Notes under the pieces: generated by a model
Seen by the model: only the letters and a program-made list of their open reading frames with translations
Databases searched by the model: none
What the model was told of the DNA's origin: nothing
Shown: positions 1-59,639 of the stretch, in pieces
How positions within the stretch are numbered: the first letter of the stretch is position 1
How the letters are laid out: each line of letters opens with the position of its first letter
Assembly: GCA_047639325.1 (NCBI GenBank)
Contig: JBLINN010000001.1
Coordinates: forward strand, 1 to 59,639
Direction of reading: 5' to 3'
DNA from: Paracoccaceae bacterium
GTDB lineage: Bacteria > Pseudomonadota > Alphaproteobacteria > Rhodobacterales > Rhodobacteraceae
DNA: 59,639 bases
Position numbers and translations under genes: made by a program

Positions 1-762
1 GTCGTCGTCATCGTCCTCATCATCCCCGCCAGCAGGCAAGTTGAACAGGCTTTCGGCGTTAAGGGCGGGCTTGTTTTTGTTTTTGTTTTTGTCTTCTTCG
101 TCATCCGAGCGGCTGAGCGAGAAGGTCTCCAGACCTTCCATCGCCGTCGGAATCTTGGGCTCGGTGGCCATATCCAGAGATTGTTCGGTGCTGACCAGCT
201 TGCGCCGCTCGTCATCGGTCATCACGTTGCCTTCGGCGGCTTTCTTGGCGGCGGCCTTTTGCACGATTGCGTCCAGCTCGGACTGTTTGCACAGGCCCAG
301 CGCCACCGGGTCAATCGGCTGAATGTTCGAGATGTTCCAATGGGTTCGCTCGCGGATCGCCTGAATGGTCGGCTTGGTGGTGCCGACCAGCTTGGAAATC
401 TGCGCATCACTTAGTTCCGGGTGGAACTTGACCAGCCACAGGATGGATGCCGGGCGGTCCTGACGTTTGGACAGCGGCGTATAGCGCGGGCCACGGCGTT
501 TTTCCTCGCCCTGGGCGGCGGCGTTGAATTTCAGCTTTAGCTTGTGCATCGGGTTCGACTGCGCCGTGTCGATTTCTTCTTGCGTCAGCTGGTTGTTGGT
601 GATCGGGTCAAACCCTTTGACACCCGTAGCGACGTCGCCATCGGCAATGCCCTGGACCTCTAGCTCGTGCATGCCAACAAAATCGGCGATCTGCTTGAAG
701 CTAAGTGTGGTGTTGTCCACCAGCCAAACGGCCGTCGCCCTGGCCATGATAGGTATTCCCAT
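1..762 (-). CDS. DUF1013-family protein (TrcR-like), C-terminus runs off the window
   Basis: Absent from the supplied ORF track because there is no stop inside the window. The reverse complement from ATG 762-760 is open through base 1 (254 codons): MGIPIMARATAVWLVDNTTLSFKQIADFVGMHELEVQGIADGDVATGVKGFDPITNNQLTQEEI... This matches my recollection of alphaproteobacterial DUF1013 N-termini. The tail is acidic and KN-rich. Confidence 0.6.
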   Translation of the reverse strand, partial: MGIPIMARATAVWLVDNTTLSFKQIADFVGMHELEVQGIADGDVATGVKGFDPITNNQLTQEEIDTAQSNPMHKLKLKFNAAAQGEEKRRGPRYTPLSKRQDRPASILWLVKFHPELSDAQISKLVGTTKPTIQAIRERTHWNISNIQPIDPVALGLCKQSELDAIVQKAAAKKAAEGNVMTDDERRKLVSTEQSLDMATEPKIPTAMEGLETFSLSRSDDEEDKNKNKNKPALNAESLFNLPAGGDDEDDDDD

Positions 763-908
763 GCGCTTCTCTCCTTACGCAAATCCTCCCCACGCAAATC
801 TTTCCCGGGGCCTGGCTTTGCAGGCAACCCTGAGGCTCAGGGCGGGTTTCCGTTGTCGGGGAACTTCAGGACTGTATAGTCGCGCGCAAACAATAAGGAA
901 AGAGGCGA

Positions 909-1535
909 ATGCGCTGGCTGTTGATCTGGATATTGGCCGCAGTTCCTGCGTGGGGCGGCGGCAAGGCGGGCGAGTTTGACTATTACGTGCTGTCGCTTAG
1001 CTGGTCTGCAAACTGGTGCGCACGCGAAGGCGATGCGCGCGGGTCTGACCAGTGCGACGCGCGCCATGATCACGGCTGGACGCTGCATGGGCTGTGGCCG
1101 CAATACACCCGCGGCTGGCCGTCCTTTTGCCAGACTGCCAAGCGTCCACCCACCCGGGGGATGACCGCCGAGATGGCCGATATCATGGGCAACGCGGGGC
1201 TGGCTTGGCATCAGTGGAAAAAGCACGGCACCTGTTCCGGGTTGTCCGCAGAAGACTATTTCGCCCTGTCCCGGCGGGCCTATGACAGCCTGAACCGGCC
1301 CGAGGTGTTCCGCCGTCTGCAACGGACTGTGAAACTGCCCGCATCGGTGGTGGAAGAGGCGTTTTTAAAGGCCAATCCGGGCTGGGGTCGCAATATGCTG
1401 ACGGTGACCTGCAAAGATGGCTATATCCAAGAGGCACGCCTGTGCCTGTCGCGCGACCTGACCCCGGTGCCCTGCGGGCCGGATACGGTTCGAGATTGTT
1501 CGCTGACCGACGCGCTATTCACCCCGATCCGGTAG
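909..1535 (+). CDS. Ribonuclease T2 family protein, secreted
   Basis: Signal-like N-terminus MRWLLIWILAAVPAWG. HGLWP catalytic motif (WTLHGLWPQ) and KHGTC motif. Confidence 0.85.
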   Translation: MRWLLIWILAAVPAWGGGKAGEFDYYVLSLSWSANWCAREGDARGSDQCDARHDHGWTLHGLWPQYTRGWPSFCQTAKRPPTRGMTAEMADIMGNAGLAWHQWKKHGTCSGLSAEDYFALSRRAYDSLNRPEVFRRLQRTVKLPASVVEEAFLKANPGWGRNMLTVTCKDGYIQEARLCLSRDLTPVPCGPDTVRDCSLTDALFTPIR

Positions 1536-1609
1536 GGTGTGCATTTTGCGCACCTTTACAGCGGCCAACGGCACGGTACCAGTCAGGGAAGGTGCGCAGA
1601 ATGCACACC

Positions 1610-2110
1610 CTACGATCCGGACGCCGCCTGACATTTTCGGGCATATTCGATAGCCTTGCCAGACCCTTTCAGGTCAATCGCCATCACCTTGGCCCCGGCC
1701 TGGCCAAACACTGTCATCACCTGGCGTTTGGCGATCGCCTCGACAAAGGACCGGTCGTCAAAGAACACCCCTGCCCCCGGCACCTTGCCCAGATAGAACC
1801 CGATTGCTTTGGCGTCAAAGCTCTGCCCGTCCAGATCAAAGGTGATATCATAGGTCTTGCCCTTTTCGATCTGTCCCCAGGCCATGTTGAACACCACAAA
1901 ATAGCCCCGGTTGTTTTCGGCGTCATAACCGATCCGCACCACCGACAGGTCTTCAAAGATGTTCTGGATCAGGCAGCCATTACCCATCTGCGGATCGACC
2001 ATAACGTTCCAACCTGCGACAAATCCTTTGTCGATCAGGTCCTGGGCCCAGGCCACCATAGGCGCGACTGCCAACAGGGCGGCCAGCAGCGGTGCACTCA
2101 AATATTTCAT
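1610..2110 (-). CDS. Secreted hypothetical protein (paralogue A)
   Basis: Signal peptide MKYLSAPLLAALLAVAPMVAWA. Shares GWxVMxDPxxGxGCLIQ and SVVRIGxD blocks with the ORF at 2251-2745. Confidence 0.6.
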   Translation of the reverse strand: MKYLSAPLLAALLAVAPMVAWAQDLIDKGFVAGWNVMVDPQMGNGCLIQNIFEDLSVVRIGYDAENNRGYFVVFNMAWGQIEKGKTYDITFDLDGQSFDAKAIGFYLGKVPGAGVFFDDRSFVEAIAKRQVMTVFGQAGAKVMAIDLKGSGKAIEYARKCQAASGS

Positions 2111-2250
2111 GTCATGTCTCTCCTGTCACAAAATGGCGGTGGCTACCCCGCAGCCTGCCCTGATCGGGCTTGCGGTGCCATGCGTCAGATTTCACGCGCC
2201 CCCGTCACGTTTCCAGGCCAGATATCGCCCGGCCAACCCCGCGCGCGGGG

Positions 2251-2745
2251 TTAGCCCATTTCCTCCTGACAGGCGATCACCGCCTCTAGTCCGGTATAGG
2301 TGCCGCCCAAATCAATCGACATCACCTCGCCGTATTCGCTGTACAGCGTCATGTTGATTTTCTCCGCGATGGCAAACAGGAAATCCGTGCTGTCAAAATG
2401 GATGTCAGCCCCCGGAACGTCGTTCAGATAGATGCCTATCGCCTCGCCCTCAAACTCTTCGCCGTCCAGCACAAACTGAATATCATAGACGCCGCCTTCT
2501 TCGATATCACCCCAGGCGTCGTTAAAGGCGGTGATATATCCGTCGCCAGCCAGCCGGTCAAAGCCGATACGGACCACCGATCCATCCTGATAGGCCGCCT
2601 GAATCAGGCAGCCATCCCCAAGGCTGGGATCAATCATCACGTCCCAGCCTGCGGCGGTGCCCCATTGTTCCAGCTGTTGCGCCTGGGCAAGGCCCGCCGC
2701 ACCGATCAGCCCCAAGGCTAAGATTAGTCCTGATACCGTTTTCAT
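2251..2745 (-). CDS. Secreted hypothetical protein (paralogue B)
   Basis: Signal peptide MKTVSGLILALGLIGAAGLAQA. Collinear similarity to the ORF at 1610-2110. Confidence 0.6.
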   Translation of the reverse strand: MKTVSGLILALGLIGAAGLAQAQQLEQWGTAAGWDVMIDPSLGDGCLIQAAYQDGSVVRIGFDRLAGDGYITAFNDAWGDIEEGGVYDIQFVLDGEEFEGEAIGIYLNDVPGADIHFDSTDFLFAIAEKINMTLYSEYGEVMSIDLGGTYTGLEAVIACQEEMG

Positions 2746-2915
2746 TAATCGCTCTCCGCTTGCAGGGGTGTTGAATATGAAAACCCTGACACCAGCACCA
2801 AACTGCCCTGCATTCCCAGAACAGTAGATCAGATTTTCAAGTGTTCCAAACGGAAACTGACCGCTGAAATACAGGTTTTCGCCTGCAGGTTCGGCTGGTT
2901 ACCCCGTGCGCAGGC

Positions 2916-3899
2916 CTACGCCACCTTCAGAACAATCTTGCCAATATGCCCCGAACTTTCCATCCGCGCATGCGCCGCTGCCGCGTCAGTCAGGTCAAAT
3001 TCGCTGTCCATCACCGGGGCCACCCGTCCGGACTCTAACAGTGGCCAGGCCAATTCGCGCAGGTCCTGCGCGATCCGTGCCTTGGCCAAATCGCTTTGCG
3101 GGCGCAGGGTGCTGCCGGTGATTGTCAGGCGCCGCACCATCAGCAGGGCAAAGTTCAGCTCTACCACTGGGCCTTGCAGAAACGCGATCTGCACCAGACG
3201 GCCATCATCGGCCAGCGCCTTGATATTGCGTGGGATATAACTGCCACCAACCATGTCCAGGATCAGGTTCGCCCCACCCTCGGCGCGCATCACCTCGACA
3301 AAATCCGCGTCGCGATAGTTGATCGCTTGTTCAGCCCCCAGATCAAGGCAGGCCTGGCATTTTTCGTCCGACCCGGCGGTGGTGAACACCCGCGCGCCAA
3401 AGGCATTGGCCAGTTGGATCGCCGTGGTGCCAATACCGCTGGACCCGCCATGCACCAAGAACCGCTCGCCCGCCTGCAACCCGCCACGAGTGAACACGTT
3501 GGACCAGACGGTAAAGAAGGTTTCCGGCAAGCAGGCGGCCTGTTTCATGTCCAAACCCGCAGGCACCGGCAGGCAATGCGCCGCAGGGGTCGCCACATAA
3601 TCGGCATATCCGCCACCGGGCAACAGCGCACACACCTGATCGCCAATCGCCAGATCGCTGACGCCCGCGCCCAGCGCGACCACCTCGCCCGAGGCCTCTA
3701 GCCCCGGCAGGTCGCTGGCGCCCGGGGGCGGCGCATAGGCCCCTGCCCGCTGCAACGCATCCGGCCGGTTCACGCCCGCATAGGCCACCCGCAGTACGAT
3801 CTGGCCATGCGCCGGTTCGGGGATCGGGCGGCTGGTCAGCTGTAAAACTTCGGGGCCGCCGGGTTTCGATATTTCCATGGCGCGCATTGTCTGGGTCAT
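2916..3899 (-). CDS. NAD(P)H:quinone oxidoreductase, zinc-type alcohol dehydrogenase (MDR) superfamily
   Basis: MTQTMRAMEISKPGGPEVLQL...; nucleotide-binding VHGGSSGIGTTAIQLA. Start trimmed to ATG 3899, which follows a GGAG Shine-Dalgarno. The longer ORF to 4007 overlaps the upstream gene. Confidence 0.85.
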   Translation of the reverse strand: MTQTMRAMEISKPGGPEVLQLTSRPIPEPAHGQIVLRVAYAGVNRPDALQRAGAYAPPPGASDLPGLEASGEVVALGAGVSDLAIGDQVCALLPGGGYADYVATPAAHCLPVPAGLDMKQAACLPETFFTVWSNVFTRGGLQAGERFLVHGGSSGIGTTAIQLANAFGARVFTTAGSDEKCQACLDLGAEQAINYRDADFVEVMRAEGGANLILDMVGGSYIPRNIKALADDGRLVQIAFLQGPVVELNFALLMVRRLTITGSTLRPQSDLAKARIAQDLRELAWPLLESGRVAPVMDSEFDLTDAAAAHARMESSGHIGKIVLKVA

Positions 3900-3928
3900 T
3901 CGAGGCTCCTGCCGTCTGAGTTGGGGGG

Positions 3929-4624
3929 TCATCCGCGCGGCGTGGTTGTGCCGGGCAGGTCCATATCTTTGGTCTTTTGCGGTGCGCGGATCTGATTCAG
4001 CAGCCAATTTGGCCCGGCCAGCAACGGTTTCAGCGCCGGGTTATCGCGCACTTGTGCCTTTAACTTTTCGAACTGCATCACGTTATCAATTCGCCGGTCC
4101 AGAAAATCCCATGTGGCCTGATGGCCGGGGCTGTCATCGCCCAGCCAGAACAGAACCGTCGACGAATAGACCGCCGACAGGGTGGCGCGCTTGGTGTACC
4201 AGTTCACGTCGTCCGAGGTATCGCCCAGCGCTTCCCAGATCAAACCACAAGTGTTCCAGATCGCCCGTGTGCCATCCCCGGCATATTGTGGCAAGGCAAA
4301 CAGCGTCACCCCACGCCGCACCACCTCTTTGTCCTCCGCAACCTCAAGCCGAAAGCGCACGGCGGCGGCAATCCGGTCGCGAAACCGCATCTGCCCCAGA
4401 TCGCTGGCGGCAATCCGGTCCAACATCAACCCATCGCCGCGCGCATGGAACGCCAGCGCCAGATCAACCGCGCCACGCGGACACAGGGCGTGGGCCAGGG
4501 TGCCGTCGATACCGATGTCGGATATCGCCGCCCGGAAACTGGCGTCGGTCCAGCCGTCAAAAGGCACATGCAACAGGGCTGCGTCCAGCAACCGGTCTTT
4601 GGCATCATCGCGGTTTTGGGTCAT
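3929..4624 (-). CDS. COQ9-family protein (rpsU-divergently-transcribed protein family)
   Basis: DRLLDAALLHVPFDGWT... and the family-typical position divergent from an rpsU start. Start chosen at ATG 4624 after AAGGAAA. Confidence 0.7.
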   Translation of the reverse strand: MTQNRDDAKDRLLDAALLHVPFDGWTDASFRAAISDIGIDGTLAHALCPRGAVDLALAFHARGDGLMLDRIAASDLGQMRFRDRIAAAVRFRLEVAEDKEVVRRGVTLFALPQYAGDGTRAIWNTCGLIWEALGDTSDDVNWYTKRATLSAVYSSTVLFWLGDDSPGHQATWDFLDRRIDNVMQFEKLKAQVRDNPALKPLLAGPNWLLNQIRAPQKTKDMDLPGTTTPRG

Positions 4625-4736
4625 GTCGGGTTTCCTTGGAAATTTGGGCCCATACTGAACAAATTGGGGTCGTTTTGCCATAGGCCAATTTTCTGCAAAT
4701 TCTTGCAACTCAGCTTAGAAAGGTGGTGAAAACCAC

Positions 4737-4820
4737 ATGCAGGTTAGTGTTCGCGACAACAATGTCGATCAGGTGCTTCGTGCCCTGAAGAAAAAGCTGC
4801 CGCGCGAAAGGATGATGTAA
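4737..4820 (+). pseudogene. rpsU: Truncated ribosomal protein S21 (rpsU) 5' fragment, 27 codons
   Basis: AGGTGG Shine-Dalgarno at 4721-4726, then ATG. MQVSVRDNNVDQVLRALKKKLPRE matches the S21 N-terminus as I recall it, but the frame stops at TAA 4818-4820. Full-length S21 is about 68 aa. No S21-like continuation in any frame. Confidence 0.55.
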
Positions 4821-4863
4821 ATCATCTTTGGGACTGCCGCGGGGCAACTCGCCAGACGAACGA

Positions 4864-4896
4864 CCCCCGCGTGGAAACCCGGGGGGTTGTTTGCTT
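4864..4896 (+). terminator. Putative intrinsic terminator downstream of the rpsU remnant
   Basis: CCCCCG (4864-4869) pairs with CGGGGG (4880-4885), followed by the T-rich GTTGTTTGCTTT. Confidence 0.35.
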
Positions 4897-4975
4897 TATG
4901 GACCGATACATTCGGTCGTGAGAGACCACAAAATGCAACCAACCCGCCGGGAAAACCGCCGGGCTGCGCAACACG

Positions 4976-5419
4976 CTATAGTGAGGCGTGCAAATCCGGC
5001 ACAAAGGTCTGGTCTTCCATCGGGGGGCGGACATAGCCGCTGACGGGCGGGCGCTCGTCCAGTTCGATTGGGGCCGGGGTCAAATCTTGGTAGGGGATTT
5101 GCGACAGCAAATGGCCGATACAGTTTAGACGCGCGTGTTTCTTGATGTCAGAATTTACCACTCACTACGGGGCCTGTTTGATGTCCGTATGGGCAAACAT
5201 CATGTCCTTGGCGCACGAATACTCGGCCCATTTCTTGCTGCTTTCCAGATCCATATGGTGCCGCCTTTGCCCGCAGCCGCGACCATCAAAGATGATCGCC
5301 ACCTTGTGGCCGGTCTGTTTGACCCATTCCTGCAGCTTGACCAGTTCGATCTGCATCCGGGCAACCTCTGTTTCGTAAACCTCGTTTGTGATCTTCTTCT
5401 GGTCTTTGTTCGCCATCAT
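4976..5419 (-). pseudogene. Polyphosphate kinase 2 (PPK2) relic
   Basis: N-terminal block YETEVARMQIELVKLQEWVKQTGHKVAIIFDGR is fused to C-terminal blocks MDLESSKKWAEYSCAKDMMFAHTD and VVNSDIKKHARLNCIGHLLSQIPYQDL. The P-loop AAGKGGT is encoded out of frame (5257-5277). About 190 aa of the core are missing. In-frame TAG-TGA at 5162-5167 sits where PPK2 has APWY. Confidence 0.65.
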
Positions 5420-5536
5420 CTGCGTTCCTTGCCTGTCGGATTTCCCGACGCGCGCAGCCACACAATGCAGCACAGGCCCTGCGCCGCGCTAGGCGGGCAG
5501 GTCTGCGGCATCGGCGCACTGGGCTGGTTTTGCCTG

Positions 5537-7120
5537 TCAGCTGACGCCCAGAATCATGTCAGCCGCCTTTTCGGCGATCATGATCGTTGGTGCGTTGGTG
5601 TTGCCGCTGGTGATGGTTGGCATCACGCTGGCATCAACCACCCGCAGCCCGTCGATCCCGCGCAACCGCAATGACGGGTCCAGCGGGGCGGCATCGTCGG
5701 TGCCCATGCGCACGGTGCAGGTGGGGTGAAAGATCGTGGTGCCGATATCACCCGCCACCCGCATCAAATCTGCCTCGGCATCTGAATCGATGCCGGGCTT
5801 CATCTCGTCAGGCGCATAGCGCTGCATCGGGGACTGCGCCATGATGCTACGCGCCTGACGGATTGCCGCAACCGCCACCTGCCGATCGCCTTCGGTCGAC
5901 AGGTAATTGGGCGCAATACACGGGGCGTCCTGCGGATTGGGCGACGATATCTCGACACTGCCCCGGCTTTCGGGGCGCAGGTTGCAGACGCTGGCGGTCA
6001 GCGCCGGGAAATCGTGCAATGGCTGGCCAAACGCCTCGAGCGACAGGGGTTGCACGTGGTATTCCAGATCCGGTGTCGCCAGGTCAGGGCGCGATTTGGA
6101 AAACGCGCCCAGCTGGCTGGGGGACATCGACATCGGGCCGCTGCGCGTCAGCGCGTATTCCAGCCCGATCTTGGCCTTACCCCACAGGCTGTTGGCCAGC
6201 GTGTTCAGGGTTTTGGCGCCGGTCAGACGCCAGGCACAACGCAATTGCAGGTGGTCCTGCAAATTAGCCCCGATACCCGGCACATTGCGCAGCACCGTGA
6301 CGCCGTGCTTTTGCAATAATGCGCCCGGCCCAATACCCGACAGCTGCAATATCTGCGGGGTGCCAATCGCGCCCGCCGACAGGATCACCTCGGCCTTGGC
6401 ACGGGCGGTGATGCGGGTGCCGCCCTTGTCGTATTCAACGCCAACGGCGCGCCCGTTTTCGATCAAAACCCGCCGCGTATGCGCCTGGGTTTCCACCTTT
6501 AGTCCCTGGCCGGTGGTGGTGCGGATAAACGCCTTGGCAGTATTCATCCGCCATCCCGACCGCTGATTAACCCGGAAATAGCCGACGCCTTCGTTGTCGC
6601 CGGTGTTGAAATCCGTGACCAGCGGCAGGCCCCATTCCTGCGCCGCCTGCGCCCAGTGATCCAGCACATCCCAATGCAGGCGCTGGTTTTCCACCCTCCA
6701 TTCGCCCCCTGCGCCATGCAGGTCTGACGGGCCATCGACATAATCCTCGGATTTTATGAAATAGGGCAGCACATCGTCCCAACCCCAACCGGTCAGCCCG
6801 GCCTGCCGCCAGCCATCGTAATCCGCCGCCTGCCCGCGCAAATACAACATACCGTTGATCGAGCTGCACCCACCCAGCACCTTGCCACGCGGATAGACCA
6901 AGGACCGGCCATTCAGACCCGGTTCTTCGGCGGTGCGAAACATCCAGTCGGTGCGCGGATTGCCGATGCAGTAAAGATAGCCCATCGGGATATGCACCCA
7001 GTGGTAATTGTCCTTACCCCCCGCCTCGAGCAGCAGCACCTTGTGCCCGGCGTCTGTCAGCCGCTTGGCCAGCACGCAGCCCGCGCTGCCTGCGCCAACG
7101 ATGATGTAATCCCAGTCCAT
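5537..7120 (-). CDS. GMC-family FAD oxidoreductase (choline/alcohol dehydrogenase-like)
   Basis: MDWDYIIVGAGSAGCVLAKRL Rossmann motif. C-terminal [30 protein letters not shown]. Confidence 0.9.
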   Translation of the reverse strand: MDWDYIIVGAGSAGCVLAKRLTDAGHKVLLLEAGGKDNYHWVHIPMGYLYCIGNPRTDWMFRTAEEPGLNGRSLVYPRGKVLGGCSSINGMLYLRGQAADYDGWRQAGLTGWGWDDVLPYFIKSEDYVDGPSDLHGAGGEWRVENQRLHWDVLDHWAQAAQEWGLPLVTDFNTGDNEGVGYFRVNQRSGWRMNTAKAFIRTTTGQGLKVETQAHTRRVLIENGRAVGVEYDKGGTRITARAKAEVILSAGAIGTPQILQLSGIGPGALLQKHGVTVLRNVPGIGANLQDHLQLRCAWRLTGAKTLNTLANSLWGKAKIGLEYALTRSGPMSMSPSQLGAFSKSRPDLATPDLEYHVQPLSLEAFGQPLHDFPALTASVCNLRPESRGSVEISSPNPQDAPCIAPNYLSTEGDRQVAVAAIRQARSIMAQSPMQRYAPDEMKPGIDSDAEADLMRVAGDIGTTIFHPTCTVRMGTDDAAPLDPSLRLRGIDGLRVVDASVMPTITSGNTNAPTIMIAEKAADMILGVS

Positions 7121-7142
7121 TATGCCGCCGCCTTTTTGCGGG

Positions 7143-8048
7143 TCACACTAGCGCAAACTCCCGGCGGTGCAATCGCTGCCCAATGGCATTGGGTTTGGTC
7201 ATACCTTTGGTCCGGGGGGCCGCCAGCAAGGCGCAAGCCTCAGCATAGGTCAGCACCAGGCGCGCGGCATAGGTTGCGCCGTTTGGTATCGCCTTATCTG
7301 TTTCAGGCAGGGCCAGATCAGCCACCATATCGCTGTACAACAGGCTTTCGCACAGCGCCCCATCGGCGGTTAAAACTTGGTGCGATGCCAGCAACAGATG
7401 CACATAGGTGATCGTCGGACAGGGGATCAGCTGGATGTCGCGCCCGTTGATCATCGCCTTGGCGGGCACAAAAACCTCGGGCGCGCCAAACATTATTTCA
7501 GCGCGGGCTGAGTGCACCAGAACCCGATGCTGTTGCGACAGGCGCAAAGGGGCGTTATTGCCAATGCTGCCTGTTTTAAACAGCACAGGCGCGCCGCTGC
7601 CGCGCCCCGGTTGATGGCACTGGCCGCTCCAGATCAAAGGCATCGGCCCTTGATCAAGGGTCCATACGTCATCACCGGCGCGCAGATCCCCGGCCATAGT
7701 GGTCCCGCCCGGCACCCTGATCCGGGTCTGCGCCGCGAAGCAGACAAATGTGTGCGCATAAGACCCGTTGGTGTCAGTGTTATAAAACCCCGGCTCGGCC
7801 CACGGATGGTAGTGATCCCAATACCACCCATTCAGTTCGAAATCCGGGGTCCACACCACTTGGGTCGCATCACCGTTCTGGTCGGTGCCTGAGAACACAA
7901 TAATGCCACCACCGCCCGGGGCAGAATCGCTGCGCAAGACAACCGCGTCTTCCAACGTGGCACCGCCAGTGCCACCGAAACTGACATCATAGGTATCACC
8001 AACCTCAAAAAGGCGCGGGTCGGTATCGCCGGGATTTGCAGAGATCAC
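7143..8048 (-). CDS. Hint (hedgehog/intein-like) domain protein; true start probably further upstream
   Basis: CFAAQTRIRVPGGTTMAGDLRAGDDVWTLDQGPMPLIWSG is a typical Hint module. The frame stays open up to TAA 8175-8177, but only GTG 8048 or non-canonical CTG 8159 are in frame. Confidence 0.65.
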   Translation of the reverse strand: MISANPGDTDPRLFEVGDTYDVSFGGTGGATLEDAVVLRSDSAPGGGGIIVFSGTDQNGDATQVVWTPDFELNGWYWDHYHPWAEPGFYNTDTNGSYAHTFVCFAAQTRIRVPGGTTMAGDLRAGDDVWTLDQGPMPLIWSGQCHQPGRGSGAPVLFKTGSIGNNAPLRLSQQHRVLVHSARAEIMFGAPEVFVPAKAMINGRDIQLIPCPTITYVHLLLASHQVLTADGALCESLLYSDMVADLALPETDKAIPNGATYAARLVLTYAEACALLAAPRTKGMTKPNAIGQRLHRREFALV

Positions 8049-8263
8049 CAGATCATGGCTGCTACTGGGGGCACCATCAAAGCGGGACGTGTTGTATCCA
8101 CTGCCGACATTTGCACCGGTCGATGCGGCAAATTCATTATCCTCGGCATAAAATATCAGTGCATTGCGGCCTCCTTAAGCGCGCAACCTTGGTCCACGTC
8201 CGGCTAAGATCCCCTTAAGAGCCAGAAAACCAGACCGCAAAAATGCTGACGATTTTGTTGAAA

Positions 8264-8722
8264 TCATACAGGCAAGGCTGTCGTCTTGAACACCGTGCGC
8301 AAGGCAAAACTGCTTTGCATTTGCGCCACGCCCGGCAGGCGCGCCAGATGCTGGCGGTGGATGCGGGCGAAATCTTCGGTGTTTTCGGCGACCACTTTCA
8401 GCAGATAATCGGCTGCTCCGGCCATCAAATGGCATTCCAGCACGTCCGGAATGCGCGATACCGCCTTTTCAAAGGCGTCCAGCACCTCATCCGCCTGGCC
8501 TTGCAGGGTGATCTCGACAAATACCGTGCTGGGCACGCCCATCTTGCGCGCGTCCAGCAGGGCGACATAATCGCGGATATAGCCGTCCGCCTCTAGCCGC
8601 TGTACCCGGCGATGGCAGGCCGATGCTGACAGGTTCACCTTGTCAGACAGGTCGGCATTCGACATCCGGCCCCGAATCTGTAGCGCGACGAGAATCCGTC
8701 GATCCGTTGCATCCAGCATCAT
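8264..8722 (-). CDS. Lrp/AsnC-family transcriptional regulator
   Basis: LDATDRRILVALQIRGRMSNADLSDKVNLSASACHRRVQRLEADGYI helix-turn-helix plus a C-terminal RAM domain. Divergent from ald. Confidence 0.9.
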   Translation of the reverse strand: MMLDATDRRILVALQIRGRMSNADLSDKVNLSASACHRRVQRLEADGYIRDYVALLDARKMGVPSTVFVEITLQGQADEVLDAFEKAVSRIPDVLECHLMAGAADYLLKVVAENTEDFARIHRQHLARLPGVAQMQSSFALRTVFKTTALPV

Positions 8723-8859
8723 TTGCGCACGACCTTTGCGTGTTGTGACAATTTCTTCGAAGACTATTCGAATAGATCACCCAATTGCGAGGGGAAACAG
8801 CAAGAAACGCCACGCACATATGCCTATATTTTGGGCAACTTGTGAACAGGGAGCACAAC

Positions 8860-9978
8860 ATGAAAATCGGATGCCCGAAAGAGATCAAACCGCAGGAATT
8901 TCGCGTCGGAATGACGCCAAACGCCGCGCATGAGGCGGTCAACCACGGCCACGAGGTTCTTATTGAAACTCAGGCCGGGGCAGGTTCCGGGTTTGACGAT
9001 GCGGCCTATATCGCAGCCGGGGCCACCATTTTGGACACCGCTGCCGAGGTGTTCGACACCGCCGACATGATCGTCAAGGTCAAGGAACCGCAGCCCGGCG
9101 AGCGTAAGATGCTGCGCGAAGGTCAGTTGTTATTCACCTATCTGCATCTGGCCCCCGACCCCGACCAGACCCGCGATTTGCTGGCCAGCGGCTGTACCGC
9201 GATTGCCTATGAAACCGTCACAGATGCACAGGGCGGCCTGCCGTTGCTGGCGCCGATGTCCGAGGTGGCGGGCAAGTTGGCGCCGCAGGTTGGCGCGTGG
9301 ACGCTGCAAAAGGCCAATGGCGGGCGCGGTGTGCTGATGGGCGGTGTGCCGGGTGTTGGCCCAGCGCAAGTTGTGGTGATTGGCGGCGGTGTCGTCGGCA
9401 CCCATGCGGCGCGTGTCGCTGCCGGAATGGGCGCGCATGTCACCGTTCTGGACCGGTCATTGCCCCGGATGCGCTATCTGGACGATGTGTTTGGCGGGAT
9501 GTTCCGCACCGGGTTCGCGTCTGCCGGATACACGGCAGAACTGGTGGCCGAGGCCGATCTGGTCGTAGGTGCCGTGCTGGTGCCCGGGGCCGCGGCGCCC
9601 AAGCTGGTGACCCGGGCGCAGCTGTCAACGATGAAGCCGGGGGCGGCGATTGTTGATGTGGCCATTGATCAGGGCGGGTGTTTTGAGACCTCGCATGCCA
9701 CTACGCATCAGGATCCGATCTATGAGGTGGATGGGATTATGCATTACTGCGTCGCCAACATGCCGGGGGCCGTAGCGCGCACGGCGACCATCGCGCTGGG
9801 CAATGCGACCATGCCGTTCCTGCTGGCGCTGGCGGACAAAGGGTGGAAACAGGCCTGTCTGGATGACCCACATTTGCTGGCCGGGTTGAACGTGCATGCC
9901 GGAGAGCTGACCTATTACGCTGTGGGCAAGGCGCTGGGGATCGACGTTGTGTCGCCCAATGTTGTGGTCAAAACCTGA
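8860..9978 (+). CDS. ald: Alanine dehydrogenase
   Basis: MKIGCPKEIKPQEFRVGMTP..., NAD site VVVIGGGVVGTHAARVAAGMGA. Start at ATG 8860 after AGGGAG. Confidence 0.92.
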   Translation: MKIGCPKEIKPQEFRVGMTPNAAHEAVNHGHEVLIETQAGAGSGFDDAAYIAAGATILDTAAEVFDTADMIVKVKEPQPGERKMLREGQLLFTYLHLAPDPDQTRDLLASGCTAIAYETVTDAQGGLPLLAPMSEVAGKLAPQVGAWTLQKANGGRGVLMGGVPGVGPAQVVVIGGGVVGTHAARVAAGMGAHVTVLDRSLPRMRYLDDVFGGMFRTGFASAGYTAELVAEADLVVGAVLVPGAAAPKLVTRAQLSTMKPGAAIVDVAIDQGGCFETSHATTHQDPIYEVDGIMHYCVANMPGAVARTATIALGNATMPFLLALADKGWKQACLDDPHLLAGLNVHAGELTYYAVGKALGIDVVSPNVVVKT

Positions 9979-9998
9979 CCTGAACGATCAGGCGAAAA

Positions 9999-10022
9999 CG
10001 CCGGGCAGAACACTGCCCGGCG
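9999..10022. terminator. Hairpin between convergent ald and sulfotransferase genes
   Basis: CGCCGGGCAG-aaca-CTGCCCGGCG, a perfect 10-bp stem. Confidence 0.5.
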
Positions 10023-10086
10023 TGTATTGAAACAGCCCAAAGCAGACCGCCACCTCCGAAGAACGAACGCTTTGACCTCTTGGATG

Positions 10087-10986
10087 CTACGTTGGAAGCA
10101 TGCCACCGTTTTCCAGCCACAATGCATCTTCGGTTGGCAGCAATTCCCCAAGCCGGGACCGATAGTCCGTCAAATCGCCGTCAGTCAACTTACCTTTCCA
10201 TTTTTGACTGCTGGCACTGTCAAAAAAGGCTGCCGGGTCCTTGAAAGTCGCTGAACTCTGCGCGTTTTGTTCGGACTTGCTTTTGGCGTTGGCCTGCATT
10301 CTGTCGAACTGAAGGCTCGCGGCGATTTCTTTCAAAATCGTTTCGTCCAAGTCGCACCCAAGCAGTGCCGCCATATTTTTTGTATGGCCCAAGAGGTCCT
10401 GTCGCATGTCGGCATAGTGGAAGATGTGCACATTTGGCAGGCCGGCAAATGATTTGAACAACCGATAGTGATGGACGATTGAGTCCAATGTGATGCCATC
10501 TGCCATCTCTGCACCAGGGCTTGTTCCCAGAAAGAACGCCAGCGAGTCTGAGGGGGCTTGGGGAAATCGATCCTGCATCAAATCAACATTTAAATTGGAG
10601 ACATGCCGACGCATCGAGAAATGAGCATCTAGCGGGTGTCTATAAACCGCTATGTAAGTGCAATCGGGATCGTAAGGTACGCCATCCAGCGGCGTGTGCG
10701 TCTTGATGCATCTTCTGTGGGACTGTGCTTGAAACATCTCTGCTATGGCCGACTGATCACGGAACCCCGGGTCAAGCCAGATCGACAGATCGTCCACCAG
10801 ACTGTCCATACCGGGTTTGCCAAAGATCAATGACAGAACCAAAGCCTGGGTCCACGTCGTGCCACATTTCGGTGGCGTCGACACAATCACATCTTCTGAA
10901 CGCAGCTCAAACCGGTCCCAAATCCGATTGTCCGTCACCCGGCTGATGTATGTCGCTGATTTGCTCGGCAGTTTCCCTGTGTCCAT
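10087..10986 (-). CDS. Sulfotransferase-domain protein (PAPS-dependent type)
   Basis: 5'-PSB-like motif STPPKCGTTWTQ. Start trimmed to ATG 10986 (MDTGKLPSKS...). Confidence 0.7.
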   Translation of the reverse strand: MDTGKLPSKSATYISRVTDNRIWDRFELRSEDVIVSTPPKCGTTWTQALVLSLIFGKPGMDSLVDDLSIWLDPGFRDQSAIAEMFQAQSHRRCIKTHTPLDGVPYDPDCTYIAVYRHPLDAHFSMRRHVSNLNVDLMQDRFPQAPSDSLAFFLGTSPGAEMADGITLDSIVHHYRLFKSFAGLPNVHIFHYADMRQDLLGHTKNMAALLGCDLDETILKEIAASLQFDRMQANAKSKSEQNAQSSATFKDPAAFFDSASSQKWKGKLTDGDLTDYRSRLGELLPTEDALWLENGGMLPT

Positions 10987-11260
10987 CAGATTCCCTTTCC
11001 TGTCTCGCTCATCCCCTCGACAGTAAGCCGTAGGGTGCGTGATTTCACGCCCATTTCTCCAAACCCACCCGCAATCACCCAAACGGGTGCGCGGCGGCGA
11101 GTGATCCCACGTAAATGGCCAGTCGCGGGCGGCGCGCAATACAGCATAAGCGTCTAAAACCGCATCAAAGACCTTGCTGAAACGTCGTCTGCAAGAATAG
11201 CATCAACAATTGCCCGCGCTATCTGCGTAAATTTTGTGACTTTTTGTAGGGAAAGACACG

Positions 11261-12427
11261 ATGCAAAACCGCTGGTTCATACTTTTTGTGTTGTTTTTTG
11301 CCCGCACGACAATGGCCTTTCAGTTCCAATCAGTCGCGGCTTTGTCACCGCTGATTATCGAAAACCTTGCCGCGACGCTTGTTGATATCGGGCTGCTGAT
11401 CGGGCTGTACCTTGGACCCGGTGTCATTGTGGCCACGCTTGGCGGCACCGTCGCGGGATGGTTTGGCGACAAACGCACCGTTTTTGCCAGCCTTGTTCTG
11501 ATGGTGGCAGGAAGCGTGCTGGTCGCCTACGGGCACACGCTGTCATGGGTCATGACGGGGCGTGTCGTATCCGGCGTTGGCGGCGTTGTGGTCAATGTCG
11601 TGATGACCAAAATGGTGATCGACTGGTTCGCCGGTCGCAATGTTGCGACGGCTTTGTCGATCTTCATCAGCTCGTACCCGTTAGGGATTGCTTTGGCCTT
11701 GCTGGTTCTGCCCAGACTGGCCGAAGTGGGTGGATTGGACCTGGCATGGGGCGCCGTGTCCGTCGCAACAGCGCTGGCTATGATACTGTTTGGCATGGTC
11801 TACCGAACGCCTCCCGGGGCGGTCGCGGGCAGCGTCAAACTAAGCGCGTCCGCTCTGCCATGGCTGCCGCTGACGTCTGTGGCTGTGCTTTGGGGGCTAT
11901 ACAACGCCGCGTTCGCGATGATTTTTGGCTTTGGAACACTCATATTGGTCGGACGCGGGCTTAGCGTTACGGACGCCAGTTCAGCGACCAGTATTCACAT
12001 GTTGACGGGGACTGTTGCCATTCCCCTGGGGGGATGGATCGCGGATCGGACCGGTCGGCGCTATACCGTGATCCTGGTCAGCCTGATTTCTGGCGTCGTT
12101 TTGTTTCCGGCACTTCTTTATTTGCCGGTTTCCTATGCTGGCGTGCTGCTTGGTTTGGGCGGATTGTTTGTCGGGCTGTCGCCTGGGCCAATTGTCAGCC
12201 TGCCGTCTTACATCCTGCCGCCGCAAGCCCGGGCCTTTGGCACGGGTGTCTTCTATTCAATGTACTATGCCTTGATGATGATCGCCCCGCCGATGGCCGG
12301 AGCGATTGCTGATCGCGTCAACGACGTCAGCGTGGCTTTCCTTTTGGGGTCCGGCATGATGGTTGCCGCAATCCTGGCGCTGGTGGCGTTTCACCGGACA
12401 GCAACTGCACCGCCGACGGGCAGCTGA
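11261..12427 (+). CDS. MFS transporter
   Basis: About 12 hydrophobic segments and a G-rich MFS-like loop (GGTVAGWFGDKRTV). Confidence 0.8.
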   Translation: MQNRWFILFVLFFARTTMAFQFQSVAALSPLIIENLAATLVDIGLLIGLYLGPGVIVATLGGTVAGWFGDKRTVFASLVLMVAGSVLVAYGHTLSWVMTGRVVSGVGGVVVNVVMTKMVIDWFAGRNVATALSIFISSYPLGIALALLVLPRLAEVGGLDLAWGAVSVATALAMILFGMVYRTPPGAVAGSVKLSASALPWLPLTSVAVLWGLYNAAFAMIFGFGTLILVGRGLSVTDASSATSIHMLTGTVAIPLGGWIADRTGRRYTVILVSLISGVVLFPALLYLPVSYAGVLLGLGGLFVGLSPGPIVSLPSYILPPQARAFGTGVFYSMYYALMMIAPPMAGAIADRVNDVSVAFLLGSGMMVAAILALVAFHRTATAPPTGS

Positions 12428-12545
12428 CGTCACAGGGGTGCATTGGTATCCAGAACTGTCTTTGACAGTGCGATGTCGCGGCTTATCCAAACAGGGACAG
12501 TCCAAGAGCTTTTCTTGGAGGTGGCAGAACCTATCAGACCGCACC

Positions 12546-12569
12546 GGTCCCCGCCCCGGGGCGGGGACC
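12546..12569. terminator. Perfect 24-nt GC palindrome between convergent MFS and mscS-family genes
   Basis: GGTCCCCGCCCCGGGGCGGGGACC, followed by a second hairpin GTGCCAG-cggctct-gaCTGGCAC. Confidence 0.45.
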
Positions 12570-12651
12570 TGTTGTAGTGCCAGCGGCTCTGACTGGCACA
12601 CACACGATTAGGGCGCCATTCCTGTGAAACAAGCCGTGACTTGCACCGCAA

Positions 12652-13458
12652 TCAACCCTGTTTTTGAATCTCGACCGAATGCGGATAGGGGATGGAAATG
12701 CCCTTGGCGTCAAAGGCCTCTTTCACCGTCTTCAGCATGTCGAATTTCAGATCCCAGTAGTCATCCGCCGCGCACCACAACCGCACCCCGATATCGACCG
12801 AGCTGTCGCCCAGATTGGTCACGCGCGTCCAGGGTTCCGGATCGTCCAGCACCCGAGTATCCGCAGCCGCCAGATCAAGGATGATCTTCATCGCGTCGCC
12901 AGCATTATCGCCATAGTCGATCCCAAACAGGTAATCGACGCGGCGGGTTTTATGCGCTGAATAGTTGGTGATGACAGCGCCCCAAGCCTGACCGTTGGGG
13001 ACGATGATCTGCACGTTATCCGGCGTCACCAGTTCGGTCACAAACAGGTTCAGGTCCTTCACCGTGCCTCTCGTGCCCGCGATATCCACATATTGCCCCA
13101 GCTTATAGGGCCGGAACAGCACCAGCATAAACCCGGCAGCCAGATCGCTTAGCGTGCCCTGCAATGCCAGCCCGATGGCCAGCGTCGCCGCACCCATCAT
13201 CGCCACAAGGCTGGTGGCCTCGATCCCGAAGATGCCCATCACGGCAATCAGAACGATCAGCAAAATGATCCATTTGACAATGCTGGCCGCGAAATTCCCC
13301 AATGTAGGGTCGATTTCCGGGCGCGCGCTGACCCGGCGGCGGATAAAGCCAGCCAGCATCCCCGCCACGGTCCAGCCGACGATCAAAAGGACCAGGGCCT
13401 TTGCAGCATCCATCAGAAACGGGCCAAATCCACCCAATTGTTCAATCATGTCGAGCAT
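12652..13458 (-). CDS. Small-conductance mechanosensitive channel (MscS family)
   Basis: Three N-terminal TM helices, then LFRPYKLGQYVDIAGTRGTVKDLNLFVTELVTPDN, the MscS beta-domain signature. Confidence 0.85.
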   Translation of the reverse strand: MLDMIEQLGGFGPFLMDAAKALVLLIVGWTVAGMLAGFIRRRVSARPEIDPTLGNFAASIVKWIILLIVLIAVMGIFGIEATSLVAMMGAATLAIGLALQGTLSDLAAGFMLVLFRPYKLGQYVDIAGTRGTVKDLNLFVTELVTPDNVQIIVPNGQAWGAVITNYSAHKTRRVDYLFGIDYGDNAGDAMKIILDLAAADTRVLDDPEPWTRVTNLGDSSVDIGVRLWCAADDYWDLKFDMLKTVKEAFDAKGISIPYPHSVEIQKQG

Positions 13459-13561
13459 CTGGCTCTCCTGTTGTTATCGTGTATTTTCCCTACCCGGACC
13501 CTTGCAGAAAAAGCCCTGTGGTCAGGATAGGTGGTTTTGGTTGGTTACAATAGAAAATACC

Positions 13562-13584
13562 AGCCTCCACGATCTGTGGAAGCC
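13562..13584 (-). terminator. Putative intrinsic terminator of mscL
   Basis: On the minus strand GGCUUCCAC-agauc-GUGGAGGCU (two G-U pairs), followed by GGUAUUUUCUAUU. Confidence 0.45.
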
Positions 13585-13614
13585 AGTTTAGTATCTAATC
13601 CTTAGCGGGACGGG

Positions 13615-14078
13615 TTACTTTTTCAAAGCGTCCCGGATTTCTGTCAGCATGTCCAACTCGGTCGGACCTGCGGGGGCCTCTTCGACGGGTGCTTCTTCTT
13701 TCTCGGCCTCGGCTTTGGCTTTGGCTTTGGCTTTGGCTTTGGCTTTGGCTTTGGCTTTGTTAACATAACGCACCAGCATGAACACAACCCACGCGATGAT
13801 CAAAAAGTTGATCACGGCCATAATGAACGCCCCATAGGCAAACGCGGCGGCACCGGCCTCGCGCGCGGCCTCTAGCGAGGCAAAGATCGTGCCATCCCGC
13901 CGAGGATCAGGAATTTGTTAGTGAAATCAACGCCACCCATGAACAACCCGATGATTGGATTGATCAGATCAGCGACCATCGATTTCACAATCGCCGTAAA
14001 GGCAGCACCGATAATGATACCGACGGCCATATCCATCACATTGCCCTTGGCAATGAAATCTTTGAGTTCTTTTAGCAT
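13615..14078 (-). pseudogene. mscL: Large-conductance mechanosensitive channel mscL, split by a 1-nt frameshift
   Basis: ORF 13872-14078 holds the MscL N-terminus ([27 protein letters not shown]...). ORF 13615-13821 holds the C-terminus (...[15 protein letters not shown]). Shifting the frame at the G-run near 13896-13899 restores ...[38 protein letters not shown]... Confidence 0.8.
13711..13758. repeat. Perfect hexanucleotide microsatellite (GGCTTT)x8 inside mscL
   Basis: Eight uninterrupted GGCTTT units, encoding (KA)8 on the minus strand. Confidence 0.95.
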
Positions 14079-14216
14079 TTTTCGCTCCTTTCGCTCCTTT
14101 CGTTATTTTTTCTCTGGTTCCGCACTACACATAAGATGCAGCAAAAATACACATATCTTTCCTTGTTTCGAAGGCGAACTATCATAGCTTTAACGCACGC
14201 AACGTCAGGAGACCTT

Positions 14217-14915
14217 ATGACCGATCTTTCCCAATTCCCGATCACTCGCAAATGGCCTGCCGCCAACCCGGATGTCGTGCAGCTGTATTCGTTCCCCACC
14301 CCAAACGGCGTGAAGGCGTCGATCATGCTGGAAGAAATCGGCCTGCCTTACGAGGCGCACAAAGTCACCCTGTCGGACGCTGATGTCAAAAGCCCGGAAT
14401 TTCTGTCGTTGAACCCCAACAACAAGATCCCCGCCATCATCGACCCGCACGGACCGGATGGCGCCCCCATCGGCCTGTTCGAAAGCGGCGCGATCCTGAT
14501 TTATCTAGCGGAAAAATCCGGCAAATTGATGGGGTCAAACCCGGTGGAAAAGGCCAAGATCATCCAATGGTTGATGTTCCAGATGGGCGGGCTGGGGCCG
14601 ATGCTGGGCCAACTTGGATTTTTCTTCAAGTTCGCCGGGTCCGCCATCGAAGACCCACGCCCGCGCGACCGCTATATCAACGAATCCAAGCGCCTGCTGG
14701 CGGTTCTGGAAAAGCAGCTGGACGGGCAGGACTGGGTCGCCGGGGATTATTCCATCGCCGATATCGCCATCGCGCCGTGGCTGCGGGCAATTGATTTTTA
14801 CGAAGCAGGTGCCGTGCTGGACTGGGATGGCCATCCCAATCTGGACGCCTATCTGGACCGGTTCCTGGAACGCCCAGCCGTGCAAAAAGGCCTGGTGACC
14901 CCGCCGCGCGACTAG
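14217..14915 (+). CDS. Glutathione S-transferase, Nu-class (YfcG/YghU-like)
   Basis: LYSFPTPNGVKASIMLEEIGLPYEAHKV...NPNNKIPAIIDP...LFESGAILIYLAEKSG. Start at ATG 14217 after AGGAG. Confidence 0.85.
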   Translation: MTDLSQFPITRKWPAANPDVVQLYSFPTPNGVKASIMLEEIGLPYEAHKVTLSDADVKSPEFLSLNPNNKIPAIIDPHGPDGAPIGLFESGAILIYLAEKSGKLMGSNPVEKAKIIQWLMFQMGGLGPMLGQLGFFFKFAGSAIEDPRPRDRYINESKRLLAVLEKQLDGQDWVAGDYSIADIAIAPWLRAIDFYEAGAVLDWDGHPNLDAYLDRFLERPAVQKGLVTPPRD

Positions 14916-14944
14916 ATCGCGCGGCTTCACCCATATCAGACCCA

Positions 14945-14971
14945 AACCCGGCCTACACGGCCGGGTTTTTT
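14945..14971 (+). terminator. Intrinsic terminator after the GST gene
   Basis: AACCCGGCC-tacac-GGCCGGGTT followed by TTTT. Confidence 0.6.
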
Positions 14972-15788
14972 ATCCGCCCAACTTGGCGTGCACTCTTTTC
15001 AGGTCAATTTCACCCAACGGCATCTTGTTGCCGGGGTTTTCAAAGTCATAGTTGAACAGCTCAAAATCGTTCTTGTAGATTTCATAGACCAGATGCATCG
15101 ACAGATCGTCAAAGTAATCCTCGATCGGATGGGCACGCTTTGGCCCATGGCCTTCGGATTCGTTGAACCGCGGGATTGTCTCCAGATCGATTGAATGCGG
15201 CGTGTCGATGGATTTCAGCACATCAGCCATGCCTTCGTTAAATGACTCTGTCCAGATGATCTTGTCATAGCTGCCGCCATTGGTGACAAAGGTCGACACA
15301 TGGCCCGACATCGCCGACCAGTGAATATCCGGGTCCATCGGGCGGCGCCAACGGATGGTGTCGCGGGCAAACAGCAGGAACCGGCGGAACGACTGGATCT
15401 GGTCAAACTCTTCCTTGCCATCCTCGCCACCGACCTCGACCCCATAATTATAGATCAGCGTCGGCACCAGATTGCCGCGATAGCGTTTGCCATTGCGCTG
15501 GATGCCGCAAATCTTGTCGAAGAACGACGACAGGATGCGGGTATAGGGGTTTCGCACGCAAGTGAACGAGTATGACTTGTGCCCCTTTACGTTGCTGGTG
15601 ATCGGTGCCTGACTTTCCTCAAGCGCCCATTTGTGCATGCCTGACTGCGCATCGTGGATGTCGCCGTCGAAAAATTCGCCGTGGTCGGAATAGAACATGA
15701 TCTGACCAATGGTCGAACAGGCGCATTTCGGGACAACCCGATACACCATGCTTTCTGTTGTCGTCATCCAAGTGCCTGGAAACCCCAT
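14970..15788 (-). CDS. Sulfotransferase-family protein (family-2/NodH-like)
   Basis: YRVVPKCACSTIGQ N-terminal PAPS-loop-like motif. AAGGAGG sits 8 nt upstream of ATG 15788. Confidence 0.55.
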   Translation of the reverse strand: MGFPGTWMTTTESMVYRVVPKCACSTIGQIMFYSDHGEFFDGDIHDAQSGMHKWALEESQAPITSNVKGHKSYSFTCVRNPYTRILSSFFDKICGIQRNGKRYRGNLVPTLIYNYGVEVGGEDGKEEFDQIQSFRRFLLFARDTIRWRRPMDPDIHWSAMSGHVSTFVTNGGSYDKIIWTESFNEGMADVLKSIDTPHSIDLETIPRFNESEGHGPKRAHPIEDYFDDLSMHLVYEIYKNDFELFNYDFENPGNKMPLGEIDLKRVHAKLGG

Positions 15789-15936
15789 CTGCCTTGCCTC
15801 CTTGCCCTGCTTTTCCCCGAAATTGAGGTTGCAGGCCTCTTGTCGCCTAAAAAAGCAAATAAAGCTGGTTTATTCAATCGCTCTTCACCTTTATCAAGAT
15901 AAACAATGAGCAAGTAAAAGGTGTATCGTTTCCAAA

Positions 15937-17514
15937 ATGACAAAAATTGCGTATATCTTGCTGTGCCACAAGGATCCCGAGGCCGTTATCCAGCAGGCCG
16001 AGTTGCTGACAGCGGCTGGCGACTATATGGCGATTCACTTTGACGCCCGCGCCAAATCTGGCCATTTTCACAAAATTCATACCGCGCTGACCGACAACCC
16101 CAACGTGGTGTTCGCAACCAAACGGATCAAATGCGGCTGGGGGGAATGGTCTTTGGTGCAGGCCACCCTGTACGCGGTCGAGGCGGCGGCACATGCGTTT
16201 CCGCGCGCCACGCATTTCTACATGCTGTCGGGCGATTGCATGGCGATCAAGACGGCGGAGTACGCGCATCAGTTCCTAGATCAGAACGACGTCGATTTTG
16301 TCGAAAGCTTCGACTTTTTCGAAAGCGACTGGATCAAGACCGGGATGAAGGAAGACCGGCTGATCTATCGCCACTACTTTAACGAACGCAAACACAAGTC
16401 GTTGTTTTATGCGTCGGTCAATCTGCAACGCAAACTGGGCCTGACGCGCCAGTTGCCCGCCGATGTAGAGGTGCAGATTGGCAGCCAATGGTGGTGTCTG
16501 CGCCGCCGCACCATCGAGTGGATTCTGGATTTCACCCGGAAGCGCAAGGATGTGATGCGGTTTTTTCGCTCGACATGGATTCCGGACGAGACGTTTTTTC
16601 AGACGCTGGTGCGCCATCTGGTCCCCGAGACCGAGATTGAGACGCGCAACCTGACCTTCCTGATGTTTTCCGACTACGGCATGCCGATCTCTTTTTATAA
16701 CGACCATTATGACCTGCTACTAAGCCAGGACTTCTTGTTTGCCCGCAAGATCAGCCCCGAGGCCAAAGAGCTGAAGGCGCGGTTGGGGCGGCTATATGCA
16801 GCGCAGGACGTGAATTTCGAGATCTCGAACGAAGGCCGCAGCCTGTTCAGGTTCCTGACCGGGCGCGGGCGCATCGGGCGGCGATTTTCGATGCGGTTCT
16901 GGGAAACCGAAAGCACGCTGGGGCGTGAACGCGAATTGATGATCGTGGTGTGTAAAAAGTGGCATGTGGCCAAGCGGTTGCTGGAACAGATCCGCAAGGT
17001 GACCAATATACCGGCCATCGAATACCTGTTCACCGAAGAAGACACGCCCCTGCCCGATCTGGGCGGCATTCAAAGCACGTTGGAAAAGCGCACCCGCCAC
17101 CGGCGCGCCCTGATGCGGATGCTGTTTGAATATTACGAAACCGACCGGTTGATCGTCTGTATGGACCCGTCCAATCTGGACCTGATGAATGACTTTTTCT
17201 CGGACCGGTCAACCACCCGGATGCTAGAGGTCGAATGCCAGTTCTCAGAGGAATATCTGGGCGGTCACGCGCGCCGCGTCGGGCTGGCCGGGGACCGCAC
17301 CAGCCAGGGCACGCTGGACCGGCTGTTGCCGACGATCCGCGACGACATGGTCTATGAATCCGACCGCATCCGCGATGCGGATTTTGAACGCTATTCCCGT
17401 ATTCAGGAAACCGATGCCCCCGAGAACAACGCGGAAAAGCTGGCCGCGTTTCTGACAATCTCGCAGGACAAGGCCCTGCAGATTGCCCAGTCGGAACACC
17501 TGTTCGCGGACTAA
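15937..17514 (+). CDS. Glycosyltransferase family 14 (core-2/I-branching type) with a long C-terminal extension
   Basis: KIAYILLCHKDPEAVIQQAELL...FYMLSGDCMAIK...GSQWWCLRRRTIEWILDF is typical of branching-enzyme-type GT14. About 250 extra C-terminal residues. Confidence 0.65.
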   Translation: MTKIAYILLCHKDPEAVIQQAELLTAAGDYMAIHFDARAKSGHFHKIHTALTDNPNVVFATKRIKCGWGEWSLVQATLYAVEAAAHAFPRATHFYMLSGDCMAIKTAEYAHQFLDQNDVDFVESFDFFESDWIKTGMKEDRLIYRHYFNERKHKSLFYASVNLQRKLGLTRQLPADVEVQIGSQWWCLRRRTIEWILDFTRKRKDVMRFFRSTWIPDETFFQTLVRHLVPETEIETRNLTFLMFSDYGMPISFYNDHYDLLLSQDFLFARKISPEAKELKARLGRLYAAQDVNFEISNEGRSLFRFLTGRGRIGRRFSMRFWETESTLGRERELMIVVCKKWHVAKRLLEQIRKVTNIPAIEYLFTEEDTPLPDLGGIQSTLEKRTRHRRALMRMLFEYYETDRLIVCMDPSNLDLMNDFFSDRSTTRMLEVECQFSEEYLGGHARRVGLAGDRTSQGTLDRLLPTIRDDMVYESDRIRDADFERYSRIQETDAPENNAEKLAAFLTISQDKALQIAQSEHLFAD

Positions 17515-17568
17515 CCGCCCAAACAACTTTTGGATCACACCGGTGATCTGCCGCCAGGTCGTCGCACT

Positions 17569-18243
17569 TTATTTGCGCCAAGTATTGATCCAGCGCCGCA
17601 CCCGACCGCCCTTTTCGGCCACCGCATCGCTGGCCGCATCCAGGCTTTCGCCCATTTCCAACATAGCCGGATCAATGGTGCGTTCCCGAAATTGTCGCCA
17701 CATCGCGCGCAGGAACAAGTAGGCCGCGATCAGGAAAACAAAGAAGAAAATGTTGAACCACGGGATGATCCGGACATCCGGCCCTTCGACCGCGCGAATG
17801 CCAATCGCGTTGGGATAGATCGACAGATATTTGTTGCGCCAGCCATAATGCGTCAAGACCGCCCATTGTTCCGCCCCCGACACCGACACTTCTGCGACCG
17901 CCTCTGCCTGAAGGTCAGAACTGTCAAACTTGAAATAGGGCGGCCAGATCCAGCCGGTATCCTCGTTGCGATAGACCATGACCTTGGACGAGTCGCGCGG
18001 GACAAAACCAAACAGAAAGGTGCTTTTCTTCTCGGTATAGATCAACCGCAGATCGCGCGTGACCAGTTCGGCGCTGCCGCTATCGGCCTGCGCGTAAAAC
18101 CAGCGGTTCAGCCAGGTGAAATCGGTGCGGATCACTTCGGTGGACGTGACCCTGACAATGTCATGCTGCGGCAGAACATAGTGGAAAAAACCGCCTACCA
18201 GCAGGCAAACCAGCGCGATGAAGGTATTCTTGATTTTACGCAT
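17569..18243 (-). CDS. DUF1523-like membrane-anchored protein
   Basis: N- and C-terminal TM segments. The family name is from memory only. Confidence 0.5.
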   Translation of the reverse strand: MRKIKNTFIALVCLLVGGFFHYVLPQHDIVRVTSTEVIRTDFTWLNRWFYAQADSGSAELVTRDLRLIYTEKKSTFLFGFVPRDSSKVMVYRNEDTGWIWPPYFKFDSSDLQAEAVAEVSVSGAEQWAVLTHYGWRNKYLSIYPNAIGIRAVEGPDVRIIPWFNIFFFVFLIAAYLFLRAMWRQFRERTIDPAMLEMGESLDAASDAVAEKGGRVRRWINTWRK

Positions 18244-18252
18244 TCCAGTGCC

Positions 18253-18528
18253 TCAATTATACGACGTCAGAAAGTGGATCACCGCAACCAGAACGGTTGG
18301 AATCACATAGACCAGCAAGATCAGTTTGGGACGGATACCGGCATTATATTGGGAAATGCCGGCCTCGACAAACGCGTCGCGCGCGGTCTCGTCGGGCGAA
18401 TCCGGGTTGTCCTGATCCCACACCTTTTCCAGCTTTTCGCGGCGCACCGACCGGGAATAGATCGCGATCATAAAATACACTGCGGTCAGGCCGATGAAGC
18501 CAAAGAAAACCAGTCGTACTAATCCCAC
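18253..18528 (-). CDS. Small two-TM membrane protein
   Basis: Two hydrophobic helices flank a charged loop. Sits 3 nt and 9 nt from its neighbours. Confidence 0.5.
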   Translation of the reverse strand: MGLVRLVFFGFIGLTAVYFMIAIYSRSVRREKLEKVWDQDNPDSPDETARDAFVEAGISQYNAGIRPKLILLVYVIPTVLVAVIHFLTSYN

Positions 18529-18531
18529 CTT

Positions 18532-19884
18532 TTACCTCCTTACCGCGCCCCAGGGGCCAACGCGCCGGATCATCTTGTCCGATACGGCTGGCTGCTGTGG
18601 CGTCGCGCCGGACATATCCGGTTCATGGCCAAACAGTGCGGCGCGCGCGCCTGCCTTGTCCACCTGATACTCGCGATCCAGAAATTCCACCACATAGGCT
18701 TGCTTGGCCTCGGGCCACGCGGCGTAAAGCCGGTAAAACAGCTCTTTGTGGCAGATGAACAACTGACGCACATCCAGCGGGGTCAGTTCGGCCAGCAACA
18801 TGTTCACCAGTTCGCTGTCTTTGGTGTCAGACGCGCGCAGCGTATAGAAATACGCAGGATGGTCTGAACTGATGCGCGGCCAAGGGCCATCGCCGGTGGC
18901 CCAGCTAAGCAGGGCGCGCAGGCCATCATATTCCGCAGGCAGCATTTCGACATTCTGGCGCGCCAGTCGCCGCATGTCGGCGCGGCTAAGACCGGACAGG
19001 TCGAACCCCAGATTGGCCGCCGCATCGATGATGATGAAATCCATCTTTTGCTGCAGGATGGCCGCGGCGTCCAACCCCGGCGCCTTGACGATTGGTTCCA
19101 CCAAGTCGTTGAATTCAAAGAACTTGGCGATGCGGTTGCGGTCTTTCAGGTCACACACGTATTTGATCGGCAGGTCGCGCGGTTCAACCTTTAGAACTGT
19201 GGCGATCAGCGCCGGGTGGTCGAGATCCAGGAACAGGTACAGACCGCCAAAATGCGCCGTCCAGAAATTGCGCTGCTCAAACTCGGTCTTTTTCAGCCGC
19301 ACCGGATTGCGCGTCAGGTCACCGGATTTCCCGGCCACGGTGATCATCTCGGCGATCAGCACATCGTCAAACCAGGCGTCTTCCTGGGTCTTGAACTTGT
19401 CCACCAGCCCGCCAAGGGCCTCGGCGTTTTGCAATGTCCCGCCGGGCGTGTCGGCCTCGACCGTGATCCGGCGGATATCGAACAGCTTGCGCGGGTCGCT
19501 AACGTCAAACACCGAATTCACCAGCTCGCCAGCGACGGCATCGGTGGCGGTCAGGGCAAACAACTGCGACTCGTTTTCCTGGATGAACCGGCGCAGGATA
19601 TCGCGACTGGTGGAAAACTGCACATGCAGCAACGGGCTGCGTTTTTGTTCGGTGCTCAGCAAGATGAACTGCCGATTCACGCCGCCATGGTTCAGGTATA
19701 GCTGATCATCCAACTCATCGCCGATTTCCGGGGAATAGCCAGAAATGTCGATGTGAAAATCCGTCAGCTGCGTCTGTTTGCCGGTCAGATGCTTTAGCGC
19801 CCGGTTATAGCGATCCACCAAAGCGGGCGAATCGACATGGATCAGGTTGCCAAACATCAGGCCGCGACGGATCAATTTCTCCAC
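18532..19884 (-). CDS. Conserved hypothetical cytoplasmic protein (450 aa)
   Basis: Long ORF with good coding character and no motif I recognise. Start is ambiguous (GTG 19884 or ATG 19857). Confidence 0.6.
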   Translation of the reverse strand: MEKLIRRGLMFGNLIHVDSPALVDRYNRALKHLTGKQTQLTDFHIDISGYSPEIGDELDDQLYLNHGGVNRQFILLSTEQKRSPLLHVQFSTSRDILRRFIQENESQLFALTATDAVAGELVNSVFDVSDPRKLFDIRRITVEADTPGGTLQNAEALGGLVDKFKTQEDAWFDDVLIAEMITVAGKSGDLTRNPVRLKKTEFEQRNFWTAHFGGLYLFLDLDHPALIATVLKVEPRDLPIKYVCDLKDRNRIAKFFEFNDLVEPIVKAPGLDAAAILQQKMDFIIIDAAANLGFDLSGLSRADMRRLARQNVEMLPAEYDGLRALLSWATGDGPWPRISSDHPAYFYTLRASDTKDSELVNMLLAELTPLDVRQLFICHKELFYRLYAAWPEAKQAYVVEFLDREYQVDKAGARAALFGHEPDMSGATPQQPAVSDKMIRRVGPWGAVRR

Positions 19885-19914
19885 GGGGTCGCCTTTGAAT
19901 TATGGGGTCGCGTG

Positions 19915-20499
19915 TCAGCGGTATGCAAAGGCACTGTTGGGAACCCATTTGATTTTGCTGCCCTGTGGCCCCCAGCGCATATGCAGGCACGCGGTTTGCA
20001 GACGTTGGAAATACAGCGCCTCCAGCTTGTACCACCCGGCGACAGGCACCTGCACTTGGGTCGCGACAGTGGTGTCACAGGTCTGGCGACCATCGTAATA
20101 CCCAACCCGCTGCCCGCCGATTTTGGCGTTCAACCCGTCATTTGTCAGAAAATCAATGTTATAGATGCCCGGGGCATCAAACCGGATATAGCCCTGGATG
20201 CTGGCCGCCACGTTCTCGGCCCGCTTGGAGGTCAGAGTCCGTTCGCCCGGGTTGGTGTCGCGATAATCAAGCCCCTTCAACGGCTGGCCTCTTTCAGCGC
20301 GCTGGTTCAGCGCCGCCGCTGCATCCGCCAATGTCTTGATATGCTGACCATCCGACGCATAGCCATAGCTGACCGACAGACCCGGTTTCAGCCCGGTGGG
20401 CTGTGGGTTGGCTGGCGTCAGTTTCAGCGGCGCGGCAAACGTTGACGTCGCGAAAGCCAGTCCAAGGGCGGCAATGACCCCGATCAGTTTGATTTTCAT
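19915..20499 (-). CDS. Secreted PA14-like domain protein
   Basis: Signal peptide MKIKLIGVIAALGLAFATSTFA. GYIRFDAPGIYNIDFLTNDGLNAKIGGQRV resembles the PA14 core. Confidence 0.5.
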   Translation of the reverse strand: MKIKLIGVIAALGLAFATSTFAAPLKLTPANPQPTGLKPGLSVSYGYASDGQHIKTLADAAAALNQRAERGQPLKGLDYRDTNPGERTLTSKRAENVAASIQGYIRFDAPGIYNIDFLTNDGLNAKIGGQRVGYYDGRQTCDTTVATQVQVPVAGWYKLEALYFQRLQTACLHMRWGPQGSKIKWVPNSAFAYR

Positions 20500-20828
20500 A
20501 ACATTCCCTCGTTTTCGAAACCCATGCCGGACACAGCCAGCGCTCAATCACTTATACTATCGGAACTTAAGACCCAATTGTCCTGACGACAAGACCAGGC
20601 GGGCGGGCATCCGCATCCAAAACCGCGCCGACAGCCTCCGTTTCCGCGCGGAGGCCGCCCGCGCCAAAGCCCGGCTAAAAGGATGAATGTGTAAACAATT
20701 GTCACGAACCTGCCTTTTTATCCCCACATTCATTACCCAAAATATGACCTTGTACGTTAAAACGGAAACCGAGGAGGGTGTACGACAGATGGTACACGGA
20801 CGCTCTCCTTCAAACTTGGTGTAAAACC

Positions 20829-21908
20829 ATGAGAATTCTTGCGGTAGATGACGATCTGATGATCCTCGAGTTGCTTGAAACGGCTATGTCGATATCGGGT
20901 GACTACGAAGTCTGCACAGCGTCTTCGGGCGAAAAGGCGTTGGAAATACTGGAGCAGGACCATGACAGTTTCGACTGTTTCCTGCTGGATATCCAGATGC
21001 CAGGGATTGACGGCACAATCCTGTGTCGTCGCATTCGCAAAATGGCCGGGTACAAACGTACCCCGATTATCATGGCCACCGCCATGTCGCAGAAATCGCA
21101 TATCGACCGGGCCTTTGTGGCCGGGGCGTCCGACTATATCATGAAGCCGTTCGATTTCACCGAACTGGAAACCCGCGTTGAAACCGCCTGTAAGGTCGCC
21201 AACATGCGGCCCCGCACCCAAACCAACGGGTCGTCGTTTGACACGATCCAGAAGGTTCTGAACAACAGCCTGGCGCAAAGCCTGGAAGAACCGTTTGAGG
21301 TTGGCAATGTCGAGGGCATGGTTGGCTATGTGGCGTTCCAGAACTATTTGCTGACCCTGTCGATCACCAGCCTGCTGGCTACCAGCGTGCACGCTGTCAA
21401 GATCGCAAATATCAACGAGGTCTATTCCCTAGCCACCCCAATCGAGTTTCGCGGGATTGTTGCCAAAGTAGGCCAGATCATTTCGGTTTCTGTGGCGTCC
21501 AAAGGCGAGGATTGCATTTTCACCTATTGGGGCAATGGCACGTTCCTGTGCCTGCATCAGAACAAGTCAAAACTGCAACTGGCGGGGTTTGAAACCAGCG
21601 TTCTGGATGCGGCATCGTCTATGGCGCGGCGGGATAGTTGGGAACAGACGGATCAGAAAACACCGCATATCGTGGTCGGTCCGTTGACGTCGATGAAGTT
21701 CCTGAACAAATCCAGCACCCTGAAACGGGCGATCAACAGTGTTGAAAAACGCTGTATTCGCGCCAAAGAGGTTGGCGATATTTTTGACCAAGCGACAAAC
21801 CCGGTCAACGATGACGACCTCGGCCATGCGGCCCGCCGCGAAAGCTATGCCGACATCCTGCGCGATTACCTGCGCGAAGATACATCGAAATTGCGCGGGC
21901 GGCTTTAA
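20829..21908 (+). CDS. Response regulator: REC domain plus degenerate GGDEF-like C-terminal domain
   Basis: MRILAVDDD..., acceptor Asp in FLLDIQMPGIDG, KPF. The C-terminal part has GGDEF-like topology, but the signature is GNGTF (21531-21545). Confidence 0.8.
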   Translation: MRILAVDDDLMILELLETAMSISGDYEVCTASSGEKALEILEQDHDSFDCFLLDIQMPGIDGTILCRRIRKMAGYKRTPIIMATAMSQKSHIDRAFVAGASDYIMKPFDFTELETRVETACKVANMRPRTQTNGSSFDTIQKVLNNSLAQSLEEPFEVGNVEGMVGYVAFQNYLLTLSITSLLATSVHAVKIANINEVYSLATPIEFRGIVAKVGQIISVSVASKGEDCIFTYWGNGTFLCLHQNKSKLQLAGFETSVLDAASSMARRDSWEQTDQKTPHIVVGPLTSMKFLNKSSTLKRAINSVEKRCIRAKEVGDIFDQATNPVNDDDLGHAARRESYADILRDYLREDTSKLRGRL

Positions 21909-21975
21909 CCAGGTCGCACAACACCACGCACTGCCAGGGGCAAAGGGCCATGCGGCCCCTGCCCAGACTGATCAC

Positions 21976-22680
21976 TCAGCTCGCAGCCCTGGCAACAGCC
22001 ATCCGTTTTTCGTGTTCGCTCCGGCCCGGTTGATAAACAAAAGGCATGGTTTGTCGCGTTTTGCAGGTGTCATCAACCTTGGCCGGTGCATTCAGGTGCA
22101 TCAGGGCAACCTGGGTTCGCCAGCCATCCATTTCCAGAACCGGACCCGCCGGTTCCGCCTTTAGGCCAAGCCGACCAATCCAGCGTGACCAGACAGCCGG
22201 CACAAGGCCCAGGATTTGCTTGGCCCCGTTTTCGGCGGCGGCCTCAATCAGGCCAGCCATCAGCATGGTTTGTACCCGGGTCCGAAGACGCGCGGATACG
22301 TCGTTGGTCACAAACACCCGCGAGGATTCCCAGATATCGGGGTCAACCGGCGCCTCAAAATCCAGCAGGTTTGCCGGAATGGTTGTCACCAGCTTTAGCT
22401 GCGCGTCCCGGATCATATAGGAATACATTCCACATTTGGCAGTTGTCGGCGTCAGCCGGATTCCGGCCAGCACCTTGTCGCCCTGATGCACAGCGACCCA
22501 GCGGCTGGACGGGTTGTCGTACTGATCGTATTCCAGCCCTTCGGATTCCGGCAGAACCCATTGGTTTTTCACAATGAAAGAATCACGGCGCGCCTTCAAC
22601 AGGTTCACAAACAAGGACCCGTATTCGTGCATGTTAAGGAACGACAATGTCGTGGTTTTTATGGTGGCTTCGATCGCCAT
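21976..22680 (-). CDS. Acyl-homoserine-lactone synthase (LuxI family)
   Basis: LuxI-family signature residues are present by eye: RRDSF..NQW, EYDQYD, GIRLTP, WESSRVFV. Confidence 0.85.
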   Translation of the reverse strand: MAIEATIKTTTLSFLNMHEYGSLFVNLLKARRDSFIVKNQWVLPESEGLEYDQYDNPSSRWVAVHQGDKVLAGIRLTPTTAKCGMYSYMIRDAQLKLVTTIPANLLDFEAPVDPDIWESSRVFVTNDVSARLRTRVQTMLMAGLIEAAAENGAKQILGLVPAVWSRWIGRLGLKAEPAGPVLEMDGWRTQVALMHLNAPAKVDDTCKTRQTMPFVYQPGRSEHEKRMAVARAAS

Positions 22681-23383
22681 GGTCCTGCCTATCGTCTTCG
22701 CCAGATAAACTGGCTGTTATGGGTCTGACACCGGTTTGCGACGAACCCGATTCCACCCGGTTTTTTGCCCGGATTTGCTGTACTCTGCCCTGGGATCAAG
22801 CCGCCTGCTTGTCCGGATTATCAACTGGGGAACAGGAAGAGATTCGGAAACTCTGGAACGCCGGGTATGCTGGTACTGTCGGTGCGCGTTAATTCAGCCG
22901 CAGATCTGCGGGTTTTCCGGTGCGATTCGTGTTCATTTTACTGCCTTGCCTGATTTGCTGCTCAATATAGATGGCGTATATCCCGGAAAAGATTTCCACA
23001 GTTTTATCCACAACCCCGCATCACCGGAAGTGATTGTTGCGGAAACGGAACCAACGGCCCGGCATCAAAAACCCGCATATTGCGGCACCCCCAACATATT
23101 GATGATTCGGGTGAATCAGGCACATGTCGGCACCTAACCAGCCGGGCCTTCGAAATGGTTAATATTTGGGCAAAATTTGGGGAATTCAGCGGGCTGTTGG
23201 GGCTTCTAGCCCGAATCACCGGGCATCCGGTCGCACCGATGCGATTCGCGCCTCCCCCGAAAATCGTGAGTTGCCAATATGGCCATAAATCTGACACCAC
23301 AGAACCATACCAACCACAATTTTTTTAAATATCCACATTTCAAGCCGATGAAGATTCCACGAAAAAGACCGACGGGATTTATT

Positions 23384-23761
23384 ATGACCAACTATCACGC
23401 GACCTTTTGTATCCGCGGCGAAGTCGTCGCCATGTTGACCTGCCAAGAACCTGCGCCTCGGCTGCTGATCGACATCTCGGCCCAACCAGCCGATGAACAA
23501 GCGGTGCGGGGATTTGTCCACCGGACGTCGTTTTGCGTCACCGATGCAACCCTGATCAAAGCGCTGCAGGACAAGGTGTCAGTGGGCGATGTCATCGAGG
23601 CGACCGGGTCATTCTGGCAGTCGGGCTATGTGCCGCATCGCAACAGCGTTATCGACACCACGTTTTCCCTGTCTGCCTACCAGCTGATTCAAAAGCGGGT
23701 CGCGACGCCCTTCAACTATAGCCCCTATCTGGGCCTGTGCCTGTCTGCCGCCTTGCACTGA
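23384..23761 (+). CDS. Hypothetical small protein
   Basis: ORF upstream of and co-directional with the kinase. Weak RBS; the start could be 23348. No recognised motif. Confidence 0.35.
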   Translation: MTNYHATFCIRGEVVAMLTCQEPAPRLLIDISAQPADEQAVRGFVHRTSFCVTDATLIKALQDKVSVGDVIEATGSFWQSGYVPHRNSVIDTTFSLSAYQLIQKRVATPFNYSPYLGLCLSAALH

Positions 23762-23923
23762 CATCGGGCGCACCGGGGAAATGCCGGGGAAATGCCGGGG
23801 AACGGCCCCCAAATTCTTCAACTTTTCGCAAAAATGAACGCGGCGTGCCGCTTTTTTGCCAAACTGCTCGGGATACTGGAGCGGGCCGGCCCTGCGCCGT
23901 CGCCATAAGGATACGATCAAGCA

Positions 23924-25363
23924 ATGTCGGACTTTACCCAGACGGGACAGATGGCTGCACGCAACCCGGTGAGAGCCGGGGGTGGTCTGTTGCTTAGCCT
24001 GTTACGTCTGTTGACAGACACGCTGATTGACAAGGAAACTGTCCGGTCGGGCCGCCTTGCAAAACAGTTGAAAGACTTTGTTCATGGCGGTCATTCGCTG
24101 TTCCTGACCCGACAGGGCATGTATTTTGGATCCAGCCTGTTGGCCGCGTATTATTACAGCCCCAAGGTTGCGCTGTTGTGCTTTGCGCTAAGTCAGTTTG
24201 CCGAATTTCTGGATAATATGGTGTCTGCCGGGGTGATCCGGTGGAACGGGGAAGGGCCGGCCAAGGCCATCCGCTTTCGCAACCAGCTTTTGATAACCTC
24301 AACCCTTAGCGCGATTGTCGTTGGGACTTTCGCAGTCCTTGTCGCCCAGATCGAGGGCCCGACGTGGCATTTTACCCCCCTGGTTTTCTTGTTGTCCGCC
24401 GGATTATTCGCTGCCGTGAACAACCATCAAATACCGATGGTTCTGTATTCCCGGCTGGTCGTCTATGGCGCTGTTTTTTTGTACATCCCGTTAAAGGACA
24501 TCTGGGACATGAGCCCACCGTTGAGTTCCGAGCTTTGGTTACAGTTTTTCACCGTGATCTTCGTGCTGTTTTTTGTCATCAACTGCTCGATCATCTTTCT
24601 GCGCCTGTATCGCACCAACCTGGACCGTTTGGACGAATTGCGCATCGAACGTGACCGCGCGCATACCGCCTACGAGGTCAAATCGCAATTTGTGGCGGTG
24701 GTCAGCCATGAGTTTCGCACGCCGCTGCATTCGATCATGGGCTCGCTCAGCCTGCTGGACACTGGCAAGTTGGAGCAGTACCCGGACCGGTCCCGTAAAA
24801 TGGTGACAATTGCCTTTAAGAACAGCAAGAGGCTGTCAAACCTGATCGACGATCTGCTTGATTTGCAAAAGCTTGAAGCGGAACAGATGAACTATGATTT
24901 TGCCCCGACGGAACTGTGCGACATCGTTTATGACGCGATTGAATCGGTTCAGGGTGTGTCAGAGCGCAACGAGGTTGACCTTGTTTTTGTCAATCCTGGC
25001 GTCCGGCTGATTGCGTGTGCCGATCACAGCAAGATTCAGCAGGTTCTGACCAACCTGATGTCGAATGCGCTGAAATTTTCGGAAAAAGGCAGCAGCATCG
25101 AAATTCGGCTGTTTGCCGATGGCGACCGGGTTGGGGTCGAGGTCAAGGATTTTGGCATCGGTATTCCCGAAGGGTCACGCGCCGTGGTGTTTGGCAAGTT
25201 CAGCCAGATAGATTCGTCGGACGAGCGTAACCACGCCGGGTCCGGTCTGGGGCTTAGCATTGCAGAACAGATCATAACGGCCCATGACGGGGTCATCGAT
25301 TATGTCAGCGAGCTGGGCCAGGGCGCGACGTTCAGGATTGAACTGCCGGCCCATATCGACTGA
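23924..25363 (+). CDS. Sensor histidine kinase with a polytopic (about 6 TM) N-terminal domain
   Basis: H-box [14 protein letters not shown]-box [13 protein letters not shown]1 VKDFGIGI, G2 GSGLGLSI. About 230 aa of hydrophobic helices with no periplasmic domain. Confidence 0.85.
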
Positions 25364-25485
25364 GACGCGCCAAGGCGCGCGGCTTATTCCTGACGCAGCC
25401 CCAAAAAATCTGGATAAGCGACGCAATACATCGCAGGGTCTTCCCAGTGAATTTCACGACTGGATTTCGCGAGGGGGGAGCAGAA

Positions 25486-27108
25486 ATGTCGTTCGACTAT
25501 GTGATTGTTGGTGGTGGCTCCGCTGGTTCAACCCTGGCATCGCGTCTTAGCGAGGATCCGGGAACAAGTGTGTGCCTGCTAGAGGCTGGCGGCAAAGGCG
25601 ACGGTATATTTGTTCGCGCGCCTGCGGGGGCGGTGGCGCTGCTGCCAGGGCGACCCAAAATCAGCAACTGGGCCTATGAAACCGTGCCGCAGGCTGGGTT
25701 GAAGGGCCGTAAAGGATATCAACCGCGCGGCAAGGCGCTGGGCGGGTCCAGCGCGATCAACGCGATGTTATATCTGCGCGGGCAGCGACAGGATTATGAC
25801 GGCTGGGCCGATCTGGGCTGTGACGGCTGGTCATGGGATCAGGTGCTGCCATATTTCCGCAAATCTGAAAATAACGAACGCGGTGCCAGCGACATTCACG
25901 GCGCAGCGGGCCCGTTGCAAGTGTCCGAACAGAAATCCCCCCGCCCGATCACCCGCGCCTTTGTCGAGGCTGGCGAAGCCATGCAGTTTCCCCACCGGCA
26001 AGAATTCAACGCTGGCGACAACGAAGGCATAGGCCTCTATCAGGTCACCCAGTTTCACGACCCCGACCGCAATGGCGAGCGTTGCTCGGCGGCGGCTGCC
26101 TATCTGCATCCGGTGATCAGCCGTACCAATCTGACGGTGATCACCGGCGCGCATGCCACGCGCATTCTGTTTGATGGCAAGCGCGCCACCGGGGTCGCCT
26201 ATGTGCAGGGCGGGACCGACAAGACCGTGCAGGCAGGCAAAGAAGTGATCCTGTGCGGTGGGGCGTTCAACTCGCCGCAGTTGTTGTTGCTGTCGGGGGT
26301 GGGACGACCCGAGGATATACAACCGCATGGGCTGGATATGGTGCATGAATTGCCCGGGGTCGGGCAGAACCTGCAGGACCATCTGGATTTCATCCTGTCC
26401 TATAAAACCAAAGACACCGACAATTTTGGCATCAGCCTGACAGCCGGCGTCAATCTGCTGCGCCATATACAGCAATGGCGCAAATCAGGCACCGGGATGC
26501 TGGCCACGCCGTTTGCCGAAGGGGCTGCATTCCTGAAAACCGACCCGTCGCTAGAGCGCCCGGATATCCAGCTGCATTTCGTAATCTCGATTGTCGATGA
26601 TCACGCCCGCAAGCTGCATATGGGGCACGGTTATGGCTGTCATGTCTGCGTGCTGCGGCCCAAATCGCGCGGCGAGGTGTTTTTGAAATCAGCCAACCCG
26701 CTGGCGTCACCGGGCATTGATCCGCGGTACCTGTCGGACCCGGATGATCTGGCGGTGCTGATGAAAGGCGCGCGGATCACCCGCACGCTGATGAACACAG
26801 CCCCGATGAAGCAGTACCAACACAAGGAACTGTTCATTCAGGGCGAGCCAACGGATGCCCAGCTTGAAGATCATATCAGATCGCGCGCTGACACCATCTA
26901 TCACCCGGTGGGCAGCTGCAAAATGGGCGTGGATGGCATGGCGGTGGTCGACCCCGACCTGAAAGTGCGCGGATTGCAGGGGCTACGCGTGGTCGATGCC
27001 TCGGTGATGCCGACGCTTACCAGTGGAAATACCAATGCGCCCACGATAATGATTGCTGAAAAGGCAGCGGATATGATCCGCGGGCTGGAGCCTATGGCCG
27101 GGATTTAA
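25486..27108 (+). CDS. GMC-family FAD oxidoreductase (AlkJ-like alcohol dehydrogenase)
   Basis: [21 protein letters not shown] and a C-terminal GMC signature. Start at ATG 25486 after GGGGGAG. Confidence 0.9.
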
Positions 27109-27123
27109 GGGAGAGAGAAGACC

Positions 27124-28749
27124 ATGCCTGGAAAGATGATGTATAAACAGCTGACCATCAGCTCGCTGATCGAACATGCGGGCCGGTATCATGGCAGCAC
27201 CGAGATTGTGTCGGTCGAAACCACCGGTGACGTGACCCGTACCAACTGGGCCGAGATTGAACGCAACGCACGCAAGCTGGCGTCGGCGCTGGAAAAGCTG
27301 GGGATTGAGCCGGGTCAATGTTGCGGCACAATTGCCTGGAACAACCGGCGGCATCTGGAAATTTACTTTGGCGTCGCAGGCGCCGGAATGGTTTGCCACA
27401 CGATCAACCCACGCCTGTTTCCCGAACAGCTGGTTTACATCATCAACCACGCCGAAGATCAGGTGTTGTTTCTGGACAAGACGTTTTTGCCGGTCGCCGC
27501 CAAGCTGGGCGAGCACCTGAAGACACTGAAACATGTGATCTATATGGGCCCGCGCGACGAAGAATTGGCCGCGATGGTCGACGGCTTGCTGTTTTACGAC
27601 GAATTGCTGGCCACCGAGGGTGATGATTACGTCTGGCCCGAGCTTGACGAAAACACCCCCGCCAACCTGTGTTACACATCCGGCACCACCGGCCATCCCA
27701 AGGGCGTGCAATATACCCACCGGTCAACCGTTCTGCATTCGATTGGCGGCAATCAGGCGGACGGCATGGCATTGTCGGCGCGCGATACGGTGTTGGCCGT
27801 GGTGCCGATGTTCCACGTTAACGCCTGGGGGGTGCCCTATGTCACCGCCGGAACCGGCTGTAAGCTGGTTCTGCCGGGGCCTGGGATGGACGGCGAAAGC
27901 CTGGTTCGGTTGATCGACAGCGAAAAGGTGACCATGGCGCTGGGGGTTCCGACGATCTGGATGGGTCTGCTGGGCGCTTTGAAAACCACTGGCAGCAAGA
28001 TCGAAAGCCTGAAACGCACGGTTGTCGGTGGGTCCGCCCTGCCACCGGTGATGATCTCGGCCTTTGCCAAATACGGGGTCGAGCTGATCCATGCCTGGGG
28101 GATGACCGAAACCAGCCCGCTGGGCACGCTGAACAATCTGCTGCAAAAGCATGACGGGCTAAGCGACGCCGAAAAGCTGGCGATCCGCGAAGGCCAGGGC
28201 CGTCCGCCTTACGGGGTGGAATTGCGGCTGGTCGATGACTCCGGCCATATCCTGCCAAATGATGGCGAGGCCCAGGGCGAGTTGCAGATCCGTGGTCACT
28301 GGATTGTGGACACGTACTTTAAGGCGGAAAAATCAGCCCTGACGATGGATGGCTGGTTTGATACCGGCGATGTGGCGACAATTGACGGCGATGGCTTTAT
28401 GATCATCCGCGACCGGTCCAAGGATATCATCAAGTCGGGCGGTGAATGGATTTCCACCGTTGAACTGGAAGGCATCGCCGTGGCGCATCCCGGTGTTGCC
28501 AACGCCGCCGTGATCGCCGCCAAGCACCGCAAATGGGATGAACGCCCGGTTCTGATCGTGATCAAGGCCGTGGGCGCCGACCCGTCCGAGGCGGAATTGA
28601 AAGCGTTCTATGATGGCAAGATCGCCAGCTGGCAGGTGCCGGACAAGGTGATTTTTGTCGATGAACTGCCGATTGGCGGCACTGGCAAAATCCTCAAAAA
28701 CAAGCTGCGCGAAAAGTTTGGTGACGTGCTGCTGACCGAGGAAGCGTAA
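27124..28749 (+). CDS. Long/medium-chain fatty-acid-CoA ligase (AMP-forming)
   Basis: AMP-binding motif LCYTSGTTGHPKGV, plus TGD...GFMIIRDRSKDIIKSGGEWIS. Confidence 0.9.
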   Translation: MPGKMMYKQLTISSLIEHAGRYHGSTEIVSVETTGDVTRTNWAEIERNARKLASALEKLGIEPGQCCGTIAWNNRRHLEIYFGVAGAGMVCHTINPRLFPEQLVYIINHAEDQVLFLDKTFLPVAAKLGEHLKTLKHVIYMGPRDEELAAMVDGLLFYDELLATEGDDYVWPELDENTPANLCYTSGTTGHPKGVQYTHRSTVLHSIGGNQADGMALSARDTVLAVVPMFHVNAWGVPYVTAGTGCKLVLPGPGMDGESLVRLIDSEKVTMALGVPTIWMGLLGALKTTGSKIESLKRTVVGGSALPPVMISAFAKYGVELIHAWGMTETSPLGTLNNLLQKHDGLSDAEKLAIREGQGRPPYGVELRLVDDSGHILPNDGEAQGELQIRGHWIVDTYFKAEKSALTMDGWFDTGDVATIDGDGFMIIRDRSKDIIKSGGEWISTVELEGIAVAHPGVANAAVIAAKHRKWDERPVLIVIKAVGADPSEAELKAFYDGKIASWQVPDKVIFVDELPIGGTGKILKNKLREKFGDVLLTEEA

Positions 28750-28751
28750 CA

Positions 28752-30479
28752 ATGGCAACCGGCGCGCAAAATACCCCGATCTCGATGCCGGAGTATGACG
28801 CGGCGGTCGCCGACCTTGTGCGCGGCAAAGACACCTGGGCACGCACCACCGTGGCCCAGCGCATCACCATTTTGCAACAGATCAAAGATGCGTTGCTGGT
28901 GGTGTCGCAGGCCTGGGCCGAAACGGCGTCGCGCAAGAAACTGATCCCTGCAGGCTCGCCGTTAGAGGGTGAGGAATGGACGTCCGGCCCCTATGCGGTG
29001 ATGTCGGCCTGTAACGGGCTGATGCAAACCCTGTCGCAGATCGACGGCAAGGCGTTCCTGAACGGTCTGGCCAAGCGCAAAACCGTCACCGGGCAACTGG
29101 CAGTGCGGGTGGTGCCCAGCAGCATCTGGGATCGCCTGTTGCTGTCTGGTGTCCGGGCCGAAGTCTGGATGCAGCCCGGTGTCACCCGGGACAATCTGGC
29201 AGCCAACACCGCCAGCGCCTATGATACCCCGCCCGATCAGCGCCAAGGCAAGGTGGCGCTGGTGCTGGGCGCCGGCAATATCGCGTCGATTGCGCCGCTG
29301 GATTGTTTTCAAAAGCTGTTTCTGGAACATCAGGTGGTGATCCTGAAGCTGAACCCGGTCAACGACTATCTGTTTAACGTCTACAGCGCCGCCCTTGCCC
29401 CGCTGATCCAGCGTGACGCGCTGCGCATTGTGCGCGGCGACGGGGCGGCGGGGGCCTATCTGACCAATCACCCGGATATTGAAGAGCTGCACATCACCGG
29501 GGCCGAGGCCACCCATGACGCGATTGTCTGGGGGGTTGGCGACGCGCAGGCGGCGAACAAGGCGGCCGGCACGCCAGTGAACCCCCGGCGGATCACCTCG
29601 GAATTGGGGGCGGTCTGCCCGACAATTGTGGTGCCCGGGCCGTGGTCTGACGCGGATATCGCGTTTCAGGCGCAGCATATTGCGACGCAAAAGATGCATA
29701 ACTCGGGCTTTAACTGTATCGCCTGCCAGATGCTGGTGATGCCACGCGGTTGGGATCGCGGCGCGGCCCTGCTGGCAAAGGTCGAAAAAGTCATCGCAAA
29801 ATCCACCCGCCTGCCCTATTATCCCGGCGCCGACGCGCGCATGGATGAGTTTGCCGATCATGCCGATGCCCCGGTTTCAATTCACCGGGGCAAGGCGAAA
29901 CCGGCGGTTCTGGTGGCAAACCCCAAAGATGCCTGGTTTGAAAACAACGAGGTTTTTGCCCCCGCGCTAAGTGTGCACGAGATTGACGCGCCGGATGCGG
30001 AAACCTATCTGCGCGCCGCCATCGCCTATGCCAATGACCGGCTGCACGGCACGTTGGGCGGCAATATCCTGATCCACCCCAAGACCATCCGCCAGATCGG
30101 CAAGCAGCGGTTCGAGGAACTGATCGGCAGTTTTCACTATGGCTGTGTGGCGATCAACGCCTGGGCCGGACTTGGGTTTTTGCTGATCCAGACACCGTGG
30201 GGCCCCTTTCCCGGGCACACATTGGACGATGTCCAAAGCGGGATTGGTACGGTGCATAACAGTTACATGTTCGACCGCCCCGAACGGTCGGTTGTTCAGG
30301 CCCCCTGGGCGCCATTTCCACGCAGCATCCTGACCGGCGAATTCACCCTGATGCCCAAACCGCCGTGGTTCATCACCAACCGTAGCGCCCACAAAACGGG
30401 ACAAGCGTTAACGCGGTTTCAACACAAACCCGGTTGGCTGGGCCTGCCCCGCCTGTTCGCCAGCGCCCTGCGCGGATAG
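28752..30479 (+). CDS. Aldehyde dehydrogenase-family protein (long form)
   Basis: ELGAVCPTIVVPG with a catalytic Cys context and an NAD-fold LVLGAGNIASI. Starts 2 nt after the ligase stop. Confidence 0.7.
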   Translation: MATGAQNTPISMPEYDAAVADLVRGKDTWARTTVAQRITILQQIKDALLVVSQAWAETASRKKLIPAGSPLEGEEWTSGPYAVMSACNGLMQTLSQIDGKAFLNGLAKRKTVTGQLAVRVVPSSIWDRLLLSGVRAEVWMQPGVTRDNLAANTASAYDTPPDQRQGKVALVLGAGNIASIAPLDCFQKLFLEHQVVILKLNPVNDYLFNVYSAALAPLIQRDALRIVRGDGAAGAYLTNHPDIEELHITGAEATHDAIVWGVGDAQAANKAAGTPVNPRRITSELGAVCPTIVVPGPWSDADIAFQAQHIATQKMHNSGFNCIACQMLVMPRGWDRGAALLAKVEKVIAKSTRLPYYPGADARMDEFADHADAPVSIHRGKAKPAVLVANPKDAWFENNEVFAPALSVHEIDAPDAETYLRAAIAYANDRLHGTLGGNILIHPKTIRQIGKQRFEELIGSFHYGCVAINAWAGLGFLLIQTPWGPFPGHTLDDVQSGIGTVHNSYMFDRPERSVVQAPWAPFPRSILTGEFTLMPKPPWFITNRSAHKTGQALTRFQHKPGWLGLPRLFASALRG

Positions 30480-30528
30480 CCCTGACTCCATTGGGTTTTG
30501 CGGCATATATTAACAACATTTTTATCTG

Positions 30529-30544
30529 TTAGACCTCTCTTAAC
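30529..30544 (+). promoter_or_regulatory. Candidate CtrA-type box upstream of motB (one mismatch)
   Basis: TTAG-N7-TTAAC compared with consensus TTAA-N7-TTAAC, 46 nt upstream of the motB ATG. Confidence 0.25.
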
Positions 30545-30589
30545 CCGCACTCTGCTATCCCAACCTTGGGTGAGAAAAAGGTGGTGGAG

Positions 30590-31426
30590 ATGGGTGCGTC
30601 GACGAATGTCGCGCCAGTCATCATCAAACGGAAAAAAGTCATAGTTGCGGGCGGCCACCATGGTGGCGCCTGGAAGGTCGCGTATGCGGACTTTGTCACA
30701 GCGATGATGGCTTTTTTCATGTTGATGTGGCTGTTGAACGCGACGACAGAAAAACAACGAAAAGGGCTGGCGGATTACTTTTCGCCAACCATTCCAATCC
30801 ACCGGATTTCCGGTGGGGGGACAGCGTCGTTTGACGGCGACAGCGTGTTTTCAGAACAGGCGCTGCTGCAAGACGGCACGGGCGCCACGCTGAAAAACTC
30901 GGCTGATTCCCAACAGGCGCGCGGTATGTCCGGGGCGGACAAGGACGGCCGTGAAAACACAGCCGGGGACCAGTTTAAAGAGGTCGAAGCCGCGCTTCAG
31001 GGGCGGGGCGGCGAAAGCCTGGTGACTGACGAGGCGTTGAAACACATCGTCACCCGGGTCACGGACGAAGGGCTGATCATCGAACTTTTTGCCACCGATG
31101 CCGCGCCCTTGTTCGAGAACGGCAGCGACAAGCCCACGAAACTGATGCGCGATTTGGCAGGGATGATTGCCCGGGTTACCGCGTCCGTCACCAATGACGT
31201 GGCGCTGGGCGGGCATATCCGCGCCCATCCGGTGGTTCTGGCGCATAACCCCGTGTGGGAGCTGTCAAACACCCGGGCAGACCGGATGCGGCGGTTGTTA
31301 CAAAGCGCCGGCATGGCCCCCGACCGTTTTCAACGGGTCACCGGCCACGCCGACCGGCAACTGGCGGTCGAAAACCCGATGGCCATCCGCAACAACCGGA
31401 TAGAGGTGACTCTGCTGCGCAAGTAA
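30590..31426 (+). CDS. motB: Flagellar motor stator protein MotB (OmpA-like C-terminus)
   Basis: GGAWKVAYADFVTAMMAFFMLMWLL with the conserved Asp-containing plug/TM. C-terminal peptidoglycan-binding region. Confidence 0.8.
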   Translation: MGASTNVAPVIIKRKKVIVAGGHHGGAWKVAYADFVTAMMAFFMLMWLLNATTEKQRKGLADYFSPTIPIHRISGGGTASFDGDSVFSEQALLQDGTGATLKNSADSQQARGMSGADKDGRENTAGDQFKEVEAALQGRGGESLVTDEALKHIVTRVTDEGLIIELFATDAAPLFENGSDKPTKLMRDLAGMIARVTASVTNDVALGGHIRAHPVVLAHNPVWELSNTRADRMRRLLQSAGMAPDRFQRVTGHADRQLAVENPMAIRNNRIEVTLLRK

Positions 31427-31527
31427 TTGGACCATATAGAAAGGATTTTAGGTGTTAGCGTGGCGTTAAGCCGCCGCGCGCTAGGGTCTGCATCACAAAC
31501 AGTTTGATGCAGCAGAAAGGCGCGTTC

Positions 31528-32850
31528 ATGACAATTTCCTCTTCGCTCAACGCCGGTATTTCGGGGCTAACCTCTAATGCCAGCCGCTTGGCGTCGATTT
31601 CCGATAACATCGCGAATTCGTCCACCTACGGCTATAAACGCGTACAGACAGACTTTCATTCGATGGTCATTTCGTCGTCTGGCGGCACCTATTCGGCTGG
31701 CGGTGTCCGGACGACCACGCAACGCCTGATCGACCAAAGTGGGCCACTGGTATCCACGTCAAATCCCACCGATCTGGCTGTCCGCGGTCGGGGTATGCTG
31801 CCTGTGGCCAAGAGATCGCAGGTCATCTCCGGCAATGGCTCTCCTCAGATGTTGCTGACCACCACGGGGTCTTTCCGCACCGACGCAAACGGGTATCTGG
31901 TTACCGAATCCGATCTGGTGATCATGGGCTGGCCCGCCAATGCCGATGGCTCGATCCCCAGCTATCCGCGCGACACCGCAGATGGTCTGGAACCGATCCA
32001 GATCAACGTCAACCAGCTTACCGGGGAACCGACAACCCGCATGACCCTGGGTGTTAACCTGCCCGCGACGTCAACCGAAGCAAACATTGTGGACACCGTC
32101 GATGATGTGGCAGAATTGAACGAAAGCTTGTCGATCGAATATTACGACAATCTGGGTACCTCGGAAAACATCAATATCCAATTTGTGCCAACCATCCCGG
32201 CAACCGGTGCGTCCAATGAATGGACAATGGTGTTGCGCGATACAGCCTCTGGCGATGCGGTGGTCGGCGAATATACGATGACCTTTGACGACAGCAGCGG
32301 TCTGGGCGGCACATTGCTATCTGTGGCCACTGTTAGCGGTGGCGCCTATGACTCAACAACCGGGTCGGTGATTGTCAATGTGGATGGCGGGCCGATCGAG
32401 ATTGATATCGGGCAGCTGGGCGCAAACGGCGGATTTACCCAACTTTCGGATCGCTTTGCGCCGGTTTCCATTTCCAAGGACGGCTCGCCGGTTGGCAACA
32501 TGACCGGCGTTGAAGTGGACGAAAATGGCCTGGTGCATGCGTTTTTCAACACGGGCATTACCCGGGTCATTTATCAGATCCCGATGGTCGATCTGCCCAA
32601 CCCCAATGGCATGGTATCGCTTGATCGCCAAACCTATATGCCCTCGCCGGAAAGCGGCACGTATTTCCTGTGGGATGCGGGCGAAGGGCCAACCGGCGAC
32701 ATCGTCTCTTATGCACGCGAGGAATCGTCGACCGATGTGGCGACCGAACTGACGGCGATGATCCAGACACAGCGGGCCTATTCGTCAAATGCCAAGGTCA
32801 TTCAGACGGTGGACGAAATGTTGCAAGAAACCACCAACATCAAACGCTGA
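31528..32850 (+). CDS. flgE: Flagellar hook protein FlgE
   Basis: MTISSSLNAGISGL...SDNIANSSTYGYKR N-terminus and a QRAYSSNAKVIQTVDEMLQET C-terminus. Confidence 0.85.
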   Translation: MTISSSLNAGISGLTSNASRLASISDNIANSSTYGYKRVQTDFHSMVISSSGGTYSAGGVRTTTQRLIDQSGPLVSTSNPTDLAVRGRGMLPVAKRSQVISGNGSPQMLLTTTGSFRTDANGYLVTESDLVIMGWPANADGSIPSYPRDTADGLEPIQINVNQLTGEPTTRMTLGVNLPATSTEANIVDTVDDVAELNESLSIEYYDNLGTSENINIQFVPTIPATGASNEWTMVLRDTASGDAVVGEYTMTFDDSSGLGGTLLSVATVSGGAYDSTTGSVIVNVDGGPIEIDIGQLGANGGFTQLSDRFAPVSISKDGSPVGNMTGVEVDENGLVHAFFNTGITRVIYQIPMVDLPNPNGMVSLDRQTYMPSPESGTYFLWDAGEGPTGDIVSYAREESSTDVATELTAMIQTQRAYSSNAKVIQTVDEMLQETTNIKR

Positions 32851-32895
32851 CCTCCCTGAAACAGCCCTTGCGGCGCGCGAACAGGACCCATCAAC

Positions 32896-34347
32896 ATGAG
32901 CATTTCTTCCGCCTTAAACAGTGCGATGAGCGGCCTATCCGCCGCTGGTCGCGCCTCGTCGATCGTGTCCGAAAACCTGGCGAATGCCATGACCCCCGGC
33001 TATGCGCGTCGCTCTCTGATTTTGACGTCAAACGCCCAGGCCGGGCCGGGCGTTCAGGTGGTCGGGGTCCAACGGCATTCCGACCCGGGAATTCTGGCAA
33101 ACCGCCGCACGGGCGACGCCGAATATGGCATGGCCAGTACGCTGGCCGGGTTCCACACTAGGTTTGAATCCCTGGTTGGGAACGCCACCGACGCCGATTC
33201 TATCGGCATGCGGCTGGCCGAGTTTGAAAACAGCCTGATCGCTGCGGCCAGCCGCCCGGAATCTGTGCAGCGTCTGGATATTGTTGCCGTCCGTGCCGGG
33301 GACCTGGCGCAGTCCATAAACGACGCGTCCGAGGGGCTTCGGTCGATGCGCACCCAGGCAGATCACGCCATCGGGTCACAGGTTAATCGGCTAAATCAGG
33401 CGTTGGAAAATGTTCAGGAATTGAACATAAGGATAACCGCAACCAAGTCCGGTGGCGGCAACATGGCGGCCTTGCTTGATCAACGTCAGACGCTGATTGA
33501 CGAAATCAACACAATTGTCCCGATCAACGTCGTGCCCCGGGACCGCGGGCAGGTCGCCCTTTACACCAATGGCGGGGCGATCCTGCTGGATGGGCCGGCG
33601 GCCACGCTCAGCTTTACCGTCACCCCAAACACCATGCCCGAGATGAATATTGAGGCCGGCACCCTGTCGGGCCTTGAAATCAACGGAGTTCCTGTGCGGA
33701 TGGGCGGCCAGCACGGGGCCATGCCGGGCGGGACACTTGCGGCACAATTCCAGATCCGGGATGAACTTGCCGTGTCGGCCCAAGAAGATCTGGATGTTGT
33801 CGCCCGAGACCTGATCGAACGGTTTGAAAGCCCAACGCTGGACGCCACCCTGGGCCCCGGCGATCCTGGCCTGTTCACCGATAGTGGCGCTGTCTTTGAT
33901 GCGGCGCAACAGGTCGGGCTGGCCAGACGATTGCGGCTGAACACATCGGTTGACCCGGCCTTGGGGGGCGAAAGCTGGCGATTACGCGCCGGGCTTGGGG
34001 CCGCTGGCCCCGGGGAACCGGGCGACGCCCGCCTGCTGCAGGCCTTTGAACAGATTTTGTCTGACCCGCGCACAGTGACGTCGGACACCCTTGGGACCGG
34101 TCAAATGACAGCTGGCGGGCTTGGCTCTTCTTTGTTGTCGCGGGTCGGGCAGAACAGAAACCTGTCTGAACAGACGCTCAGCTTTGCCTCGGCCAGCAAG
34201 TTTGAACTGACGCAGATCGAATTGGCGCAGGGCGTCGATACGGACGCTGAATTGCAGGCGTTGATGGTGATCGAACAGGCCTATGCTGCCAATGCGCGGA
34301 TGATCAAAGCCGCTGATGACATGATGCAAACCCTTCTGAGGCTTTAA
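32896..34347 (+). CDS. flgK: Flagellar hook-associated protein FlgK
   Basis: MSISSALNSAMSGLSAAGR...SENLANAMTPGYARR, with C-terminal EQAYAANARMIKAADDMMQTLL. Confidence 0.8.
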   Translation: MSISSALNSAMSGLSAAGRASSIVSENLANAMTPGYARRSLILTSNAQAGPGVQVVGVQRHSDPGILANRRTGDAEYGMASTLAGFHTRFESLVGNATDADSIGMRLAEFENSLIAAASRPESVQRLDIVAVRAGDLAQSINDASEGLRSMRTQADHAIGSQVNRLNQALENVQELNIRITATKSGGGNMAALLDQRQTLIDEINTIVPINVVPRDRGQVALYTNGGAILLDGPAATLSFTVTPNTMPEMNIEAGTLSGLEINGVPVRMGGQHGAMPGGTLAAQFQIRDELAVSAQEDLDVVARDLIERFESPTLDATLGPGDPGLFTDSGAVFDAAQQVGLARRLRLNTSVDPALGGESWRLRAGLGAAGPGEPGDARLLQAFEQILSDPRTVTSDTLGTGQMTAGGLGSSLLSRVGQNRNLSEQTLSFASASKFELTQIELAQGVDTDAELQALMVIEQAYAANARMIKAADDMMQTLLRL

Positions 34348-34350
34348 AAA

Positions 34351-35358
34351 ATGAACCTGACTTCTATCGGTGATCTGGCGCAAAACCTGCTGCTTCGAAA
34401 CCGCAGCGCCGAAATCAAATCCACTATTGCGACCCTCACTCAGGAGCTGAGCACAGGGCAAACAGCGAATGTCTCCACCCATTTGGGCGGAGATTACACC
34501 TATCTGTCCGAGATCGACCGCAACCTGTCGCGCCTGAGCGGCTTTGCCGTTGCCGCATCCGAGGCCGCCGTGCTGGCCGGTGCGTCCCAGCTCGCGCTGG
34601 AACAAGTGCATGATGTGGCGTCAAAACTGGGGCTGGACTTGCTGACATCCCTGCCCTCGACCCTGCAACCGGCACGCTCGCAGGCCACTGAACAGGCAAA
34701 ATCGGGGCTGAAAACCGTCATTAACGCCTTGAACGGATCGGCTGCCGGGCGCAGCCTGTTTTCCGGCACCGCCACAGATCGCGCGCCTTTGGCGACGGCC
34801 GATACTCTGCTGAGCGACCTGAAAACCCAGGTCGCCGGGTTGGTCTCGGCAAGTGATGTGCTGACTGCTATTGATGACTGGTTCGCCGACGCCGCCGGGT
34901 TTGACGCGGTGATGTATACCGGTTCCGATCAGACCTTGGCGGCAATCCAGGTGGGCGCAGGCGAATATGTAAACCTGTCATTGCGTGCGGATAACGCGGA
35001 TCTGAAACAGATGATCCGCAATACTGCTGTGGCCGCTCTGGCTGCTGATCCCGATTTGGCGCTGAACGCGGATGTCCAAAATGAGTTACTACACACCGCC
35101 GGAGAGGGGTTTTTACAAAGCGAGGGCAGCCTGACCAGTCTGCGCGCCGATCTTGGATATGCCGAAAGCCGGATTGAACAGGCCAGCACACGCAATGCCT
35201 CTGCCCGCACCGGTCTGGAATTCGCCCGAAATGAACTGCTTGAGGCAGATCCCTACGACACGGCTGCCCGCCTGCAAGAAGTGCAGTTTCAGCTGGAAAG
35301 CCTTTATGCCGTCACCGTGCGCAATTCGCGCCTTAGCTTGTTGAACTTTCTGAAATGA
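34351..35358 (+). CDS. flgL: Flagellar hook-associated protein FlgL (flagellin-like)
   Basis: Position after flgK. Coiled N- and C-termini with a flagellin-type C-terminal LQLESLYAVTVRNSRLSLLNFL. Confidence 0.65.
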   Translation: MNLTSIGDLAQNLLLRNRSAEIKSTIATLTQELSTGQTANVSTHLGGDYTYLSEIDRNLSRLSGFAVAASEAAVLAGASQLALEQVHDVASKLGLDLLTSLPSTLQPARSQATEQAKSGLKTVINALNGSAAGRSLFSGTATDRAPLATADTLLSDLKTQVAGLVSASDVLTAIDDWFADAAGFDAVMYTGSDQTLAAIQVGAGEYVNLSLRADNADLKQMIRNTAVAALAADPDLALNADVQNELLHTAGEGFLQSEGSLTSLRADLGYAESRIEQASTRNASARTGLEFARNELLEADPYDTAARLQEVQFQLESLYAVTVRNSRLSLLNFLK

Positions 35359-36455
35359 AATTTATTCAAATTCTGCTGCTGTGCCTGACCTTTCCTGCCG
35401 CGTTGCAGGCTGGCGCCATCCGCCTGAAAGACCTTGTCGAATTTGACGGGGTCCGGGGCAACGACCTTGTGGGCTATGGTCTGGTTGTTGGCCTGAATGG
35501 CACCGGGGACGGGCTGCGCAATGCGCCCTTCACCGAAGAAATCATGTCTAATATCCTGGAACGGCTTGGGGTCAACGTGACCGGCGAACAGTTTCGCCCC
35601 AAAAACGTCGCAGCGGTGTTTGTGACCGCAAGCTTGCCACCCTTTGCCCGAGTGGGCGGCCAAATCGACGTCACAGTGTCGGCCATCGGCGATTCAAAAA
35701 GCCTGCTGGGTGGCACCCTGATTATGACACCGCTGAATGCCGCTGACGGCCAGGTTTTTGCGGTGGCCCAGGGGACAATTCTGGCAGGGGGTGCTGTGGC
35801 CGAAGGCCGGGCTGCAACGGTTGTTCAGGGGGTGCCCACATCGGGGACCATTCCGTCGGGTGCGCGTGTTGAACGGGAAATTGACTTTAACCTCAGCTCG
35901 TTGACCACCGTTCGTTTGGCCCTGCGGGAACCGGATTTTACCACAGCCGGGCGCATCGAAGCGGCGATTAACCGCGAGTTTAACCGCCCCGTCGCCATCA
36001 TGCGCGATTCCGGAACCCTGGATCTGGATATTGCCGCCACGCGCGCGGCATCGACGGCGCATGCGATTGGGCGCATCGAAAATATCCTAGTGGAACCCGA
36101 GCGTAAGGCGCGGGTCGTTGTTGATCAGCGGTCCGGTACAATTGTCATGGGGGACGATGTGCGACTGTCCAGGGTTGCTGTGTCACAAGGGAATCTAACC
36201 TTGCGGATCGACGAGGCGCCAGTTGTTGTGCAACCAAACCCATTTTCCGAAGGGCAAACGGTGGTTGTTCCCCGCACCCGGGCCGCTATCGACGAAGAGG
36301 ACGGCGTGTCGCTTGCTGAAGTGCCGGAAAGCACCTCTTTGTCCGAAGTTGTCGCCGGTCTGAACGCTTTGGGCGTGTCTCCGCGTGATATGATCGACAT
36401 TTTGAAAAGCCTGAAAGCCGCTGGGGCTCTGCATGCCGAATTTGTGGTGCGCTAG
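35355..36455 (+). CDS. flgI: Flagellar P-ring protein FlgI
   Basis: Signal peptide, then RLKDLVEFDGVRGNDLVGYGLVVGLNGTGD. ATGA overlap with flgL. Confidence 0.9.
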   Translation: MKFIQILLLCLTFPAALQAGAIRLKDLVEFDGVRGNDLVGYGLVVGLNGTGDGLRNAPFTEEIMSNILERLGVNVTGEQFRPKNVAAVFVTASLPPFARVGGQIDVTVSAIGDSKSLLGGTLIMTPLNAADGQVFAVAQGTILAGGAVAEGRAATVVQGVPTSGTIPSGARVEREIDFNLSSLTTVRLALREPDFTTAGRIEAAINREFNRPVAIMRDSGTLDLDIAATRAASTAHAIGRIENILVEPERKARVVVDQRSGTIVMGDDVRLSRVAVSQGNLTLRIDEAPVVVQPNPFSEGQTVVVPRTRAAIDEEDGVSLAEVPESTSLSEVVAGLNALGVSPRDMIDILKSLKAAGALHAEFVVR

Positions 36456-36641
36456 CGCTGACAAGCCCATCGGGAAAGGCCCATTATGCGAGGGCATAGG
36501 GTGCCCAGAACCGGGCGTGAGGTTCTCAACGCCGAGTTTCTGGATGGGTGAACCGACGCGATCCTGAGGCCTCAATGGACCAGTCTGATCAGGAACACGA
36601 GAGGTCGAACCCCTTAAACATTGTCCGGCAGACATTTGGAT

Positions 36642-37403
36642 TCAGTCAACCTTGGTGACCCGCGCAACAAAACTGTATCCGACCCCGTGGATTGTGTTGA
36701 TGACCTCAGGATCCGAAGCGGCGTGGCTCAGCTTTTTGCGCAGGCGCATGACATGGACGTCAATTGTGCGATCACCGGCAAAACTTGCCCGACCGCGCGC
36801 CGCGTCAAGCAGTTGATCGCGGGTGTAGACGGTGTTGGGATGCGCGGTGAAAAGCTGCAAAAGCTCAAACTCGCTGGTGGTCAGGGCCACATGGTCACCG
36901 GTATCGGCCGCGCTCAGCGACCGCTCGGCGGTGTTGAGGATCCAGTTGCCAAACTGAAAGCTGGGCGGGCGCGATTGTTCGGGCCTGGTATCCGCCGCCC
37001 GCGTGCGGCGCAGGATGGTTCGGATACGCGCCACCAACTCGCGCGGTTCAAACGGTTTCACCATGTAGTCATCGGCGCCAAATTCCAGCCCGACCACCCG
37101 GTCAAATGTCTCGTCCCGCCCCGAAAGCACCAGAATCGGCAGGTTGGATTCGGCGCGCAGATCGCGGGTGATATCAAGGCCACTTTTGCCCGGCAGGCCG
37201 ATATCAAGGATGCACAGATCAACGTTTTCGCGTGCCAGAATACCTTGCATTTCCCGCCCGTCCGACGCGCACAAGACCCGGTATTCCTGTTTTTCAAGAT
37301 AGCGCTTGAGGAACGATGTGATTTGTGGATCATCATCGACAACAAGGATCAGTTCTTTGTCCAGCGCGTTGTCCCCCAACAAATCAGAATCGCTGTTGGC
37401 CAT
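36642..37403 (-). CDS. OmpR-family response regulator
   Basis: REC (LVVDDD, ILDIGLPGKSG, KPF) plus a winged-helix C-terminus (TIDVHVMRLRKKL...GVGYSF). Confidence 0.85.
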   Translation of the reverse strand: MANSDSDLLGDNALDKELILVVDDDPQITSFLKRYLEKQEYRVLCASDGREMQGILARENVDLCILDIGLPGKSGLDITRDLRAESNLPILVLSGRDETFDRVVGLEFGADDYMVKPFEPRELVARIRTILRRTRAADTRPEQSRPPSFQFGNWILNTAERSLSAADTGDHVALTTSEFELLQLFTAHPNTVYTRDQLLDAARGRASFAGDRTIDVHVMRLRKKLSHAASDPEVINTIHGVGYSFVARVTKVD

Positions 37404-37512
37404 TCTAGCGGGTGCCGGGGCCTTTGCACCCCGAAATTCGAAAAGTCCCGGTCAAAGATGGAAAACCCAACCGGGCTCGCATAGGATAAGTATCAGAAAA
37501 GAAAGGTCCGAC

Positions 37513-39756
37513 GTGCTGCACGAGCCATCCAAACCCCGGGGAAAACGGCGCCTGCGCACAATGCCGATTGCGTTGCTCAGCGGATCCGTTTTGATGCTGA
37601 TCCTGACATTGATGATGGGGCTAAGTTACGAAACTTCGACCCGGTTTCGTCAGATCGAAGAAGGCTGGCAGGACTATACCAAAGACGCCGACCCGCGCGG
37701 GATTTGGATATCGGATATTCGCGGCTATTTTGGCTATGGCGGCATGATCCATAACTTCAAAAATTACGTCCTGCGCCGGGATCAAAAATACGCCCGCACC
37801 CTGCGCATCCAGACCGATCTGTTGCGAAAAGCCATTGGGGCCTATCAGAATGCCGGCCCCAGCCCGCTTGAACAGAAAGCGCTGATCCGTATCCACGGCG
37901 TGGTCGAGGAATATGCACAGCAGATCGACAAGATTGCCCTTGGCATCCGGCAGGGGTTATCAGCCGAGCAGATTGACGCGATTGTGCGGGTCGAGGATGC
38001 CGATGCGCTAAGGGCTTTGGCACTGTTGGAACGCAACTGGCGCGATCAGCGACAGCGCAACCTGAACGACATTGTCGCGGCTTTGTCCGAAGGCGAAACC
38101 CTGGTCCGCTATCTGACGGGGGCCATGGTATTGCTAACGGTTCTGGTTGGTTTGCTGGCCCTGCTGTTTTCCATTCTTGTCGGCGGTTCTTTGCGATCCA
38201 ACGCCGCCCAGATCCGCGAATTGAAGGCCCGCAAACAAGCCGAGGAAGAAGAACGCAAGCTGGCCTGGGTGGTGCAACAAAGCCCGGCCTCGATCCTGAT
38301 TACCGATACGCGCGGTAAAATCGAATTCGTGAACCGCAAGCTGCTGGAAATGACCGGTTACAGCGAATCCGAATTGGTCGGCCATTCGCCCAGCCTGCTG
38401 AAATCCGGGCACACGCCCGAGGCCGCCTATCGCGATATCTGGGCGCGGCTTCGCGAAGGGCATCCTTGGTCGGGCGTGTTCAAGAACCTCCGCAAGGATG
38501 GCAGCCACTACTGGGCCTCGACACAGCTGCTGCCGCTGTTGGATCAGGACAACAATATCACCAACTATATTGGCGTCGGCGAAGATATCAGTGAAAAAAT
38601 CCGCGTGGACGAACAGATCGCGCAGGTGCAAAAGATGGAGGCCGTGGGCATTCTGGCAGGCTCGGTTGCGCATGATTTCAACAATGTTCTTATGACCATC
38701 ATCGGCAATACCGAATTGATAAAGCTAGAGGTTGATGATCTGGCGGATAGCGCGGAAATCGCGGCATCTGTGGACCAAATCGAAATCGCCTCGCGCCGGG
38801 TCCGCGCCTTGATCCAGCAGTTGCTGACTTTTGCCCGCCAGCAACCGGGGCAGCCGCAGCGCCTGGATCTGCTGCAAGCGATCGAAGAGGTACTGGAACT
38901 GATCCGCGTGTCCACCCCGCCAAGGGTACAGATTGATCTGATTGCCAGCGATCAGGCATTGGCGACAGATATCGACCCCACCGCGTTTTTCCAGATTATC
39001 ATGAACCTGTGCCACAATGCGGTCGAAGCGATTGGCGACCGGGGCGGGGCGATTACCCTGCAACTGGGGCAGATTGCACCGGGGGGCGATGGCGGGCTGG
39101 ATACCCTGCCCAAAGCGGCAATTGGCAGCCTATCCATCACCATCCATGACGACGGCCCGGGCATTCCGCTGGATCTGCAAAACAAGGTGTTCGAGCCGTT
39201 CTTTTCCACCAAACCCGTGGGCAAGGGCACCGGCCTGGGGTTGGCGATTGTGCGCAACTGGGTGGAAGAGGCCGAAGGCCGGGTGACGTTGCAAAGTTCG
39301 CGCGCAACGGGGACGACGTTTACTTTGGTGTTCCCGCAATTCGAAATGCTGGACAGCGCGGTTGCGGTTCCCGATCAGCCGCCACGCGGTCAAGAACACA
39401 TTCTGCTGGTCGATGATGAAGAGGCGTTGCTGTACACTATTCGCCGGATGATGGCGCGGCTGGGCTATCGGGTCGAGGCTTTTTCCGATCCCGCGCTGGC
39501 GTTGCAGGCGTTCCGCATCAATCCGCAAAGCTATGATCTGGTGGCCACGGACATGATAATGCCCGAGATGAGCGGTGACGAATTGATCGTCGCCATCCGC
39601 GATATTCGTCCCGATGTTCCGGTCATGGTAATCAGTTCGTTTCACGCCACGGGCAGTTTCCCGCCGGGGTTTGAGGATGTCCGCAAGGTTGCAAAACCGG
39701 TTAATCTTGCCGGGTTGGCGATGGCGTTGCGGCAGGTGATTGACGGCACAGATTGA
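37513..39756 (+). CDS. Hybrid sensor histidine kinase (TM/sensor region, PAS, HisKA, HATPase, REC)
   Basis: PAS (ILITDTRGKIEFVNRKLLEMTGYSESELVGHSP), H-box GSVAHDFNNVL, G2 GTGLGLAIV, REC (ILLVDDEE...ATDMIMPEMSG...KP). Start is GTG 37513 or ATG 37561. Confidence 0.85.
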   Translation: MLHEPSKPRGKRRLRTMPIALLSGSVLMLILTLMMGLSYETSTRFRQIEEGWQDYTKDADPRGIWISDIRGYFGYGGMIHNFKNYVLRRDQKYARTLRIQTDLLRKAIGAYQNAGPSPLEQKALIRIHGVVEEYAQQIDKIALGIRQGLSAEQIDAIVRVEDADALRALALLERNWRDQRQRNLNDIVAALSEGETLVRYLTGAMVLLTVLVGLLALLFSILVGGSLRSNAAQIRELKARKQAEEEERKLAWVVQQSPASILITDTRGKIEFVNRKLLEMTGYSESELVGHSPSLLKSGHTPEAAYRDIWARLREGHPWSGVFKNLRKDGSHYWASTQLLPLLDQDNNITNYIGVGEDISEKIRVDEQIAQVQKMEAVGILAGSVAHDFNNVLMTIIGNTELIKLEVDDLADSAEIAASVDQIEIASRRVRALIQQLLTFARQQPGQPQRLDLLQAIEEVLELIRVSTPPRVQIDLIASDQALATDIDPTAFFQIIMNLCHNAVEAIGDRGGAITLQLGQIAPGGDGGLDTLPKAAIGSLSITIHDDGPGIPLDLQNKVFEPFFSTKPVGKGTGLGLAIVRNWVEEAEGRVTLQSSRATGTTFTLVFPQFEMLDSAVAVPDQPPRGQEHILLVDDEEALLYTIRRMMARLGYRVEAFSDPALALQAFRINPQSYDLVATDMIMPEMSGDELIVAIRDIRPDVPVMVISSFHATGSFPPGFEDVRKVAKPVNLAGLAMALRQVIDGTD

Positions 39757-39765
39757 TCCGGGCCC

Positions 39766-41163
39766 TCAGGTGCCGAATTTTCTGATCCCCGACGGCCCCG
39801 TTTCCAGATGTCCGGTTTTCCCCTGCCCCACCAGCGCCTCGGCCACGCGCTGCGCGGTGTCGCCCGCGCCGCTAAGACAGTTGGCGACCGAGACTCCTCG
39901 CAGAAAGTTGCCCGTGACAAACAGGCCGGGAACGCGGTTGGCTAGGTTTTCCAGCACGTCCACCCGGGCGGTATGCCCCAGTTCATATTGCGGCAGGCCC
40001 AGCGCCCAACGGCGGGCCCGCTGTATCACTGGCACGCCTTTGATCCCCAAAAGTTCGGCCAATTCGCGATGCACCTTGGCGATCAGCGTGGTGTCATCAA
40101 CCGTGGCCAGTTCCGGGTTACGCGCCCCGCCAGCATAGGCCGAAATCGCCACGTGTCCGTCGGGCGCGCGGCCTTGGTACATAGTGGACAGGAATTGCGC
40201 GCCCGAAATGATCCGGCTTGGATCCTTGGTGGACAAAAACCCCAGCCCATCCAGCGGATGCGCCACCTGATCGCGCCGATAGCCCAGGAATACCACGTTG
40301 ACCGGCGGGGCCATGATACTGCCCGCAGCCGTTGCCGCATCCATATCAAGCGGTTCCAGTAAACCGGCGGCCACATGCGGCTGCACCGCCAGCACCACGG
40401 CGCGGGCCTGGACCCTGCCCTGGCTGGTTTTCACGTCGAACCCTTGCGCGGTTTTGCCAATGCCCAGCACCACCACCCCGGTCTGCACCCGCGCGCCAAG
40501 TCGCTGCGCCAGACGTCCCGGAATGGTGCCGATCCCGCCCTGCCACGAATACAGATGCCGCCCCGGTTCGCTGCCTTTGCGCGCCTTCAGGATGCCCCGG
40601 ATGATCGACCCATGGGTCTGTTCCATCTCGGCTAGCCGGGCAAACGCGCCATTGATCGACAGCTTTCTGGAATCGCCCATAAACAGCCCCGCCGCCATCG
40701 GGTCGATGATCTTGTCGGCGAATTCCCGGCCAAACCGACGGGTGGTAAAGGCGTGAATGCTTTCTTCGGCGTCGTCGGTTTTGCGCGGCCGCAGCCCTTC
40801 CAGCAACAGCGACAGGCGGGCCTTTGGCGACAGGTAATTCGACAGGAAAAAACCCGCCGGATGAATGGAAATCCCGCTGAGCCGCCCCTGATCGCGCAGG
40901 TAACGCCGCCGGACATTGGGGCCAAGATCGGCGGCGCTGTCCAACAGGCCAAGCCCCGCAAGATGATCCACCGCACCCGGCACCGAGCCGTTGAACGTGG
41001 TTGGCCCGTGTTCCATCAGAAACCCGTCGATGCGTTCGGAAATCGCGTTACCGCCCGGCGTCACCTGACGCTCCAGCACCTGAACATCCAGGCCGCGCTG
41101 CATCAGCCCGTGCGCGGTTGCCAGCCCGGAAATGCCGCCGCCGATAACCACCACATCCCGCAT
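39766..41163 (-). CDS. HemY-type FAD-dependent protoporphyrinogen/coproporphyrinogen oxidase-like protein
   Basis: DVVVIGGGISGLATAHGL dinucleotide fold and collinear HemY-like blocks (...FLSTMYQGRAPDGHVAISAYAGGARN..., ...GLFVTGNFLRGVSVANCL). The ATG overlaps the upstream stop (TGATG). Confidence 0.7.
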   Translation of the reverse strand: MRDVVVIGGGISGLATAHGLMQRGLDVQVLERQVTPGGNAISERIDGFLMEHGPTTFNGSVPGAVDHLAGLGLLDSAADLGPNVRRRYLRDQGRLSGISIHPAGFFLSNYLSPKARLSLLLEGLRPRKTDDAEESIHAFTTRRFGREFADKIIDPMAAGLFMGDSRKLSINGAFARLAEMEQTHGSIIRGILKARKGSEPGRHLYSWQGGIGTIPGRLAQRLGARVQTGVVVLGIGKTAQGFDVKTSQGRVQARAVVLAVQPHVAAGLLEPLDMDAATAAGSIMAPPVNVVFLGYRRDQVAHPLDGLGFLSTKDPSRIISGAQFLSTMYQGRAPDGHVAISAYAGGARNPELATVDDTTLIAKVHRELAELLGIKGVPVIQRARRWALGLPQYELGHTARVDVLENLANRVPGLFVTGNFLRGVSVANCLSGAGDTAQRVAEALVGQGKTGHLETGPSGIRKFGT

Positions 41164-42446
41164 CAATCACCCCCCTGCATGGCGCGCACAAAGGCGGGTG
41201 GGCCTGCGTCGCCAAAGCGACGTTTGGCCAGCTCTGTCAGGTCATCGCGTGTCACTTCGGTTCGACCTTGGGCGCGCGCATGGTCCTCGGCGCGCCGCCG
41301 CACCATGCGGCGCACAAAACCGGGCACGCGGGCGACATGCGCCTCGGCGTCATCAGACCATCGCATCGCGCCCGCGTCGGGCATCATCGGCGTGATCACC
41401 GCGCCGCCACTGGGCTGATAGGTGCACAGGCTGTCCTCGCCCATCATGTTGCCATTGGCCGCCAGCGGACGGGCACGGCAGCCGCCGCACAGCTTTTGAT
41501 ATTCGCAAACCCCACAGCGCCCTTCCAGCTTGGGCGCGCGCAGCGCGTTCAGCACCGGGGCGTCGTTCCAGATGTCCTGAAACGACTGATCCTTTAGCGA
41601 CCCGGCAGAATTTCCCATGTAAGGGCATGGGGTTACGTCGCCATTGGGTGTCACCCGCGCATAGCGCGTCGCGGCAATACACCCGCCTGCATCATAGCCA
41701 TGGGCGGCTGTTATCGGCCAATCCGGGTCCATCTCGATGGCGATACGTTTAAAATGAGGCGCACATTTGGCCCGCACCATCAGGCGTTTTTCGTCCCGCG
41801 CCGCCGTGGCCACGCGGCGCAAAACCAGGTCGTATTTTTCTGCTGAAATGCCCGAATATTTCTCACCTCGTCCGGTGCAGACCATGAAAAACACGTTCAA
41901 CACCATCGCCCCCGCCTCGCGGGCAAAGGCGACCATATCGTCGACCTCATCCGCTGTTTCGTCGGTGGCCGAGAAATGGATTTGGAACGCCATTCCGGCA
42001 TCCTTGCAGGCATCAATTCCCGCCATGGTCCGCACCCAAGCGCCTTTCAGGCCGCGAAACGCGTCATGCACATCCCGGTCCAGCGAATCCACCGATATGC
42101 CCATGCCCGCCACCCCGGCGGCTTGCAGCGCTTTGACCCGCGCAGGCGTCAGCGACATACCGTTGGTGCCCACCACCACCATCAGCCCCAGCCCGTTGGC
42201 ATGTTCCGCCAGTTCCGGCAGATCCGGGCGCAAGGTTGGTTCGCCGCCAGTCAGCACCACCATCGCCTCGGGGCCGGTTTCAGCGATTTCGCCCAACACG
42301 CGTTTGATGTCATCGGTCGACAACTCGTCCTGCCCGCCGTCTTTCAAGTGGCGTGCGTCCAGATAGCAGTGGGCGCAGGCAAGGTTGCACCTTTCTGTCA
42401 GGTTCAGCGCCACAAGATAGGGGGCGTCTGCCTTGCCCTGGGGCAT
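41163..42446 (-). CDS. Radical-SAM/SPASM enzyme (NirJ/AhbC/AhbD-like) with a C-terminal PCP_red-like domain
   Basis: CNLACAHCY (CX3CX2C). SPASM-type Cys cluster ...GRCGVCEYQKLCGGCRARP... C-terminus WSDDAEAHVARVPGFVRRMVRRRAEDHARAQGRTEVT. Confidence 0.8.
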   Translation of the reverse strand: MPQGKADAPYLVALNLTERCNLACAHCYLDARHLKDGGQDELSTDDIKRVLGEIAETGPEAMVVLTGGEPTLRPDLPELAEHANGLGLMVVVGTNGMSLTPARVKALQAAGVAGMGISVDSLDRDVHDAFRGLKGAWVRTMAGIDACKDAGMAFQIHFSATDETADEVDDMVAFAREAGAMVLNVFFMVCTGRGEKYSGISAEKYDLVLRRVATAARDEKRLMVRAKCAPHFKRIAIEMDPDWPITAAHGYDAGGCIAATRYARVTPNGDVTPCPYMGNSAGSLKDQSFQDIWNDAPVLNALRAPKLEGRCGVCEYQKLCGGCRARPLAANGNMMGEDSLCTYQPSGGAVITPMMPDAGAMRWSDDAEAHVARVPGFVRRMVRRRAEDHARAQGRTEVTRDDLTELAKRRFGDAGPPAFVRAMQGGD

Positions 42447-44095
42447 CACTCTTTTCCCGGCTCAACCGGGCACATGGCCATGCGTGACGCGGCAAAAGCC
42501 TCGTCCTCGATCGTGCTATCCACCACGCTAAGCCCCCGGTCGCGGGCGAAATTCTCGATTGACGTCCGGACCTGATCTCGAAACGCTTCGGGCACTCGTT
42601 GCAGACGCGCCAGCGGGGCGGTGCGCCAGATGATTTCGGCCCTTTCGGCCCGGATCGCGGGTTCCAGTGCGGCCTCGGCCATGAAGGGTTCGATATGCAC
42701 CCGTTCCACCGTTTCCCCGGCGTCCCGGCGCGCGGATTTCTCGGCCCGCAGGCCGATGTTTTCGCGCACCTGTTCGTCGCTGATCGTGTCCAGCATGGCG
42801 CGCGCGTCTTCGGCCCATTCAAGCCGCTCAAACGTCTGCTCGACCGCGCCTTTGCCACTACCCCCGGGCATCATCTTGGACATGATATCCTGCACAAACC
42901 GCGTGGTGATAAACGTGTGCCCCTGCTTTTGCGCCGCCCGGATCACCCCGGTACGGGCGATGCCGCGAACAAAATCCGGGGCGCGGTTGATCATCGCTGT
43001 GGCCTCGTCCGACCACATGATAGTCTCTTCCGCGACCACGTCCGAGGGCGGGAAATGTTCGGCCTGACCGACCCAGACATGGCAACCCACCATGCGCAGC
43101 AGGTTTTCGGTATTGCCGCCGATATCCAGCCCATCATCCGCATGCACCCCGGTTTTACCGATCACTAACAGGCTGGCCTTGTGTTCATCCACGTATTTCT
43201 TGATCGCCTGATACGGTTTGCCTGCCACTAGCGCGCACACAATTTCGCTGCCTGCATCCTTGGCCACGGTTTGCGCCACGTTCAGATGCGCCTGATAGAT
43301 TTTGGCAATGCCGTCATCAATCAGCTCTTCGTGCAGCTGTTCCTGTTGCTTGAAGCGGAACACTTTGCCCGCCTCTTCGTCCAGAACGGTCGAGATTTTG
43401 TTGAAGGCAACATAATGATAAAACGGGTCATAGGCGGCCACAACATGCACCGGCACGTCCAGCTTTTTGCCGATATCCAGCGCCGTCACCAGCGCGCCAA
43501 AGGATTTGGGAGACCCATCCATACCAACCACAATTGGCCCATCACCAATGGAAAGGCGGCGATCCTTGGCGACAAACACATCCATATTGGCGCGCCGCAC
43601 CACCCGCTCGCACACCGTGCCAATGGTTGACCCGGCAACCGCCCCCAGCCCCAGCGCACCCATGAACAAAACGTCATGTTCGCCTGTGGCCATGGCCTGG
43701 GTCACGCAGGTATAGTTCTTGCCTTCGGGTGACAGGCGCTCAAAGCGTACATCGGCCTTTTTCGCCACAGCGGCAGCGGCGTCGTGATAGCTGTCGGAAA
43801 TCAGCCCCAGCCCCATGCCGATCAGGTCTTCGTGCACGTCGCGCTGCTTTTCCATCTCGCTTTCGCGCTGATATTGCTCTGGCAACCCGCCTTCCATCTG
43901 CCGAAACCGCTGATCGTGCAGCTTGGCGGCATAGGCGTGGATACCGGTGATGTGACCACTGGCCAGACGCACTGCTTGACGCATGGCGTTATTGGCGTAA
44001 TCGGACTGGTCCAGCGCCACCAATATCCGCGTCATAACTGCCGGAGCCGTGGCCGCCGCGTCCGTTGTTCCATCATCAATTGCCAGATTGGTCAT
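42446..44095 (-). CDS. Tandem universal-stress-protein (USP) domains fused to three PCP_red-like repeats
   Basis: Two USP folds (…VLFMGALGLGAVAGSTIGTVCERVVRRA…, …LLVIGKTGVHADDGLDIGGNTENLLRMV…). Then three repeats of the form xW..eA...l.r.P.FVR.....r...A...G...v. Confidence 0.6.
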   Translation of the reverse strand: MTNLAIDDGTTDAAATAPAVMTRILVALDQSDYANNAMRQAVRLASGHITGIHAYAAKLHDQRFRQMEGGLPEQYQRESEMEKQRDVHEDLIGMGLGLISDSYHDAAAAVAKKADVRFERLSPEGKNYTCVTQAMATGEHDVLFMGALGLGAVAGSTIGTVCERVVRRANMDVFVAKDRRLSIGDGPIVVGMDGSPKSFGALVTALDIGKKLDVPVHVVAAYDPFYHYVAFNKISTVLDEEAGKVFRFKQQEQLHEELIDDGIAKIYQAHLNVAQTVAKDAGSEIVCALVAGKPYQAIKKYVDEHKASLLVIGKTGVHADDGLDIGGNTENLLRMVGCHVWVGQAEHFPPSDVVAEETIMWSDEATAMINRAPDFVRGIARTGVIRAAQKQGHTFITTRFVQDIMSKMMPGGSGKGAVEQTFERLEWAEDARAMLDTISDEQVRENIGLRAEKSARRDAGETVERVHIEPFMAEAALEPAIRAERAEIIWRTAPLARLQRVPEAFRDQVRTSIENFARDRGLSVVDSTIEDEAFAASRMAMCPVEPGKE

Positions 44096-44101
44096 GTTCT
44101 C

Positions 44102-44971
44102 TTATCCATCTGTTGCACAGCGAAACCCGACGAATTCCGCGTAAGTGTTTGTATAGTCACACATTCTGTTGCTTGCGACGGTCATGTGGGGCCGCCCATT
44201 CCAGCTGTTGCCCTTGATATAGGCGCAGGGTTCGCCGGGGATGCTTGCGTCAGCCTGGTCCGGAGGCAGGCATATTTCCGGCAGCACGCCCCCATTGGCC
44301 GCCGTAAGTTCCGTCAAAAGCGCGCGCATTTCAGGCGTTGCCTGTTGGTCCAGAACCACGTTGTCGCGGCAGACACCGGCGCGCGCGGTGCGGGTATCTG
44401 CCACCCATTCGGAAACATTGCCCGCCAGGCCGCGCACGCCGTAGGGGCTGATATCATCCGCGTGATCCGTCACCGGAACTGGACCCGTGCCGGTCAAATG
44501 GGCGCGGGTCAGGTCGGCGTCATCGCCCCAGGGGTAAATCCGCCCATCCGTGCCACGCGCCGCCTTTTCCCATTCGACTTCGGTCGGCAAGCGTTTGCCT
44601 GCCCAGGCGCAAAAGCTGGTGGCATCGTCATGCAGAACCCCGGTGACCGGCTGATCAGGGTGGTTGAATTCCGGGTCATCGGCAAAGGCCGCCGAGGTGT
44701 GGCCGGTGGCGGCCGTAAACTTGGCGTATTGCGCGTTTGTCACTTCGAACCGGTCAATGGAAAACCCAGCGACGCTGTAGGGCATCGGGCCATAAAGCCC
44801 AGTGTAAGAAACATATCCCAAAGTGGCCTGCCCGGCGGGGATTTTCACCATGTCGCCGTGGGCAGAGGGCCAAACCCCCAATGCCGCCGCCCCAAAGGCG
44901 ACAGCCCCGGCACCAGCCACAGCCACCGCCACCGCCACCGCCGCGGATATGGCGATCAGGCGAATAGCCAA
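44102..44971 (-). CDS. FGE-sulfatase (SUMF1/NirV-like) domain protein, membrane-anchored
   Basis: FSIDRFEVTNAQYAKF, LPTEVEWEKAARG, GNVSEWV, KGNSW...VGFRCA. The Ala/Val-rich anchor is encoded by a GCCACC-type repeat. TTG start is uncertain. Confidence 0.7.
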   Translation of the reverse strand: MAIRLIAISAAVAVAVAVAGAGAVAFGAAALGVWPSAHGDMVKIPAGQATLGYVSYTGLYGPMPYSVAGFSIDRFEVTNAQYAKFTAATGHTSAAFADDPEFNHPDQPVTGVLHDDATSFCAWAGKRLPTEVEWEKAARGTDGRIYPWGDDADLTRAHLTGTGPVPVTDHADDISPYGVRGLAGNVSEWVADTRTARAGVCRDNVVLDQQATPEMRALLTELTAANGGVLPEICLPPDQADASIPGEPCAYIKGNSWNGRPHMTVASNRMCDYTNTYAEFVGFRCATDG

Positions 44972-45063
44972 TACCCCAGCAGCAACAAAACCACGGCCAC
45001 GTTGACCAGGGCACCCGCCAAAACAAACGCATCAAACGTATTGATTTTACGATGTTTCAGCAT
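44956..45063 (-). CDS. Possible 35-aa single-TM peptide
   Basis: MLKHRKINTFDAFVLAGALVNVAVVLLLLGYWLFA fills the gap between the cupredoxin-like and FGE-like genes. Below the ORF-track cutoff. Speculative. Confidence 0.2.
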   Translation of the reverse strand: MLKHRKINTFDAFVLAGALVNVAVVLLLLGYWLFA

Positions 45064-45086
45064 GGGCTACCCTTTGGGTCTGTTGC

Positions 45087-45827
45087 TTAGTAGGACAGGT
45101 CCTTGGTCACGGCGCCACCGGCATCGACGGTGATTTCACCGACCTCGACCTCGCCCAGGAACCCGTGCCACATCATCACTTCGTAGGTGCCCGCCGGGAT
45201 ACCATCGATCGAGAAACCGCCAGCCTCGTCCACCACCGAATAATAGGGGTTCTTGGCGACAAACACGAAGCTGTGCATGAAATCATGGGCGTCGCATTCG
45301 ACTTTCATGCCGTTGCCCCGGCGAAGTTTCACCTTTTTGGTGACCGTATCGCCCTTGCTGGGCTGCGATACATTCATCACCGTGCGACGCGCCTTGCCGA
45401 TCAGTTCGTAGGTATGGATGTTGTGCAGGGTCATGTCTGAATTATTCGCCGTCAGCTCGCCCCCATTGGCCATCACGCCCAAAACCGTCGAAAATTCACA
45501 GCCTTCCTGATCGATGGTCAGGTTCATTTGTTCCGCGTCAAAGGCCTTGCCTTCGCCAACCTCGTTCAGGAACACCACCGCGTTCATCAGCTTGCCGTCA
45601 CCGTTGATTTCCACAAACGGCACCTCGCGCGATCCCTCGCCGCAGATTTCCGGGTCTTTTGAAATGGTATAGCTGCGGGTGTCGGCCTCGGCAGCGCCGG
45701 CGGCCACGGTTCCGGCAAAGCTGCCACCATTGCTGACATCAACTTCTTTGTATCCCTTGGCGCTGGCCGTGGTGGCCAGACCAAGCAACGCCAGTGTCAT
45801 GGCGGATTTTGCAAGCGTATACTTCAT
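45087..45827 (-). CDS. Secreted cupredoxin-like protein with a C-terminal CarboxypepD_reg-like domain
   Basis: Signal peptide MKYTLAKSAMTLALLGLATTASA. Candidate type-1 Cu ligands are HNIH ... C-DA-H-DF-M, the amicyanin-type C-X2-H-X2-M spacing. C-terminal GGFSIDGIPAGTYEV. Confidence 0.5.
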   Translation of the reverse strand: MKYTLAKSAMTLALLGLATTASAKGYKEVDVSNGGSFAGTVAAGAAEADTRSYTISKDPEICGEGSREVPFVEINGDGKLMNAVVFLNEVGEGKAFDAEQMNLTIDQEGCEFSTVLGVMANGGELTANNSDMTLHNIHTYELIGKARRTVMNVSQPSKGDTVTKKVKLRRGNGMKVECDAHDFMHSFVFVAKNPYYSVVDEAGGFSIDGIPAGTYEVMMWHGFLGEVEVGEITVDAGGAVTKDLSY

Positions 45828-45854
45828 AGGATTTCCTTTCATTATGGGGGCCGT

Positions 45855-48065
45855 TCAGGCGACCAGCAGAGTTTGATCCGGCGTCTGCTCGGGGGCCTGC
45901 GTTTGAAAGATTTCAGCCAGCGCATCGATTGCCACCAACCACTGGTTCTTGCGGGCCTCGTCGTTTAGCAGGTCCAACAGCCGCGCAGCACCGGCATGTG
46001 GGGCGTATTCCCCCAGCAGCTTACCGATGTCGCGGCGATAGATACCGTCATTGCGCGCCGCAAATTCGACCAGCGCATCAACCCCGTCGTCACCACCAAG
46101 ACGCGCCAGCGCACGGGCGGCAGCGATGCCAGCCCCAAGGTAGCTGTCGTTCAGCGCACCGGTCAGCGCATCGCTGACCACATTACGCCGATCCAAGCTT
46201 CGGATCGCTTCGACCCGCACCAGCTGATCGTGATGACCGACAAGGGCGACCAGCAATTCGTCGATGGCGTCGCCGGGAAGAAAGCCAAACAGACGCGTCG
46301 CCAGCACCCGAATTTCCGAGTTTTCACTGTCCAGCAGACCCTTTGCCGTTTCAAACAGGCTGTCCGGCAAATGACCGCGTGAGTCGCCATGTTCGGCCAG
46401 CGAAAACAGCACTGCCTGCCGGGTTTCTTCGTCGATATCACTGTTCAGGGACGCGATCAGCGCCTCGGTAACCTCGTCCTGTACCACCTGCCCCAGCAAC
46501 CGCGCCGAAAACCGCTGAACATCCAGATACGGCGCCACTTCGGTGTCCCAGGACACTTTGCGCTTGGAAAACTTGCGGGTGTTGGTCATCGCCAGCAAGC
46601 GTTCCTGATCATCGTCCAAAATGATCTCTTGCAGCGGCGCTTTGGGTTGATCAGGCTCGTTGGCCATAATCGCGCGCAACGTCGATCCCGGCGCGGCATC
46701 TGCGGCCACCAATGGCAGGCTTTCATCAATCTCGCGGGCGATTTCCTCTAGCTCAGCCTGATCCGGCTCTGCTTTGGGCACCAGTTCGATCACCGGTTCA
46801 ACCTCTTCCACTTCTGGTTCTTCCGGCGGCAGCACCAATTCGCCTTTCAGCGCGATCAGCAGGCCGACACCCGCGTCATTTGGCCAGACGGGATCGTTTG
46901 CAGCGATATTGGCAAGGGTTGTCAGGCTGGACAGGCGCATTTGCCGGTTCGGGTCTGCGGCCACTTCCAACAAGGCGGGCACAGCGGTTTCCCCGGCTTT
47001 TTCAAGGGTTTCCAGCACGCCAATGCGGAATTCATGGGGGATTTTTGCGTTGCCCAGCACATGCATAAAACCTTTGGCAACCACCGGGCCTTTTAGGGCA
47101 AACAGCGCCAGCGCTGCGTGTCTGGCGGCAGTTGGGTCGCCCTTAACGGTGTTTTTCACCGCGTCCACCTGTTCCTTTTCCCGGAAAGTCTCGGGGTGGG
47201 CGGCGATGATTTTGAACACTTCGACGCGCACTTTGGGGTCCGCATCGGCAATCAGGTCGCGCAGAACCGGCAAGTGGGCCACCCCGTGATGGTGCACAGC
47301 AGCGGCGCGCACGACGGCGTCGGGGTCTTGAAACATCTCGACCAAACGCGCATCGTCAGACGCCAGGTTTTCCAGCGCAAGGGCGCGGATCGCGGCGGAT
47401 TTATCGGCCAGCATGTCGCCCAGCAGCGCGCTGAGATGCGGGTTATCCGACTGCCCCACGGCCCGGGCAACGCGCCGGACAAGGCGAGGATCGCCGCTTT
47501 CGTAAAAGACGCCCAGCGCCTGCGCCCCATCGTGGCCCATTTTGGCCAAAGCGCAAAACGCCGGTTCGCTAACATCCTGGCCCAATTCGTCGGCCATCGC
47601 GGTCAGAATTTCGGAAACCGCCTCTTCAACCTGAAAGTCGCCCAAAGCCTTGATCGAGGTCATCTGGATATCGTCCCAGGCGTCCCAACCATCGGTATAA
47701 AAGGCCTCTTCGTCCCAGGCGAATTGATCTTCTGAACGTGACACGGCCAAGGCGCGCAACAGCGGCACAACCGGTTGGTGGCGCATCGCCACAAGGGCCT
47801 TGATGGCCGCTTTCTTGACATCAGATTCCGGGTCGCCAACCAAGTTTTCCATCAGCTTGTCGGCTGTCTCTGGGTCCTGAATATCGGCCAGCGCCATCGC
47901 GGCATCGGTGCGCACATCCGGATCTTCATCCAGCAGCGCGGCGACCAGATCGCTGGTTGCTTTTGGCCCGCCGATGACCCCCAAAGCCCGGGCAGCCGCA
48001 CAGCGATGAACGTCTACCTCGCCCTTCAGGATTTCGCTAAGTCTTTCTGCTGATTTGATTTTCAT
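45855..48065 (-). CDS. Large HEAT-repeat (PBS-lyase-type) protein
   Basis: Repeated ...RxAAxALGxIGxxxAvxxLxxaLxDxDpxVRxxAaxAL... units throughout, with an acidic central linker. Start is ATG 48065 or GTG 48074. Confidence 0.8.
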   Translation of the reverse strand: MKIKSAERLSEILKGEVDVHRCAAARALGVIGGPKATSDLVAALLDEDPDVRTDAAMALADIQDPETADKLMENLVGDPESDVKKAAIKALVAMRHQPVVPLLRALAVSRSEDQFAWDEEAFYTDGWDAWDDIQMTSIKALGDFQVEEAVSEILTAMADELGQDVSEPAFCALAKMGHDGAQALGVFYESGDPRLVRRVARAVGQSDNPHLSALLGDMLADKSAAIRALALENLASDDARLVEMFQDPDAVVRAAAVHHHGVAHLPVLRDLIADADPKVRVEVFKIIAAHPETFREKEQVDAVKNTVKGDPTAARHAALALFALKGPVVAKGFMHVLGNAKIPHEFRIGVLETLEKAGETAVPALLEVAADPNRQMRLSSLTTLANIAANDPVWPNDAGVGLLIALKGELVLPPEEPEVEEVEPVIELVPKAEPDQAELEEIAREIDESLPLVAADAAPGSTLRAIMANEPDQPKAPLQEIILDDDQERLLAMTNTRKFSKRKVSWDTEVAPYLDVQRFSARLLGQVVQDEVTEALIASLNSDIDEETRQAVLFSLAEHGDSRGHLPDSLFETAKGLLDSENSEIRVLATRLFGFLPGDAIDELLVALVGHHDQLVRVEAIRSLDRRNVVSDALTGALNDSYLGAGIAAARALARLGGDDGVDALVEFAARNDGIYRRDIGKLLGEYAPHAGAARLLDLLNDEARKNQWLVAIDALAEIFQTQAPEQTPDQTLLVA

Positions 48066-48118
48066 CTGACTCACTCATGGTTTGATGCGCTAAACTATCA
48101 ACCCCGTCAGGCACGGCG

Positions 48119-48132
48119 TTGACCCAAGTCAA
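48119..48132 (-). promoter_or_regulatory. FNR/CRP-family (FnrL/Dnr-type) box upstream of the HEAT-repeat gene
   Basis: TTGACCCAAGTCAA is a perfect TTGAC-N4-GTCAA palindrome, centred about 60 nt upstream of ATG 48065. Confidence 0.55.
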
Positions 48133-48137
48133 GGGCA

Positions 48138-48173
48138 GATCACCGGCCAGCGGATTCGCTCTGGCCGGTGATC
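48138..48173 (-). terminator. 13-bp perfect inverted repeat after the Mo-subunit gene
   Basis: GATCACCGGCCAG-N10-CTGGCCGGTGATC lies between stop 48219 and the FNR-type box. Weak T-tract, so it may be an attenuator or processing site. Confidence 0.4.
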
Positions 48174-48218
48174 ATTTCGACCGTTCCGGGGCGCCCAAAC
48201 CGGACGCCCCGGCATTTA

Positions 48219-50897
48219 TCAAATAACGATGTCGCGCGGTGCAAAGGACATCGACCGGAAGGTGTGCTTGTAAGGCGACTCACCAATCTTGGTGACCTTC
48301 GCGATACCCATCTTGAAGTTGTAGTTACCGCTGATCCAATCGACGACCCGTCCGGCCAAAGCGTTGGCAGGCTGGCTGGCATGCAAGAAGTCCATATACA
48401 TGACCCCCGGCTTAACCGCCCGCGTCACCATCGCCACCGCCGTTACCGCAGCTTCGCTAAGTTCGACGTTGCCGTTGGCCATCTGACCGGCGAACGAATA
48501 ATCCGATCCTTCGACCCCCAGCGTGGTGTCCTTCAACGAAGGCACGCGGTCATTGGACAGCAGGACCATATCGCCACTTTCGATACCGCGGGCTGCGGCA
48601 TCTTCGGTGTTGATCTCAACCCAGTTATCCGGCCAGCGCTGGACAATGTAGGGCCGCCGCGTGTCGTCGAAACCAGACTGCCAGCGTTCGTTGGCACGAC
48701 CGGACGTACACCACAGTTCGTCGCCTTTTGGCTTCATCCATTCCCAATAATCCGAGAACAGATCCCAAGGCGATTTCTGGATGTTGCACTTGCCGGTCTG
48801 CGAATTGAAATGCGTCAACTTCTTGTTGTACATGTTCAACGCAGTCGGCCCGCCTGGCATCAGCTTACGTGTGGTGTCATGCAGACGAACGGTGCCTTCC
48901 AGCGTTCCATCCGGGTGCATATAGACCGGGCCCTGAATACCGTTGGTTCCCATTTCGCGGAACTTCTGGTGCAGGGTCTTGCCCTCGCGATGCGCTGCCA
49001 CTTTGACCATGTTAAAGTCTTTGCGGCTGCCTCGGGTGAACTTGGCCAGTTCCTCGGCAACATCGTTAGAGTTTTCCCAATCAAAGCCCTCAAAGCCCAT
49101 CTTTTTGGCCAGCTGGGCAATGATCCACCAATCCGGTTTCGCTTCTCCCGGTGCATCGTAGAACTTTTGATACAGCCGGATACGACGTTCGCCGTTGGCC
49201 CGCAGGAAATCCTCTTCGCCCCAGGTTGCCGCCGGAAAGATGATGTCCGCAAACTGGTTGCCGATTGGATCGACCAGATAGATATCCTGGTTGACAACCA
49301 CCATGCCGCCACTATCAACCCGTGCTTTCAGGGTCTCAAGGATCTTTTCGCGGTTGATCGACTGGATCTGATGCGGGTTGCCACGGGTCAGTTCATGGAA
49401 CCGCTGCGACAATTGCTGAGATCCCAACATCGACTGGATCCAGGTGGTGCCGATGACATGTGCCATACGGGTGTGGCCCGCCATGGTCCAGGTATCCGTG
49501 TCCAGCGCCCGACGACGACGACCCGGCAGCTTCATCGGCGATTTGTTGCGCGGATAACCCCCGCCACGTACACCGCCACGCTGGTGACCACCCGCCCGGC
49601 CAATAACCTGACCAGGACGTCCGCCTGCGCCGACAGTGATCCCAAGTGCGGAAATCGCCTGGGTATTGCCGGTGTTGTTGGACCAATAGAAGCCTTTTTC
49701 GATCATGATCGAAGTTTTTGGCCGACTGCCATCATCTTTTGGCTTGGCCATCATCTCGGCTGCCAGCTGAATTTTCGCAGCATCCACGCCCGAAACTTCG
49801 GCCGCGGCTTCCAGCTTGAATTCATCCTGTGCCAGCAACCACTTGGACCAGTCTTCAAACCCTTTGGTCTGGAATTTGCCCCAGGTTGTCCGCCACTGCC
49901 AAGGGGTGTTCCGTGTGCCCTGACCAAAGCCCGAGGAAGACCCCCACTGGTCATTAACCCACTTTTCGATCCACTCTTTGTCCTGCCAGCCGTTCTCGAC
50001 GATGATCCGCGCAATGGCGTTGACCACCAACAGGTCTGTGCCGGGTGTCACGTCCAGCCACAGCCCGCCGTTCTGTTCGGCGTAAGCCACACCAGCGGTC
50101 TTGCGAGGCACCATAAAGATGGCCTTTTGACCATTCTGGATGCCCTTCATGATCCACTGCGTGAACAGGATCGTCTTGGTCTCGTAAGGGTCCGTGCCGC
50201 AGATCAACAGGGTTTCGGCGTTCATCCAGTCTTCGTAGGCCGGGCCGAAATTGTCGAACCCTGCATCCCGGAAACCGGGTGTCGAAGACACGTCAGACGG
50301 GGTGTCGTGGAAGGTGAAGTTTGCCGTGTTGATTGACCGCAAGGCGTATTTGGTGATCGCGTAGGTGTTCTCCATATACTGATAAGAGAACGTCTTGACG
50401 CCATAGGCATTGTGACCGTGCTTTTTGATCACGTATTTGCCGATTTCGGCGGCAATATCCAACGCAAAGTCCCATGGAACCGGTTGCAGGATGCCATAGA
50501 TACGCATCATCGGCGACTTCAGACGGTCCCGTGTCGGGGTTTCCGGATTATAGCACTTCTGCGCGATACAGCCGCCACGAAGCGAGCTGTCGCCGTCGGT
50601 ATTCACAAACTCGGTGTCTTTGTCGGGGATGATCACGACGTGGTGCGGCTCGCCTTCGTGCAGCACCACGTTGTGCTGGTTTGGGGCAACCCATGGGCCC
50701 AAAGGCGCCACCGGGAAATCTTCGCCAAATGCGTTTTCTTCGGCCTTCTGGCCACCGCGCTTGTCGCCTTTGACCGGCCAGCGATAGACTTTGTAACCAC
50801 AGGCAACGATGCAATAATCGCAGGCGGTGGTGATCACCTCGGCATCTGCCGGTGGCAGGGGCCCGTGTTGATCGGGGATGTAATACGGAGTTGACAT
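48219..50897 (-). CDS. Molybdopterin oxidoreductase large subunit, arsenite-oxidase/iodate-reductase (AioA/IdrA) family
   Basis: N-terminal 3Fe-4S motif TACDYCIVACGYKVYRW (C-X2-C-X3-C). Collinear with AioA as I recall it (PDK...SSLRGG, GGHQRG, NGERRIRLYQKF.D.PG, FDWEN). No own signal peptide. GGAGAGG Shine-Dalgarno. Confidence 0.88.
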   Translation of the reverse strand: MSTPYYIPDQHGPLPPADAEVITTACDYCIVACGYKVYRWPVKGDKRGGQKAEENAFGEDFPVAPLGPWVAPNQHNVVLHEGEPHHVVIIPDKDTEFVNTDGDSSLRGGCIAQKCYNPETPTRDRLKSPMMRIYGILQPVPWDFALDIAAEIGKYVIKKHGHNAYGVKTFSYQYMENTYAITKYALRSINTANFTFHDTPSDVSSTPGFRDAGFDNFGPAYEDWMNAETLLICGTDPYETKTILFTQWIMKGIQNGQKAIFMVPRKTAGVAYAEQNGGLWLDVTPGTDLLVVNAIARIIVENGWQDKEWIEKWVNDQWGSSSGFGQGTRNTPWQWRTTWGKFQTKGFEDWSKWLLAQDEFKLEAAAEVSGVDAAKIQLAAEMMAKPKDDGSRPKTSIMIEKGFYWSNNTGNTQAISALGITVGAGGRPGQVIGRAGGHQRGGVRGGGYPRNKSPMKLPGRRRRALDTDTWTMAGHTRMAHVIGTTWIQSMLGSQQLSQRFHELTRGNPHQIQSINREKILETLKARVDSGGMVVVNQDIYLVDPIGNQFADIIFPAATWGEEDFLRANGERRIRLYQKFYDAPGEAKPDWWIIAQLAKKMGFEGFDWENSNDVAEELAKFTRGSRKDFNMVKVAAHREGKTLHQKFREMGTNGIQGPVYMHPDGTLEGTVRLHDTTRKLMPGGPTALNMYNKKLTHFNSQTGKCNIQKSPWDLFSDYWEWMKPKGDELWCTSGRANERWQSGFDDTRRPYIVQRWPDNWVEINTEDAAARGIESGDMVLLSNDRVPSLKDTTLGVEGSDYSFAGQMANGNVELSEAAVTAVAMVTRAVKPGVMYMDFLHASQPANALAGRVVDWISGNYNFKMGIAKVTKIGESPYKHTFRSMSFAPRDIVI

Positions 50898-50909
50898 GTT
50901 TTTCCTCTC

Positions 50910-51491
50910 CTAACCTTGAAGGTTGTCGTGACGGCCGTAGATCAGCCCGAAAATTCCGGTGGCGTAGATATCGTCACCATCCAGTTCCAGCAGGATCTGC
51001 GGCAGGCTTTGATAGGCTTGCCCTGAAATCAGGATTCCGTGCCGTGTCAGGTCATATGTCGACAGGTGCAACGGGCAGGCGCCCAGGGATTTCGTGTCGG
51101 CCTTGTAGCTGTCAAACAACGTGCCACCCTGGTGGGTGCAGGCGTAATTGAACGCGACCACGTCCTGTTCCGGGCCGATGCCGCCACCGGCGCGAACGCC
51201 CATTTTGACGATCATGTTGTCGCTGTATTCGCCTTCGTCCGGGTAGTTGAAGTCAAACGGAACATCCGTTTTCAGATCGGACAGTTTGCCAATCAGCTTG
51301 CGCGGATATTCGGTGATTTGCGCCGGCACTTGCTTGGCCTGCGCCGTGCCCGGATCAAGGGTGATCATGATGGTCGTGGTGACCCCTGCCCCGATCAGGA
51401 ATTTACGGCGGGATACCAGGCACTTGTGCCCAACGGCCTTGGCGGCTTCCTTGCGGGTCATCCCCGTTTCGGCTTTTACATCTTGTGACAT
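50910..51491 (-). CDS. TAT-exported Rieske [2Fe-2S] small subunit (AioB/IdrB-like)
   Basis: Twin-arginine SRRKFLIGAG. Rieske boxes C-T-H-QGG and C-P-L-H. Start at ATG 51491 after AAGGA. Confidence 0.85.
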   Translation of the reverse strand: MSQDVKAETGMTRKEAAKAVGHKCLVSRRKFLIGAGVTTTIMITLDPGTAQAKQVPAQITEYPRKLIGKLSDLKTDVPFDFNYPDEGEYSDNMIVKMGVRAGGGIGPEQDVVAFNYACTHQGGTLFDSYKADTKSLGACPLHLSTYDLTRHGILISGQAYQSLPQILLELDGDDIYATGIFGLIYGRHDNLQG

Positions 51492-51511
51492 ATTTTTTCC
51501 TTTTCCAATGC

Positions 51512-52654
51512 TCACTCGGAAGCCATGGCTTCGTAGGGTGGCAAGACAGGCGGTTCGACTTCCAGTTCGTCACCCGAAAAGGCTTCGAGGAAGGCAACCA
51601 GTTGGCCCACTTCGTCGTCGTCCAAACCAAGCGGTTTGATCAGGTCGGATTTGGTTGATGACATGGTGCCGTCGGTAAAGTCGTTTTCACCGCCACCGGC
51701 GTTATAGAACTGAACCACTTCTTCGAGATCCCAGAACGCGCCATTGTGCATATACGGTGCCGTGTAGGCGGTATAGCGCAGGGGCGGGGTGCGGAATTTC
51801 CCCATGTGGTCCTTTTCCTTGGTGCGGAAATAAAGGCCCGGATCATCCTTCAGAACCCGGTACATTTCCTGGGTCACGCCCTTGGCAAAGATTTCATAGC
51901 GAAAGGTCACCTGCGCCAGTCCATCTTCTTCCCAACGCTCTGCGGGTGGCACGCCGATATTATAGTAATTCTCGTCCGTGGCCTGCGCGCCGTTGTGGCA
52001 CTGAATACAGCCCGCCTTGCCGTTAAACAGCTCCATCCCGGCGATCTGTTCTTCGGTCAGCGCGCTGGTCTCGCCGCCCAGATATTTATCAACCGGGGTG
52101 TCGTTGACGATCAGCGTGCGTTCAAACGCGGCAATCGCCGCCCATGCGTCGCCGATCAGCGGCCATTCGGTGCCGAACACATCGTTAAAGCGCGCCACGT
52201 ATTCCGGGATGAACGCCATCCGGGTTTCCATCACGTCGTTCTCGCCGTTCCCGGCAACCGCACCCTTGGCAGCAGACGGCGCCTGCTTTTCAAGCGAGGC
52301 AGCGGACCCGGCCCAAAACAACTGGCCCAGATAGGCCGAGTTGATCACCGACTGGCTGTTGCGCCAGTGAACGGTGCCCGGATAGCCGCGTGACAGGCTG
52401 TCGCCAAACCCCCAGCCCTGATCGGGCTCGTGGCAGGTGACACAGGCGGTCGATGCGTCGCCACCGATGCGCGGATCCCAGAACAGGATTTTGCCCAGTT
52501 CAACCTTGGCATCCGTCATCTTGTTATCCAGCGGAATGGGCGGATCGCCCAACGGGGCCAGGGCTGGATATTCCTGCGCCTGAGCCATCGCTGCCGAGGC
52601 GGCGATTGCCGCAACACCGGCCAGCAGAGTAAGTTTGTTTGTCATTGGTTTCAT
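51512..52654 (-). CDS. Di-haem cytochrome c peroxidase (CCP/MauG family), copy 2
   Basis: Signal peptide. CVTCH and CIQCH. FRTPPLRYTAYTAPYMHNG. Confidence 0.9.
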   Translation of the reverse strand: MKPMTNKLTLLAGVAAIAASAAMAQAQEYPALAPLGDPPIPLDNKMTDAKVELGKILFWDPRIGGDASTACVTCHEPDQGWGFGDSLSRGYPGTVHWRNSQSVINSAYLGQLFWAGSAASLEKQAPSAAKGAVAGNGENDVMETRMAFIPEYVARFNDVFGTEWPLIGDAWAAIAAFERTLIVNDTPVDKYLGGETSALTEEQIAGMELFNGKAGCIQCHNGAQATDENYYNIGVPPAERWEEDGLAQVTFRYEIFAKGVTQEMYRVLKDDPGLYFRTKEKDHMGKFRTPPLRYTAYTAPYMHNGAFWDLEEVVQFYNAGGGENDFTDGTMSSTKSDLIKPLGLDDDEVGQLVAFLEAFSGDELEVEPPVLPPYEAMASE

Positions 52655-52669
52655 CTTTCCTCTCCCGTC

Positions 52670-53791
52670 CTAGTTCTGAACTTCGCGCCAGTTTTCGATG
52701 GTCGGATAGTTGGTTGAAATAGGATCGGGCCAGACGTGCTCAGGACCGGTCAACGGATCACCAGACAGCGCCTCAAGGAAGGCAACAATGTCTTTCTGTT
52801 CAACAAATGTCAGGCCAAGCGGCTTGATGCGTTCGTCTTTGTTAGCGTCATCGCCACCACCGGCGTTGTAAAAGGCCACAACCTCGAACAGCGAACCAAA
52901 CATGCCGTTGTGCATGTAGGGCGCGGTGTAAGACAGCTCGCGCAGGGTGGGCGTATTGAACGACCCAATGTCGGACCCATCTGCCGGATGGCGGATAATC
53001 TGCGCACCCACGTCGCGGCGGATGTTCATGTAATTCTCGATGCCCATGAACTGCGCAAAGGCCGCAAAAGTCATGTGGCGCATCGGGTCGGACCAGATGT
53101 CGGGGTTCTCTGGCGTGCCGATGTTATAGGCCTGATCGTCAGTCAGACGCCGGCCATTGTGGCACGAGATACACCCGGCTTTGCCTTCAAAAAGCTCCTG
53201 ACCGCGCTGTGCGCCGTCAGACATGGTGCCTACGTCAAAGGGCGCACCGCGCGATGTCAGCGTTGCCAGATATTCCGGGATCGCCTTGCGGATTGACCCG
53301 TTCGACGGCTCGCCATATCCGGCCTCTTCGAACATCTTCACATAAATAGGGTCTTGCTTGACGCGTTCTTGCATCAGGCGCATGTCCATGTTCATCAGGT
53401 AATCTTCGGTGATCATTTCGCGGGTCACGTCGTTCAGGTTCGTGCCCAGACGCCCGTCGTGCATCCAGTTGGCGGCCAGCGCGGTGTTGATCAGGGTTGG
53501 CGTGTTGCGGAACCCTTTGGAACCCGGGTAGGCCAGCGACAGCGCCAAACCATCGGAATAGCCGTTTTCCGGCTGGTGGCAGCTGGCGCAGGATATCGCC
53601 GCGTCGCCCGAAAGCCGCTGGTCAAAGAACAGGCGCTGTCCCAGCGCGGCCTTGGCCTGGTTGATTTCCGGTGCCACGATCGGCCCCAGCGGTACTGTGT
53701 CCGCAAAGACGGTTCCGGCCAGCAAGGTTGCCCCCATCAGCGAGGCCCCCAATGTCAGCGCAAATCCGCGTTTGGATCGAGATATCGTCAT
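52670..53791 (-). CDS. Di-haem cytochrome c peroxidase (CCP/MauG family), copy 1
   Basis: Signal peptide MTISRSKRGFALTLGASLMGATLLAGTVFA. CASCH and CISCH. FNTPTLRELSYTAPYMHNG. Start trimmed to ATG 53791 after AAGGGAA. Confidence 0.9.
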   Translation of the reverse strand: MTISRSKRGFALTLGASLMGATLLAGTVFADTVPLGPIVAPEINQAKAALGQRLFFDQRLSGDAAISCASCHQPENGYSDGLALSLAYPGSKGFRNTPTLINTALAANWMHDGRLGTNLNDVTREMITEDYLMNMDMRLMQERVKQDPIYVKMFEEAGYGEPSNGSIRKAIPEYLATLTSRGAPFDVGTMSDGAQRGQELFEGKAGCISCHNGRRLTDDQAYNIGTPENPDIWSDPMRHMTFAAFAQFMGIENYMNIRRDVGAQIIRHPADGSDIGSFNTPTLRELSYTAPYMHNGMFGSLFEVVAFYNAGGGDDANKDERIKPLGLTFVEQKDIVAFLEALSGDPLTGPEHVWPDPISTNYPTIENWREVQN

Positions 53792-53887
53792 TGATTTCCC
53801 TTTCTTGTTAAAAATGTCTCCGGCTCGGAAATCGCGAAACGGATTGGTGTCCTGCGGGCAAAGTCGCAACCCCACCCCCCAAATTCA

Positions 53888-53901
53888 TTGACGGGCGTCA
53901 A
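53888..53901 (-). promoter_or_regulatory. FNR/CRP-family box upstream of the peroxidase-Rieske-Mo unit
   Basis: TTGACGGGCGTCAA is a perfect TTGAC-N4-GTCAA palindrome, about 103 nt upstream of ATG 53791. Confidence 0.55.
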
Positions 53902-53956
53902 GATTCCGCGATTTAACAAATTTTTACATCTGCGCCGGGGTCGGGCGGGCAGGATG

Positions 53957-56233
53957 TCAGGCGGTGAACCGTCTGCGGGCACGCCAGCCGATCAGCAGAA
54001 AAACCAAACCCGCCAGCAATCCCGCCACAACCGCTGTTGCGATGGTTTTTGTCGGGTTCTCCACCGGCTCCAGCAGGATCCAGTACCAGGCGGTAAAGCT
54101 TTGGCGCAGGCCGATCTCGCCATTCAGCCCATCCCAATTGGCGAAAGCGATGGGGGTATAGACCCCTTCGTCAAATTGCAGATCCTGCGGCGTGCCAGTG
54201 TCCAGCGCGCGGGTAAACACCACCTGCCAGCGGCCATCTTTCCAAGTGCCTGTGGCCCTTAAATCTGAGCTGTCGGCGCGCGGCGTAGGCGCCTTTTCCT
54301 GCCCCTTGGCATCACTGATCACCACGGTTGCGGGCAGTTCCGGATCCTGCGAGGGCGCCGTCCAGTGCCAGATATTCACCGAGTTCTTGCGATCACCCTG
54401 GCGGAAATAGGGTTTCTCGGCCGTGCCAGTCAGCGCCGCCGGTATCTGCACCGCAATCGCGTCGCGTGTGGCGGTGACATCGTCCAGCGCATATTGCTGT
54501 TCCAGCGCGGATCCCGGCACCGAATAGGTGCGGTCATCCACATCAACGCGCAGCGCGATATCATCGGCATTATACAGCGCCCGCACCGTCACCATCTCGT
54601 TCAGGGAAAAGAACAACCGCGGTTCCTTGATAACGTTGGGCGACAGGCGGAAGGTCATCGCCGGGGCACCATCCCAGGCAGGATCATCGCCATCGCTGGG
54701 CAGATCGCCATCGACACGCACCGCGCGGATCACGCTGTCGCCCTTGCTAAGCGGCGTCGCATTATTGCGCAGGGTCATCACGTAATTCGCCACCGCCCAG
54801 CGGTCTTCCAGGCTCATATTGGTTGAATGTTCCGGCATCGGCGTGCTGGGAATCCCCGCTGACAGGCGCTGAAACACGTCCTTAGCGTCCACCGACCAGC
54901 GCCAAGTTTCAGGCTGGGTCAGGTTGCGCGGCCAGATGCGGTTTTCCCAATCATCCGCCAGCCGCTTGCCCGACATGATGTTGCCGCGCCCTGCATTGCC
55001 GTGGCATTCGCGGCAGGCCTTTTCGAATTGCACCCGACCATTGGCCAGCGCCGCATCGGTCACTTCGGGCGGGGTGCCCAATTCAATCGCCGTCAGGCCC
55101 AGATCTTCGGCGGTTTCTTCCTCCCAATATCCGAAGGTTTTGATCTTATAGATCAGCGCATCAATTTCAGCGTCACTCAGGATGGTTTTCCAGCCTGGCA
55201 TCGCGGTGCCCGGCAGCCCTTCGCGGATGGTTTCGCGCAGGTCGGCATCAGTGGGGAATTCGCTGTCGGAATCGGTGGTCTTGTATTTGAACAAACCCAG
55301 GGTGAAATCACGCGGCGCCGGATACATCCGCTCTGCCGCAATCCCCAGCCCGTCGCCGTCATCGCCGTGGCATTGCGAACAGCGCTTTGTATAGATCGCA
55401 TCAACCGCGCCTTCGTCCAGCGCAGCGCCTTCGGCAGCGGTGTCAGAACCCTCTTCCGCCCCGCCGGTGCTTTCCTCCAGCTCCCACGATCGCGGCTCAA
55501 ACCCGGTATAGTCATATAGGAACGAGATGATTTTCCACACCTCATGCTCTTGCAGCATATCCTCCCACACCGGCATCGCCGACGCCCAAGGCGTACCTTC
55601 CACCGGCAGGCCCGGGCCGCCTTTGGTAATACGCCAGAACAGGAACGCCTCTTGCAGCTGGGCGATGGTGCCCACGTCTTGAAAGTTGATCGGGCGCGGG
55701 GTGAACGCCCCGGCGAAATGCCCGGCCCCGTCCAGCAGGTCGCCGTGGCAGTAAACGCAGTTCTCGTAATACAGCCCCGCCCCCTCGGCGACGATCTCGC
55801 GGTATTCGTCCGAGGCTTCGTCAAATTCCGCGCGGAACGGGTTTTCCAGCGTCAAAAGGTTAAAGGTCTTGCCATAGGCCTTCAGACTGGAGGGCGGCGC
55901 TGGGTGGACGGTGCGCAATTCAGCAGGCGACACAATCGACGGCTTGACGATATCATAGGTCAGCGCGCCCACGCCGGCGACCGTGGCCACAAGGGCAACC
56001 GCGCGCAAGACCTTGCGCTGGGGCGAGCCGAACAGCGACACCAGCGGTGCAAAGAACCGCCCAGCAGTGGCATTGTCAAAGGTTACCACCAGCAAAACGC
56101 CGACGGTGCAGATGATCATGTACTGGATCAGCAAGGACGCGGGCAAAGGCGGGTTCAGGATGTGGGCGAACACCGCGTAAAGACCACCAAGAACCACCAG
56201 GGCCAGCGTCAGGGGATGTTTCAGGAATGCCAT
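53957..56233 (-). CDS. Membrane-anchored trihaem cytochrome c fused to an EB_dh/DOMON-like haem-binding domain
   Basis: About three N-terminal TM helices. CVYCH, CSQCH, CRECH. The C-terminal part (DDPAWDGAPAMTF...GTWKDGRWQVVFTRALDTG...PIAFANWDG...) resembles ethylbenzene-dehydrogenase gamma-type domains. Final TM anchor. Confidence 0.75.
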   Translation of the reverse strand: MAFLKHPLTLALVVLGGLYAVFAHILNPPLPASLLIQYMIICTVGVLLVVTFDNATAGRFFAPLVSLFGSPQRKVLRAVALVATVAGVGALTYDIVKPSIVSPAELRTVHPAPPSSLKAYGKTFNLLTLENPFRAEFDEASDEYREIVAEGAGLYYENCVYCHGDLLDGAGHFAGAFTPRPINFQDVGTIAQLQEAFLFWRITKGGPGLPVEGTPWASAMPVWEDMLQEHEVWKIISFLYDYTGFEPRSWELEESTGGAEEGSDTAAEGAALDEGAVDAIYTKRCSQCHGDDGDGLGIAAERMYPAPRDFTLGLFKYKTTDSDSEFPTDADLRETIREGLPGTAMPGWKTILSDAEIDALIYKIKTFGYWEEETAEDLGLTAIELGTPPEVTDAALANGRVQFEKACRECHGNAGRGNIMSGKRLADDWENRIWPRNLTQPETWRWSVDAKDVFQRLSAGIPSTPMPEHSTNMSLEDRWAVANYVMTLRNNATPLSKGDSVIRAVRVDGDLPSDGDDPAWDGAPAMTFRLSPNVIKEPRLFFSLNEMVTVRALYNADDIALRVDVDDRTYSVPGSALEQQYALDDVTATRDAIAVQIPAALTGTAEKPYFRQGDRKNSVNIWHWTAPSQDPELPATVVISDAKGQEKAPTPRADSSDLRATGTWKDGRWQVVFTRALDTGTPQDLQFDEGVYTPIAFANWDGLNGEIGLRQSFTAWYWILLEPVENPTKTIATAVVAGLLAGLVFLLIGWRARRRFTA

Positions 56234-56242
56234 AATCGTCCC

Positions 56243-57379
56243 CTATTCCGGCAGGTTCATCAGATAGTCGAGCAGCAGGGTCATTTCGCCCTCGGTCATG
56301 TCATCACCAAAATAGTCGGGCATCAGGTCGGCCTCGTAACCGTCGGCGATCTCGGCATTCGGGTCGATGATCGACGCCTTCAACGCCTCGCGGTTCATGC
56401 GCGCGCCAATACCGTTCAGCTTTGGCCCCATGTCGGCCTCGCTGCCTTGCAGATCATGGCACCCGGCACAGCCGTATTCGTCGATTACCCCGGCGGCGTC
56501 GGTGATCGGACCGCTGTCTTCAGGTTCTTTGCTGGGGTCCGGTTCCGGCAGGGTCAGCAAGTGATCAACGATCAGCAGCAATTCACTGGCGTGCATGTCC
56601 CCACCAAAGCTGTCGGGCATCAGGCCTTCGTCATAGCCGGCCGCGATCTCGGCATTTGGGTCCAGAATCGCCCCCATCAATTCACTGCGGCTCATCCGGT
56701 TGGCAATGCCCCCCAAAGCCGGGCCAAGATCGGCGCCGCTGTCGTTCAGATCGTGACAGGCAGCACAGGAAAACTTGTCCAGTGCGGCGATCACGTCGGT
56801 TTCCGGGGCCTCGATCATGCCATCACCGATGGCCGGGGCCGTATCCACCGGCGTGTCTTCGGCCGAGGGCAGCGGCACGGTTGGCCCCATCCCGGCGCGG
56901 TCCTGCAAAAAGGCGATGACAGCGTTGATTTCAACGGCGCTCAGTTCAATTGGCGCCGCATCCACCACCGGCATCGGGCTTACGCTGTCATTGGTGCCCT
57001 TTTTGCCAAACCCGGCGACCACATAGGCTGATGGGGCCTGCATCGACTCGCGCAGATAACCCTCGACCGCTTTTGGCCCTTCGCCCCCCGCCGCAACGCC
57101 GGAATACCCCGCATCGGCCAGCCGTTCGGGGAAGGTCGCGGCCAGGTCCATTTCCAGCGTATCAGGTGCGCGGCCCATACCATTGTGACACAGCGTACAA
57201 GTCCCCTTGCCGGAAAACAGCCCCTCGCCCAGGGTGATCATGCCCGCCATGTCCAGCCCTTCGGTCGAGACTTCGATAGGTTCGGACAGGTCCGGTTCAA
57301 CCTGTGGCAGGATATGCGCAAAAACCGCGTAGAACCCCAGCAGGACAAGGCTGAAAGTGATGACGCGCAGGAAGGTCAT
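56243..57379 (-). CDS. Membrane-anchored trihaem cytochrome c
   Basis: N-terminal TM. CTLCH, CAACH, CAGCH. Haem domains 2 and 3 are obvious internal duplicates. Confidence 0.8.
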   Translation of the reverse strand: MTFLRVITFSLVLLGFYAVFAHILPQVEPDLSEPIEVSTEGLDMAGMITLGEGLFSGKGTCTLCHNGMGRAPDTLEMDLAATFPERLADAGYSGVAAGGEGPKAVEGYLRESMQAPSAYVVAGFGKKGTNDSVSPMPVVDAAPIELSAVEINAVIAFLQDRAGMGPTVPLPSAEDTPVDTAPAIGDGMIEAPETDVIAALDKFSCAACHDLNDSGADLGPALGGIANRMSRSELMGAILDPNAEIAAGYDEGLMPDSFGGDMHASELLLIVDHLLTLPEPDPSKEPEDSGPITDAAGVIDEYGCAGCHDLQGSEADMGPKLNGIGARMNREALKASIIDPNAEIADGYEADLMPDYFGDDMTEGEMTLLLDYLMNLPE

Positions 57380-59130
57380 GATGACAGCTCCGCACCTTCT
57401 TGCTTGGTCTGGCCGAGGCGCGACAGCCAGAACACAAACACCATCACCGCCATAAAGGCCAAGGTGATACCGGTGATCGTATTGCCCGCATCCCCCAGCG
57501 TGGGGATGTAATTCTCGGGCGAATTATCCTTCATCACCGTGTAGACATGCCAGTTGGTGCGCAGGGACGACCGGATATAACCCATCAGCCCCATCAGCCA
57601 GGTAAACGCCACCGGCAGCACAAACAGCGCATATTGCGACCGCTCGGTCATACGGCCCCAATGCACCTTTTCCGACGTGGCCCCGCGCAGCATGAACACG
57701 TCAATAATCACCGACCCGATGATGATGCTTAGCGTGGTGATCACCTGCGGCACCGAGGCGCCGACTTTGTAAACCGTGGGTGTGATATAGCCGTAAATCC
57801 CGGCGCCCACGATATTGGCGATGCCCACGACATACAGCGCCACAACCACCATATTGGCGGATTTGGCCCACGACACCACGGGGATACGGGACGACCGGTA
57901 GAACATCTGGAACGACAGGAAGGTGAACACCAGCATCAGGTTCACAGCGGTATTCTTGGCCGGCATAATCCCCAACGGCCCAAGGATTTTATGATGCGTG
58001 CCGCCCAGGTTCTGGATCTCGGCGGTGGTCAGGATCAGCGTATGCGGCGTGACCCACACCAGAAACCCGGCAACAATCACCACAGCGATATATTTGACGT
58101 ATTTGGCATATTGCGCCCCGCGATCCGTGCGCATCAGGCCGGACCACAGATAGTAATTCGCGGCCAGCATAATCGTCCCGATCAGCACCGCCTGAATGAT
58201 GAACAACCACGCCAGAATGCCCCCCATGGCGGTGATGCCCATCTGCTGGCTATAGGCGTAAATCTCGGCCATCAGCCAGTATCCGGCAAAGGGCAACGGC
58301 AGGAACCCCAGAATGGCGATAAAGTTGGACGTATAACCCATCCAATCGTAATGCGCCTTTTTCGCAGGGTCCTTTTCCGCCAGGAACATATAGGCGGCAT
58401 AGCCCCCCACAATGGCCCCGCCATAGGCGATATTGGCCAAGAACCGGTGCAGATTCAGCGGGTTCCACAGCGGGTTGCGCGTCGCCTCCCACACGGTGCC
58501 GGTGATCGCCCCGTCGGGGGCAATCCCCGAGGGCGACATCATGAAGCTGGTCCAGGCATTGGCCACAAACATCAACGTCAGGCCAACGGTATTAAGCACA
58601 AGGCCAATTGACATGTGGTAATATTTGCGATTGCCCCGCCGCAGCGCGTCCCACGAATAAAAGTAGATATACAGCGTGACGCTTTCCAGCCCGAACAGCG
58701 CCGCATAGATCAGCATCTGACCACGGAACACCTTGATCAGATAGCCCATCAGATGCGGGTAAAACACCAGCAGCGTCAGCAACAGTCCCCCGCCCACAAG
58801 CGCGGTTAGCGAATAGGCGGCCATGGTGATCTTCATGAACTCCCGCGCCATCGTGTCAAACCGGTCATCGCCGGTCACCACGCTGATGAATTCGGTGGAT
58901 ATGGCGAACAGCGGCACCGCCAGCACAAAGGCCGCCAGAAACAGATGCATCTGCGCCATCGACCAGGCCAGGGTGCGGGCCGAGATGCCAGCAATCACCG
59001 GATAATCCATCCGCGACGGCTTGGGCGCGCCTTCCAGCGCGACGGCAGCGTCAGACGACGCGGCGGCCAGATCGGGCAGAACAAGGCTGGCGAATGCGGC
59101 GGTGATGGCGATCAGATGCGCGGTTTTCAT
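57376..59130 (-). CDS. Cytochrome bd-like protein (CydA superfamily, no Q-loop, no CydB partner)
   Basis: CydA-like blocks: AQMHLFLAAF (His19-like), LFGLESVTLY (Glu-like), FVANAWTSFMMSPSG (compare ANGWMQNP), LHRFLANIAYGGAIVGGYAAYMFLAEKD (His186 region). About 14 hydrophobic helices. ATGA overlap with the next gene. Confidence 0.7.
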   Translation of the reverse strand: MKTAHLIAITAAFASLVLPDLAAASSDAAVALEGAPKPSRMDYPVIAGISARTLAWSMAQMHLFLAAFVLAVPLFAISTEFISVVTGDDRFDTMAREFMKITMAAYSLTALVGGGLLLTLLVFYPHLMGYLIKVFRGQMLIYAALFGLESVTLYIYFYSWDALRRGNRKYYHMSIGLVLNTVGLTLMFVANAWTSFMMSPSGIAPDGAITGTVWEATRNPLWNPLNLHRFLANIAYGGAIVGGYAAYMFLAEKDPAKKAHYDWMGYTSNFIAILGFLPLPFAGYWLMAEIYAYSQQMGITAMGGILAWLFIIQAVLIGTIMLAANYYLWSGLMRTDRGAQYAKYVKYIAVVIVAGFLVWVTPHTLILTTAEIQNLGGTHHKILGPLGIMPAKNTAVNLMLVFTFLSFQMFYRSSRIPVVSWAKSANMVVVALYVVGIANIVGAGIYGYITPTVYKVGASVPQVITTLSIIIGSVIIDVFMLRGATSEKVHWGRMTERSQYALFVLPVAFTWLMGLMGYIRSSLRTNWHVYTVMKDNSPENYIPTLGDAGNTITGITLAFMAVMVFVFWLSRLGQTKQEGAELSS

Positions 59131-59139
59131 GTCACGCCC

Positions 59140-59268
59140 CTATTGCGGCATCAGATCAGCGCCGACAGGCAGACCCTGCGCTTGCATGATCGACTTATCC
59201 ATTAAGTAGAAAAACGCCGCCCAAACGACCAACGCCCCCACAAAAACCACCAAACTGCGTCCTGTCAT
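59140..59268 (-). CDS. Possible 42-aa single-TM peptide
   Basis: MTGRSLVVFVGALVVWAAFFYLMDKSIMQAQGLPVGADLMPQ. Its stop is 9 nt before the bd-like ATG. Below the ORF-track cutoff. Confidence 0.3.
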   Translation of the reverse strand: MTGRSLVVFVGALVVWAAFFYLMDKSIMQAQGLPVGADLMPQ

Positions 59269-59288
59269 CCTGCCGTCCCAGCCAATTT

Positions 59289-59411
59289 CTAGTGAACCGA
59301 GATCACGCCGTGATCAAAGATCAGCAACCACCAGAAGAAATAAATCATCGCGACCGCAGTCGCGGCGAAGACCAGCTTGCCAAGGGTTGTGCTTTGTTTG
59401 CCATCTGCCAT
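59289..59411 (-). CDS. Possible 40-aa single-TM peptide, first gene of the island
   Basis: MADGKQSTTLGKLVFAATAVAMIYFFWWLLIFDHGVISVH, preceded by GAGGCAGGG. Below the ORF-track cutoff. Confidence 0.3.
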   Translation of the reverse strand: MADGKQSTTLGKLVFAATAVAMIYFFWWLLIFDHGVISVH

Positions 59412-59474
59412 TTCAGCCCTGCCTCGACATGCCGTTTCAGATCTGGAAACGATCACGTTCTGCAATTCATGTAA

Positions 59475-59488
59475 TTGACGGACGTCAA
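59475..59488 (-). promoter_or_regulatory. FNR/CRP-family box at the head of the island
   Basis: TTGACGGACGTCAA is a perfect TTGAC-N4-GTCAA palindrome, centred about 70 nt upstream of ATG 59411. Confidence 0.55.
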
Positions 59489-59531
59489 GTTTTTCGCCTG
59501 TGCCCCTTCCTGTGCCCCTTACGGTGGCGCG

Positions 59532-59639
59532 CTAAAACGCCACGCCACAGGCCTGAGAAATCTGCTGGCGAAGCCGGGCCATATAGGCATCCAATGCCTC
59601 GTCTTCTTGCTGGGGCACCAGAAAGATCAGCTTGGCGGC
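59532..59639 (-). CDS. 3' end of an unidentified CDS entering from the right edge
   Basis: Open minus-strand frame ...AAKLIFLVPQQEDEALDAYMARLRQQISQACGVAF ending at TAG 59532-59534. Not in the ORF track. Confidence 0.3.
   Translation of the reverse strand, partial: AAKLIFLVPQQEDEALDAYMARLRQQISQACGVAF

Follow-up and report, generated by a model that had tools for sequence, protein, structure and literature searches.

Introduction

Among the described systems closest to the locus reported here is the idrABP1P2 island of Pseudomonas sp. SCT as well as Denitromonas sp. IR-12, in which tightly spaced genes encode, in order, two di-haem peroxidases, a Tat-exported Rieske protein and an AioA-like molybdenum (Mo) subunit with a 3Fe-4S site; as accessories it has genes for a two-component system and cytochrome c551 together with moaA, and its neighbours were called poorly conserved (PMC8692401, PMC8801600). 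Marine aerobic Alphaproteobacteria carrying idr reduce iodate only under O2 limitation and do not grow anaerobically on it (PMC11445184), and an alphaproteobacterial idrABP1P2 cluster from an oxygen-minimum-zone MAG gives E. coli the ability to reduce iodate (PMC13455634). In one published model, as summarised in PMC8692401, O2 and H2O2 are intermediates that are subsequently respired. The AioAB arsenite oxidase (PDB 4aay, 1g8k) shares the two-subunit architecture and cofactor motifs of the Idr enzyme.

Two further systems bear on the genes around the Mo enzyme. OR-N2, a family of the cytochrome bd superfamily named for its prevalence in Nitrospirota, is known solely through bioinformatics (Murali, Gennis and Hemp, bioRxiv 10.1101/2021.01.16.426971). 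Its members lack a quinol site and often a second CydA-like subunit, and their operons encode several cytochromes c and an EbdC homologue. In some coproporphyrin-pathway bacteria, the radical SAM haem synthase AhbD occurs with HemY (CgoX) and ferrochelatase (PMC13564367, PMC10452713).

Here we describe a locus in a 59,639-nucleotide stretch of a Paracoccaceae bacterium genome (contig JBLINN010000001.1; hereafter, the window) in which an idr core is flanked, unlike that of the published island, by a conserved OR-N2 gene set, a HEAT-repeat gene, a gene for a copper-site protein and haem-related genes, with FNR-type boxes heading the genes and no marks of mobility visible in the window. The OR-N2 paper, for its part, gives no link to a Mo enzyme, iodate, radical SAM, universal stress protein (USP) or copper-site genes. 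The same arrangement was not found in the literature searched, where the idr papers give only idrABP1P2 with the accessories named above.

Results

On the minus strand from 39766 to 59639, at least 17 genes are closely packed into three units, and a perfect TTGAC-N4-GTCAA box stands at the head of each unit. All of the open reading frames (ORFs) named for the island lie on that strand, from 39766 to 59411, and after start-codon correction (likely true starts 53791 for the first peroxidase gene, 51491 for idrB and 48065 for the HEAT gene) their spacing is -16 to +23 nt, except for two palindrome-holding gaps of 165 and 153 nt. The overlaps ATGA at 57376–57379 and TGATG at 42444–42448 and 41161–41165 are consistent with the ORF coordinates. 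At the left edge, the stop codon of a convergent kinase gene (39756) lies 9 nt from that of the HemY-type gene (39766), while on the right the gene set continues beyond the window and its outermost gene, up118, is cut. An earlier note on this DNA had described such a co-oriented cluster with a convergent left edge and had considered mobility unsupported. We reproduced the ORFs, the overlaps and the 9-nt edge, and agree that mobility is unsupported in the window. The GC content of the region (0.596 versus 0.579) shows no anomaly, and searches found no tRNA, no match to any Rfam family and no excess of terminators or promoters. All of the domain calls in that note were likewise recovered by profile searches, although its inventory missed a 35-residue gene (44956–45063) and the island is cut by the window edge.

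The palindrome TTGACNNNNGTCAA occurs exactly three times in the 59.6 kb, at 59475, 53888 and 48119, against a shuffle mean of 0.03; none of 100 shuffles reached three copies. Box 1 (TTGACGGACGTCAA, 59475–59488), an exact palindrome, lies ~70 nt upstream of the first small peptide gene, and a box is likewise found there in 11 of the 16 loci holding that gene. Box 2 (TTGACGGGCGTCAA, 53888–53901) lies ~100 nt upstream of the first peroxidase gene, where 27 of 74 scorable loci, chiefly those with the window's gene order, also have a box, and box 3 (TTGACCCAAGTCAA, 48119–48132) lies ~60 nt upstream of the HEAT-repeat gene, a position with a box in 17 loci. The description of the island as FNR-box-headed is supported, with boxes at the same three positions in relatives. 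In two close relatives (L085 and L089), divergently oriented upstream genes encode FNR-type regulators that have a Cys cluster at the N terminus and a recognition helix reading ETVSR. Loci in which an OR-N2 set lies downstream of idr mostly lack the boxes and have a PAS-BTAD regulator instead, and L087 and L088 have a PAS kinase and a sigma-54 regulator; FNR co-regulation thus appears to be lineage-specific.

Upstream of the first box lies the 3' end of up118 (59532–59639, minus strand, as are all genes below), which encodes a conserved membrane protein of ~100–118 residues whose translation ends in AAKLIFLVPQQEDEALDAYMARLRQQISQACGVAF before the stop codon. Relatives have it at the head of the set: 13 loci carry a homologue directly upstream of the small peptide genes, and L014 and L036 carry one after hemY; the protein of Profundibacter has 100 residues. 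Two single-helix membrane peptides, each recognised as an ORF with a hydrophobic segment, follow: sp1 (59289–59411, 40 residues, 47–77% identical among loci with the full gene order), likely a small subunit of the bd-like complex, and the conserved sp2 (59140–59268, 42 residues, 40–85% identical). The CydA-like subunit (57376–59130, 584 residues, ~12–14 helices by hydropathy) matches Pfam Cyt_bd_oxida_I with 52.9 bits over profile positions 3–251 only. It has no Q-loop, and the set contains no CydB partner gene. Residues H62, Y142, E149, Y156, Y158, H172, H228, M389, N393, S521 and W527 fit the published OR-N2 reference register, and these signature residues are at least 95% conserved in 38 orthologues. 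Of the two Glu residues of the proton channel the protein retains one, and it also has the equivalent of E. coli His19, the residue that ligates the O2-reducing haem. Sharing 4 nt with the cydA-like stop is the gene of a membrane-anchored trihaem cytochrome c (56243–57379, 378 residues; three CXXCH motifs, an N-terminal helix and Cytochrom_C matches), followed by a second membrane-anchored trihaem cytochrome c with an EbdC-like (EB_dh) haem b domain (53957–56233, 758 residues; three CXXCH, EB_dh 76 bits, helices at both ends). A cytochrome c/EbdC-type subunit is typical of published OR-N2 operons (bioRxiv 10.1101/2021.01.16.426971). We assign these genes, from their sequences, to an OR-N2-type member of the cytochrome bd superfamily. 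The earlier note knew of no described Aio, Arx or Idr locus with this membrane module or with the accessory genes downstream of idrA; this stands insofar as the literature searched gives only other accessories, but the membrane module itself is a published type.

The idr core begins with two di-haem proteins, a CCP/MauG-family protein (52670–53791; CCP_MauG 126 bits, two CXXCH), idrP2 by position, and a CCP/MbnH-like protein (51512–52654; CCP_MauG 129 bits, two CXXCH), idrP1 by position, each found in all 64 loci that extend far enough upstream. They are followed by IdrB (50910–51491), a predicted Tat-exported Rieske [2Fe-2S] small subunit (TIGR02694 118 bits, cut-off 96; SRRKFL motif; CxH...CxxH ligands), and IdrA (48219–50897), an Aio/Idr-type molybdopterin subunit with an N-terminal 3Fe-4S domain (Rieske_3, Molybdopterin and Molydop_binding matches; C26-x2-C29-x3-C33 motif). 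This order matches the published iodate reductase core, as had been claimed, and the set is predicted to be that idrP-idrP-idrB-idrA core. IdrA homologues 75–95% identical occur throughout marine Alphaproteobacteria. The best solved relatives are AioA structures (301 bits; PDB 4aay, 1g8k), and IdrA passes the NCBIfam cut-off for the arsenite oxidase large subunit (429 versus 359 bits), the name that databases give it. Three of the four AioA substrate-site residues are retained, but Ser205, invariant in 12 clade sequences, replaces Glu203. The locus also differs from aio in its peroxidase genes, and no aioXSR or ars genes, regulatory or arsenic-resistance, were seen among the larger ORFs scanned in the rest of the window.

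Downstream of idrA lies a gene for a 736-residue cytoplasmic HEAT-repeat protein (45855–48065; HEAT_2 144 bits), in which no signal peptide or membrane helix was found. Wherever enough downstream sequence is available (67 of 67 loci) the gene follows idrA, as it does in L091, where IdrA is only 58% identical; among the genes downstream of idrA in the window, it alone is universal in this position. The next gene encodes a periplasmic protein (45087–45842) that combines a type-1-copper-like site of His/Cys/His/Met with an Ig-like domain at the C terminus; its H140, C183-x2-H186-x2-M189, C67 and C115 do not vary among 53 orthologues and 12 distant oxidase-linked homologues. Its HN(I/V)H and C-x2-H-x2-M blocks fall in the register of amicyanin (PDB 1aac; H53/C92/H95/M98) by hhalign, a weak alignment (E = 0.046, probability 1%); Pfam and PDB sequence searches match only the C-terminal β-sandwich and no cupredoxin, so that the cupredoxin fold is putative, and amicyanin/plastocyanin-type cupredoxins differ in having neither the extra Ig-like domain nor the conserved Cys pair. 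An apparent 115-nt gap after this gene is occupied by sp3 (44956–45063), a conserved 35-residue membrane peptide (MLKHRKINTFDAFVLAGALVNVAVVLLLLGYWLFA) found at the same position in 19 loci, some of which lack the next gene, and called as a gene in L086. That next gene, for an FGE-sulfatase-fold protein with an N-terminal hydrophobic segment (44102–44971; FGE-sulfatase 142 bits), is an optional member, present in only part of the full-order loci.

The last three genes are predicted to be haem-related. The first encodes a protein with two USP domains and three PCP_red repeats, the latter counted by eye (42446–44095; Usp 99 bits, PCP_red 68 bits), and the second an AhbD/NirJ2-like radical SAM/SPASM enzyme with a C-terminal PCP_red domain (41163–42446; Radical_SAM, SPASM and PCP_red matches, CNLACAHC motif). 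The enzyme belongs to a broad family and scores below the cut-off of 500 for both NirJ2 (299 bits) and AhbD (285 bits). The third is a HemY-type FAD-dependent protoporphyrinogen/coproporphyrinogen oxidase (39766–41163; TIGR00562 259 bits, cut-off 98), whose best solved relative is the Myxococcus enzyme 2ivd (220 bits); L085, L089, L017 and L081 have a ferrochelatase gene next to the set. Among 17 well-covered metagenome loci of the PCP_red-tailed radical SAM gene, 13 have the USP-PCP_red gene adjoining it (as do L090–L092), 11 hold a CydA-like or COX1 gene and nine the copper-site gene, and none of nine plain AhbD-like control loci holds any of these. The USP-PCP_red protein is thus a predicted partner of the radical SAM enzyme. 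The resemblance to the AhbD system lies in such an enzyme encoded beside HemY, with ferrochelatase in relatives; the window enzyme differs in its sub-threshold scores, its extra domain, its USP-PCP_red partner and its place in proteobacterial terminal-oxidase operons, and AhbA, AhbB and AhbC genes are absent.

The full gene order is strictly collinear in at least nine genomes (L001, L002, L004, L012, L013, L053, L063, L070 and L080), and collinear loci span Rhodobacterales, Sneathiellales, Hyphomicrobiales and unclassified Alphaproteobacteria; the complete chromosome of the cultured Profundibacter amoris shows the same order throughout the fetched locus. Flanks of 9 kb or more on either side are available for 39 species-level loci, and an OR-N2 set adjoins idr in 26 of them, in at least three arrangements: seven have the full order, two have the OR-N2 set inverted and 17 have a 35–45% identical set downstream. 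In the other 13, which have idr and the HEAT gene, there is no OR-N2 set within 10 kb. Three more OR-N2 homologues were sampled on long contigs, and all lie beside genes of the set, with idr itself in L088 and L089; in L087 the FGE, USP, radical SAM and HemY genes adjoin, and the fetched stretch shows no idr, which may lie outside. A distant lineage, with IdrA 58% identical, has CCP, Rieske, IdrA, HEAT, USP, radical SAM, CydA-like, cytochrome c and cytochrome c/EB_dh genes in one string. OR-N2 sets with the same accessory genes also occur in loci without idr, and there the copper-site, USP-PCP_red and PCP_red-tailed radical SAM genes accompany OR-N2 or haem-copper oxidases. The gene content, sequence signatures, conservation and linkage of the region are thus a matter of observation. 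They bear out the proposal of a single respiratory gene set, conserved and co-oriented, that is centred on an Idr-type Mo enzyme and whose modules recur together in several orders and stay linked when rearranged. The refuting condition set in the earlier note, that the modules are never found together in other genomes, thus does not hold.

Discussion

We hold, with moderate confidence, that this part of the chromosome of a marine Rhodobacteraceae bacterium is a respiratory gene set under low-oxygen control, in which an idr core and its HEAT-repeat gene sit inside the genes of an OR-N2-type complex. Because the copper-site, USP-PCP_red and radical SAM genes accompany terminal oxidases where idr is absent, the window is best read as idr and the HEAT gene inserted into an OR-N2 oxidase "supermodule". 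The same association moves these three genes to the membrane module: of the three modules drawn previously, the recurrence together stands but their grouping does not, and the notion that they form a cofactor-tailoring cassette for Idr is contradicted. As part of this whole reading, and with equal reserve, the OR-N2 set would have as its own accessories the copper-site protein, the 35-residue peptide, the FGE-like protein, the USP-PCP_red protein, the radical SAM enzyme and the HemY-type oxidase.

The activities, the direction of electron flow and the regulation that we infer would probably be as follows. At low O2, an FNR-type regulator would activate the three transcription units through the three boxes, and electrons from the cytochrome c pool would reach periplasmic IdrAB, where iodate would be reduced. 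The peroxidase-like proteins and the OR-N2 complex would use cytochrome c electrons to reduce the strong oxidants that accompany iodate reduction, namely leftover O2, and O2 or H2O2 arising from hypoiodous acid, and the membrane complex would conserve energy in doing so; O2 reduction by OR-N2 is an assumption, as the family is known from bioinformatics and not from biochemistry. The radical SAM, USP and HemY genes, with the ferrochelatase gene beside the island in relatives, would make or insert haem at scarce O2 for roughly 14 haem sites. Against this stands the fact that HemY normally requires O2. The roles of the accessory genes are, moreover, predicted from sequence and linkage.

It is also possible, if somewhat unlikely, that OR-N2 and idr are independent low-oxygen systems whose proximity reflects a shared regulator and inheritance or transfer in one block, with no chemical or electron-transfer coupling. 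The idr loci without OR-N2, the OR-N2 sets without idr and the separate box of each unit are what such independence would predict; OR-N2 sets elsewhere lie beside a haem-copper oxidase, the usual clustering of respiratory genes; and since idrABP1P2 alone gives E. coli iodate reduction (PMC13455634), the OR-N2 set is dispensable for catalysis. However, the linkage survives at least four rearrangements and a fall in IdrA identity to 58%, all three long-contig OR-N2 homologues adjoin island genes (idr in two, accessories in the third), and idr in the window lies not alongside the OR-N2 set but within it, between its cytochrome and its copper-site protein.

A sub-hypothesis compatible with our preferred reading, though we regard it as doubtful, is that the radical SAM, USP-PCP_red and HemY proteins make or insert not mere additional haem b but a modified haem for terminal oxidases, for example the chlorin-type, high-spin haem found in bd-like enzymes. 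The radical SAM/USP-PCP_red pair lies directly upstream of cydA-like genes in L091, L105 and L125 and, by tblastn positions, in L108, L111 and L139, and stands beside CtaB and CtaA (haem o and haem a synthases) in the haem-copper oxidase operon of L096. The sub-threshold AhbD/NirJ2 scores, an extra domain that is elsewhere known from BchB, a tetrapyrrole enzyme, and the different neighbourhood of plain AhbD-like genes are in keeping with it. Yet the chemistry of the pair is predicted from gene context, HemY and ferrochelatase belong to the ordinary late steps of haem b synthesis, and a deltaproteobacterial MAG has the pair without an oxidase, where it could simply be that organism's AhbD.

We consider it improbable that the CydA-like protein and multihaem cytochromes are an electron-input module that passes membrane electrons, from quinol or the cytochrome bc1 complex, to IdrAB and the peroxidases without being a terminal reductase. 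Both cytochromes are membrane-anchored and face the periplasm, EB_dh domains form the electron-transfer subunit of other periplasmic Mo enzymes, and some published idr islands have a dedicated cytochrome c551; but the CydA-like protein lacks the quinol-binding loop and keeps the His19 equivalent and a proton-channel Glu, and in other lineages the same module lies beside haem-copper oxidase genes with no Mo enzyme. Least probable of all is a different substrate, with the Mo enzyme an arsenite oxidase or a reductase of bromate, chlorate, selenate or another oxyanion: the arsenite oxidase score and naming and the three retained site residues fit this, and the iodate role of this exact clade member is a prediction, but the two di-haem peroxidase genes directly upstream of idrB and idrA, the published feature separating idr from aio, are in all 64 loci, the substrate-site Glu is an invariant Ser, aioXSR and ars are missing from the larger ORFs scanned, and alphaproteobacterial idr carriers (PMC11445184) and a cloned alphaproteobacterial cluster (PMC13455634) reduce iodate.

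The idr core within an OR-N2 gene set, as we prefer to read the locus, has an analogy, and no more, in the perchlorate reduction island (pcrABCD-cld and accessories), which, as cited in PMC8692401, packages a respiratory oxyanion reductase of the DMSO reductase family with genes for a reactive or oxygenic intermediate and cofactor genes. The window has no cld homologue, the Mo enzymes belong to different clades, and the candidate for oxidant handling here is a membrane bd-like complex instead of a dismutase.

In conclusion, the Idr-type iodate reductase genes of this bacterium lie within a conserved respiratory gene set. This arrangement, common to many ocean bacteria, hints at how "aerobic" bacteria convert iodate to iodide at low oxygen.

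Results

Layout of the minus-strand island

All real genes from 39766 to the end of the window lie on the minus strand, as the earlier note had described, and domain searches reproduced its domain calls almost word for word. The products comprise a CydA-like protein whose gene is not accompanied by one for CydB, two proteins that are anchored at the N terminus and have three CXXCH motifs apiece, with an EB_dh domain in the second, two di-haem proteins of the CCP/MauG family, a Rieske protein whose twin-arginine motif reads SRRKFL, a large subunit combining Rieske_3 and molybdopterin domains, a HEAT-repeat protein, an FGE-sulfatase-fold protein, a protein with two Usp domains and a PCP_red domain, a radical SAM enzyme with SPASM and PCP_red domains, and a HemY-type oxidase. 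Two genes had been overlooked. One encodes a 35-aa membrane peptide (MLKHRKINTFDAFVLAGALVNVAVVLLLLGYWLFA; 44956-45063, minus strand) between the genes for a copper-site protein and the FGE-like protein, and occupies the same position in 19 related loci, some of which lack the FGE-like gene; the other (59532-59639, minus strand), for a conserved membrane protein of ~100 aa, lies upstream of the first regulatory box and is truncated at the edge of the window.

The close packing of the genes stands: once starts are corrected, gaps range from -16 to +23 nt, with exceptions of 165 and 153 nt. A perfect TTGAC-N4-GTCAA palindrome lies in each of these large gaps and a third in the leader of the first unit, three copies in 59.6 kb against 0.03 expected. 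The three palindromes are exact FNR-type boxes (consensus TTGAT/C-N4-A/GTCAA) 60-103 nt 5' of the first ATG of each unit, a promoter distance, and are conserved in relatives, in agreement with the earlier description of an FNR-box-headed island. Promoter and terminator scans gave no excess over shuffles, and no Rfam family, riboswitches included, was matched in the window.

We likewise retain the view that mobility is unsupported. The island contains no tRNA gene and no tRNA integration site, its GC content (0.596, against 0.579 in the remainder) shows no anomaly, and no recombinase gene was seen among the window ORFs scanned; the right edge of the island lies outside the window. A plasmid origin was set aside, since the 19.7 kb gave no megablast match in PLSDB. 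Mobile-element genes accompany the set in two relatives: in L081 (12645-17694) a Tn3-family transposase, a resolvase and a 415-aa ferrochelatase directly follow a second copy of the bd-like and USP/radical SAM/HemY genes, and in L087 (16224-16544) a transposase fragment follows the bd-like set. At the left edge, a hybrid PAS histidine kinase (37306-39756, plus strand) runs convergently towards hemY, and the two stop codons are 9 nt apart; the same kinase borders the set in L002 and, in part, in L003 and L004. A moeA gene recurs after hemY in L001, L013 and L086, followed in the last by DUF2478, and is missing from that position here. The rest of the window looks ordinary (7143-8048, 15937-17514, 18532-19884, 30566-36455), with Hint-domain, DUF5928 and DUF6638 proteins, GMC oxidoreductases and a flagellar gene run, and its scanned ORFs include no arsenic- or iodine-related gene.

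The molybdenum enzyme as a predicted iodate reductase

The Mo set is predicted to be an Idr iodate reductase core and not an Aio arsenite oxidase. The large subunit, IdrA, matches Rieske_3, Molybdopterin and Molydop_binding and has an N-terminal 3Fe-4S domain (C26-x2-C29-x3-C33); the small subunit, IdrB, is the Tat-exported-type Rieske protein, with CxH...CxxH ligands in addition to its SRRKFL motif. Two peroxidase genes (52670-53791 and 51512-52654) lie directly upstream of idrB and idrA, the arrangement of the published iodate reductase core with which the earlier note had equated this part of the island, and two di-haem peroxidase genes in that position are the published criterion for telling idr from aio loci (PMC8692401). 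Peroxidase and Rieske genes were present in 64 of 64 related loci, and the neighbourhood is not of Aio type, no aioXSR or arsenic genes being found among the window ORFs scanned.

The best solved relatives of IdrA are arsenite oxidases, and the two subunits pass the curated arsenite oxidase models, the large one TIGR02693 (429 bits, cut-off 359) and the small one TIGR02694 (118 bits, cut-off 96), which evidently do not separate Idr from Aio; the published score threshold of the IdrA profile HMM is 640. Taking the AioA substrate site to be His195, Glu203, Arg419 and His423 (A. faecalis numbering), we find three of the four kept as His197, Arg434 and His438, with Ser205, invariant in the clade, in place of Glu203. 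The motif FHDTPSDVxST is invariant in 12 clade members. Marine Alphaproteobacteria commonly encode IdrA homologues of 75-95% identity; Pseudomonas SCT, Denitromonas and Roseovarius azorensis, the sources of tested IdrA proteins, are not named among the best 120 and best 80 IdrA matches (at least 75% identity). In the databases these homologues are called "arsenate reductase (azurin) large subunit" or "arsenite oxidase", which looks like systematic misnaming of the clade.

The bd-like module as a predicted OR-N2 oxidase

By its residues and gene content, the bd-like module is assigned to the OR-N2 subfamily of the cytochrome bd superfamily defined by Murali, Gennis and Hemp. Their supplement describes operons of this subfamily as typically containing several cytochromes c plus an EbdC homologue and gives the electron donor as unknown (bioRxiv 10.1101/2021.01.16.426971); a second CydA-like gene is often absent from them. 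Counterparts of the reference signature residues (H99, Y183, E190, Y197, Y199, H213, H269, M430/N434, S563 and W569; bioRxiv 10.1101/2021.01.16.426971) fall at H62, Y142, E149, Y156, Y158, H172, H228, M389/N393, S521 and W527, mapped by spacing with one 4-residue offset as opposed to alignment with the reference sequence, and they are at least 95% conserved in 38 orthologues. The Cyt_bd Pfam match spans only the first 251 of 418 profile positions, and the protein has ~12-14 hydropathy segments, an approximate count, compared with about 14 helices for the subfamily. As in typical OR-N2 operons, two trihaem cytochromes, one with EB_dh, follow the CydA-like gene. Whereas canonical CydAB of E. coli has CydB, a Q-loop and both E99 and E107, the window has no CydB and no Q-loop, and carries Tyr142 at the position of E99, with E149 corresponding to E107; no long hydrophilic stretch lies between H228 and M389, and no Cyt_bd_oxida_II/CydB gene was found in the island.

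Beyond the residues expected to bind haem, conservation in the 38 CydA-like orthologues reaches at least 95% for five more histidines (H172, H260, H363, H380 and H528) and for numerous tyrosines and tryptophans, which leaves room for an additional metal or cofactor site. The trihaem cytochromes (56243-57379 and 53957-56233) share an N-terminal anchor motif, YAVFAHIL, with its His within the membrane helix.

The copper-site protein and the haem genes

The copper-site protein (45087-45842) carries H140, C183, H186 and M189 (C-x2-H-x2-M), which do not vary among 53 + 12 homologues with identities as low as 23%, and a conserved Cys pair that is also invariant in distant oxidase-linked homologues. 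The putative Cu ligands fall in register on those of amicyanin, without statistical weight (hhalign E = 0.046, probability 1%). No cupredoxin match was obtained in Pfam or PDB sequence searches, a PDB profile search matched only the C-terminal Ig-like part, and a single-sequence structure model was unusable (pLDDT 34).

The radical SAM enzyme, with its CX3CX2C motif as CNLACAHC, a SPASM domain (37.5 bits) and an added PCP_red domain, is a predicted AhbD/NirJ2-like protein, scoring 285 bits against the AhbD model and 299 bits against NirJ2, both under the cut-off of 500; no AhbA-, AhbB- or AhbC-like genes occur in the island. The last gene encodes, judging from its scores and FAD fold, a bona fide HemY-type protoporphyrinogen/coproporphyrinogen oxidase (TIGR00562, 259 bits against a cut-off of 98; Myxococcus PPO 2ivd, 220 bits).

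Conservation of the gene set

An IdrA scan with one genome per species returned 407 relatives, and the best 80 of the 407 loci were examined; presence was called by tblastn, so that the counts depend on coverage thresholds and contig ends may hide genes. The modules recognised in the earlier note recur together elsewhere, in full order and in rearranged forms. Nine loci (L001, L002, L004, L012, L013, L053, L063, L070 and L080), from Rhodobacterales, Sneathiellales, Hyphomicrobiales and unclassified Alphaproteobacteria, keep the complete collinear order. L014 and L036 carry the bd-like unit in reverse orientation, after hemY. In a second common form, idr, the HEAT-repeat gene and the copper-site protein gene are followed by an OR-N2 set of 35-45% identity with extra cytochromes, and a PAS-BTAD regulator lies upstream. 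A third form, in Roseibium and Pseudovibrio, holds only idr and the HEAT-repeat gene, together with an FNR/Crp regulator, an azurin-like protein and Moco genes, which in Roseibium flank idr. Of the 39 loci whose flanks reach at least 9 kb in both directions, 7 show the full order, 2 the inverted one, 17 the downstream OR-N2 set and 13 idr with the HEAT-repeat gene only; the HEAT-repeat gene follows idrA in 67 of 67 loci.

Among three OR-N2 homologues on long contigs, idr adjoins in L088 and L089, and FGE, USP, radical SAM and HemY genes do so in L087. The complete chromosome of the cultured Profundibacter amoris BAR1 (CP032125) carries the set near 317-340 kb, as far as the locus examined extends. 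The USP/radical SAM/HemY group also occurs in other positions: in L083 it and the idr regulator are divergently oriented, in L081 it follows a second OR-N2 copy and is accompanied by ferrochelatase and Tn3 genes, and in L087 it precedes a two-component system and the OR-N2 set. In a distant lineage with an IdrA 58% identical, a single string reads CCP-Rieske-IdrA-HEAT-USP-rSAM-CydA-like-cyt c-cyt c/EB_dh-PCP_red (rSAM, radical SAM enzyme). This linkage outlasts rearrangement and divergence, which argues for a functional tie. The correlation of identities between modules (rho 0.8-0.95) lends weak support, since shared phylogeny alone would yield it.

The FNR-type boxes occur at the same three positions in Rhodobacteraceae-type loci. 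In P. amoris (L085, 7294-9574) and L089 (7249-9550), genes for a regulator and a ferrochelatase lie immediately upstream of the set in divergent orientation; the N-terminal Cys cluster, central Cys and ETVSR recognition helix of the regulator indicate a predicted FNR-type protein. The window stops before the position of this regulator, and it has no ferrochelatase match, the position of that gene in relatives falling past the window end. Because loci with a downstream OR-N2 set mostly lack the boxes, and L087 and L088 have a PAS kinase and a sigma-54 regulator within the set instead, the FNR wiring appears to be lineage-specific.

An oxidase-linked trio

Radical SAM enzymes with a PCP_red tail form a family of 718 representatives at E <= 1e-30, with named members in Nitrosomonadales, Deltaproteobacteria, Dehalococcoidia and Binatia MAGs. 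More than 568 radical SAM loci were available in metagenomes, and we took the best 80, of which 17 had a PCP_red-tailed gene and at least 2.5 kb on both sides. A USP-PCP_red partner was present in 13 of these 17, a terminal oxidase gene in 11 (7 CydA-like and 5 COX1, one locus having both), the copper-site protein in 9 and an Mrp/NUBPL-type Fe-S ATPase also in 9, and IdrA in only one; none of nine control loci with a plain AhbD-like gene had USP-PCP_red, oxidase, copper-site protein, Mrp/NUBPL or IdrA. Three loci illustrate the pattern, and idr was found in none of them: L105 (4495-16766) reads USP-rSAM-CydA-like-cyt c-cyt c-cyt c/EB_dh-copper-site protein-COX2-COX1; L125 (5312-15208) reads Mrp-PCP_red-USP-rSAM-CydA-like-cyt c-one unassigned ORF-cyt c/EB_dh; and L096 (1-10341) reads COX1-CtaA-CtaB-COX3-COX3-copper-site protein-USP-rSAM-Mrp.

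The presence of the trio (copper-site, USP-PCP_red and radical SAM proteins) beside OR-N2 or haem-copper oxidases in loci without idr identifies its genes as accessories of terminal oxidases and not of Idr. The earlier division of the island into three modules, with these genes in a separate cofactor cassette, has therefore to be redrawn, and the reading in which that cassette serves Idr is discarded. In the window, idr and the HEAT-repeat gene separate the last cytochrome from the copper-site protein in an OR-N2 "supermodule" that is contiguous elsewhere.

Discussion

The gene orders suggest an iodate-reduction locus that has been extended and merged with the gene set of an OR-N2 oxidase, an arrangement new to the literature that could be searched. 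Its components were already known singly, namely the idr core, the OR-N2 family, AhbD-like enzymes and HemY. The idr papers describe the surroundings of idrABP1P2 as poorly conserved and list as accessories only a two-component system, cytochrome c551 and moaA (PMC8692401, PMC8801600), and the paper on the bd superfamily makes no mention of a Mo enzyme or iodate (bioRxiv 10.1101/2021.01.16.426971). We found no paper in the searchable literature linking iodate reduction to cytochrome bd-type proteins, nor any description there of PCP_red-tailed radical SAM enzymes.

The working model that we consider most likely is inferred from gene anatomy and published physiology. At low O2, an FNR-type regulator would switch on the three units; periplasmic IdrAB would reduce iodate with electrons from the cytochrome c pool, and the peroxidase-like proteins, together with a cytochrome c-fed OR-N2 complex, would reduce residual O2 and iodate-derived H2O2 or O2, the membrane complex conserving energy. 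The radical SAM, USP and HemY proteins, with ferrochelatase in relatives, would provide the haem, or its insertion, for some 14 haem sites. One published model, as summarised in PMC8692401, does put H2O2 or O2 on the iodate-reduction pathway. In idr-bearing aerobic marine Alphaproteobacteria, iodate is reduced only under O2 limitation and anaerobic growth on iodate is absent (PMC11445184), a behaviour that the model fits.

The main rival holds that two low-O2 systems are co-regulated and co-inherited, and nothing more. One third of the well-covered idr loci (13/39) lack an OR-N2 set, OR-N2 sets occur without idr, and idrABP1P2 cloned from an alphaproteobacterial oxygen-minimum-zone MAG works alone in E. 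coli (PMC13455634), all of which speaks against strict coupling and gives this reading its standing; on the other side is the linkage that persists through rearrangement and divergence. As a separate and non-exclusive matter, the oxidases may use a special haem that is produced or inserted by the radical SAM pair. Less likely are the readings in which the bd-like module is an electron input, in a protein that keeps the OR-N2 signature and lacks the quinol loop, or in which the Mo enzyme acts on a different substrate, its arsenite oxidase relatives being set against the paired peroxidase genes and the replaced Glu203.

A stronger version of the working model would tie iodate reduction mechanistically to an OR-N2 cytochrome c oxidase respiring iodate-derived O2, H2O2 or an oxidant at the level of hypoiodous acid, in marine Alphaproteobacteria and at least one distant lineage, and would give the trio a role in the haem or metal maturation of terminal oxidases from two different superfamilies. 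We regard this combined claim as improbable, and its consequences as considerable: the tie, if true, would give the OR-N2 family its first physiological role and settle the dispute over an oxygen-like intermediate in iodate respiration, and the trio would be a previously unrecognised maturation system.

Oceanic conversion of iodate to iodide contributes to iodine chemistry in the atmosphere and to the loss of ozone. For the abundant "aerobic" idr carriers among the Alphaproteobacteria, the authors of PMC11445184 call the physiology unclear, and the island offers leads on it in a predicted O2-sensing FNR switch, a bd-like oxidase-type complex that would work on cytochrome c and a universal HEAT-repeat partner of IdrA, with P. 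amoris as a cultured, fully sequenced carrier of the gene set. The comparison also flags the Mo subunits of the Idr clade as systematically named arsenite oxidase in databases, and exposes a widespread, undescribed oxidase-linked trio that merits its own study. For the bd superfamily, the gene set provides a genetic handle on its uncharacterised OR-N2 branch.

Follow-up and report, generated by a model that had tools for sequence, protein, structure and literature searches.

A predicted late haem-pathway gene trio that accompanies a bd-like respiratory module in distant bacteria

Among the described systems for the late steps of haem synthesis, HemN/CgdH, PgoX and PpfC lead on the classical route from coproporphyrinogen III through protoporphyrinogen IX and protoporphyrin IX to haem. 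AhbD, the radical-SAM haem b synthase of the sirohaem-dependent pathway, which some Gram-positive bacteria also combine with the coproporphyrin route and which is one of the tetrapyrrole enzymes acting on propionate side chains, unites a CX3CX2C core with a full SPASM region and cysteines for two auxiliary clusters, while the genes for haem o synthase (cyoE/ctaB) and those of the haem d1 pathway (nirJ and partners) are co-inherited with one respiratory enzyme across distant lineages. The three-gene cassette considered here lies in a window of 59,639 nucleotides from a Paracoccaceae bacterium (contig JBLINN010000001.1) and resembles each of these in part. Its proposed chemistry would be that of the classical route, and 11 related loci have a PpfC-like hemH adjoining either the cassette or the island around it; however, the decarboxylation would fall to a SPASM enzyme of the AhbD family and not to one of HemN type, the cassette adds a protein joining universal-stress (USP) and PCP_red domains, and it is tied to genomes with a bd-like module (one locus, L035, has none within 10 kb). 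The radical-SAM enzyme shares the core, the full SPASM region and the auxiliary-cluster cysteines of AhbD, as well as the enzyme group to which it belongs, but it falls well under the AhbD equivalog cut-off of 500, carries one to three added PCP_red repeats and has as partners a PgoX-like HemY and the USP-PCP_red protein, in proteobacteria on the protoporphyrin route; neither ahbA/B/C nor sirohaem genes turned up near the cassette. Like the cyoE and nirJ sets, these would be haem genes inherited together with one respiratory enzyme, although they bear no sequence relationship to CyoE/CtaB, the radical-SAM protein reaches no more than 164 bits with the NirJ model, and a modified haem would be a hypothetical product. 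No description of such a cassette was found in the literature.

Layout and surroundings of the trio

The cassette is on the minus strand and reads, in order, as a USP-USP-PCP_red protein with three repeats (42446–44095, 549 aa), a radical-SAM/SPASM-PCP_red enzyme (41163–42449, 428 aa) and a HemY-type FAD-dependent porphyrinogen oxidase (39766–41166, 466 aa). The TGA stop of the USP gene overlaps the ATG of the radical-SAM gene as TGATG, and the stop of the latter overlaps the ATG of HemY in the same way, with the ATGs at 42446 and 41163 as the likely true starts, as against the GTG/TTG of the longest open reading frames. An earlier note on this DNA had described three translationally coupled reading frames at these positions; all three are found there, and the two junctions confirm the coupling. 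Promoter-like and terminator-like sites were no commoner in 39000–48500, which covers the cassette and its upstream genes, than in shuffled sequence.

Upstream, and likewise on the minus strand, an FGE-sulfatase-domain gene (44102–44971; Pfam E 4e-41) stops 6 nt before the USP ATG and precedes USP in many Idr-type loci as a frequent rather than constant companion. It is followed by a secreted CarboxypepD_reg-like protein (45087–45842), near-constant in the wider cluster and with a gene that neighbours either the bd-like gene or the trio in Alphaproteobacteria, the Riftia symbiont and Acidobacteria, and by a HEAT-repeat (PBS-lyase/NblB-like) protein (45855–48074; HEAT_2 E 2e-42, weak NblB and CpcE matches), whose gene is a frequent companion of the trio. 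Beyond these, still on the minus strand, come an Idr/Aio-like molybdoenzyme (48219–50897), a Rieske subunit (50910–51515) and two di-haem peroxidases (51512–53875), which are context and not an obligatory partner, and then a respiratory module (53957–59130) made up of a tri-cytochrome c protein with an EB_dh haem-b region (53957–56233; TIGR03477, 103 bits), a cytochrome c (56243–57379) and a CydA-like (bd-like) membrane protein (57376–59130). On the opposite flank a convergent PAS/hybrid histidine kinase (37306–39756, plus strand) ends 9 nt from the HemY stop; it is a recurrent neighbour, with a homologous kinase and a response regulator downstream of HemY in 12 loci, and a kinase and a sigma-54 regulator there in L085, a locus that also has the HEAT-repeat gene. 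The end of the cluster that holds the trio also carries SCO1 and MoeA, two more genes for cofactor maturation.

Families and conserved residues of the three proteins

The HemY protein matches Pfam Amino_oxidase (E 3.6e-54) and passes TIGR00562, the protoporphyrinogen oxidase model, scoring 259 bits (cut-off 97.85), while its long-form relatives score 214–240 bits. It is homologous over its full length to the solved HemY/PgoX enzymes (Myxococcus xanthus 2IVD and tobacco PPO2 1SEZ; E 5e-64), its nearest solved relative being that of M. xanthus (220 bits, against 160 for the tobacco enzyme and 148 for Bacillus subtilis HemY). The FAD motif is kept, and R88, L311 and Y344 align with the substrate contacts R98, L356 and F392 of the tobacco enzyme, with conservation of at least 97% across 65 family members, while tobacco L372 is replaced by Gln. 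By curated model and predicted active-site residues it is thus a canonical HemY; it departs from its relatives in being an accessory copy within a respiratory cluster, its gene translationally coupled to that of an oxygen-sensitive radical-SAM enzyme. Since the Myxococcus protoporphyrinogen oxidase is a nearer relative of it than Bacillus CgoX is, the two cassette enzymes may perform consecutive classical steps, from coproporphyrinogen to protoporphyrinogen and on to protoporphyrin.

The radical-SAM enzyme matches Radical_SAM (E 4e-27), SPASM (E 3e-9) and, at its C-terminus, PCP_red (E 1.9e-14). Its scores on NCBIfam models run from NirJ2 (299 bits) and AhbD (285; 285–317 overall) through TIGR04053 (252), NirJ (164) and AhbC (156) to PqqE (123), with peptide-maturase models at 120 bits or less (WgkB 119.5), and NirJ2 and AhbD lead in short and long forms alike. 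The earlier note had named a grouping with peptide-modifying SPASM enzymes as the outcome that would count against its view of a tetrapyrrole-pathway cassette; the scores instead place the enzyme in the AhbD/NirJ group and, together with the canonical HemY, sustain that view. Across 70 family members the three cysteines of the cluster motif CX3CX2C (CNLACAHC, 42366–42389; C21, C25 and C28) are conserved to at least 97%, and these members also keep the cysteines of the SPASM region (41424–41681; C257, C275, C312, C315, C321, C324 and C342, with Pfam SPASM at residues 257–315), so that two auxiliary Fe-S clusters are likely. Its PCP_red repeat (residues 362–410, 41220–41366) scores 78 bits on an HMM built from the repeats. 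No close solved structure was found for this enzyme.

In the USP protein Pfam detects two Usp domains and two PCP_red repeats, whereas the repeat HMM detects three repeats, at residues 359–408, 425–474 and 488–536 (76–89 bits each), corresponding to three helical hairpins (residues 359–408, 425–474 and 488–541; 42473–43021). These hairpins match positions 449–526 of BchB NCBIfam models, and the repeats in general match PF08369, the C-terminal domain of BchB/ChlB of the dark-operative protochlorophyllide reductase, and the last 50–60 positions of the BchB models (E 1e-14 to 1e-19). Unlike in BchB/ChlB, the repeats are free of a nitrogenase-like core, occur in 4 to 8 copies per system and are fused to USP and radical-SAM domains; no paper on PCP_red, or on its function even in BchB, was found in the literature. 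The AlphaFold model (pLDDT 68.8) has as its best Foldseek match the ATP-bound tandem USP protein TTHA0350 (E 7e-8), and a G-2x-G-9x-G-T nucleotide motif lies at G146–T160. In an alignment of 76 members, conservation reaches at least 97% in 143 columns, and many His and Cys residues are invariant.

Distribution and genomic company

The USP protein has relatives in 429 species-level genomes and in 227 clusters at 50% identity, and the trio keeps the same order and strand, far beyond chance, in 68 of 84 related loci. In 13 of the remaining 16 the last trio gene is no more than about 330 nt from the end of the locus, and L042 has about 1.5 kb left, room for part of HemY only. Where the trio is split (L130, L144) it remains inside the cluster. 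With the module of bd-like protein, cytochrome c and EB_dh it is found in Alpha-, Beta- and Gammaproteobacteria and in Acidobacteria, often without the Mo enzyme. Conversely, at least one trio gene is present in 22 metagenome loci centred on the bd-like gene, the majority of those with sufficient length for a judgement. The earlier note's accessory unit attached to a respiratory operon is thereby substantiated. Of the haem clients it had proposed, the bd-like and EB_dh proteins stand and the peroxidases do not, nor is the Idr/Aio-like enzyme the partner: in Gallionella, the Riftia symbiont (Endoriftia) and Acidobacteria the trio sits with the module and no Mo enzyme is present, and trio-bearing loci from oxygen-minimum zones likewise lack the molybdoenzyme and its companions. 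The cassette is therefore specific neither to this window nor to the Idr/Aio-like enzyme; the idrABP1P2 genes of an alphaproteobacterial MAG work alone in E. coli (PMC13455634).

A tblastn search of the window found no ferrochelatase or ChdC, in agreement with the earlier reading. Among relatives, however, 6 genome loci have hemH beside the trio, arranged in 3 different ways, and in 5 metagenome loci, with a bd-like protein 83–90% identical to that of the window, hemH is 1.7 kb away from the bd-like gene. These neighbours are of the protoporphyrin type, matching protoporphyrin ferrochelatases over full length at 90–97 bits against 45–56 bits for coproporphyrin ferrochelatases.

A dedicated haem branch and its alternatives

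At a probability of about 0.55, these patterns favour the trio being a cytoplasmic, dedicated late porphyrin/haem branch, co-inherited with the module of bd-like protein, cytochrome c and EB_dh and serving it rather than specifically the Idr-like enzyme. The AhbD-family enzyme, with SAM and its Fe-S clusters, would carry out an oxygen-independent oxidative decarboxylation of propionate side chains, most likely on coproporphyrinogen III; HemY would then oxidise the resulting porphyrinogen to the porphyrin by six electrons, and a protoporphyrin-type ferrochelatase, such as that encoded next door in several relatives, would insert iron. The PCP_red hairpins, one on the radical-SAM enzyme and three on the USP protein, may be tetrapyrrole-handling or docking units, and the nucleotide-binding USP pair may serve as a scaffold or gate, handing either the reactive intermediates or the product (protohaem or something close to it) over to the module.

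Much the same chemistry might be expected of a generic low-oxygen booster, in which paralogous HemN-like decarboxylation and protoporphyrinogen oxidation supply more haem b to a haem-rich island with neither a specific client nor a special product. The PgoX-like HemY, the PpfC-like hemH and a chemistry yielding plain protohaem agree with it, as do the paralogues of MoeA and SCO1 at that end of the operon, which show that such islands carry generic cofactor genes, and hemN paralogues adjoin cbb3 oxidase genes in some proteobacteria. It is nonetheless unlikely, as a trio with unique PCP_red fusions tied to one kind of module across phyla follows the pattern of cyoE or the nirJ set and not that of boosters, and a large protein with so many near-invariant positions would not be needed. 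Quite unlikely, too, is a hybrid coproporphyrin-type route, with HemY acting as CgoX, a ferrochelatase making coprohaem and the radical-SAM enzyme, as a true AhbD, forming haem b without oxygen: AhbD and NirJ2 are its best models, AhbD replaces ChdC in some coproporphyrin-route organisms (PMC13564367) and a hybrid arrangement has been described for some Gram-positive bacteria, but HemY is closer to PgoX than to CgoX, the adjacent ferrochelatases fit the protoporphyrin type about twice as well, the steps of the two cassette enzymes would not be consecutive, and the AhbD cut-off is not reached.

The abundance of PCP_red repeats and of invariant His and Cys residues might instead speak for a chaperone system, in which the two PCP_red proteins take up finished haem for delivery to the bd-like and EB_dh apoproteins; EB_dh sits in a presumably Sec-exported multi-cytochrome c protein, to which haem b would need separate delivery. 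HemW, a HemN-like radical-SAM protein serving nitrate reductase, offers a model. Yet such a system would leave nothing to do for a canonical, conserved HemY whose substrate residues are intact, and the radical-SAM enzyme has kept all its cluster cysteines, which makes this reading improbable. Hardly credible is a role outside tetrapyrroles, with a SPASM peptide maturase and an amine-oxidase-type flavoenzyme modifying a small peptide or other metabolite: peptide maturation is common among SPASM enzymes and some loci have small ORFs close to the trio, but these ORFs encode hydrophobic two-TM or one-TM proteins unlike precursors, the maturase models score far under AhbD/NirJ2, HemY passes the oxidase equivalog model, and PCP_red and the adjacency of hemH indicate tetrapyrroles.

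Several observations count against the dedicated branch itself. The radical-SAM enzyme is under every curated NCBIfam cut-off (about 300 against 500 bits for AhbD/NirJ2); HemY-type oxidases need O2 and radical-SAM enzymes are O2-sensitive, yet their genes are coupled; and the hosts presumably already own HemN/HemF and HemJ/HemG. L054 has the USP gene by itself, without the other two, L035 has the HEAT-repeat gene alone with hemH, trio and MoeA and lacks a nearby module, and L143, L133 and L161 have the module but no trio within 10 kb. Nonetheless, this probable late haem-pathway cassette, previously undescribed, travels across bacterial phyla with an uncharacterised bd-like module, which suggests that the module depends on a special haem or on a haem supply of its own.

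Layout of the cassette and the genes around it

The cassette occupies positions 39766–44095 on the minus strand as the last three genes of a co-oriented run that descends from 59130 to 39766. It codes for a 549-aa protein with two Usp domains and PCP_red repeats (the USP protein, 42446–44095, −), a 428-aa protein combining Radical_SAM, SPASM and a C-terminal PCP_red (the rSAM, 41163–42449, −) and a 466-aa Amino_oxidase-family flavoprotein (HemY, 39766–41166, −). Both the USP/rSAM and the rSAM/HemY junctions are TGATG overlaps, and a gap of 6 nt lies between the preceding FGE-sulfatase gene (44102–44971, −) and the USP gene. The coordinates, domains and translational coupling given in the earlier note are borne out in every particular by the ORFs, the domain matches and these junctions. 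At the other end, only 9 nt separate the stop codon of HemY from that of a convergent PAS/hybrid histidine kinase (37306–39756, +), which leaves no room for terminators between them; across 39000–48500, i.e., the cassette and its upstream genes, promoter- and terminator-like sites do not exceed their frequency in shuffled sequence. The kinase is likely a regulator of the island. A homologous kinase with an OmpR-type regulator is seen downstream of HemY in 12 sister loci.

Upstream of the FGE-sulfatase gene, and likewise on the minus strand, are the genes for a secreted CarboxypepD_reg-like protein (45087–45842), a HEAT-repeat protein (45855–48074), an AioA/IdrA-like molybdoenzyme (48219–50897) with its Rieske subunit (50910–51515), two di-haem peroxidases (51512–53875), a tri-cytochrome c plus EB_dh protein (53957–56233), a cytochrome c (56243–57379) and a CydA-like "bd-like" membrane protein (57376–59130), the last three constituting the bd-like module. 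In gene content, the Mo-enzyme block matches the iodate reductase idrABP1P2, but its order is P-P-B-A, and its large subunit scores above the cut-off of the arsenite-oxidase model TIGR02693 (429 bits versus 359); by sequence it is best termed Idr-like or Aio-like. The CarboxypepD_reg-like protein displays the motif C-D-A-H-D-F-M-H, an amicyanin-type C-x2-H-x2-M loop, with LHNIH upstream, and may be a blue-copper (cupredoxin-like) protein, a reading that fits the SCO1/SenC copper-chaperone genes of the sister clusters L043, L085 and L088. Just upstream of the bd-like gene is a 42-aa single-TM ORF (MTGRSLVVFVGALVVWAAFFYLMDKSIMQAQGLPVGADLMPQ, 59140–59268, −) that may be a CydX-like small subunit; similar small ORFs precede the bd-like gene in L085 (5761–5913) and L088 (4675–4791). 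The remainder of the window consists of flagellar, quorum-sensing and housekeeping genes, among them a LuxI-type autoinducer synthase (21976–22680, −) with no relation to the cassette; the Hint-domain protein (7143–8048, −) and the DUF6638 protein (18532–19884, −; 769 bits) are equally unrelated.

Family placement of the three proteins

Among the NCBIfam models, the rSAM scores best with NirJ2 (299 bits) and AhbD (285), followed by TIGR04053 (252), NirJ (164), AhbC (156) and PqqE (123), with peptide maturases at no more than 120 bits and every score below its curated cut-off. Relatives of a long-form subfamily (below) are of the same class, with AhbD/NirJ2 at 309–322 bits. Given around 300 bits for the haem families against at most 123 for the peptide-modifying SPASM maturases (PqqE, sactipeptide, mycofactocin, etc.), an assignment to the latter is rejected and the protein comes down on the tetrapyrrole side where the earlier note had put it, a placement made with curated HMM scores. 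A RiPP system is likewise rejected, the small ORFs near the trio being TM proteins and not precursor peptides. Nor is the protein a NirJ (TIGR04051; 164 bits versus a cut-off of 515), and the window has no nir genes. With AhbD it shares the radical-SAM motif and the SPASM cysteines—the CX3CX2C cysteines C21, C25 and C28 and seven auxiliary-cluster cysteines (C257, C275, C312, C315, C321, C324 and C342) are conserved—but it lacks the equivalog score (TIGR04545, cut-off 500 bits; 285 for the rSAM and 309–317 for the long forms) and the Ahb context, no ahbA/B/C-type or sirohaem-pathway gene occurring among the recurrent neighbor families Pfam-scanned from 84 loci; hence, we do not file it as AhbD. 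Nor is the context that of a CPD pathway with a coproporphyrin ferrochelatase (CpfC): the ferrochelatase next to the cassette in related loci resembles the protoporphyrin enzyme (PpfC). No close PDB structure was found for the rSAM, the best being SkfB and PqqE at 71 bits, and tblastn against plasmids recovered only NirJ, PqqE, TIGR04053 and TIGR04347 relatives at 29–35% identity.

The flavoprotein, judged by its sequence, qualifies as a member of the HemY family: it matches the protoporphyrinogen oxidase model TIGR00562 over its full length with 259 bits (curated equivalog cut-off 97.85), its long-form relatives reaching 214–240 bits. Its N-terminal FAD motif GXGXXG reads VVVIGGGISGLA, with G9, G11 and G14 at least 97% conserved. 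Residues R88, L311 and Y344, each kept in at least 97% of 65 family members, align with R98, L356 and F392 of tobacco PPO2, the substrate contacts of the plant enzyme (1SEZ) and of its Myxococcus counterpart; the position of tobacco L372 is Q324. Among solved structures, the Myxococcus protoporphyrinogen oxidase (PgoX) comes closest with 220 bits, against 148 for the coproporphyrinogen oxidase (CgoX) of B. subtilis, a nearness behind which phylogeny alone may lie.

The USP protein carries two PF00582 domains, of which the first has an intact nucleotide motif G-2x-G-9x-G-[ST] (G146...T160) and the second a degenerate one. In an AlphaFold model of moderate confidence, the tandem-USP part, which alone found Foldseek matches (ATP-bound TTHA0350 and Rv2623), is predicted to fold like ATP-binding tandem USPs; the PCP_red repeats found none. 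PCP_red (PF08369, gathering score 32.5) is matched with 53.9 bits on the rSAM and 68 bits on the USP protein, and with 102–144 bits over 3–5 repeats in the long forms. These repeats align to the C-terminal part of BchB models, a domain on which the DPOR cryo-EM paper says nothing. With its 3–5 PCP_red hairpins, the USP protein would most plausibly serve as a scaffold, carrier or gate. Its gene is directly preceded, in clusters of the long form or from oxygen-minimum zones, by that of a conserved two-TM protein of 65–85 aa with the motif RLFGVxLIxLGxLNSxLSWRGG (L004, 6393–6632; L086, 6266–6469; L088, 9747–10004; L089, 9747–10004), which has no Pfam match and was not found in the window.

Distribution, partner module and neighboring ferrochelatase

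Homologues of the rSAM and of the USP protein with at least 66% identity fill the best 120 clusters of each search, those among them with a taxon name being nearly all marine Rhodobacteraceae/Paracoccaceae MAGs. The USP-PCP_red family accounts for 227 clusters (E 1e-30 or better) of a 50%-identity library. With each species represented by a single genome, a scan recovered USP-protein relatives in 429 genomes. The best 80 of these are alphaproteobacterial MAGs (Paracoccaceae, Hyphomicrobiales, Rhodospirillaceae/Thalassospiraceae, Sneathiellales and Kiloniellales), save one binned as Acidimicrobiia, with many from oxygen-minimum zones and hydrothermal settings. All 80 being MAGs, they include no cultured carrier of the island, for which the Profundibacter sp. 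RefSeq entries WP_456390999 and WP_457647435 are candidates. The long-form subfamily, with a USP protein of ~730 aa and five repeats and an rSAM of ~680 aa and three repeats, is found in Gallionella, Sideroxyarcus, Thiothrix, Acidiferrobacterales, Arenicellales, the tubeworm symbiont Ca. Endoriftia persephone (USP protein EGV50769) and Acidobacteria. By tblastn of 13 operon proteins against 84 loci, USP, rSAM and HemY are collinear on a single strand in 68. Of the other 16, 13 have their edge ~330 nt or less beyond the final trio gene, and in one more (L042) the ~1.5 kb left has space for only part of HemY; the sole real exceptions are L054, with USP alone, and L081, where rSAM was not detected.

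The company kept by the trio falls into two arrangements: in 34 alphaproteobacterial loci it directly follows an Idr-like block with HEAT, CarboxypepD_reg and sometimes FGE genes, and in 32 it directly adjoins a bd-like, cytochrome c and EB_dh block without a Mo enzyme. Three loci have both, as does the window. In a Hyphomicrobiaceae locus (L083), it comes after an operon for a type II DMSO reductase (alpha, beta, NarJ-like chaperone and EB_dh gamma subunit), with a bd-like homologue upstream. In Endoriftia, Gallionella, Acidobacteria and two further genomes, it adjoins bd-like, cytochromes c and cytochrome c-EB_dh genes, sometimes with SCO1 or a NosZ-like beta-propeller and never with Idr. 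In the reverse direction, a metagenome scan with the bd-like alignment gave 542 relatives, 80 loci of which were kept with 10-kb flanks; at least one trio gene is present in 22 of the 80, a count in which Idr-type loci are uninformative because their trio lies ~15 kb from the bd-like start. Within the flanks, L143, L133 and L161 have no trio. A distant bd-like subfamily (L160–L170; 46–51% identity), with two bd-like genes and two FGE-sulfatase genes between them, also has none; L130 and L144 have a split trio, its genes still within the cluster. From these loci we take the bd-like/cytochrome c/EB_dh module, accompanied by the HEAT and CarboxypepD_reg genes, to be the conserved partner of the cassette.

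Among the clients proposed in the earlier note, the bd-like and EB_dh proteins are favored by synteny over phyla and the peroxidases are rejected. Service to the Idr/Aio-like enzyme is rejected too, because many lineages have the cassette but neither this enzyme nor the peroxidases, and Idr is active in the absence of the cassette. Among cultured relatives in the Rhodobacteraceae, an idrABP1P2-type enzyme has been shown to reduce iodate (PMC11445184); an iodate reductase cloned from an alphaproteobacterial MAG does so in E. coli (PMC13455634). For iodate respiration, this means that the cassette is no part of the Idr system itself.

By lineage, the bd-like/cytochrome c/EB_dh module is joined to differing periplasmic catalytic units (window, L083, L084, L086, L090, L144 and L150): an Idr-like enzyme in the window, a NarGHJ-like type II DMSO reductase in L083 or a NosZ-like beta-propeller, with an added cupredoxin domain in L084. 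The module may be a general electron-delivery hub and not an oxidase.

The earlier note's statement that no ferrochelatase is present holds for the window but not for related loci. When those ORFs of the 84 loci that had no explanation were clustered, a ferrochelatase (PF00762, 344 bits; TIGR00109, 263–276 bits) emerged that adjoins the trio in six, in three arrangements: hemH divergent from USP (L020, L057 and L060), convergent with HemY (L025 and L075) or in the order hemH-HEAT-trio (L035). In five further metagenome loci, whose bd-like protein is 83–90% identical to that of the window, hemH precedes the bd-like gene at a distance of 1.7 kb; the equivalent position would fall just past the window's end. 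This ferrochelatase scores 90–97 bits over its full length against protoporphyrin ferrochelatases and 45–56 bits against coproporphyrin ones. In L035, a Rhizobiaceae MAG, the unit hemH/HEAT-USP-rSAM-HemY/MoeA stands alone amid housekeeping genes, and further cofactor-maturation genes appear at the cassette end of the cluster, namely SCO1/SenC in seven loci and MoeA in seven.

A proposed dedicated role in haem supply

The view of the earlier note that the cassette is tetrapyrrole-related and accessory is supported, the tetrapyrrole link by HemY passing TIGR00562, the rSAM scoring best on AhbD/NirJ2, the PCP_red repeats and the nearby ferrochelatases. From what is observed, namely the families, their catalytic motifs, the coupling of the genes and their co-inheritance, a scheme might be built in which the rSAM would decarboxylate propionate side chains by AhbD/HemN-type radical chemistry, HemY would oxidize the porphyrinogen and a PpfC-type ferrochelatase would metallate the product. 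In its simplest form, coproporphyrinogen III would pass via protoporphyrinogen IX and protoporphyrin IX to haem, which is consistent with a PgoX-like HemY and a PpfC-like hemH, and makes the two cassette enzymes consecutive with no ferrochelatase needed between them. The order CgoX, ferrochelatase and then AhbD, known from Gram-positive bacteria (PMC13564367), fits less well. The coupling of an O2-dependent HemY to an O2-sensitive radical-SAM enzyme suggests microoxic operation or another electron acceptor.

The cassette might, alternatively, be a generic booster of haem synthesis; however, its co-inheritance with one module over phyla is closer to the pattern of cyoE, ctaAB and nirJ, which are likewise tied to their systems. 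For this reason, we favor a cassette dedicated to the bd-like/EB_dh complex, with a probability of roughly 0.55. That it makes a new iron porphyrin, with side chains unlike those of protohaem, as the obligatory cofactor of the widespread bd-like/copper/cytochrome c complex is a bolder proposal, which we hold to be rather unlikely. The hosts of that complex are oxygen-minimum-zone Alphaproteobacteria, iron- or sulfur-oxidizing Beta- and Gammaproteobacteria (Gallionella, Thiothrix and the Riftia symbiont) and Acidobacteria. Were the proposal true, the cassette would be to the bd-like complex what cyoE/ctaAB are to the haem-copper oxidases.

In the literature searched on PCP_red, iodate reductase, the bd superfamily and Endoriftia, the AhbD-like/HemY/USP-PCP_red cassette is not described, and that literature, including a bd-superfamily preprint, does not link haem genes to bd-like proteins. 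What is new here is the arrangement of known enzyme families, the PCP_red domain fusion and the client; the cassette is real and more general than was visible from the window sequence alone. The combination is unusual in that an AhbD-family enzyme fused to a chlorophyll-pathway domain is coupled to HemY and a putative nucleotide-binding scaffold and linked to one respiratory module over phyla. Haem biosynthesis is regarded as essentially solved, with three routes, and the cassette would add either a fourth solution for its last steps or a new type of haem. It further predicts a special haem requirement of bd-like complexes and gives a handle on the uncharacterized cytochrome bd-like proteins, which are commonly found in oxygen-minimum zones, in hydrothermal-vent symbionts and in iron oxidizers.

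Follow-up and report, generated by a model that had tools for sequence, protein, structure and literature searches.

Background

Islands of the idrABP1P2 type have been described in Pseudomonas sp. SCT, Denitromonas sp. IR-12, Azoarcus sp. DN11 and Roseovarius azorensis, with expression induced under oxygen-limited or anoxic conditions (PMC8692401, PMC10149662, PMC11445184) and with poor conservation reported for the genes around idr (PMC8692401). In R. azorensis, static, oxygen-limited growth induces the idr genes 5.7-12-fold and oxygen limitation together with iodate 43-61-fold (PMC11445184). High levels of idrA transcript are confined to OMZs (PMC13455634). The published work on this oxygen-limited induction in Roseovarius names neither a cis-element nor a regulator, and the literature that we searched describes no FNR-type site for any idr cluster. 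For Dinoroseobacter shibae, mapped starts place the Fnr and Dnr boxes at -39.5 to -41.5; the two are not told apart by sequence, and a TTAA half-site variant is functional (PMC5398030). Here we analyze a 59.6-kb stretch of DNA (the window) from a Paracoccaceae bacterium, wherein three palindromes of this type partition an extended idr island.

Results and discussion

An extended iodate-reductase island

By its gene content, the molybdoenzyme locus of the window is idrP1-idrP2-idrB-idrA, the signature of iodate reductase (Table 1), which bears out the preliminary description in its preference for a reductase over an aerobic arsenite oxidase. IdrA scores 429 bits against the NCBIfam model of the arsenite-oxidase large subunit (cut-off 359), and the solved structures closest to it are those of AioA (301 bits); an arsenite oxidase identity is ruled out by the synteny, following the criterion of PMC8692401, and this synteny is common to all 80 nearest relatives. 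The gene for the HEAT-repeat protein comes after idrA in nearly all alphaproteobacterial loci, and the remainder of unit 3 is syntenic in five relatives (L002, L006, L025, L031 and L035).

The extent first ascribed to the island proved too small, as upstream of box 1 the island continues past the end of the window, and it had been drawn without the two-component system at 36642-39756. Orthologues of the hybrid sensor kinase are found directly upstream of idrP1 in 20 loci and are idr-linked in other lineages, and those of the response regulator (39-63% identity) adjoin idr-linked kinases. This OmpR-type system probably adds a second input to the island, with iodate possibly being its signal.

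Table 1. Features of the extended idr island and its linked two-component system
Feature	Position	Strand	Remarks
~118-aa secreted/membrane protein gene, 3' end	59532..59639	-	runs off window; tblastn: L025 1308-1664, L002, L003, L035, L015
Box 1	59475..59488	.	TTGACGGACGTCAA, minus strand TTGACGTCCGTCAA; proposed Crp/Fnr-family activator site, unit 1
-10-like hexamer TCGTTT, inferred	59447..59452	-	22 nt downstream of box 1; sequence reading only
40-aa membrane peptide	59289..59411	-	first gene of unit 1; kept in syntenic relatives
42-aa membrane peptide	59140..59268	-	kept in syntenic relatives
Membrane protein resembling cytochrome bd subunit I, 584 aa	57376..59130	-	Pfam PF01654, E = 2.9e-14
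c-type cytochrome, 378 aa	56243..57379	-	three CXXCH motifs
758-aa protein	53957..56233	-	three CXXCH, EbdC-like haem b domain, C-terminal TM helix; PF13442, PF09459, TIGR03477
Box 2	53888..53901	.	TTGACGGGCGTCAA; proposed activator site, idrP1-idrP2-idrB-idrA operon
-10-like hexamer GACTTT, inferred	53860..53865	-	22 nt downstream of box 2, within conserved block TGCGAYTTT
idrP1, di-haem cytochrome c peroxidase, 373 aa	52670..53791	-	signal peptide; PF03150
idrP2, di-haem cytochrome c peroxidase, 380 aa	51512..52654	-	PF03150
idrB, Rieske subunit	50910..51491	-	Tat signal SRRKFL, CXHX18CX2H; TIGR02694, motifs
idrA, AioA-like molybdopterin catalytic subunit, 892 aa	48219..50897	-	C-X2-C-X3-C 3Fe-4S motif; synteny criterion of PMC8692401
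Two stem-loops past the idrA stop	48138..48212	-	48186-48212, 11-bp stem; 48138-48173, 13-bp stem
Box 3	48119..48132	.	TTGACCCAAGTCAA; proposed activator site, HEAT-protein operon (unit 3)
-10-like hexamer TAGTTT, inferred	48092..48097	-	21 nt downstream of box 3; sequence reading
HEAT-repeat protein, 736 aa	45855..48065	-	first gene of unit 3; PF13646
Rest of unit 3	39766..45827	-	246-aa protein, 35-aa TM peptide (44956-45063), FGE-sulfatase-like protein, Usp/PCP_red protein, radical SAM/SPASM/PCP_red protein, amine-oxidase-type flavoprotein
Hybrid sensor kinase	37561..39756	+	TM-periplasmic-TM, PAS, HisKA, HATPase, REC (Pfam); convergent with unit 3
OmpR/PhoB-family response regulator	36642..37403	-	PF00072, PF00486; divergent from kinase

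Three palindromes, each heading one unit

A scan of the whole window with the pattern TTGACNNNNGTCAA (TTGAC-N4-GTCAA) returns exactly three matches, each heading one unit, against 0.03 expected, with three or more reached in none of 100 shuffles. The preliminary description, which had proposed one palindrome per unit and noticed no other copy, was thus correct on both counts. The looser TTGA-N6-TCAA matches five times (1.06 expected), and neither of the two extra matches, at 27305 and 48805, is an intergenic island site.

The island genes all lie on the minus strand, and the boxes occupy non-coding gaps of 120, 165 and 153 nt. Only one other gap exceeds 100 nt, that of 115 nt between g251 and the FGE-like gene, and a 35-aa membrane-peptide ORF takes it up; hence the earlier statement that the boxes sit in the only sizeable intergenic gaps stands. 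Measured to gene starts called on independent contigs, the box edges lie 63 nt from the ATG of the 40-aa peptide (59411), 96 nt from that of idrP1 (53791) and 53 nt from that of the HEAT-repeat protein (48065), so that the range of 60-105 nt first given is approximately right. The -10-like hexamers downstream of the boxes are weak, and a generic sigma-70 scan found no promoter. The block containing the hexamer of box 2 is kept in L002, L003 and L015, and in relatives CTAATC, TACGGT or TTCAAT takes the place of the TAGTTT of box 3, with a gap of 20-21 nt. The predicted 5' UTRs of the three units measure 29, 62 and 19 nt, and the spacing of the boxes to the hexamers and start codons fits class II (-41.5) activation.

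Between idrA and box 3, the 13-bp inverted repeat first described (48138-48150/48161-48173) is exact and is separated from the box by 5 nt rather than the 6 nt originally counted. The entire stem-loop region has an MFE of -63.6 kcal/mol (z = -5.3). Two hairpins are found at the equivalent place in six loci, followed by T-runs in L009, L025 and L004, and these relatives support the earlier proposal that the hairpin ends or attenuates the Mo-enzyme transcript. The hairpins of the window, including the one adjoining box 3, show no clear U-tract; they probably constitute a terminator or attenuator.

Conservation of the boxes in related idr loci

Across 80 related idr loci, TTGAY-N4-RTCAA boxes are found again at the three equivalent junctions, and of the 51 perfect boxes in this set, 35 sit either at an idr junction or upstream of an island-linked regulator. 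In the 71 regions upstream of idrP1 we counted 22 boxes against 0.16 expected, the maximum in 300 simulated runs being two. No perfect box is present in 54 of these 71 regions (about three quarters of idr loci), which indicates that FNR-type control is not universal for idr.

In six syntenic loci (L002, L003, L015, L004, L009 and L025), the boxes recur at matching junctions and offsets even as the flanks and the N4 diverge, with variation between loci confined to the N4 and the Y/R positions and both half-sites preserved. The offset of box 1 is kept in L002, L003, L015 and L025 (centre at -71 to -76 from the peptide ATG), box 2 is identical in L002, and L002, L003, L004, L009 and L025 retain box 3 in the gap from idrA to the HEAT gene. 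Ruegeria loci display TTAAY-N4-ATCAA at the equivalent place, with the half-site variant known to function in D. shibae (PMC5398030).

One relative with 81% IdrA identity (L063) offers transcript evidence: the start of a metatranscriptome contig (depth 36) falls 52.5 nt downstream from the centre of its idrP1 box, the equivalent of box 2, with no RNA over the 1.1 kb upstream, and RNA upstream of the box is absent from all eight runs. This boundary, the start of an assembled contig, falls 11 nt past the predicted start and could not be reproduced in lower-depth runs or at other loci.

What binds the boxes

We consider it very likely that the three palindromes are genuine Crp/Fnr-family activator sites, with predicted binding at each, which define three co-regulated idr units. 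The FNR/CRP-family assignment made in the preliminary description is backed by motif identity, over-representation and positional conservation, and further by the linkage of Crp/Fnr genes to idr elsewhere, the class II-compatible geometry and the transcript boundary in one relative. A short 5+5 palindrome could, of course, arise by chance, or the boxes might be structural, for instance RNA hairpins or what is left of mobile-element ends, and bind no transcription factor. This we regard as highly improbable given their excess in the window, the more than 100-fold enrichment upstream of idrP1, and the occupation of the equivalent three junctions in relatives, where both half-sites are kept as the N4 varies; moreover, a 5-bp AT-rich stem with a 4-nt loop has negligible RNA structure when compared with the neighboring hairpins. 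Conservation and enrichment effectively refute such an origin.

As Fnr and Dnr boxes are indistinguishable, the sequence cannot decide whether FnrL, Dnr or a dedicated regulator acts at these sites, or whether the signal is O2, NO or another. Searches with tblastn and profiles found no Crp/Fnr-family gene in the window or in the available flanks of its closest relatives, and hence a regulator encoded elsewhere must act. It is quite conceivable, if short of probable, that this is FnrL, the [4Fe-4S] FNR-type global oxygen sensor, with the island forming part of the general low-oxygen regulon, since at the corresponding junctions L003 and L015 have TTGAT-N4-ATCAA, the canonical FNR sequence, and oxygen-limited idr induction is documented (PMC11445184). 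However, not only does the box sequence fail to separate Fnr from Dnr (PMC5398030), but other lineages have a dedicated Crp-family regulator linked to idr. In nine loci an HTH_Crp_2 protein with the recognition helix PET(L/V)SR (FNR-type E-x-x-S-R) is encoded beside idr, and in two of these (L025 and L009) the regulator gene has its own box ~55-67 nt upstream. These proteins score 64-89 bits against FixK, FnrL and Fnr models with cut-offs of 228-300, and most are without an FNR-like N-terminal Cys cluster.

Such observations speak for a second possibility, slightly less probable still, namely a Dnr/NnrR-type (NO/haem) or dedicated idr-specific Crp-family regulator encoded elsewhere, whose signal would be NO, reactive iodine/oxygen species or the output of a cascade, rather than O2 itself. 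The TTGAC...GTCAA boxes of the window resemble Dnr-controlled sites of D. shibae, where a di-haem cytochrome c peroxidase is activated by DnrD (PMC5398030), and, with nitrate present, idr expression is delayed in two betaproteobacterial iodate reducers (PMC13455634), showing cross-talk with the nitrogen-oxide state. Against this, neither the window nor its nearest relatives yielded such a regulator, and the C/G at positions 5 and 10, a strict part of the palindrome as first described, is not conserved, with close relatives having TTGAT...ATCAA. Further, Roseibium-type linked regulators have Cys-rich N-termini, and some of them, at least, may sense O2.

Proposed mechanism

From sites that exist, are non-random and positionally conserved, and co-occur with Crp/Fnr regulators, we infer binding and activation, together with a class II geometry and the kind of signal, as follows. 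A dimeric Crp/Fnr-family activator (FNR/Anr/Dnr/FixK type) would bind the boxes, with its E-x-x-S-R helix reading the TTGA half-sites; at a class II promoter, each box would stand in for the -35 element, its centre lying ~41.5 bp ahead of the start, and would drive one minus-strand transcription unit of the extended island. Unit 1 would comprise the two small membrane peptides, two multihaem cytochromes and the protein resembling cytochrome bd subunit I, probably a quinol-to-periplasm electron module; unit 2, the two peroxidases and the iodate-reductase subunits, Rieske and Mo; and unit 3, six genes of accessory or maturation type along with that for the HEAT-repeat protein. The stem-loops after idrA would end or attenuate unit 2, with box 3 restarting transcription 5 nt further on. 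Thus, the active regulator would turn on all three units together, most probably under oxygen limitation, and the boxes are a likely DNA-level explanation for iodate reduction switching on at low oxygen. While the type of site is known, the idr island as a member of such a regulon is new.

Comparison with known systems

The denitrification cluster of D. shibae (nirS-nosR2, hemA3-dnrE, norC; PMC5398030) is likewise from a marine member of the Rhodobacterales, and its 14-bp TTGAC/TTAAC-N4-GTCAA palindromes, one per operon and in positions compatible with -39.5 to -41.5, similarly split a respiratory gene island encoding periplasmic reductases, cytochromes and a di-haem peroxidase. The window differs in that its target is an iodate-reductase island, its three sites are all unidirectional with no divergent gene pair, the cluster holds no regulator gene, and the sites are perfect TTGAC/GTCAA where those of D. 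shibae have one half-site deviation. With the class II promoters of E. coli FNR and Pseudomonas Anr-Dnr (TTGAT-N4-ATCAA at -41.5) the window shares an identical TTGA/TCAA half-site at equal spacing, a box that would replace the -35 element and, in the idr-linked regulators of its relatives, the E-x-x-S-R helix; it departs from them in having C/G rather than T/A at positions 5 and 10 and in the weak -10 elements of its alphaproteobacterial promoters.

The predicted FNR-type promoter logic also sets the window apart from the aio loci, which are under AioXSR/sigma-54 control. The catalytic and Rieske subunits are homologous to those of AioAB, but the operon includes two cytochrome c peroxidase genes absent from aio loci (criterion of PMC8692401). 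With the known idr islands the window shares the four core genes and their cofactor motifs, namely 3Fe-4S in IdrA, Rieske and Tat in IdrB, and the two di-haem peroxidases. Its gene order, however, is P1-P2-B-A, and its island is much larger, with conserved bd-like, cytochrome, HEAT and radical-SAM genes and an OmpR-type two-component system, in place of which Azoarcus has a sigma-54 AtoC/AtoS pair.

The TTGAC-N4-GTCAA boxes and their position in the island

The pattern TTGACNNNNGTCAA has exactly three matches in the 59,639-base window against 0.03 expected, and none of 100 dinucleotide-preserving shuffles gave three. The looser form TTGA-N6-TCAA yields five matches against 1.06 expected, two of them additional to the perfect boxes. 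When one mismatch to TTGAY-N4-RTCAA is allowed, there are 13 window matches versus 5.7 by chance; the ten beyond the perfect three are scattered, and we set them aside as background.

All sizeable ORFs between about 39.7 kb and the end of the window are encoded on the minus strand. With gene starts taken from calls on two short metagenome contigs (12 kb and 3.7 kb, from one ice-metagenome run) encoding identical proteins, the distance from box edge to ATG is 63, 96 and 53 nt for boxes 1, 2 and 3, and the intergenic gaps that hold them measure 120, 165 and 153 nt. These are the only non-coding gaps above 100 nt in the island, as a further gap of this size, between the gene for the 246-aa protein and the FGE-like gene, is occupied by a 35-aa hydrophobic ORF. 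A contrast between ORF-free and ORF-covered DNA was not used because, in GC-rich DNA, spurious ORFs blanket nearly all of the sequence. The preliminary description, which had reported three perfect palindromes seated in the only sizeable gaps of the island, was thus right about the boxes in all essentials. Between the stop of the 118-aa gene and box 1, 9-30 nt upstream of the latter, we also observed two tandem direct copies of GGGGCACAGG with a 12-nt period. This repeat is single in the window and is not kept in relatives (L002, the closest of them); it could be a response-regulator site or a chance occurrence.

Features of the island and its surroundings, with idr-linked regulators of related loci
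Feature	Sequence	Position	Strand	Remark
Box 1	window	59475-59488		junction 1
Box 2	window	53888-53901		junction 2
Box 3	window	48119-48132		junction 3
Looser TTGA-N6-TCAA matches	window	27305; 48805		
Tandem direct repeat	window	59497-59518		
Protein of ~118 aa, C-terminal end	window	59532-59639	-	signal peptide; homologues in L002, L003, L015, L025, L035
Unit 1 module	window	53957-59411	-	two ~40-aa membrane peptides and three larger membrane/cytochrome proteins
idrA	window	48219-50897	-	
Inverted repeat	window	48138-48173		13 bp, exact
Unit 3	window	39766-48065	-	first a 736-aa HEAT-repeat protein, a 246-aa protein and a 35-aa peptide
Hybrid PAS sensor kinase	window	37561-39756	+	convergent with unit 3; true start 37561
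OmpR/PhoB-type response regulator	window	36642-37403	-	divergent from the hybrid kinase
ORF of 287 aa	window	36621-37484	+	shadow frame, rejected
Flagellar cluster	window	30566-36455	+	motB, flgE, flgK, flgL-like, flgI
LuxI-type autoinducer synthase	window	21976-22680	-	
Crp-family regulator	L025	20298-21023	-	240-aa protein
Crp-family regulator	L009	16195-16911	-	240-aa protein
Crp-family homologue	seven loci	about 6100-6900	-	divergent from idrP1

Identity of the unit 2 genes

The four genes downstream of box 2 code for two di-haem cytochrome c peroxidases (PF03150; signal peptide and two CXXCH motifs in both), an AioB-like Rieske protein (TIGR02694, 118 bits) with the Tat signal SRRKFL and an exact CXHX18CX2H motif, and an 892-aa AioA-like molybdopterin subunit (PF18465, PF00384, PF01568) with an N-terminal 3Fe-4S motif, C-X2-C-X3-C, at residues 26-33. 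The same cofactor motifs have been described in IdrA and IdrB of Azoarcus (PMC10149662). The molybdopterin subunit scores 429 bits versus a cut-off of 359 with the NCBIfam model of the arsenite-oxidase large subunit, and the solved structures nearest to it are arsenite oxidases, the likeness to AioA being distant. The published criterion that separates idr from aio loci is the idrABP1P2 synteny with its two peroxidase genes, which aio loci do not have (PMC8692401). Here two peroxidase genes lie directly upstream of the Rieske and molybdopterin genes in the same operon. Hence, we reject an arsenite oxidase AioAB locus, in agreement with the earlier view that a reductase role fits better than aerobic arsenite oxidation, and read the unit as idrP1-idrP2-idrB-idrA. 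With such a score from the arsenite-oxidase model, this iodate-reductase-type locus would probably be given the wrong name in automated annotation.

IdrA shares 76% identity with a Roseovarius homologue and 65-66% with those of loci from Vibrio and Sedimenticola, genera that PMC8692401 names as carriers of idr islands. Experimentally verified enzymes are those of Pseudomonas SCT, Denitromonas IR-12, Azoarcus DN11 (AYH44092.1) and R. azorensis (WP_093034476.1). In the 80 related loci compared, which include Roseovarius, Ruegeria, Vibrio and Sedimenticola, in part carriers already known from the literature, homologues of both peroxidases are present wherever the contig reaches upstream of idrB. 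The defining elements of idrABP1P2, namely a 3Fe-4S molybdenum subunit, a Rieske subunit with a Tat signal and two contiguous peroxidase genes, are all found in the window. We therefore infer from synteny and identity that unit 2 is a putative iodate reductase operon with a catalytic subunit probably of the IdrA clade.

Conservation of the boxes in related loci

The island genes were marked by tblastn in the 80 loci, the nearest genomic relatives (55-94% identity), which were then scanned for TTGAY-N4-RTCAA. Perfect boxes occur at all three junctions in L002 (94% IdrA identity), L003 and L025. Boxes 1 and 2 are present in L015, whose contig ends after these, while L009 has boxes 2 and 3 and L004 box 3 at the same junctions as in the window. 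In four relatives the centre of box 1 is found 71-76 nt ahead of the peptide ATG. Alignments anchored on the boxes show that the half-sites are kept and that the N4 core, the Y/R positions and most of the flanks differ, as is apparent from the junction 1 sequences across loci: TTGACGTCCGTCAA, TTGATGCCCGTCAA, TTGATGGCCATCAA, TTGATGCACATCAA and TTGATCTTGGTCAA. Such retention of half-sites amid changing core and flanks bears the signature of a protein-binding footprint. It likewise shows that the strict C and G at positions 5 and 10 of the window boxes are not constrained as such.

The 1.52 Mb of all loci together contain 51 perfect boxes; 35 belong either to an idr junction or to the DNA upstream of an idr-linked regulator. 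The regions upstream of idrP1 (71 regions, 28 kb) alone hold 22, versus 0.16 in composition-matched simulations (maximum of 2 in 300). The Ruegeria-type loci L037, L038, L048 and L049 have TTAAY-N4-ATCAA at the equivalent place, and the TTAA half-site is also found in experimentally validated sites of D. shibae (PMC5398030). In many other Alphaproteobacteria the bd-like module comes after the HEAT gene, and there is at most a box at the idrP1 promoter. The window boxes thus combine the 14-bp TTGA/TCAA inverted repeat, promoter location and half-site conservation of Crp/Fnr-family sites.

Promoter geometry and transcripts

Generic sigma-70 scans around each box found no -35/-10 pair, as would be expected if the box stands in for the -35 element, such scans being uninformative on activator-dependent alphaproteobacterial promoters. 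At 21-22 nt past each box there is a T-rich, -10-like hexamer (TCGTTT, GACTTT and TAGTTT for boxes 1, 2 and 3); that of junction 2 is within a block, TGCGAYTTT, common to L002, L003 and L015. Mapped starts in D. shibae are 39.5-41.5 bp downstream of the centres of Fnr/Dnr boxes with the sequence TTAAC-N4-GTCAA, and mutagenesis of the outer dinucleotides confirmed the function of the nirS box (PMC5398030). Placement at -41.5 predicts 5' UTRs of 29, 62 and 19 nt for boxes 1, 2 and 3.

RNA runs contain neither the window, whose source appears to be metagenomes from ice and marine sediment, nor L002. For L063 (81% IdrA identity; perfect box at 1108-1121), the idr operon is present in marine metatranscriptomes. 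The best run lacks RNA over positions 1-1166; its contig of depth 36 begins at 1167, placing this end 52.5 nt from the box centre and 11 nt past the predicted start; depth is then about 35-50 throughout idrP1P2BA. None of seven other runs has RNA upstream of the box, with coverage too thin to fix the 5' end, and the organisms of L024 and L017, sought in metatranscriptomes of oxygen-minimum zones (OMZs) for replication of the boundary, were absent from them. As a single assembled contig from one relative, the boundary is supportive, though not decisive, of a box-driven start. Over positions 1-12000 of L063, an OMZ-type relative, the entire idr cluster is transcribed in situ, depth declining in steps from about 35-50 in idrP1P2BA to 15.6 in the HEAT gene and about 5 in the bd-like gene.

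Hairpins after idrA and the proposed partition into units

Past its stop codon, idrA is followed by 121 nt that fold into a pair of strong stem-loops (-63.6 kcal/mol, z = -5.3), and all six syntenic loci have two hairpins, of unrelated sequence, at this position. The 13-bp inverted repeat reported earlier is exact, its spacing from box 3 being 5 nt and not 6. That it ends or attenuates the Mo-enzyme transcript, as had been proposed, is favoured by L009, L025 and L004, where the hairpins are followed by T-runs typical of intrinsic terminators, and by L063, which is devoid of box 3 and where depth falls from about 35-50 to 15.6 at the idrA/HEAT junction. Against it, no U-tract follows the window hairpins, and the generic terminator scan makes no call there. 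In L063 a contig (6700-8984) spans the junction, and the HEAT gene is expressed through attenuated read-through. In the window lineage, a box placed as box 3 is, 5 nt past the hairpin, would bring unit 3 back to full, co-regulated expression. The proposed partition of the island into three co-regulated units is, as an inference, well supported, and is restricted to the lineage with the gene order of the window.

Units 1 and 3 and the surroundings of the island

The larger proteins of unit 1 are a 584-aa cytochrome bd subunit-I-like protein, a three-haem cytochrome c, and a 758-aa protein with three haem c motifs and an EbdC-type haem b domain. A possible role of this module is to feed electrons from quinol oxidation specifically to IdrAB. 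Loci of Alpha-, Gamma- (L066) and Zetaproteobacteria (L073) have modules of this type linked to idr. The remainder of unit 3 codes for an FGE-sulfatase-like protein, a Usp/PCP_red protein, a radical-SAM/SPASM/PCP_red protein and an amine-oxidase-type flavoprotein; together with the HEAT-repeat protein these may act in cofactor or haem maturation. The HEAT-repeat gene follows idrA in nearly all alphaproteobacterial loci, and the FGE-like, Usp/PCP_red, radical-SAM and amine-oxidase-type genes come after it in the syntenic group. While the genes around idrABP1P2 have been stated to be poorly conserved (PMC8692401), the 80-locus comparison reveals several conserved idr-linked modules in Alphaproteobacteria.

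The conserved gene for the ~118-aa protein runs off the window end, indicating that the island extends past it; in L035 a box is upstream of this gene, not after it as in the window. On the other side, the flagellar cluster abuts the two-component system, so the idr island adjoins motility genes. A LuxI-type autoinducer synthase gene is also present in the window.

Candidate regulators and signals

The gene that comes right after the last island gene in L025 and L009 encodes a protein with a Crp-type HTH (PF13545, E = 1.9e-13). The perfect box about 55-67 nt upstream of each regulator's own start suggests autoregulation. In seven further loci (L029, L030, L046, L050, L052, L064 and L074; Roseibium, Pelagibius and Denitrobaculum), a Crp-family homologue is divergent from idrP1, in some cases with one or two boxes between the genes. 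L050 and L064 are the loci of Pelagibius litoralis DSM 21314 and Denitrobaculum tricleocarpae, culturable carriers that have boxes. All nine regulators have the recognition helix P-E-T-(L/V)-S-R, which conforms to the E-x-x-S-R motif. The E-x-x-S-R helix of FNR-type proteins reads TTGA half-sites. The nine match the FixK, FnrL and Fnr models weakly (64-89 bits against cut-offs of 228-300), and a Cys-rich N-terminus is present in the Roseibium group only; hence, they form a distinct, heterogeneous subgroup of the Crp family. Searches with tblastn and with a profile of the nine found no Crp/Fnr gene in the window or the available flanks of its closest relatives, and the regulator acting on the window boxes must therefore be encoded elsewhere.

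Concerning the signal, idr expression needs low oxygen plus iodate (PMC11445184), and idrA transcripts are confined to oxygen-minimum zones (PMC13455634), a physiology consistent with low-oxygen activation. Since Fnr and Dnr boxes are not separable by sequence (PMC5398030), NO-type or cascade control is a possible alternative to direct oxygen control.

A second, iodate-dependent input might come from the two-component system next to unit 3, a candidate sensor of iodate or some other signal. Of the 80 loci, 20 have orthologues of its response regulator (39-63% identity) and kinase (38-50%) immediately upstream of idrP1, among them loci from Roseovarius, Ruegeria, Pelagimonas and several Hyphomicrobiales; in none of these 20 is there a perfect box upstream of idrP1. 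The plus-strand 287-aa ORF in this region was discarded as a shadow frame of the minus-strand response regulator. The pair is not described in the idr literature searched.

Discussion

Reduction of iodate to iodide shapes marine iodine speciation and, via iodide, ozone deposition at the sea surface. For the oxygen dependence of idr, the boxes offer a concrete cis-element that can be mutated, together with a candidate regulator family. The two further conserved modules under co-regulated boxes are candidate electron-transfer and maturation partners of the reductase, and the idr synteny corrects the arsenite-oxidase mis-annotation of the locus by the standard model. We also consider, as a speculative and rather unlikely extension, that marine Alphaproteobacteria have an extended iodate-respiration regulon comprising idrP1P2BA, the bd-like/multihaem module and the HEAT/radical-SAM/FGE-like module, with boxes read by the idr-linked Crp subgroup in response to a signal other than oxygen, such as reactive iodine, H2O2 or NO, and with the OmpR-type system as iodate sensor. 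If true, microbial iodate reduction would thereby gain its first defined regulatory circuit.

Fnr-type sites or regulators go unmentioned in all idr papers searched; near an idr cluster, these papers note no regulator other than the sigma-54 AtoC/AtoS pair of Azoarcus. A testable cis-element should be useful to researchers of the iodine cycle and unsurprising to specialists in anaerobic gene regulation. The closest worked example of the box arrangement is the denitrification cluster of D. shibae, from which the present case differs in its target, the idr island. Judged by their sequence, the boxes appear to be ordinary members of the FNR/Anr/Dnr box class, and the new element is what they would control.
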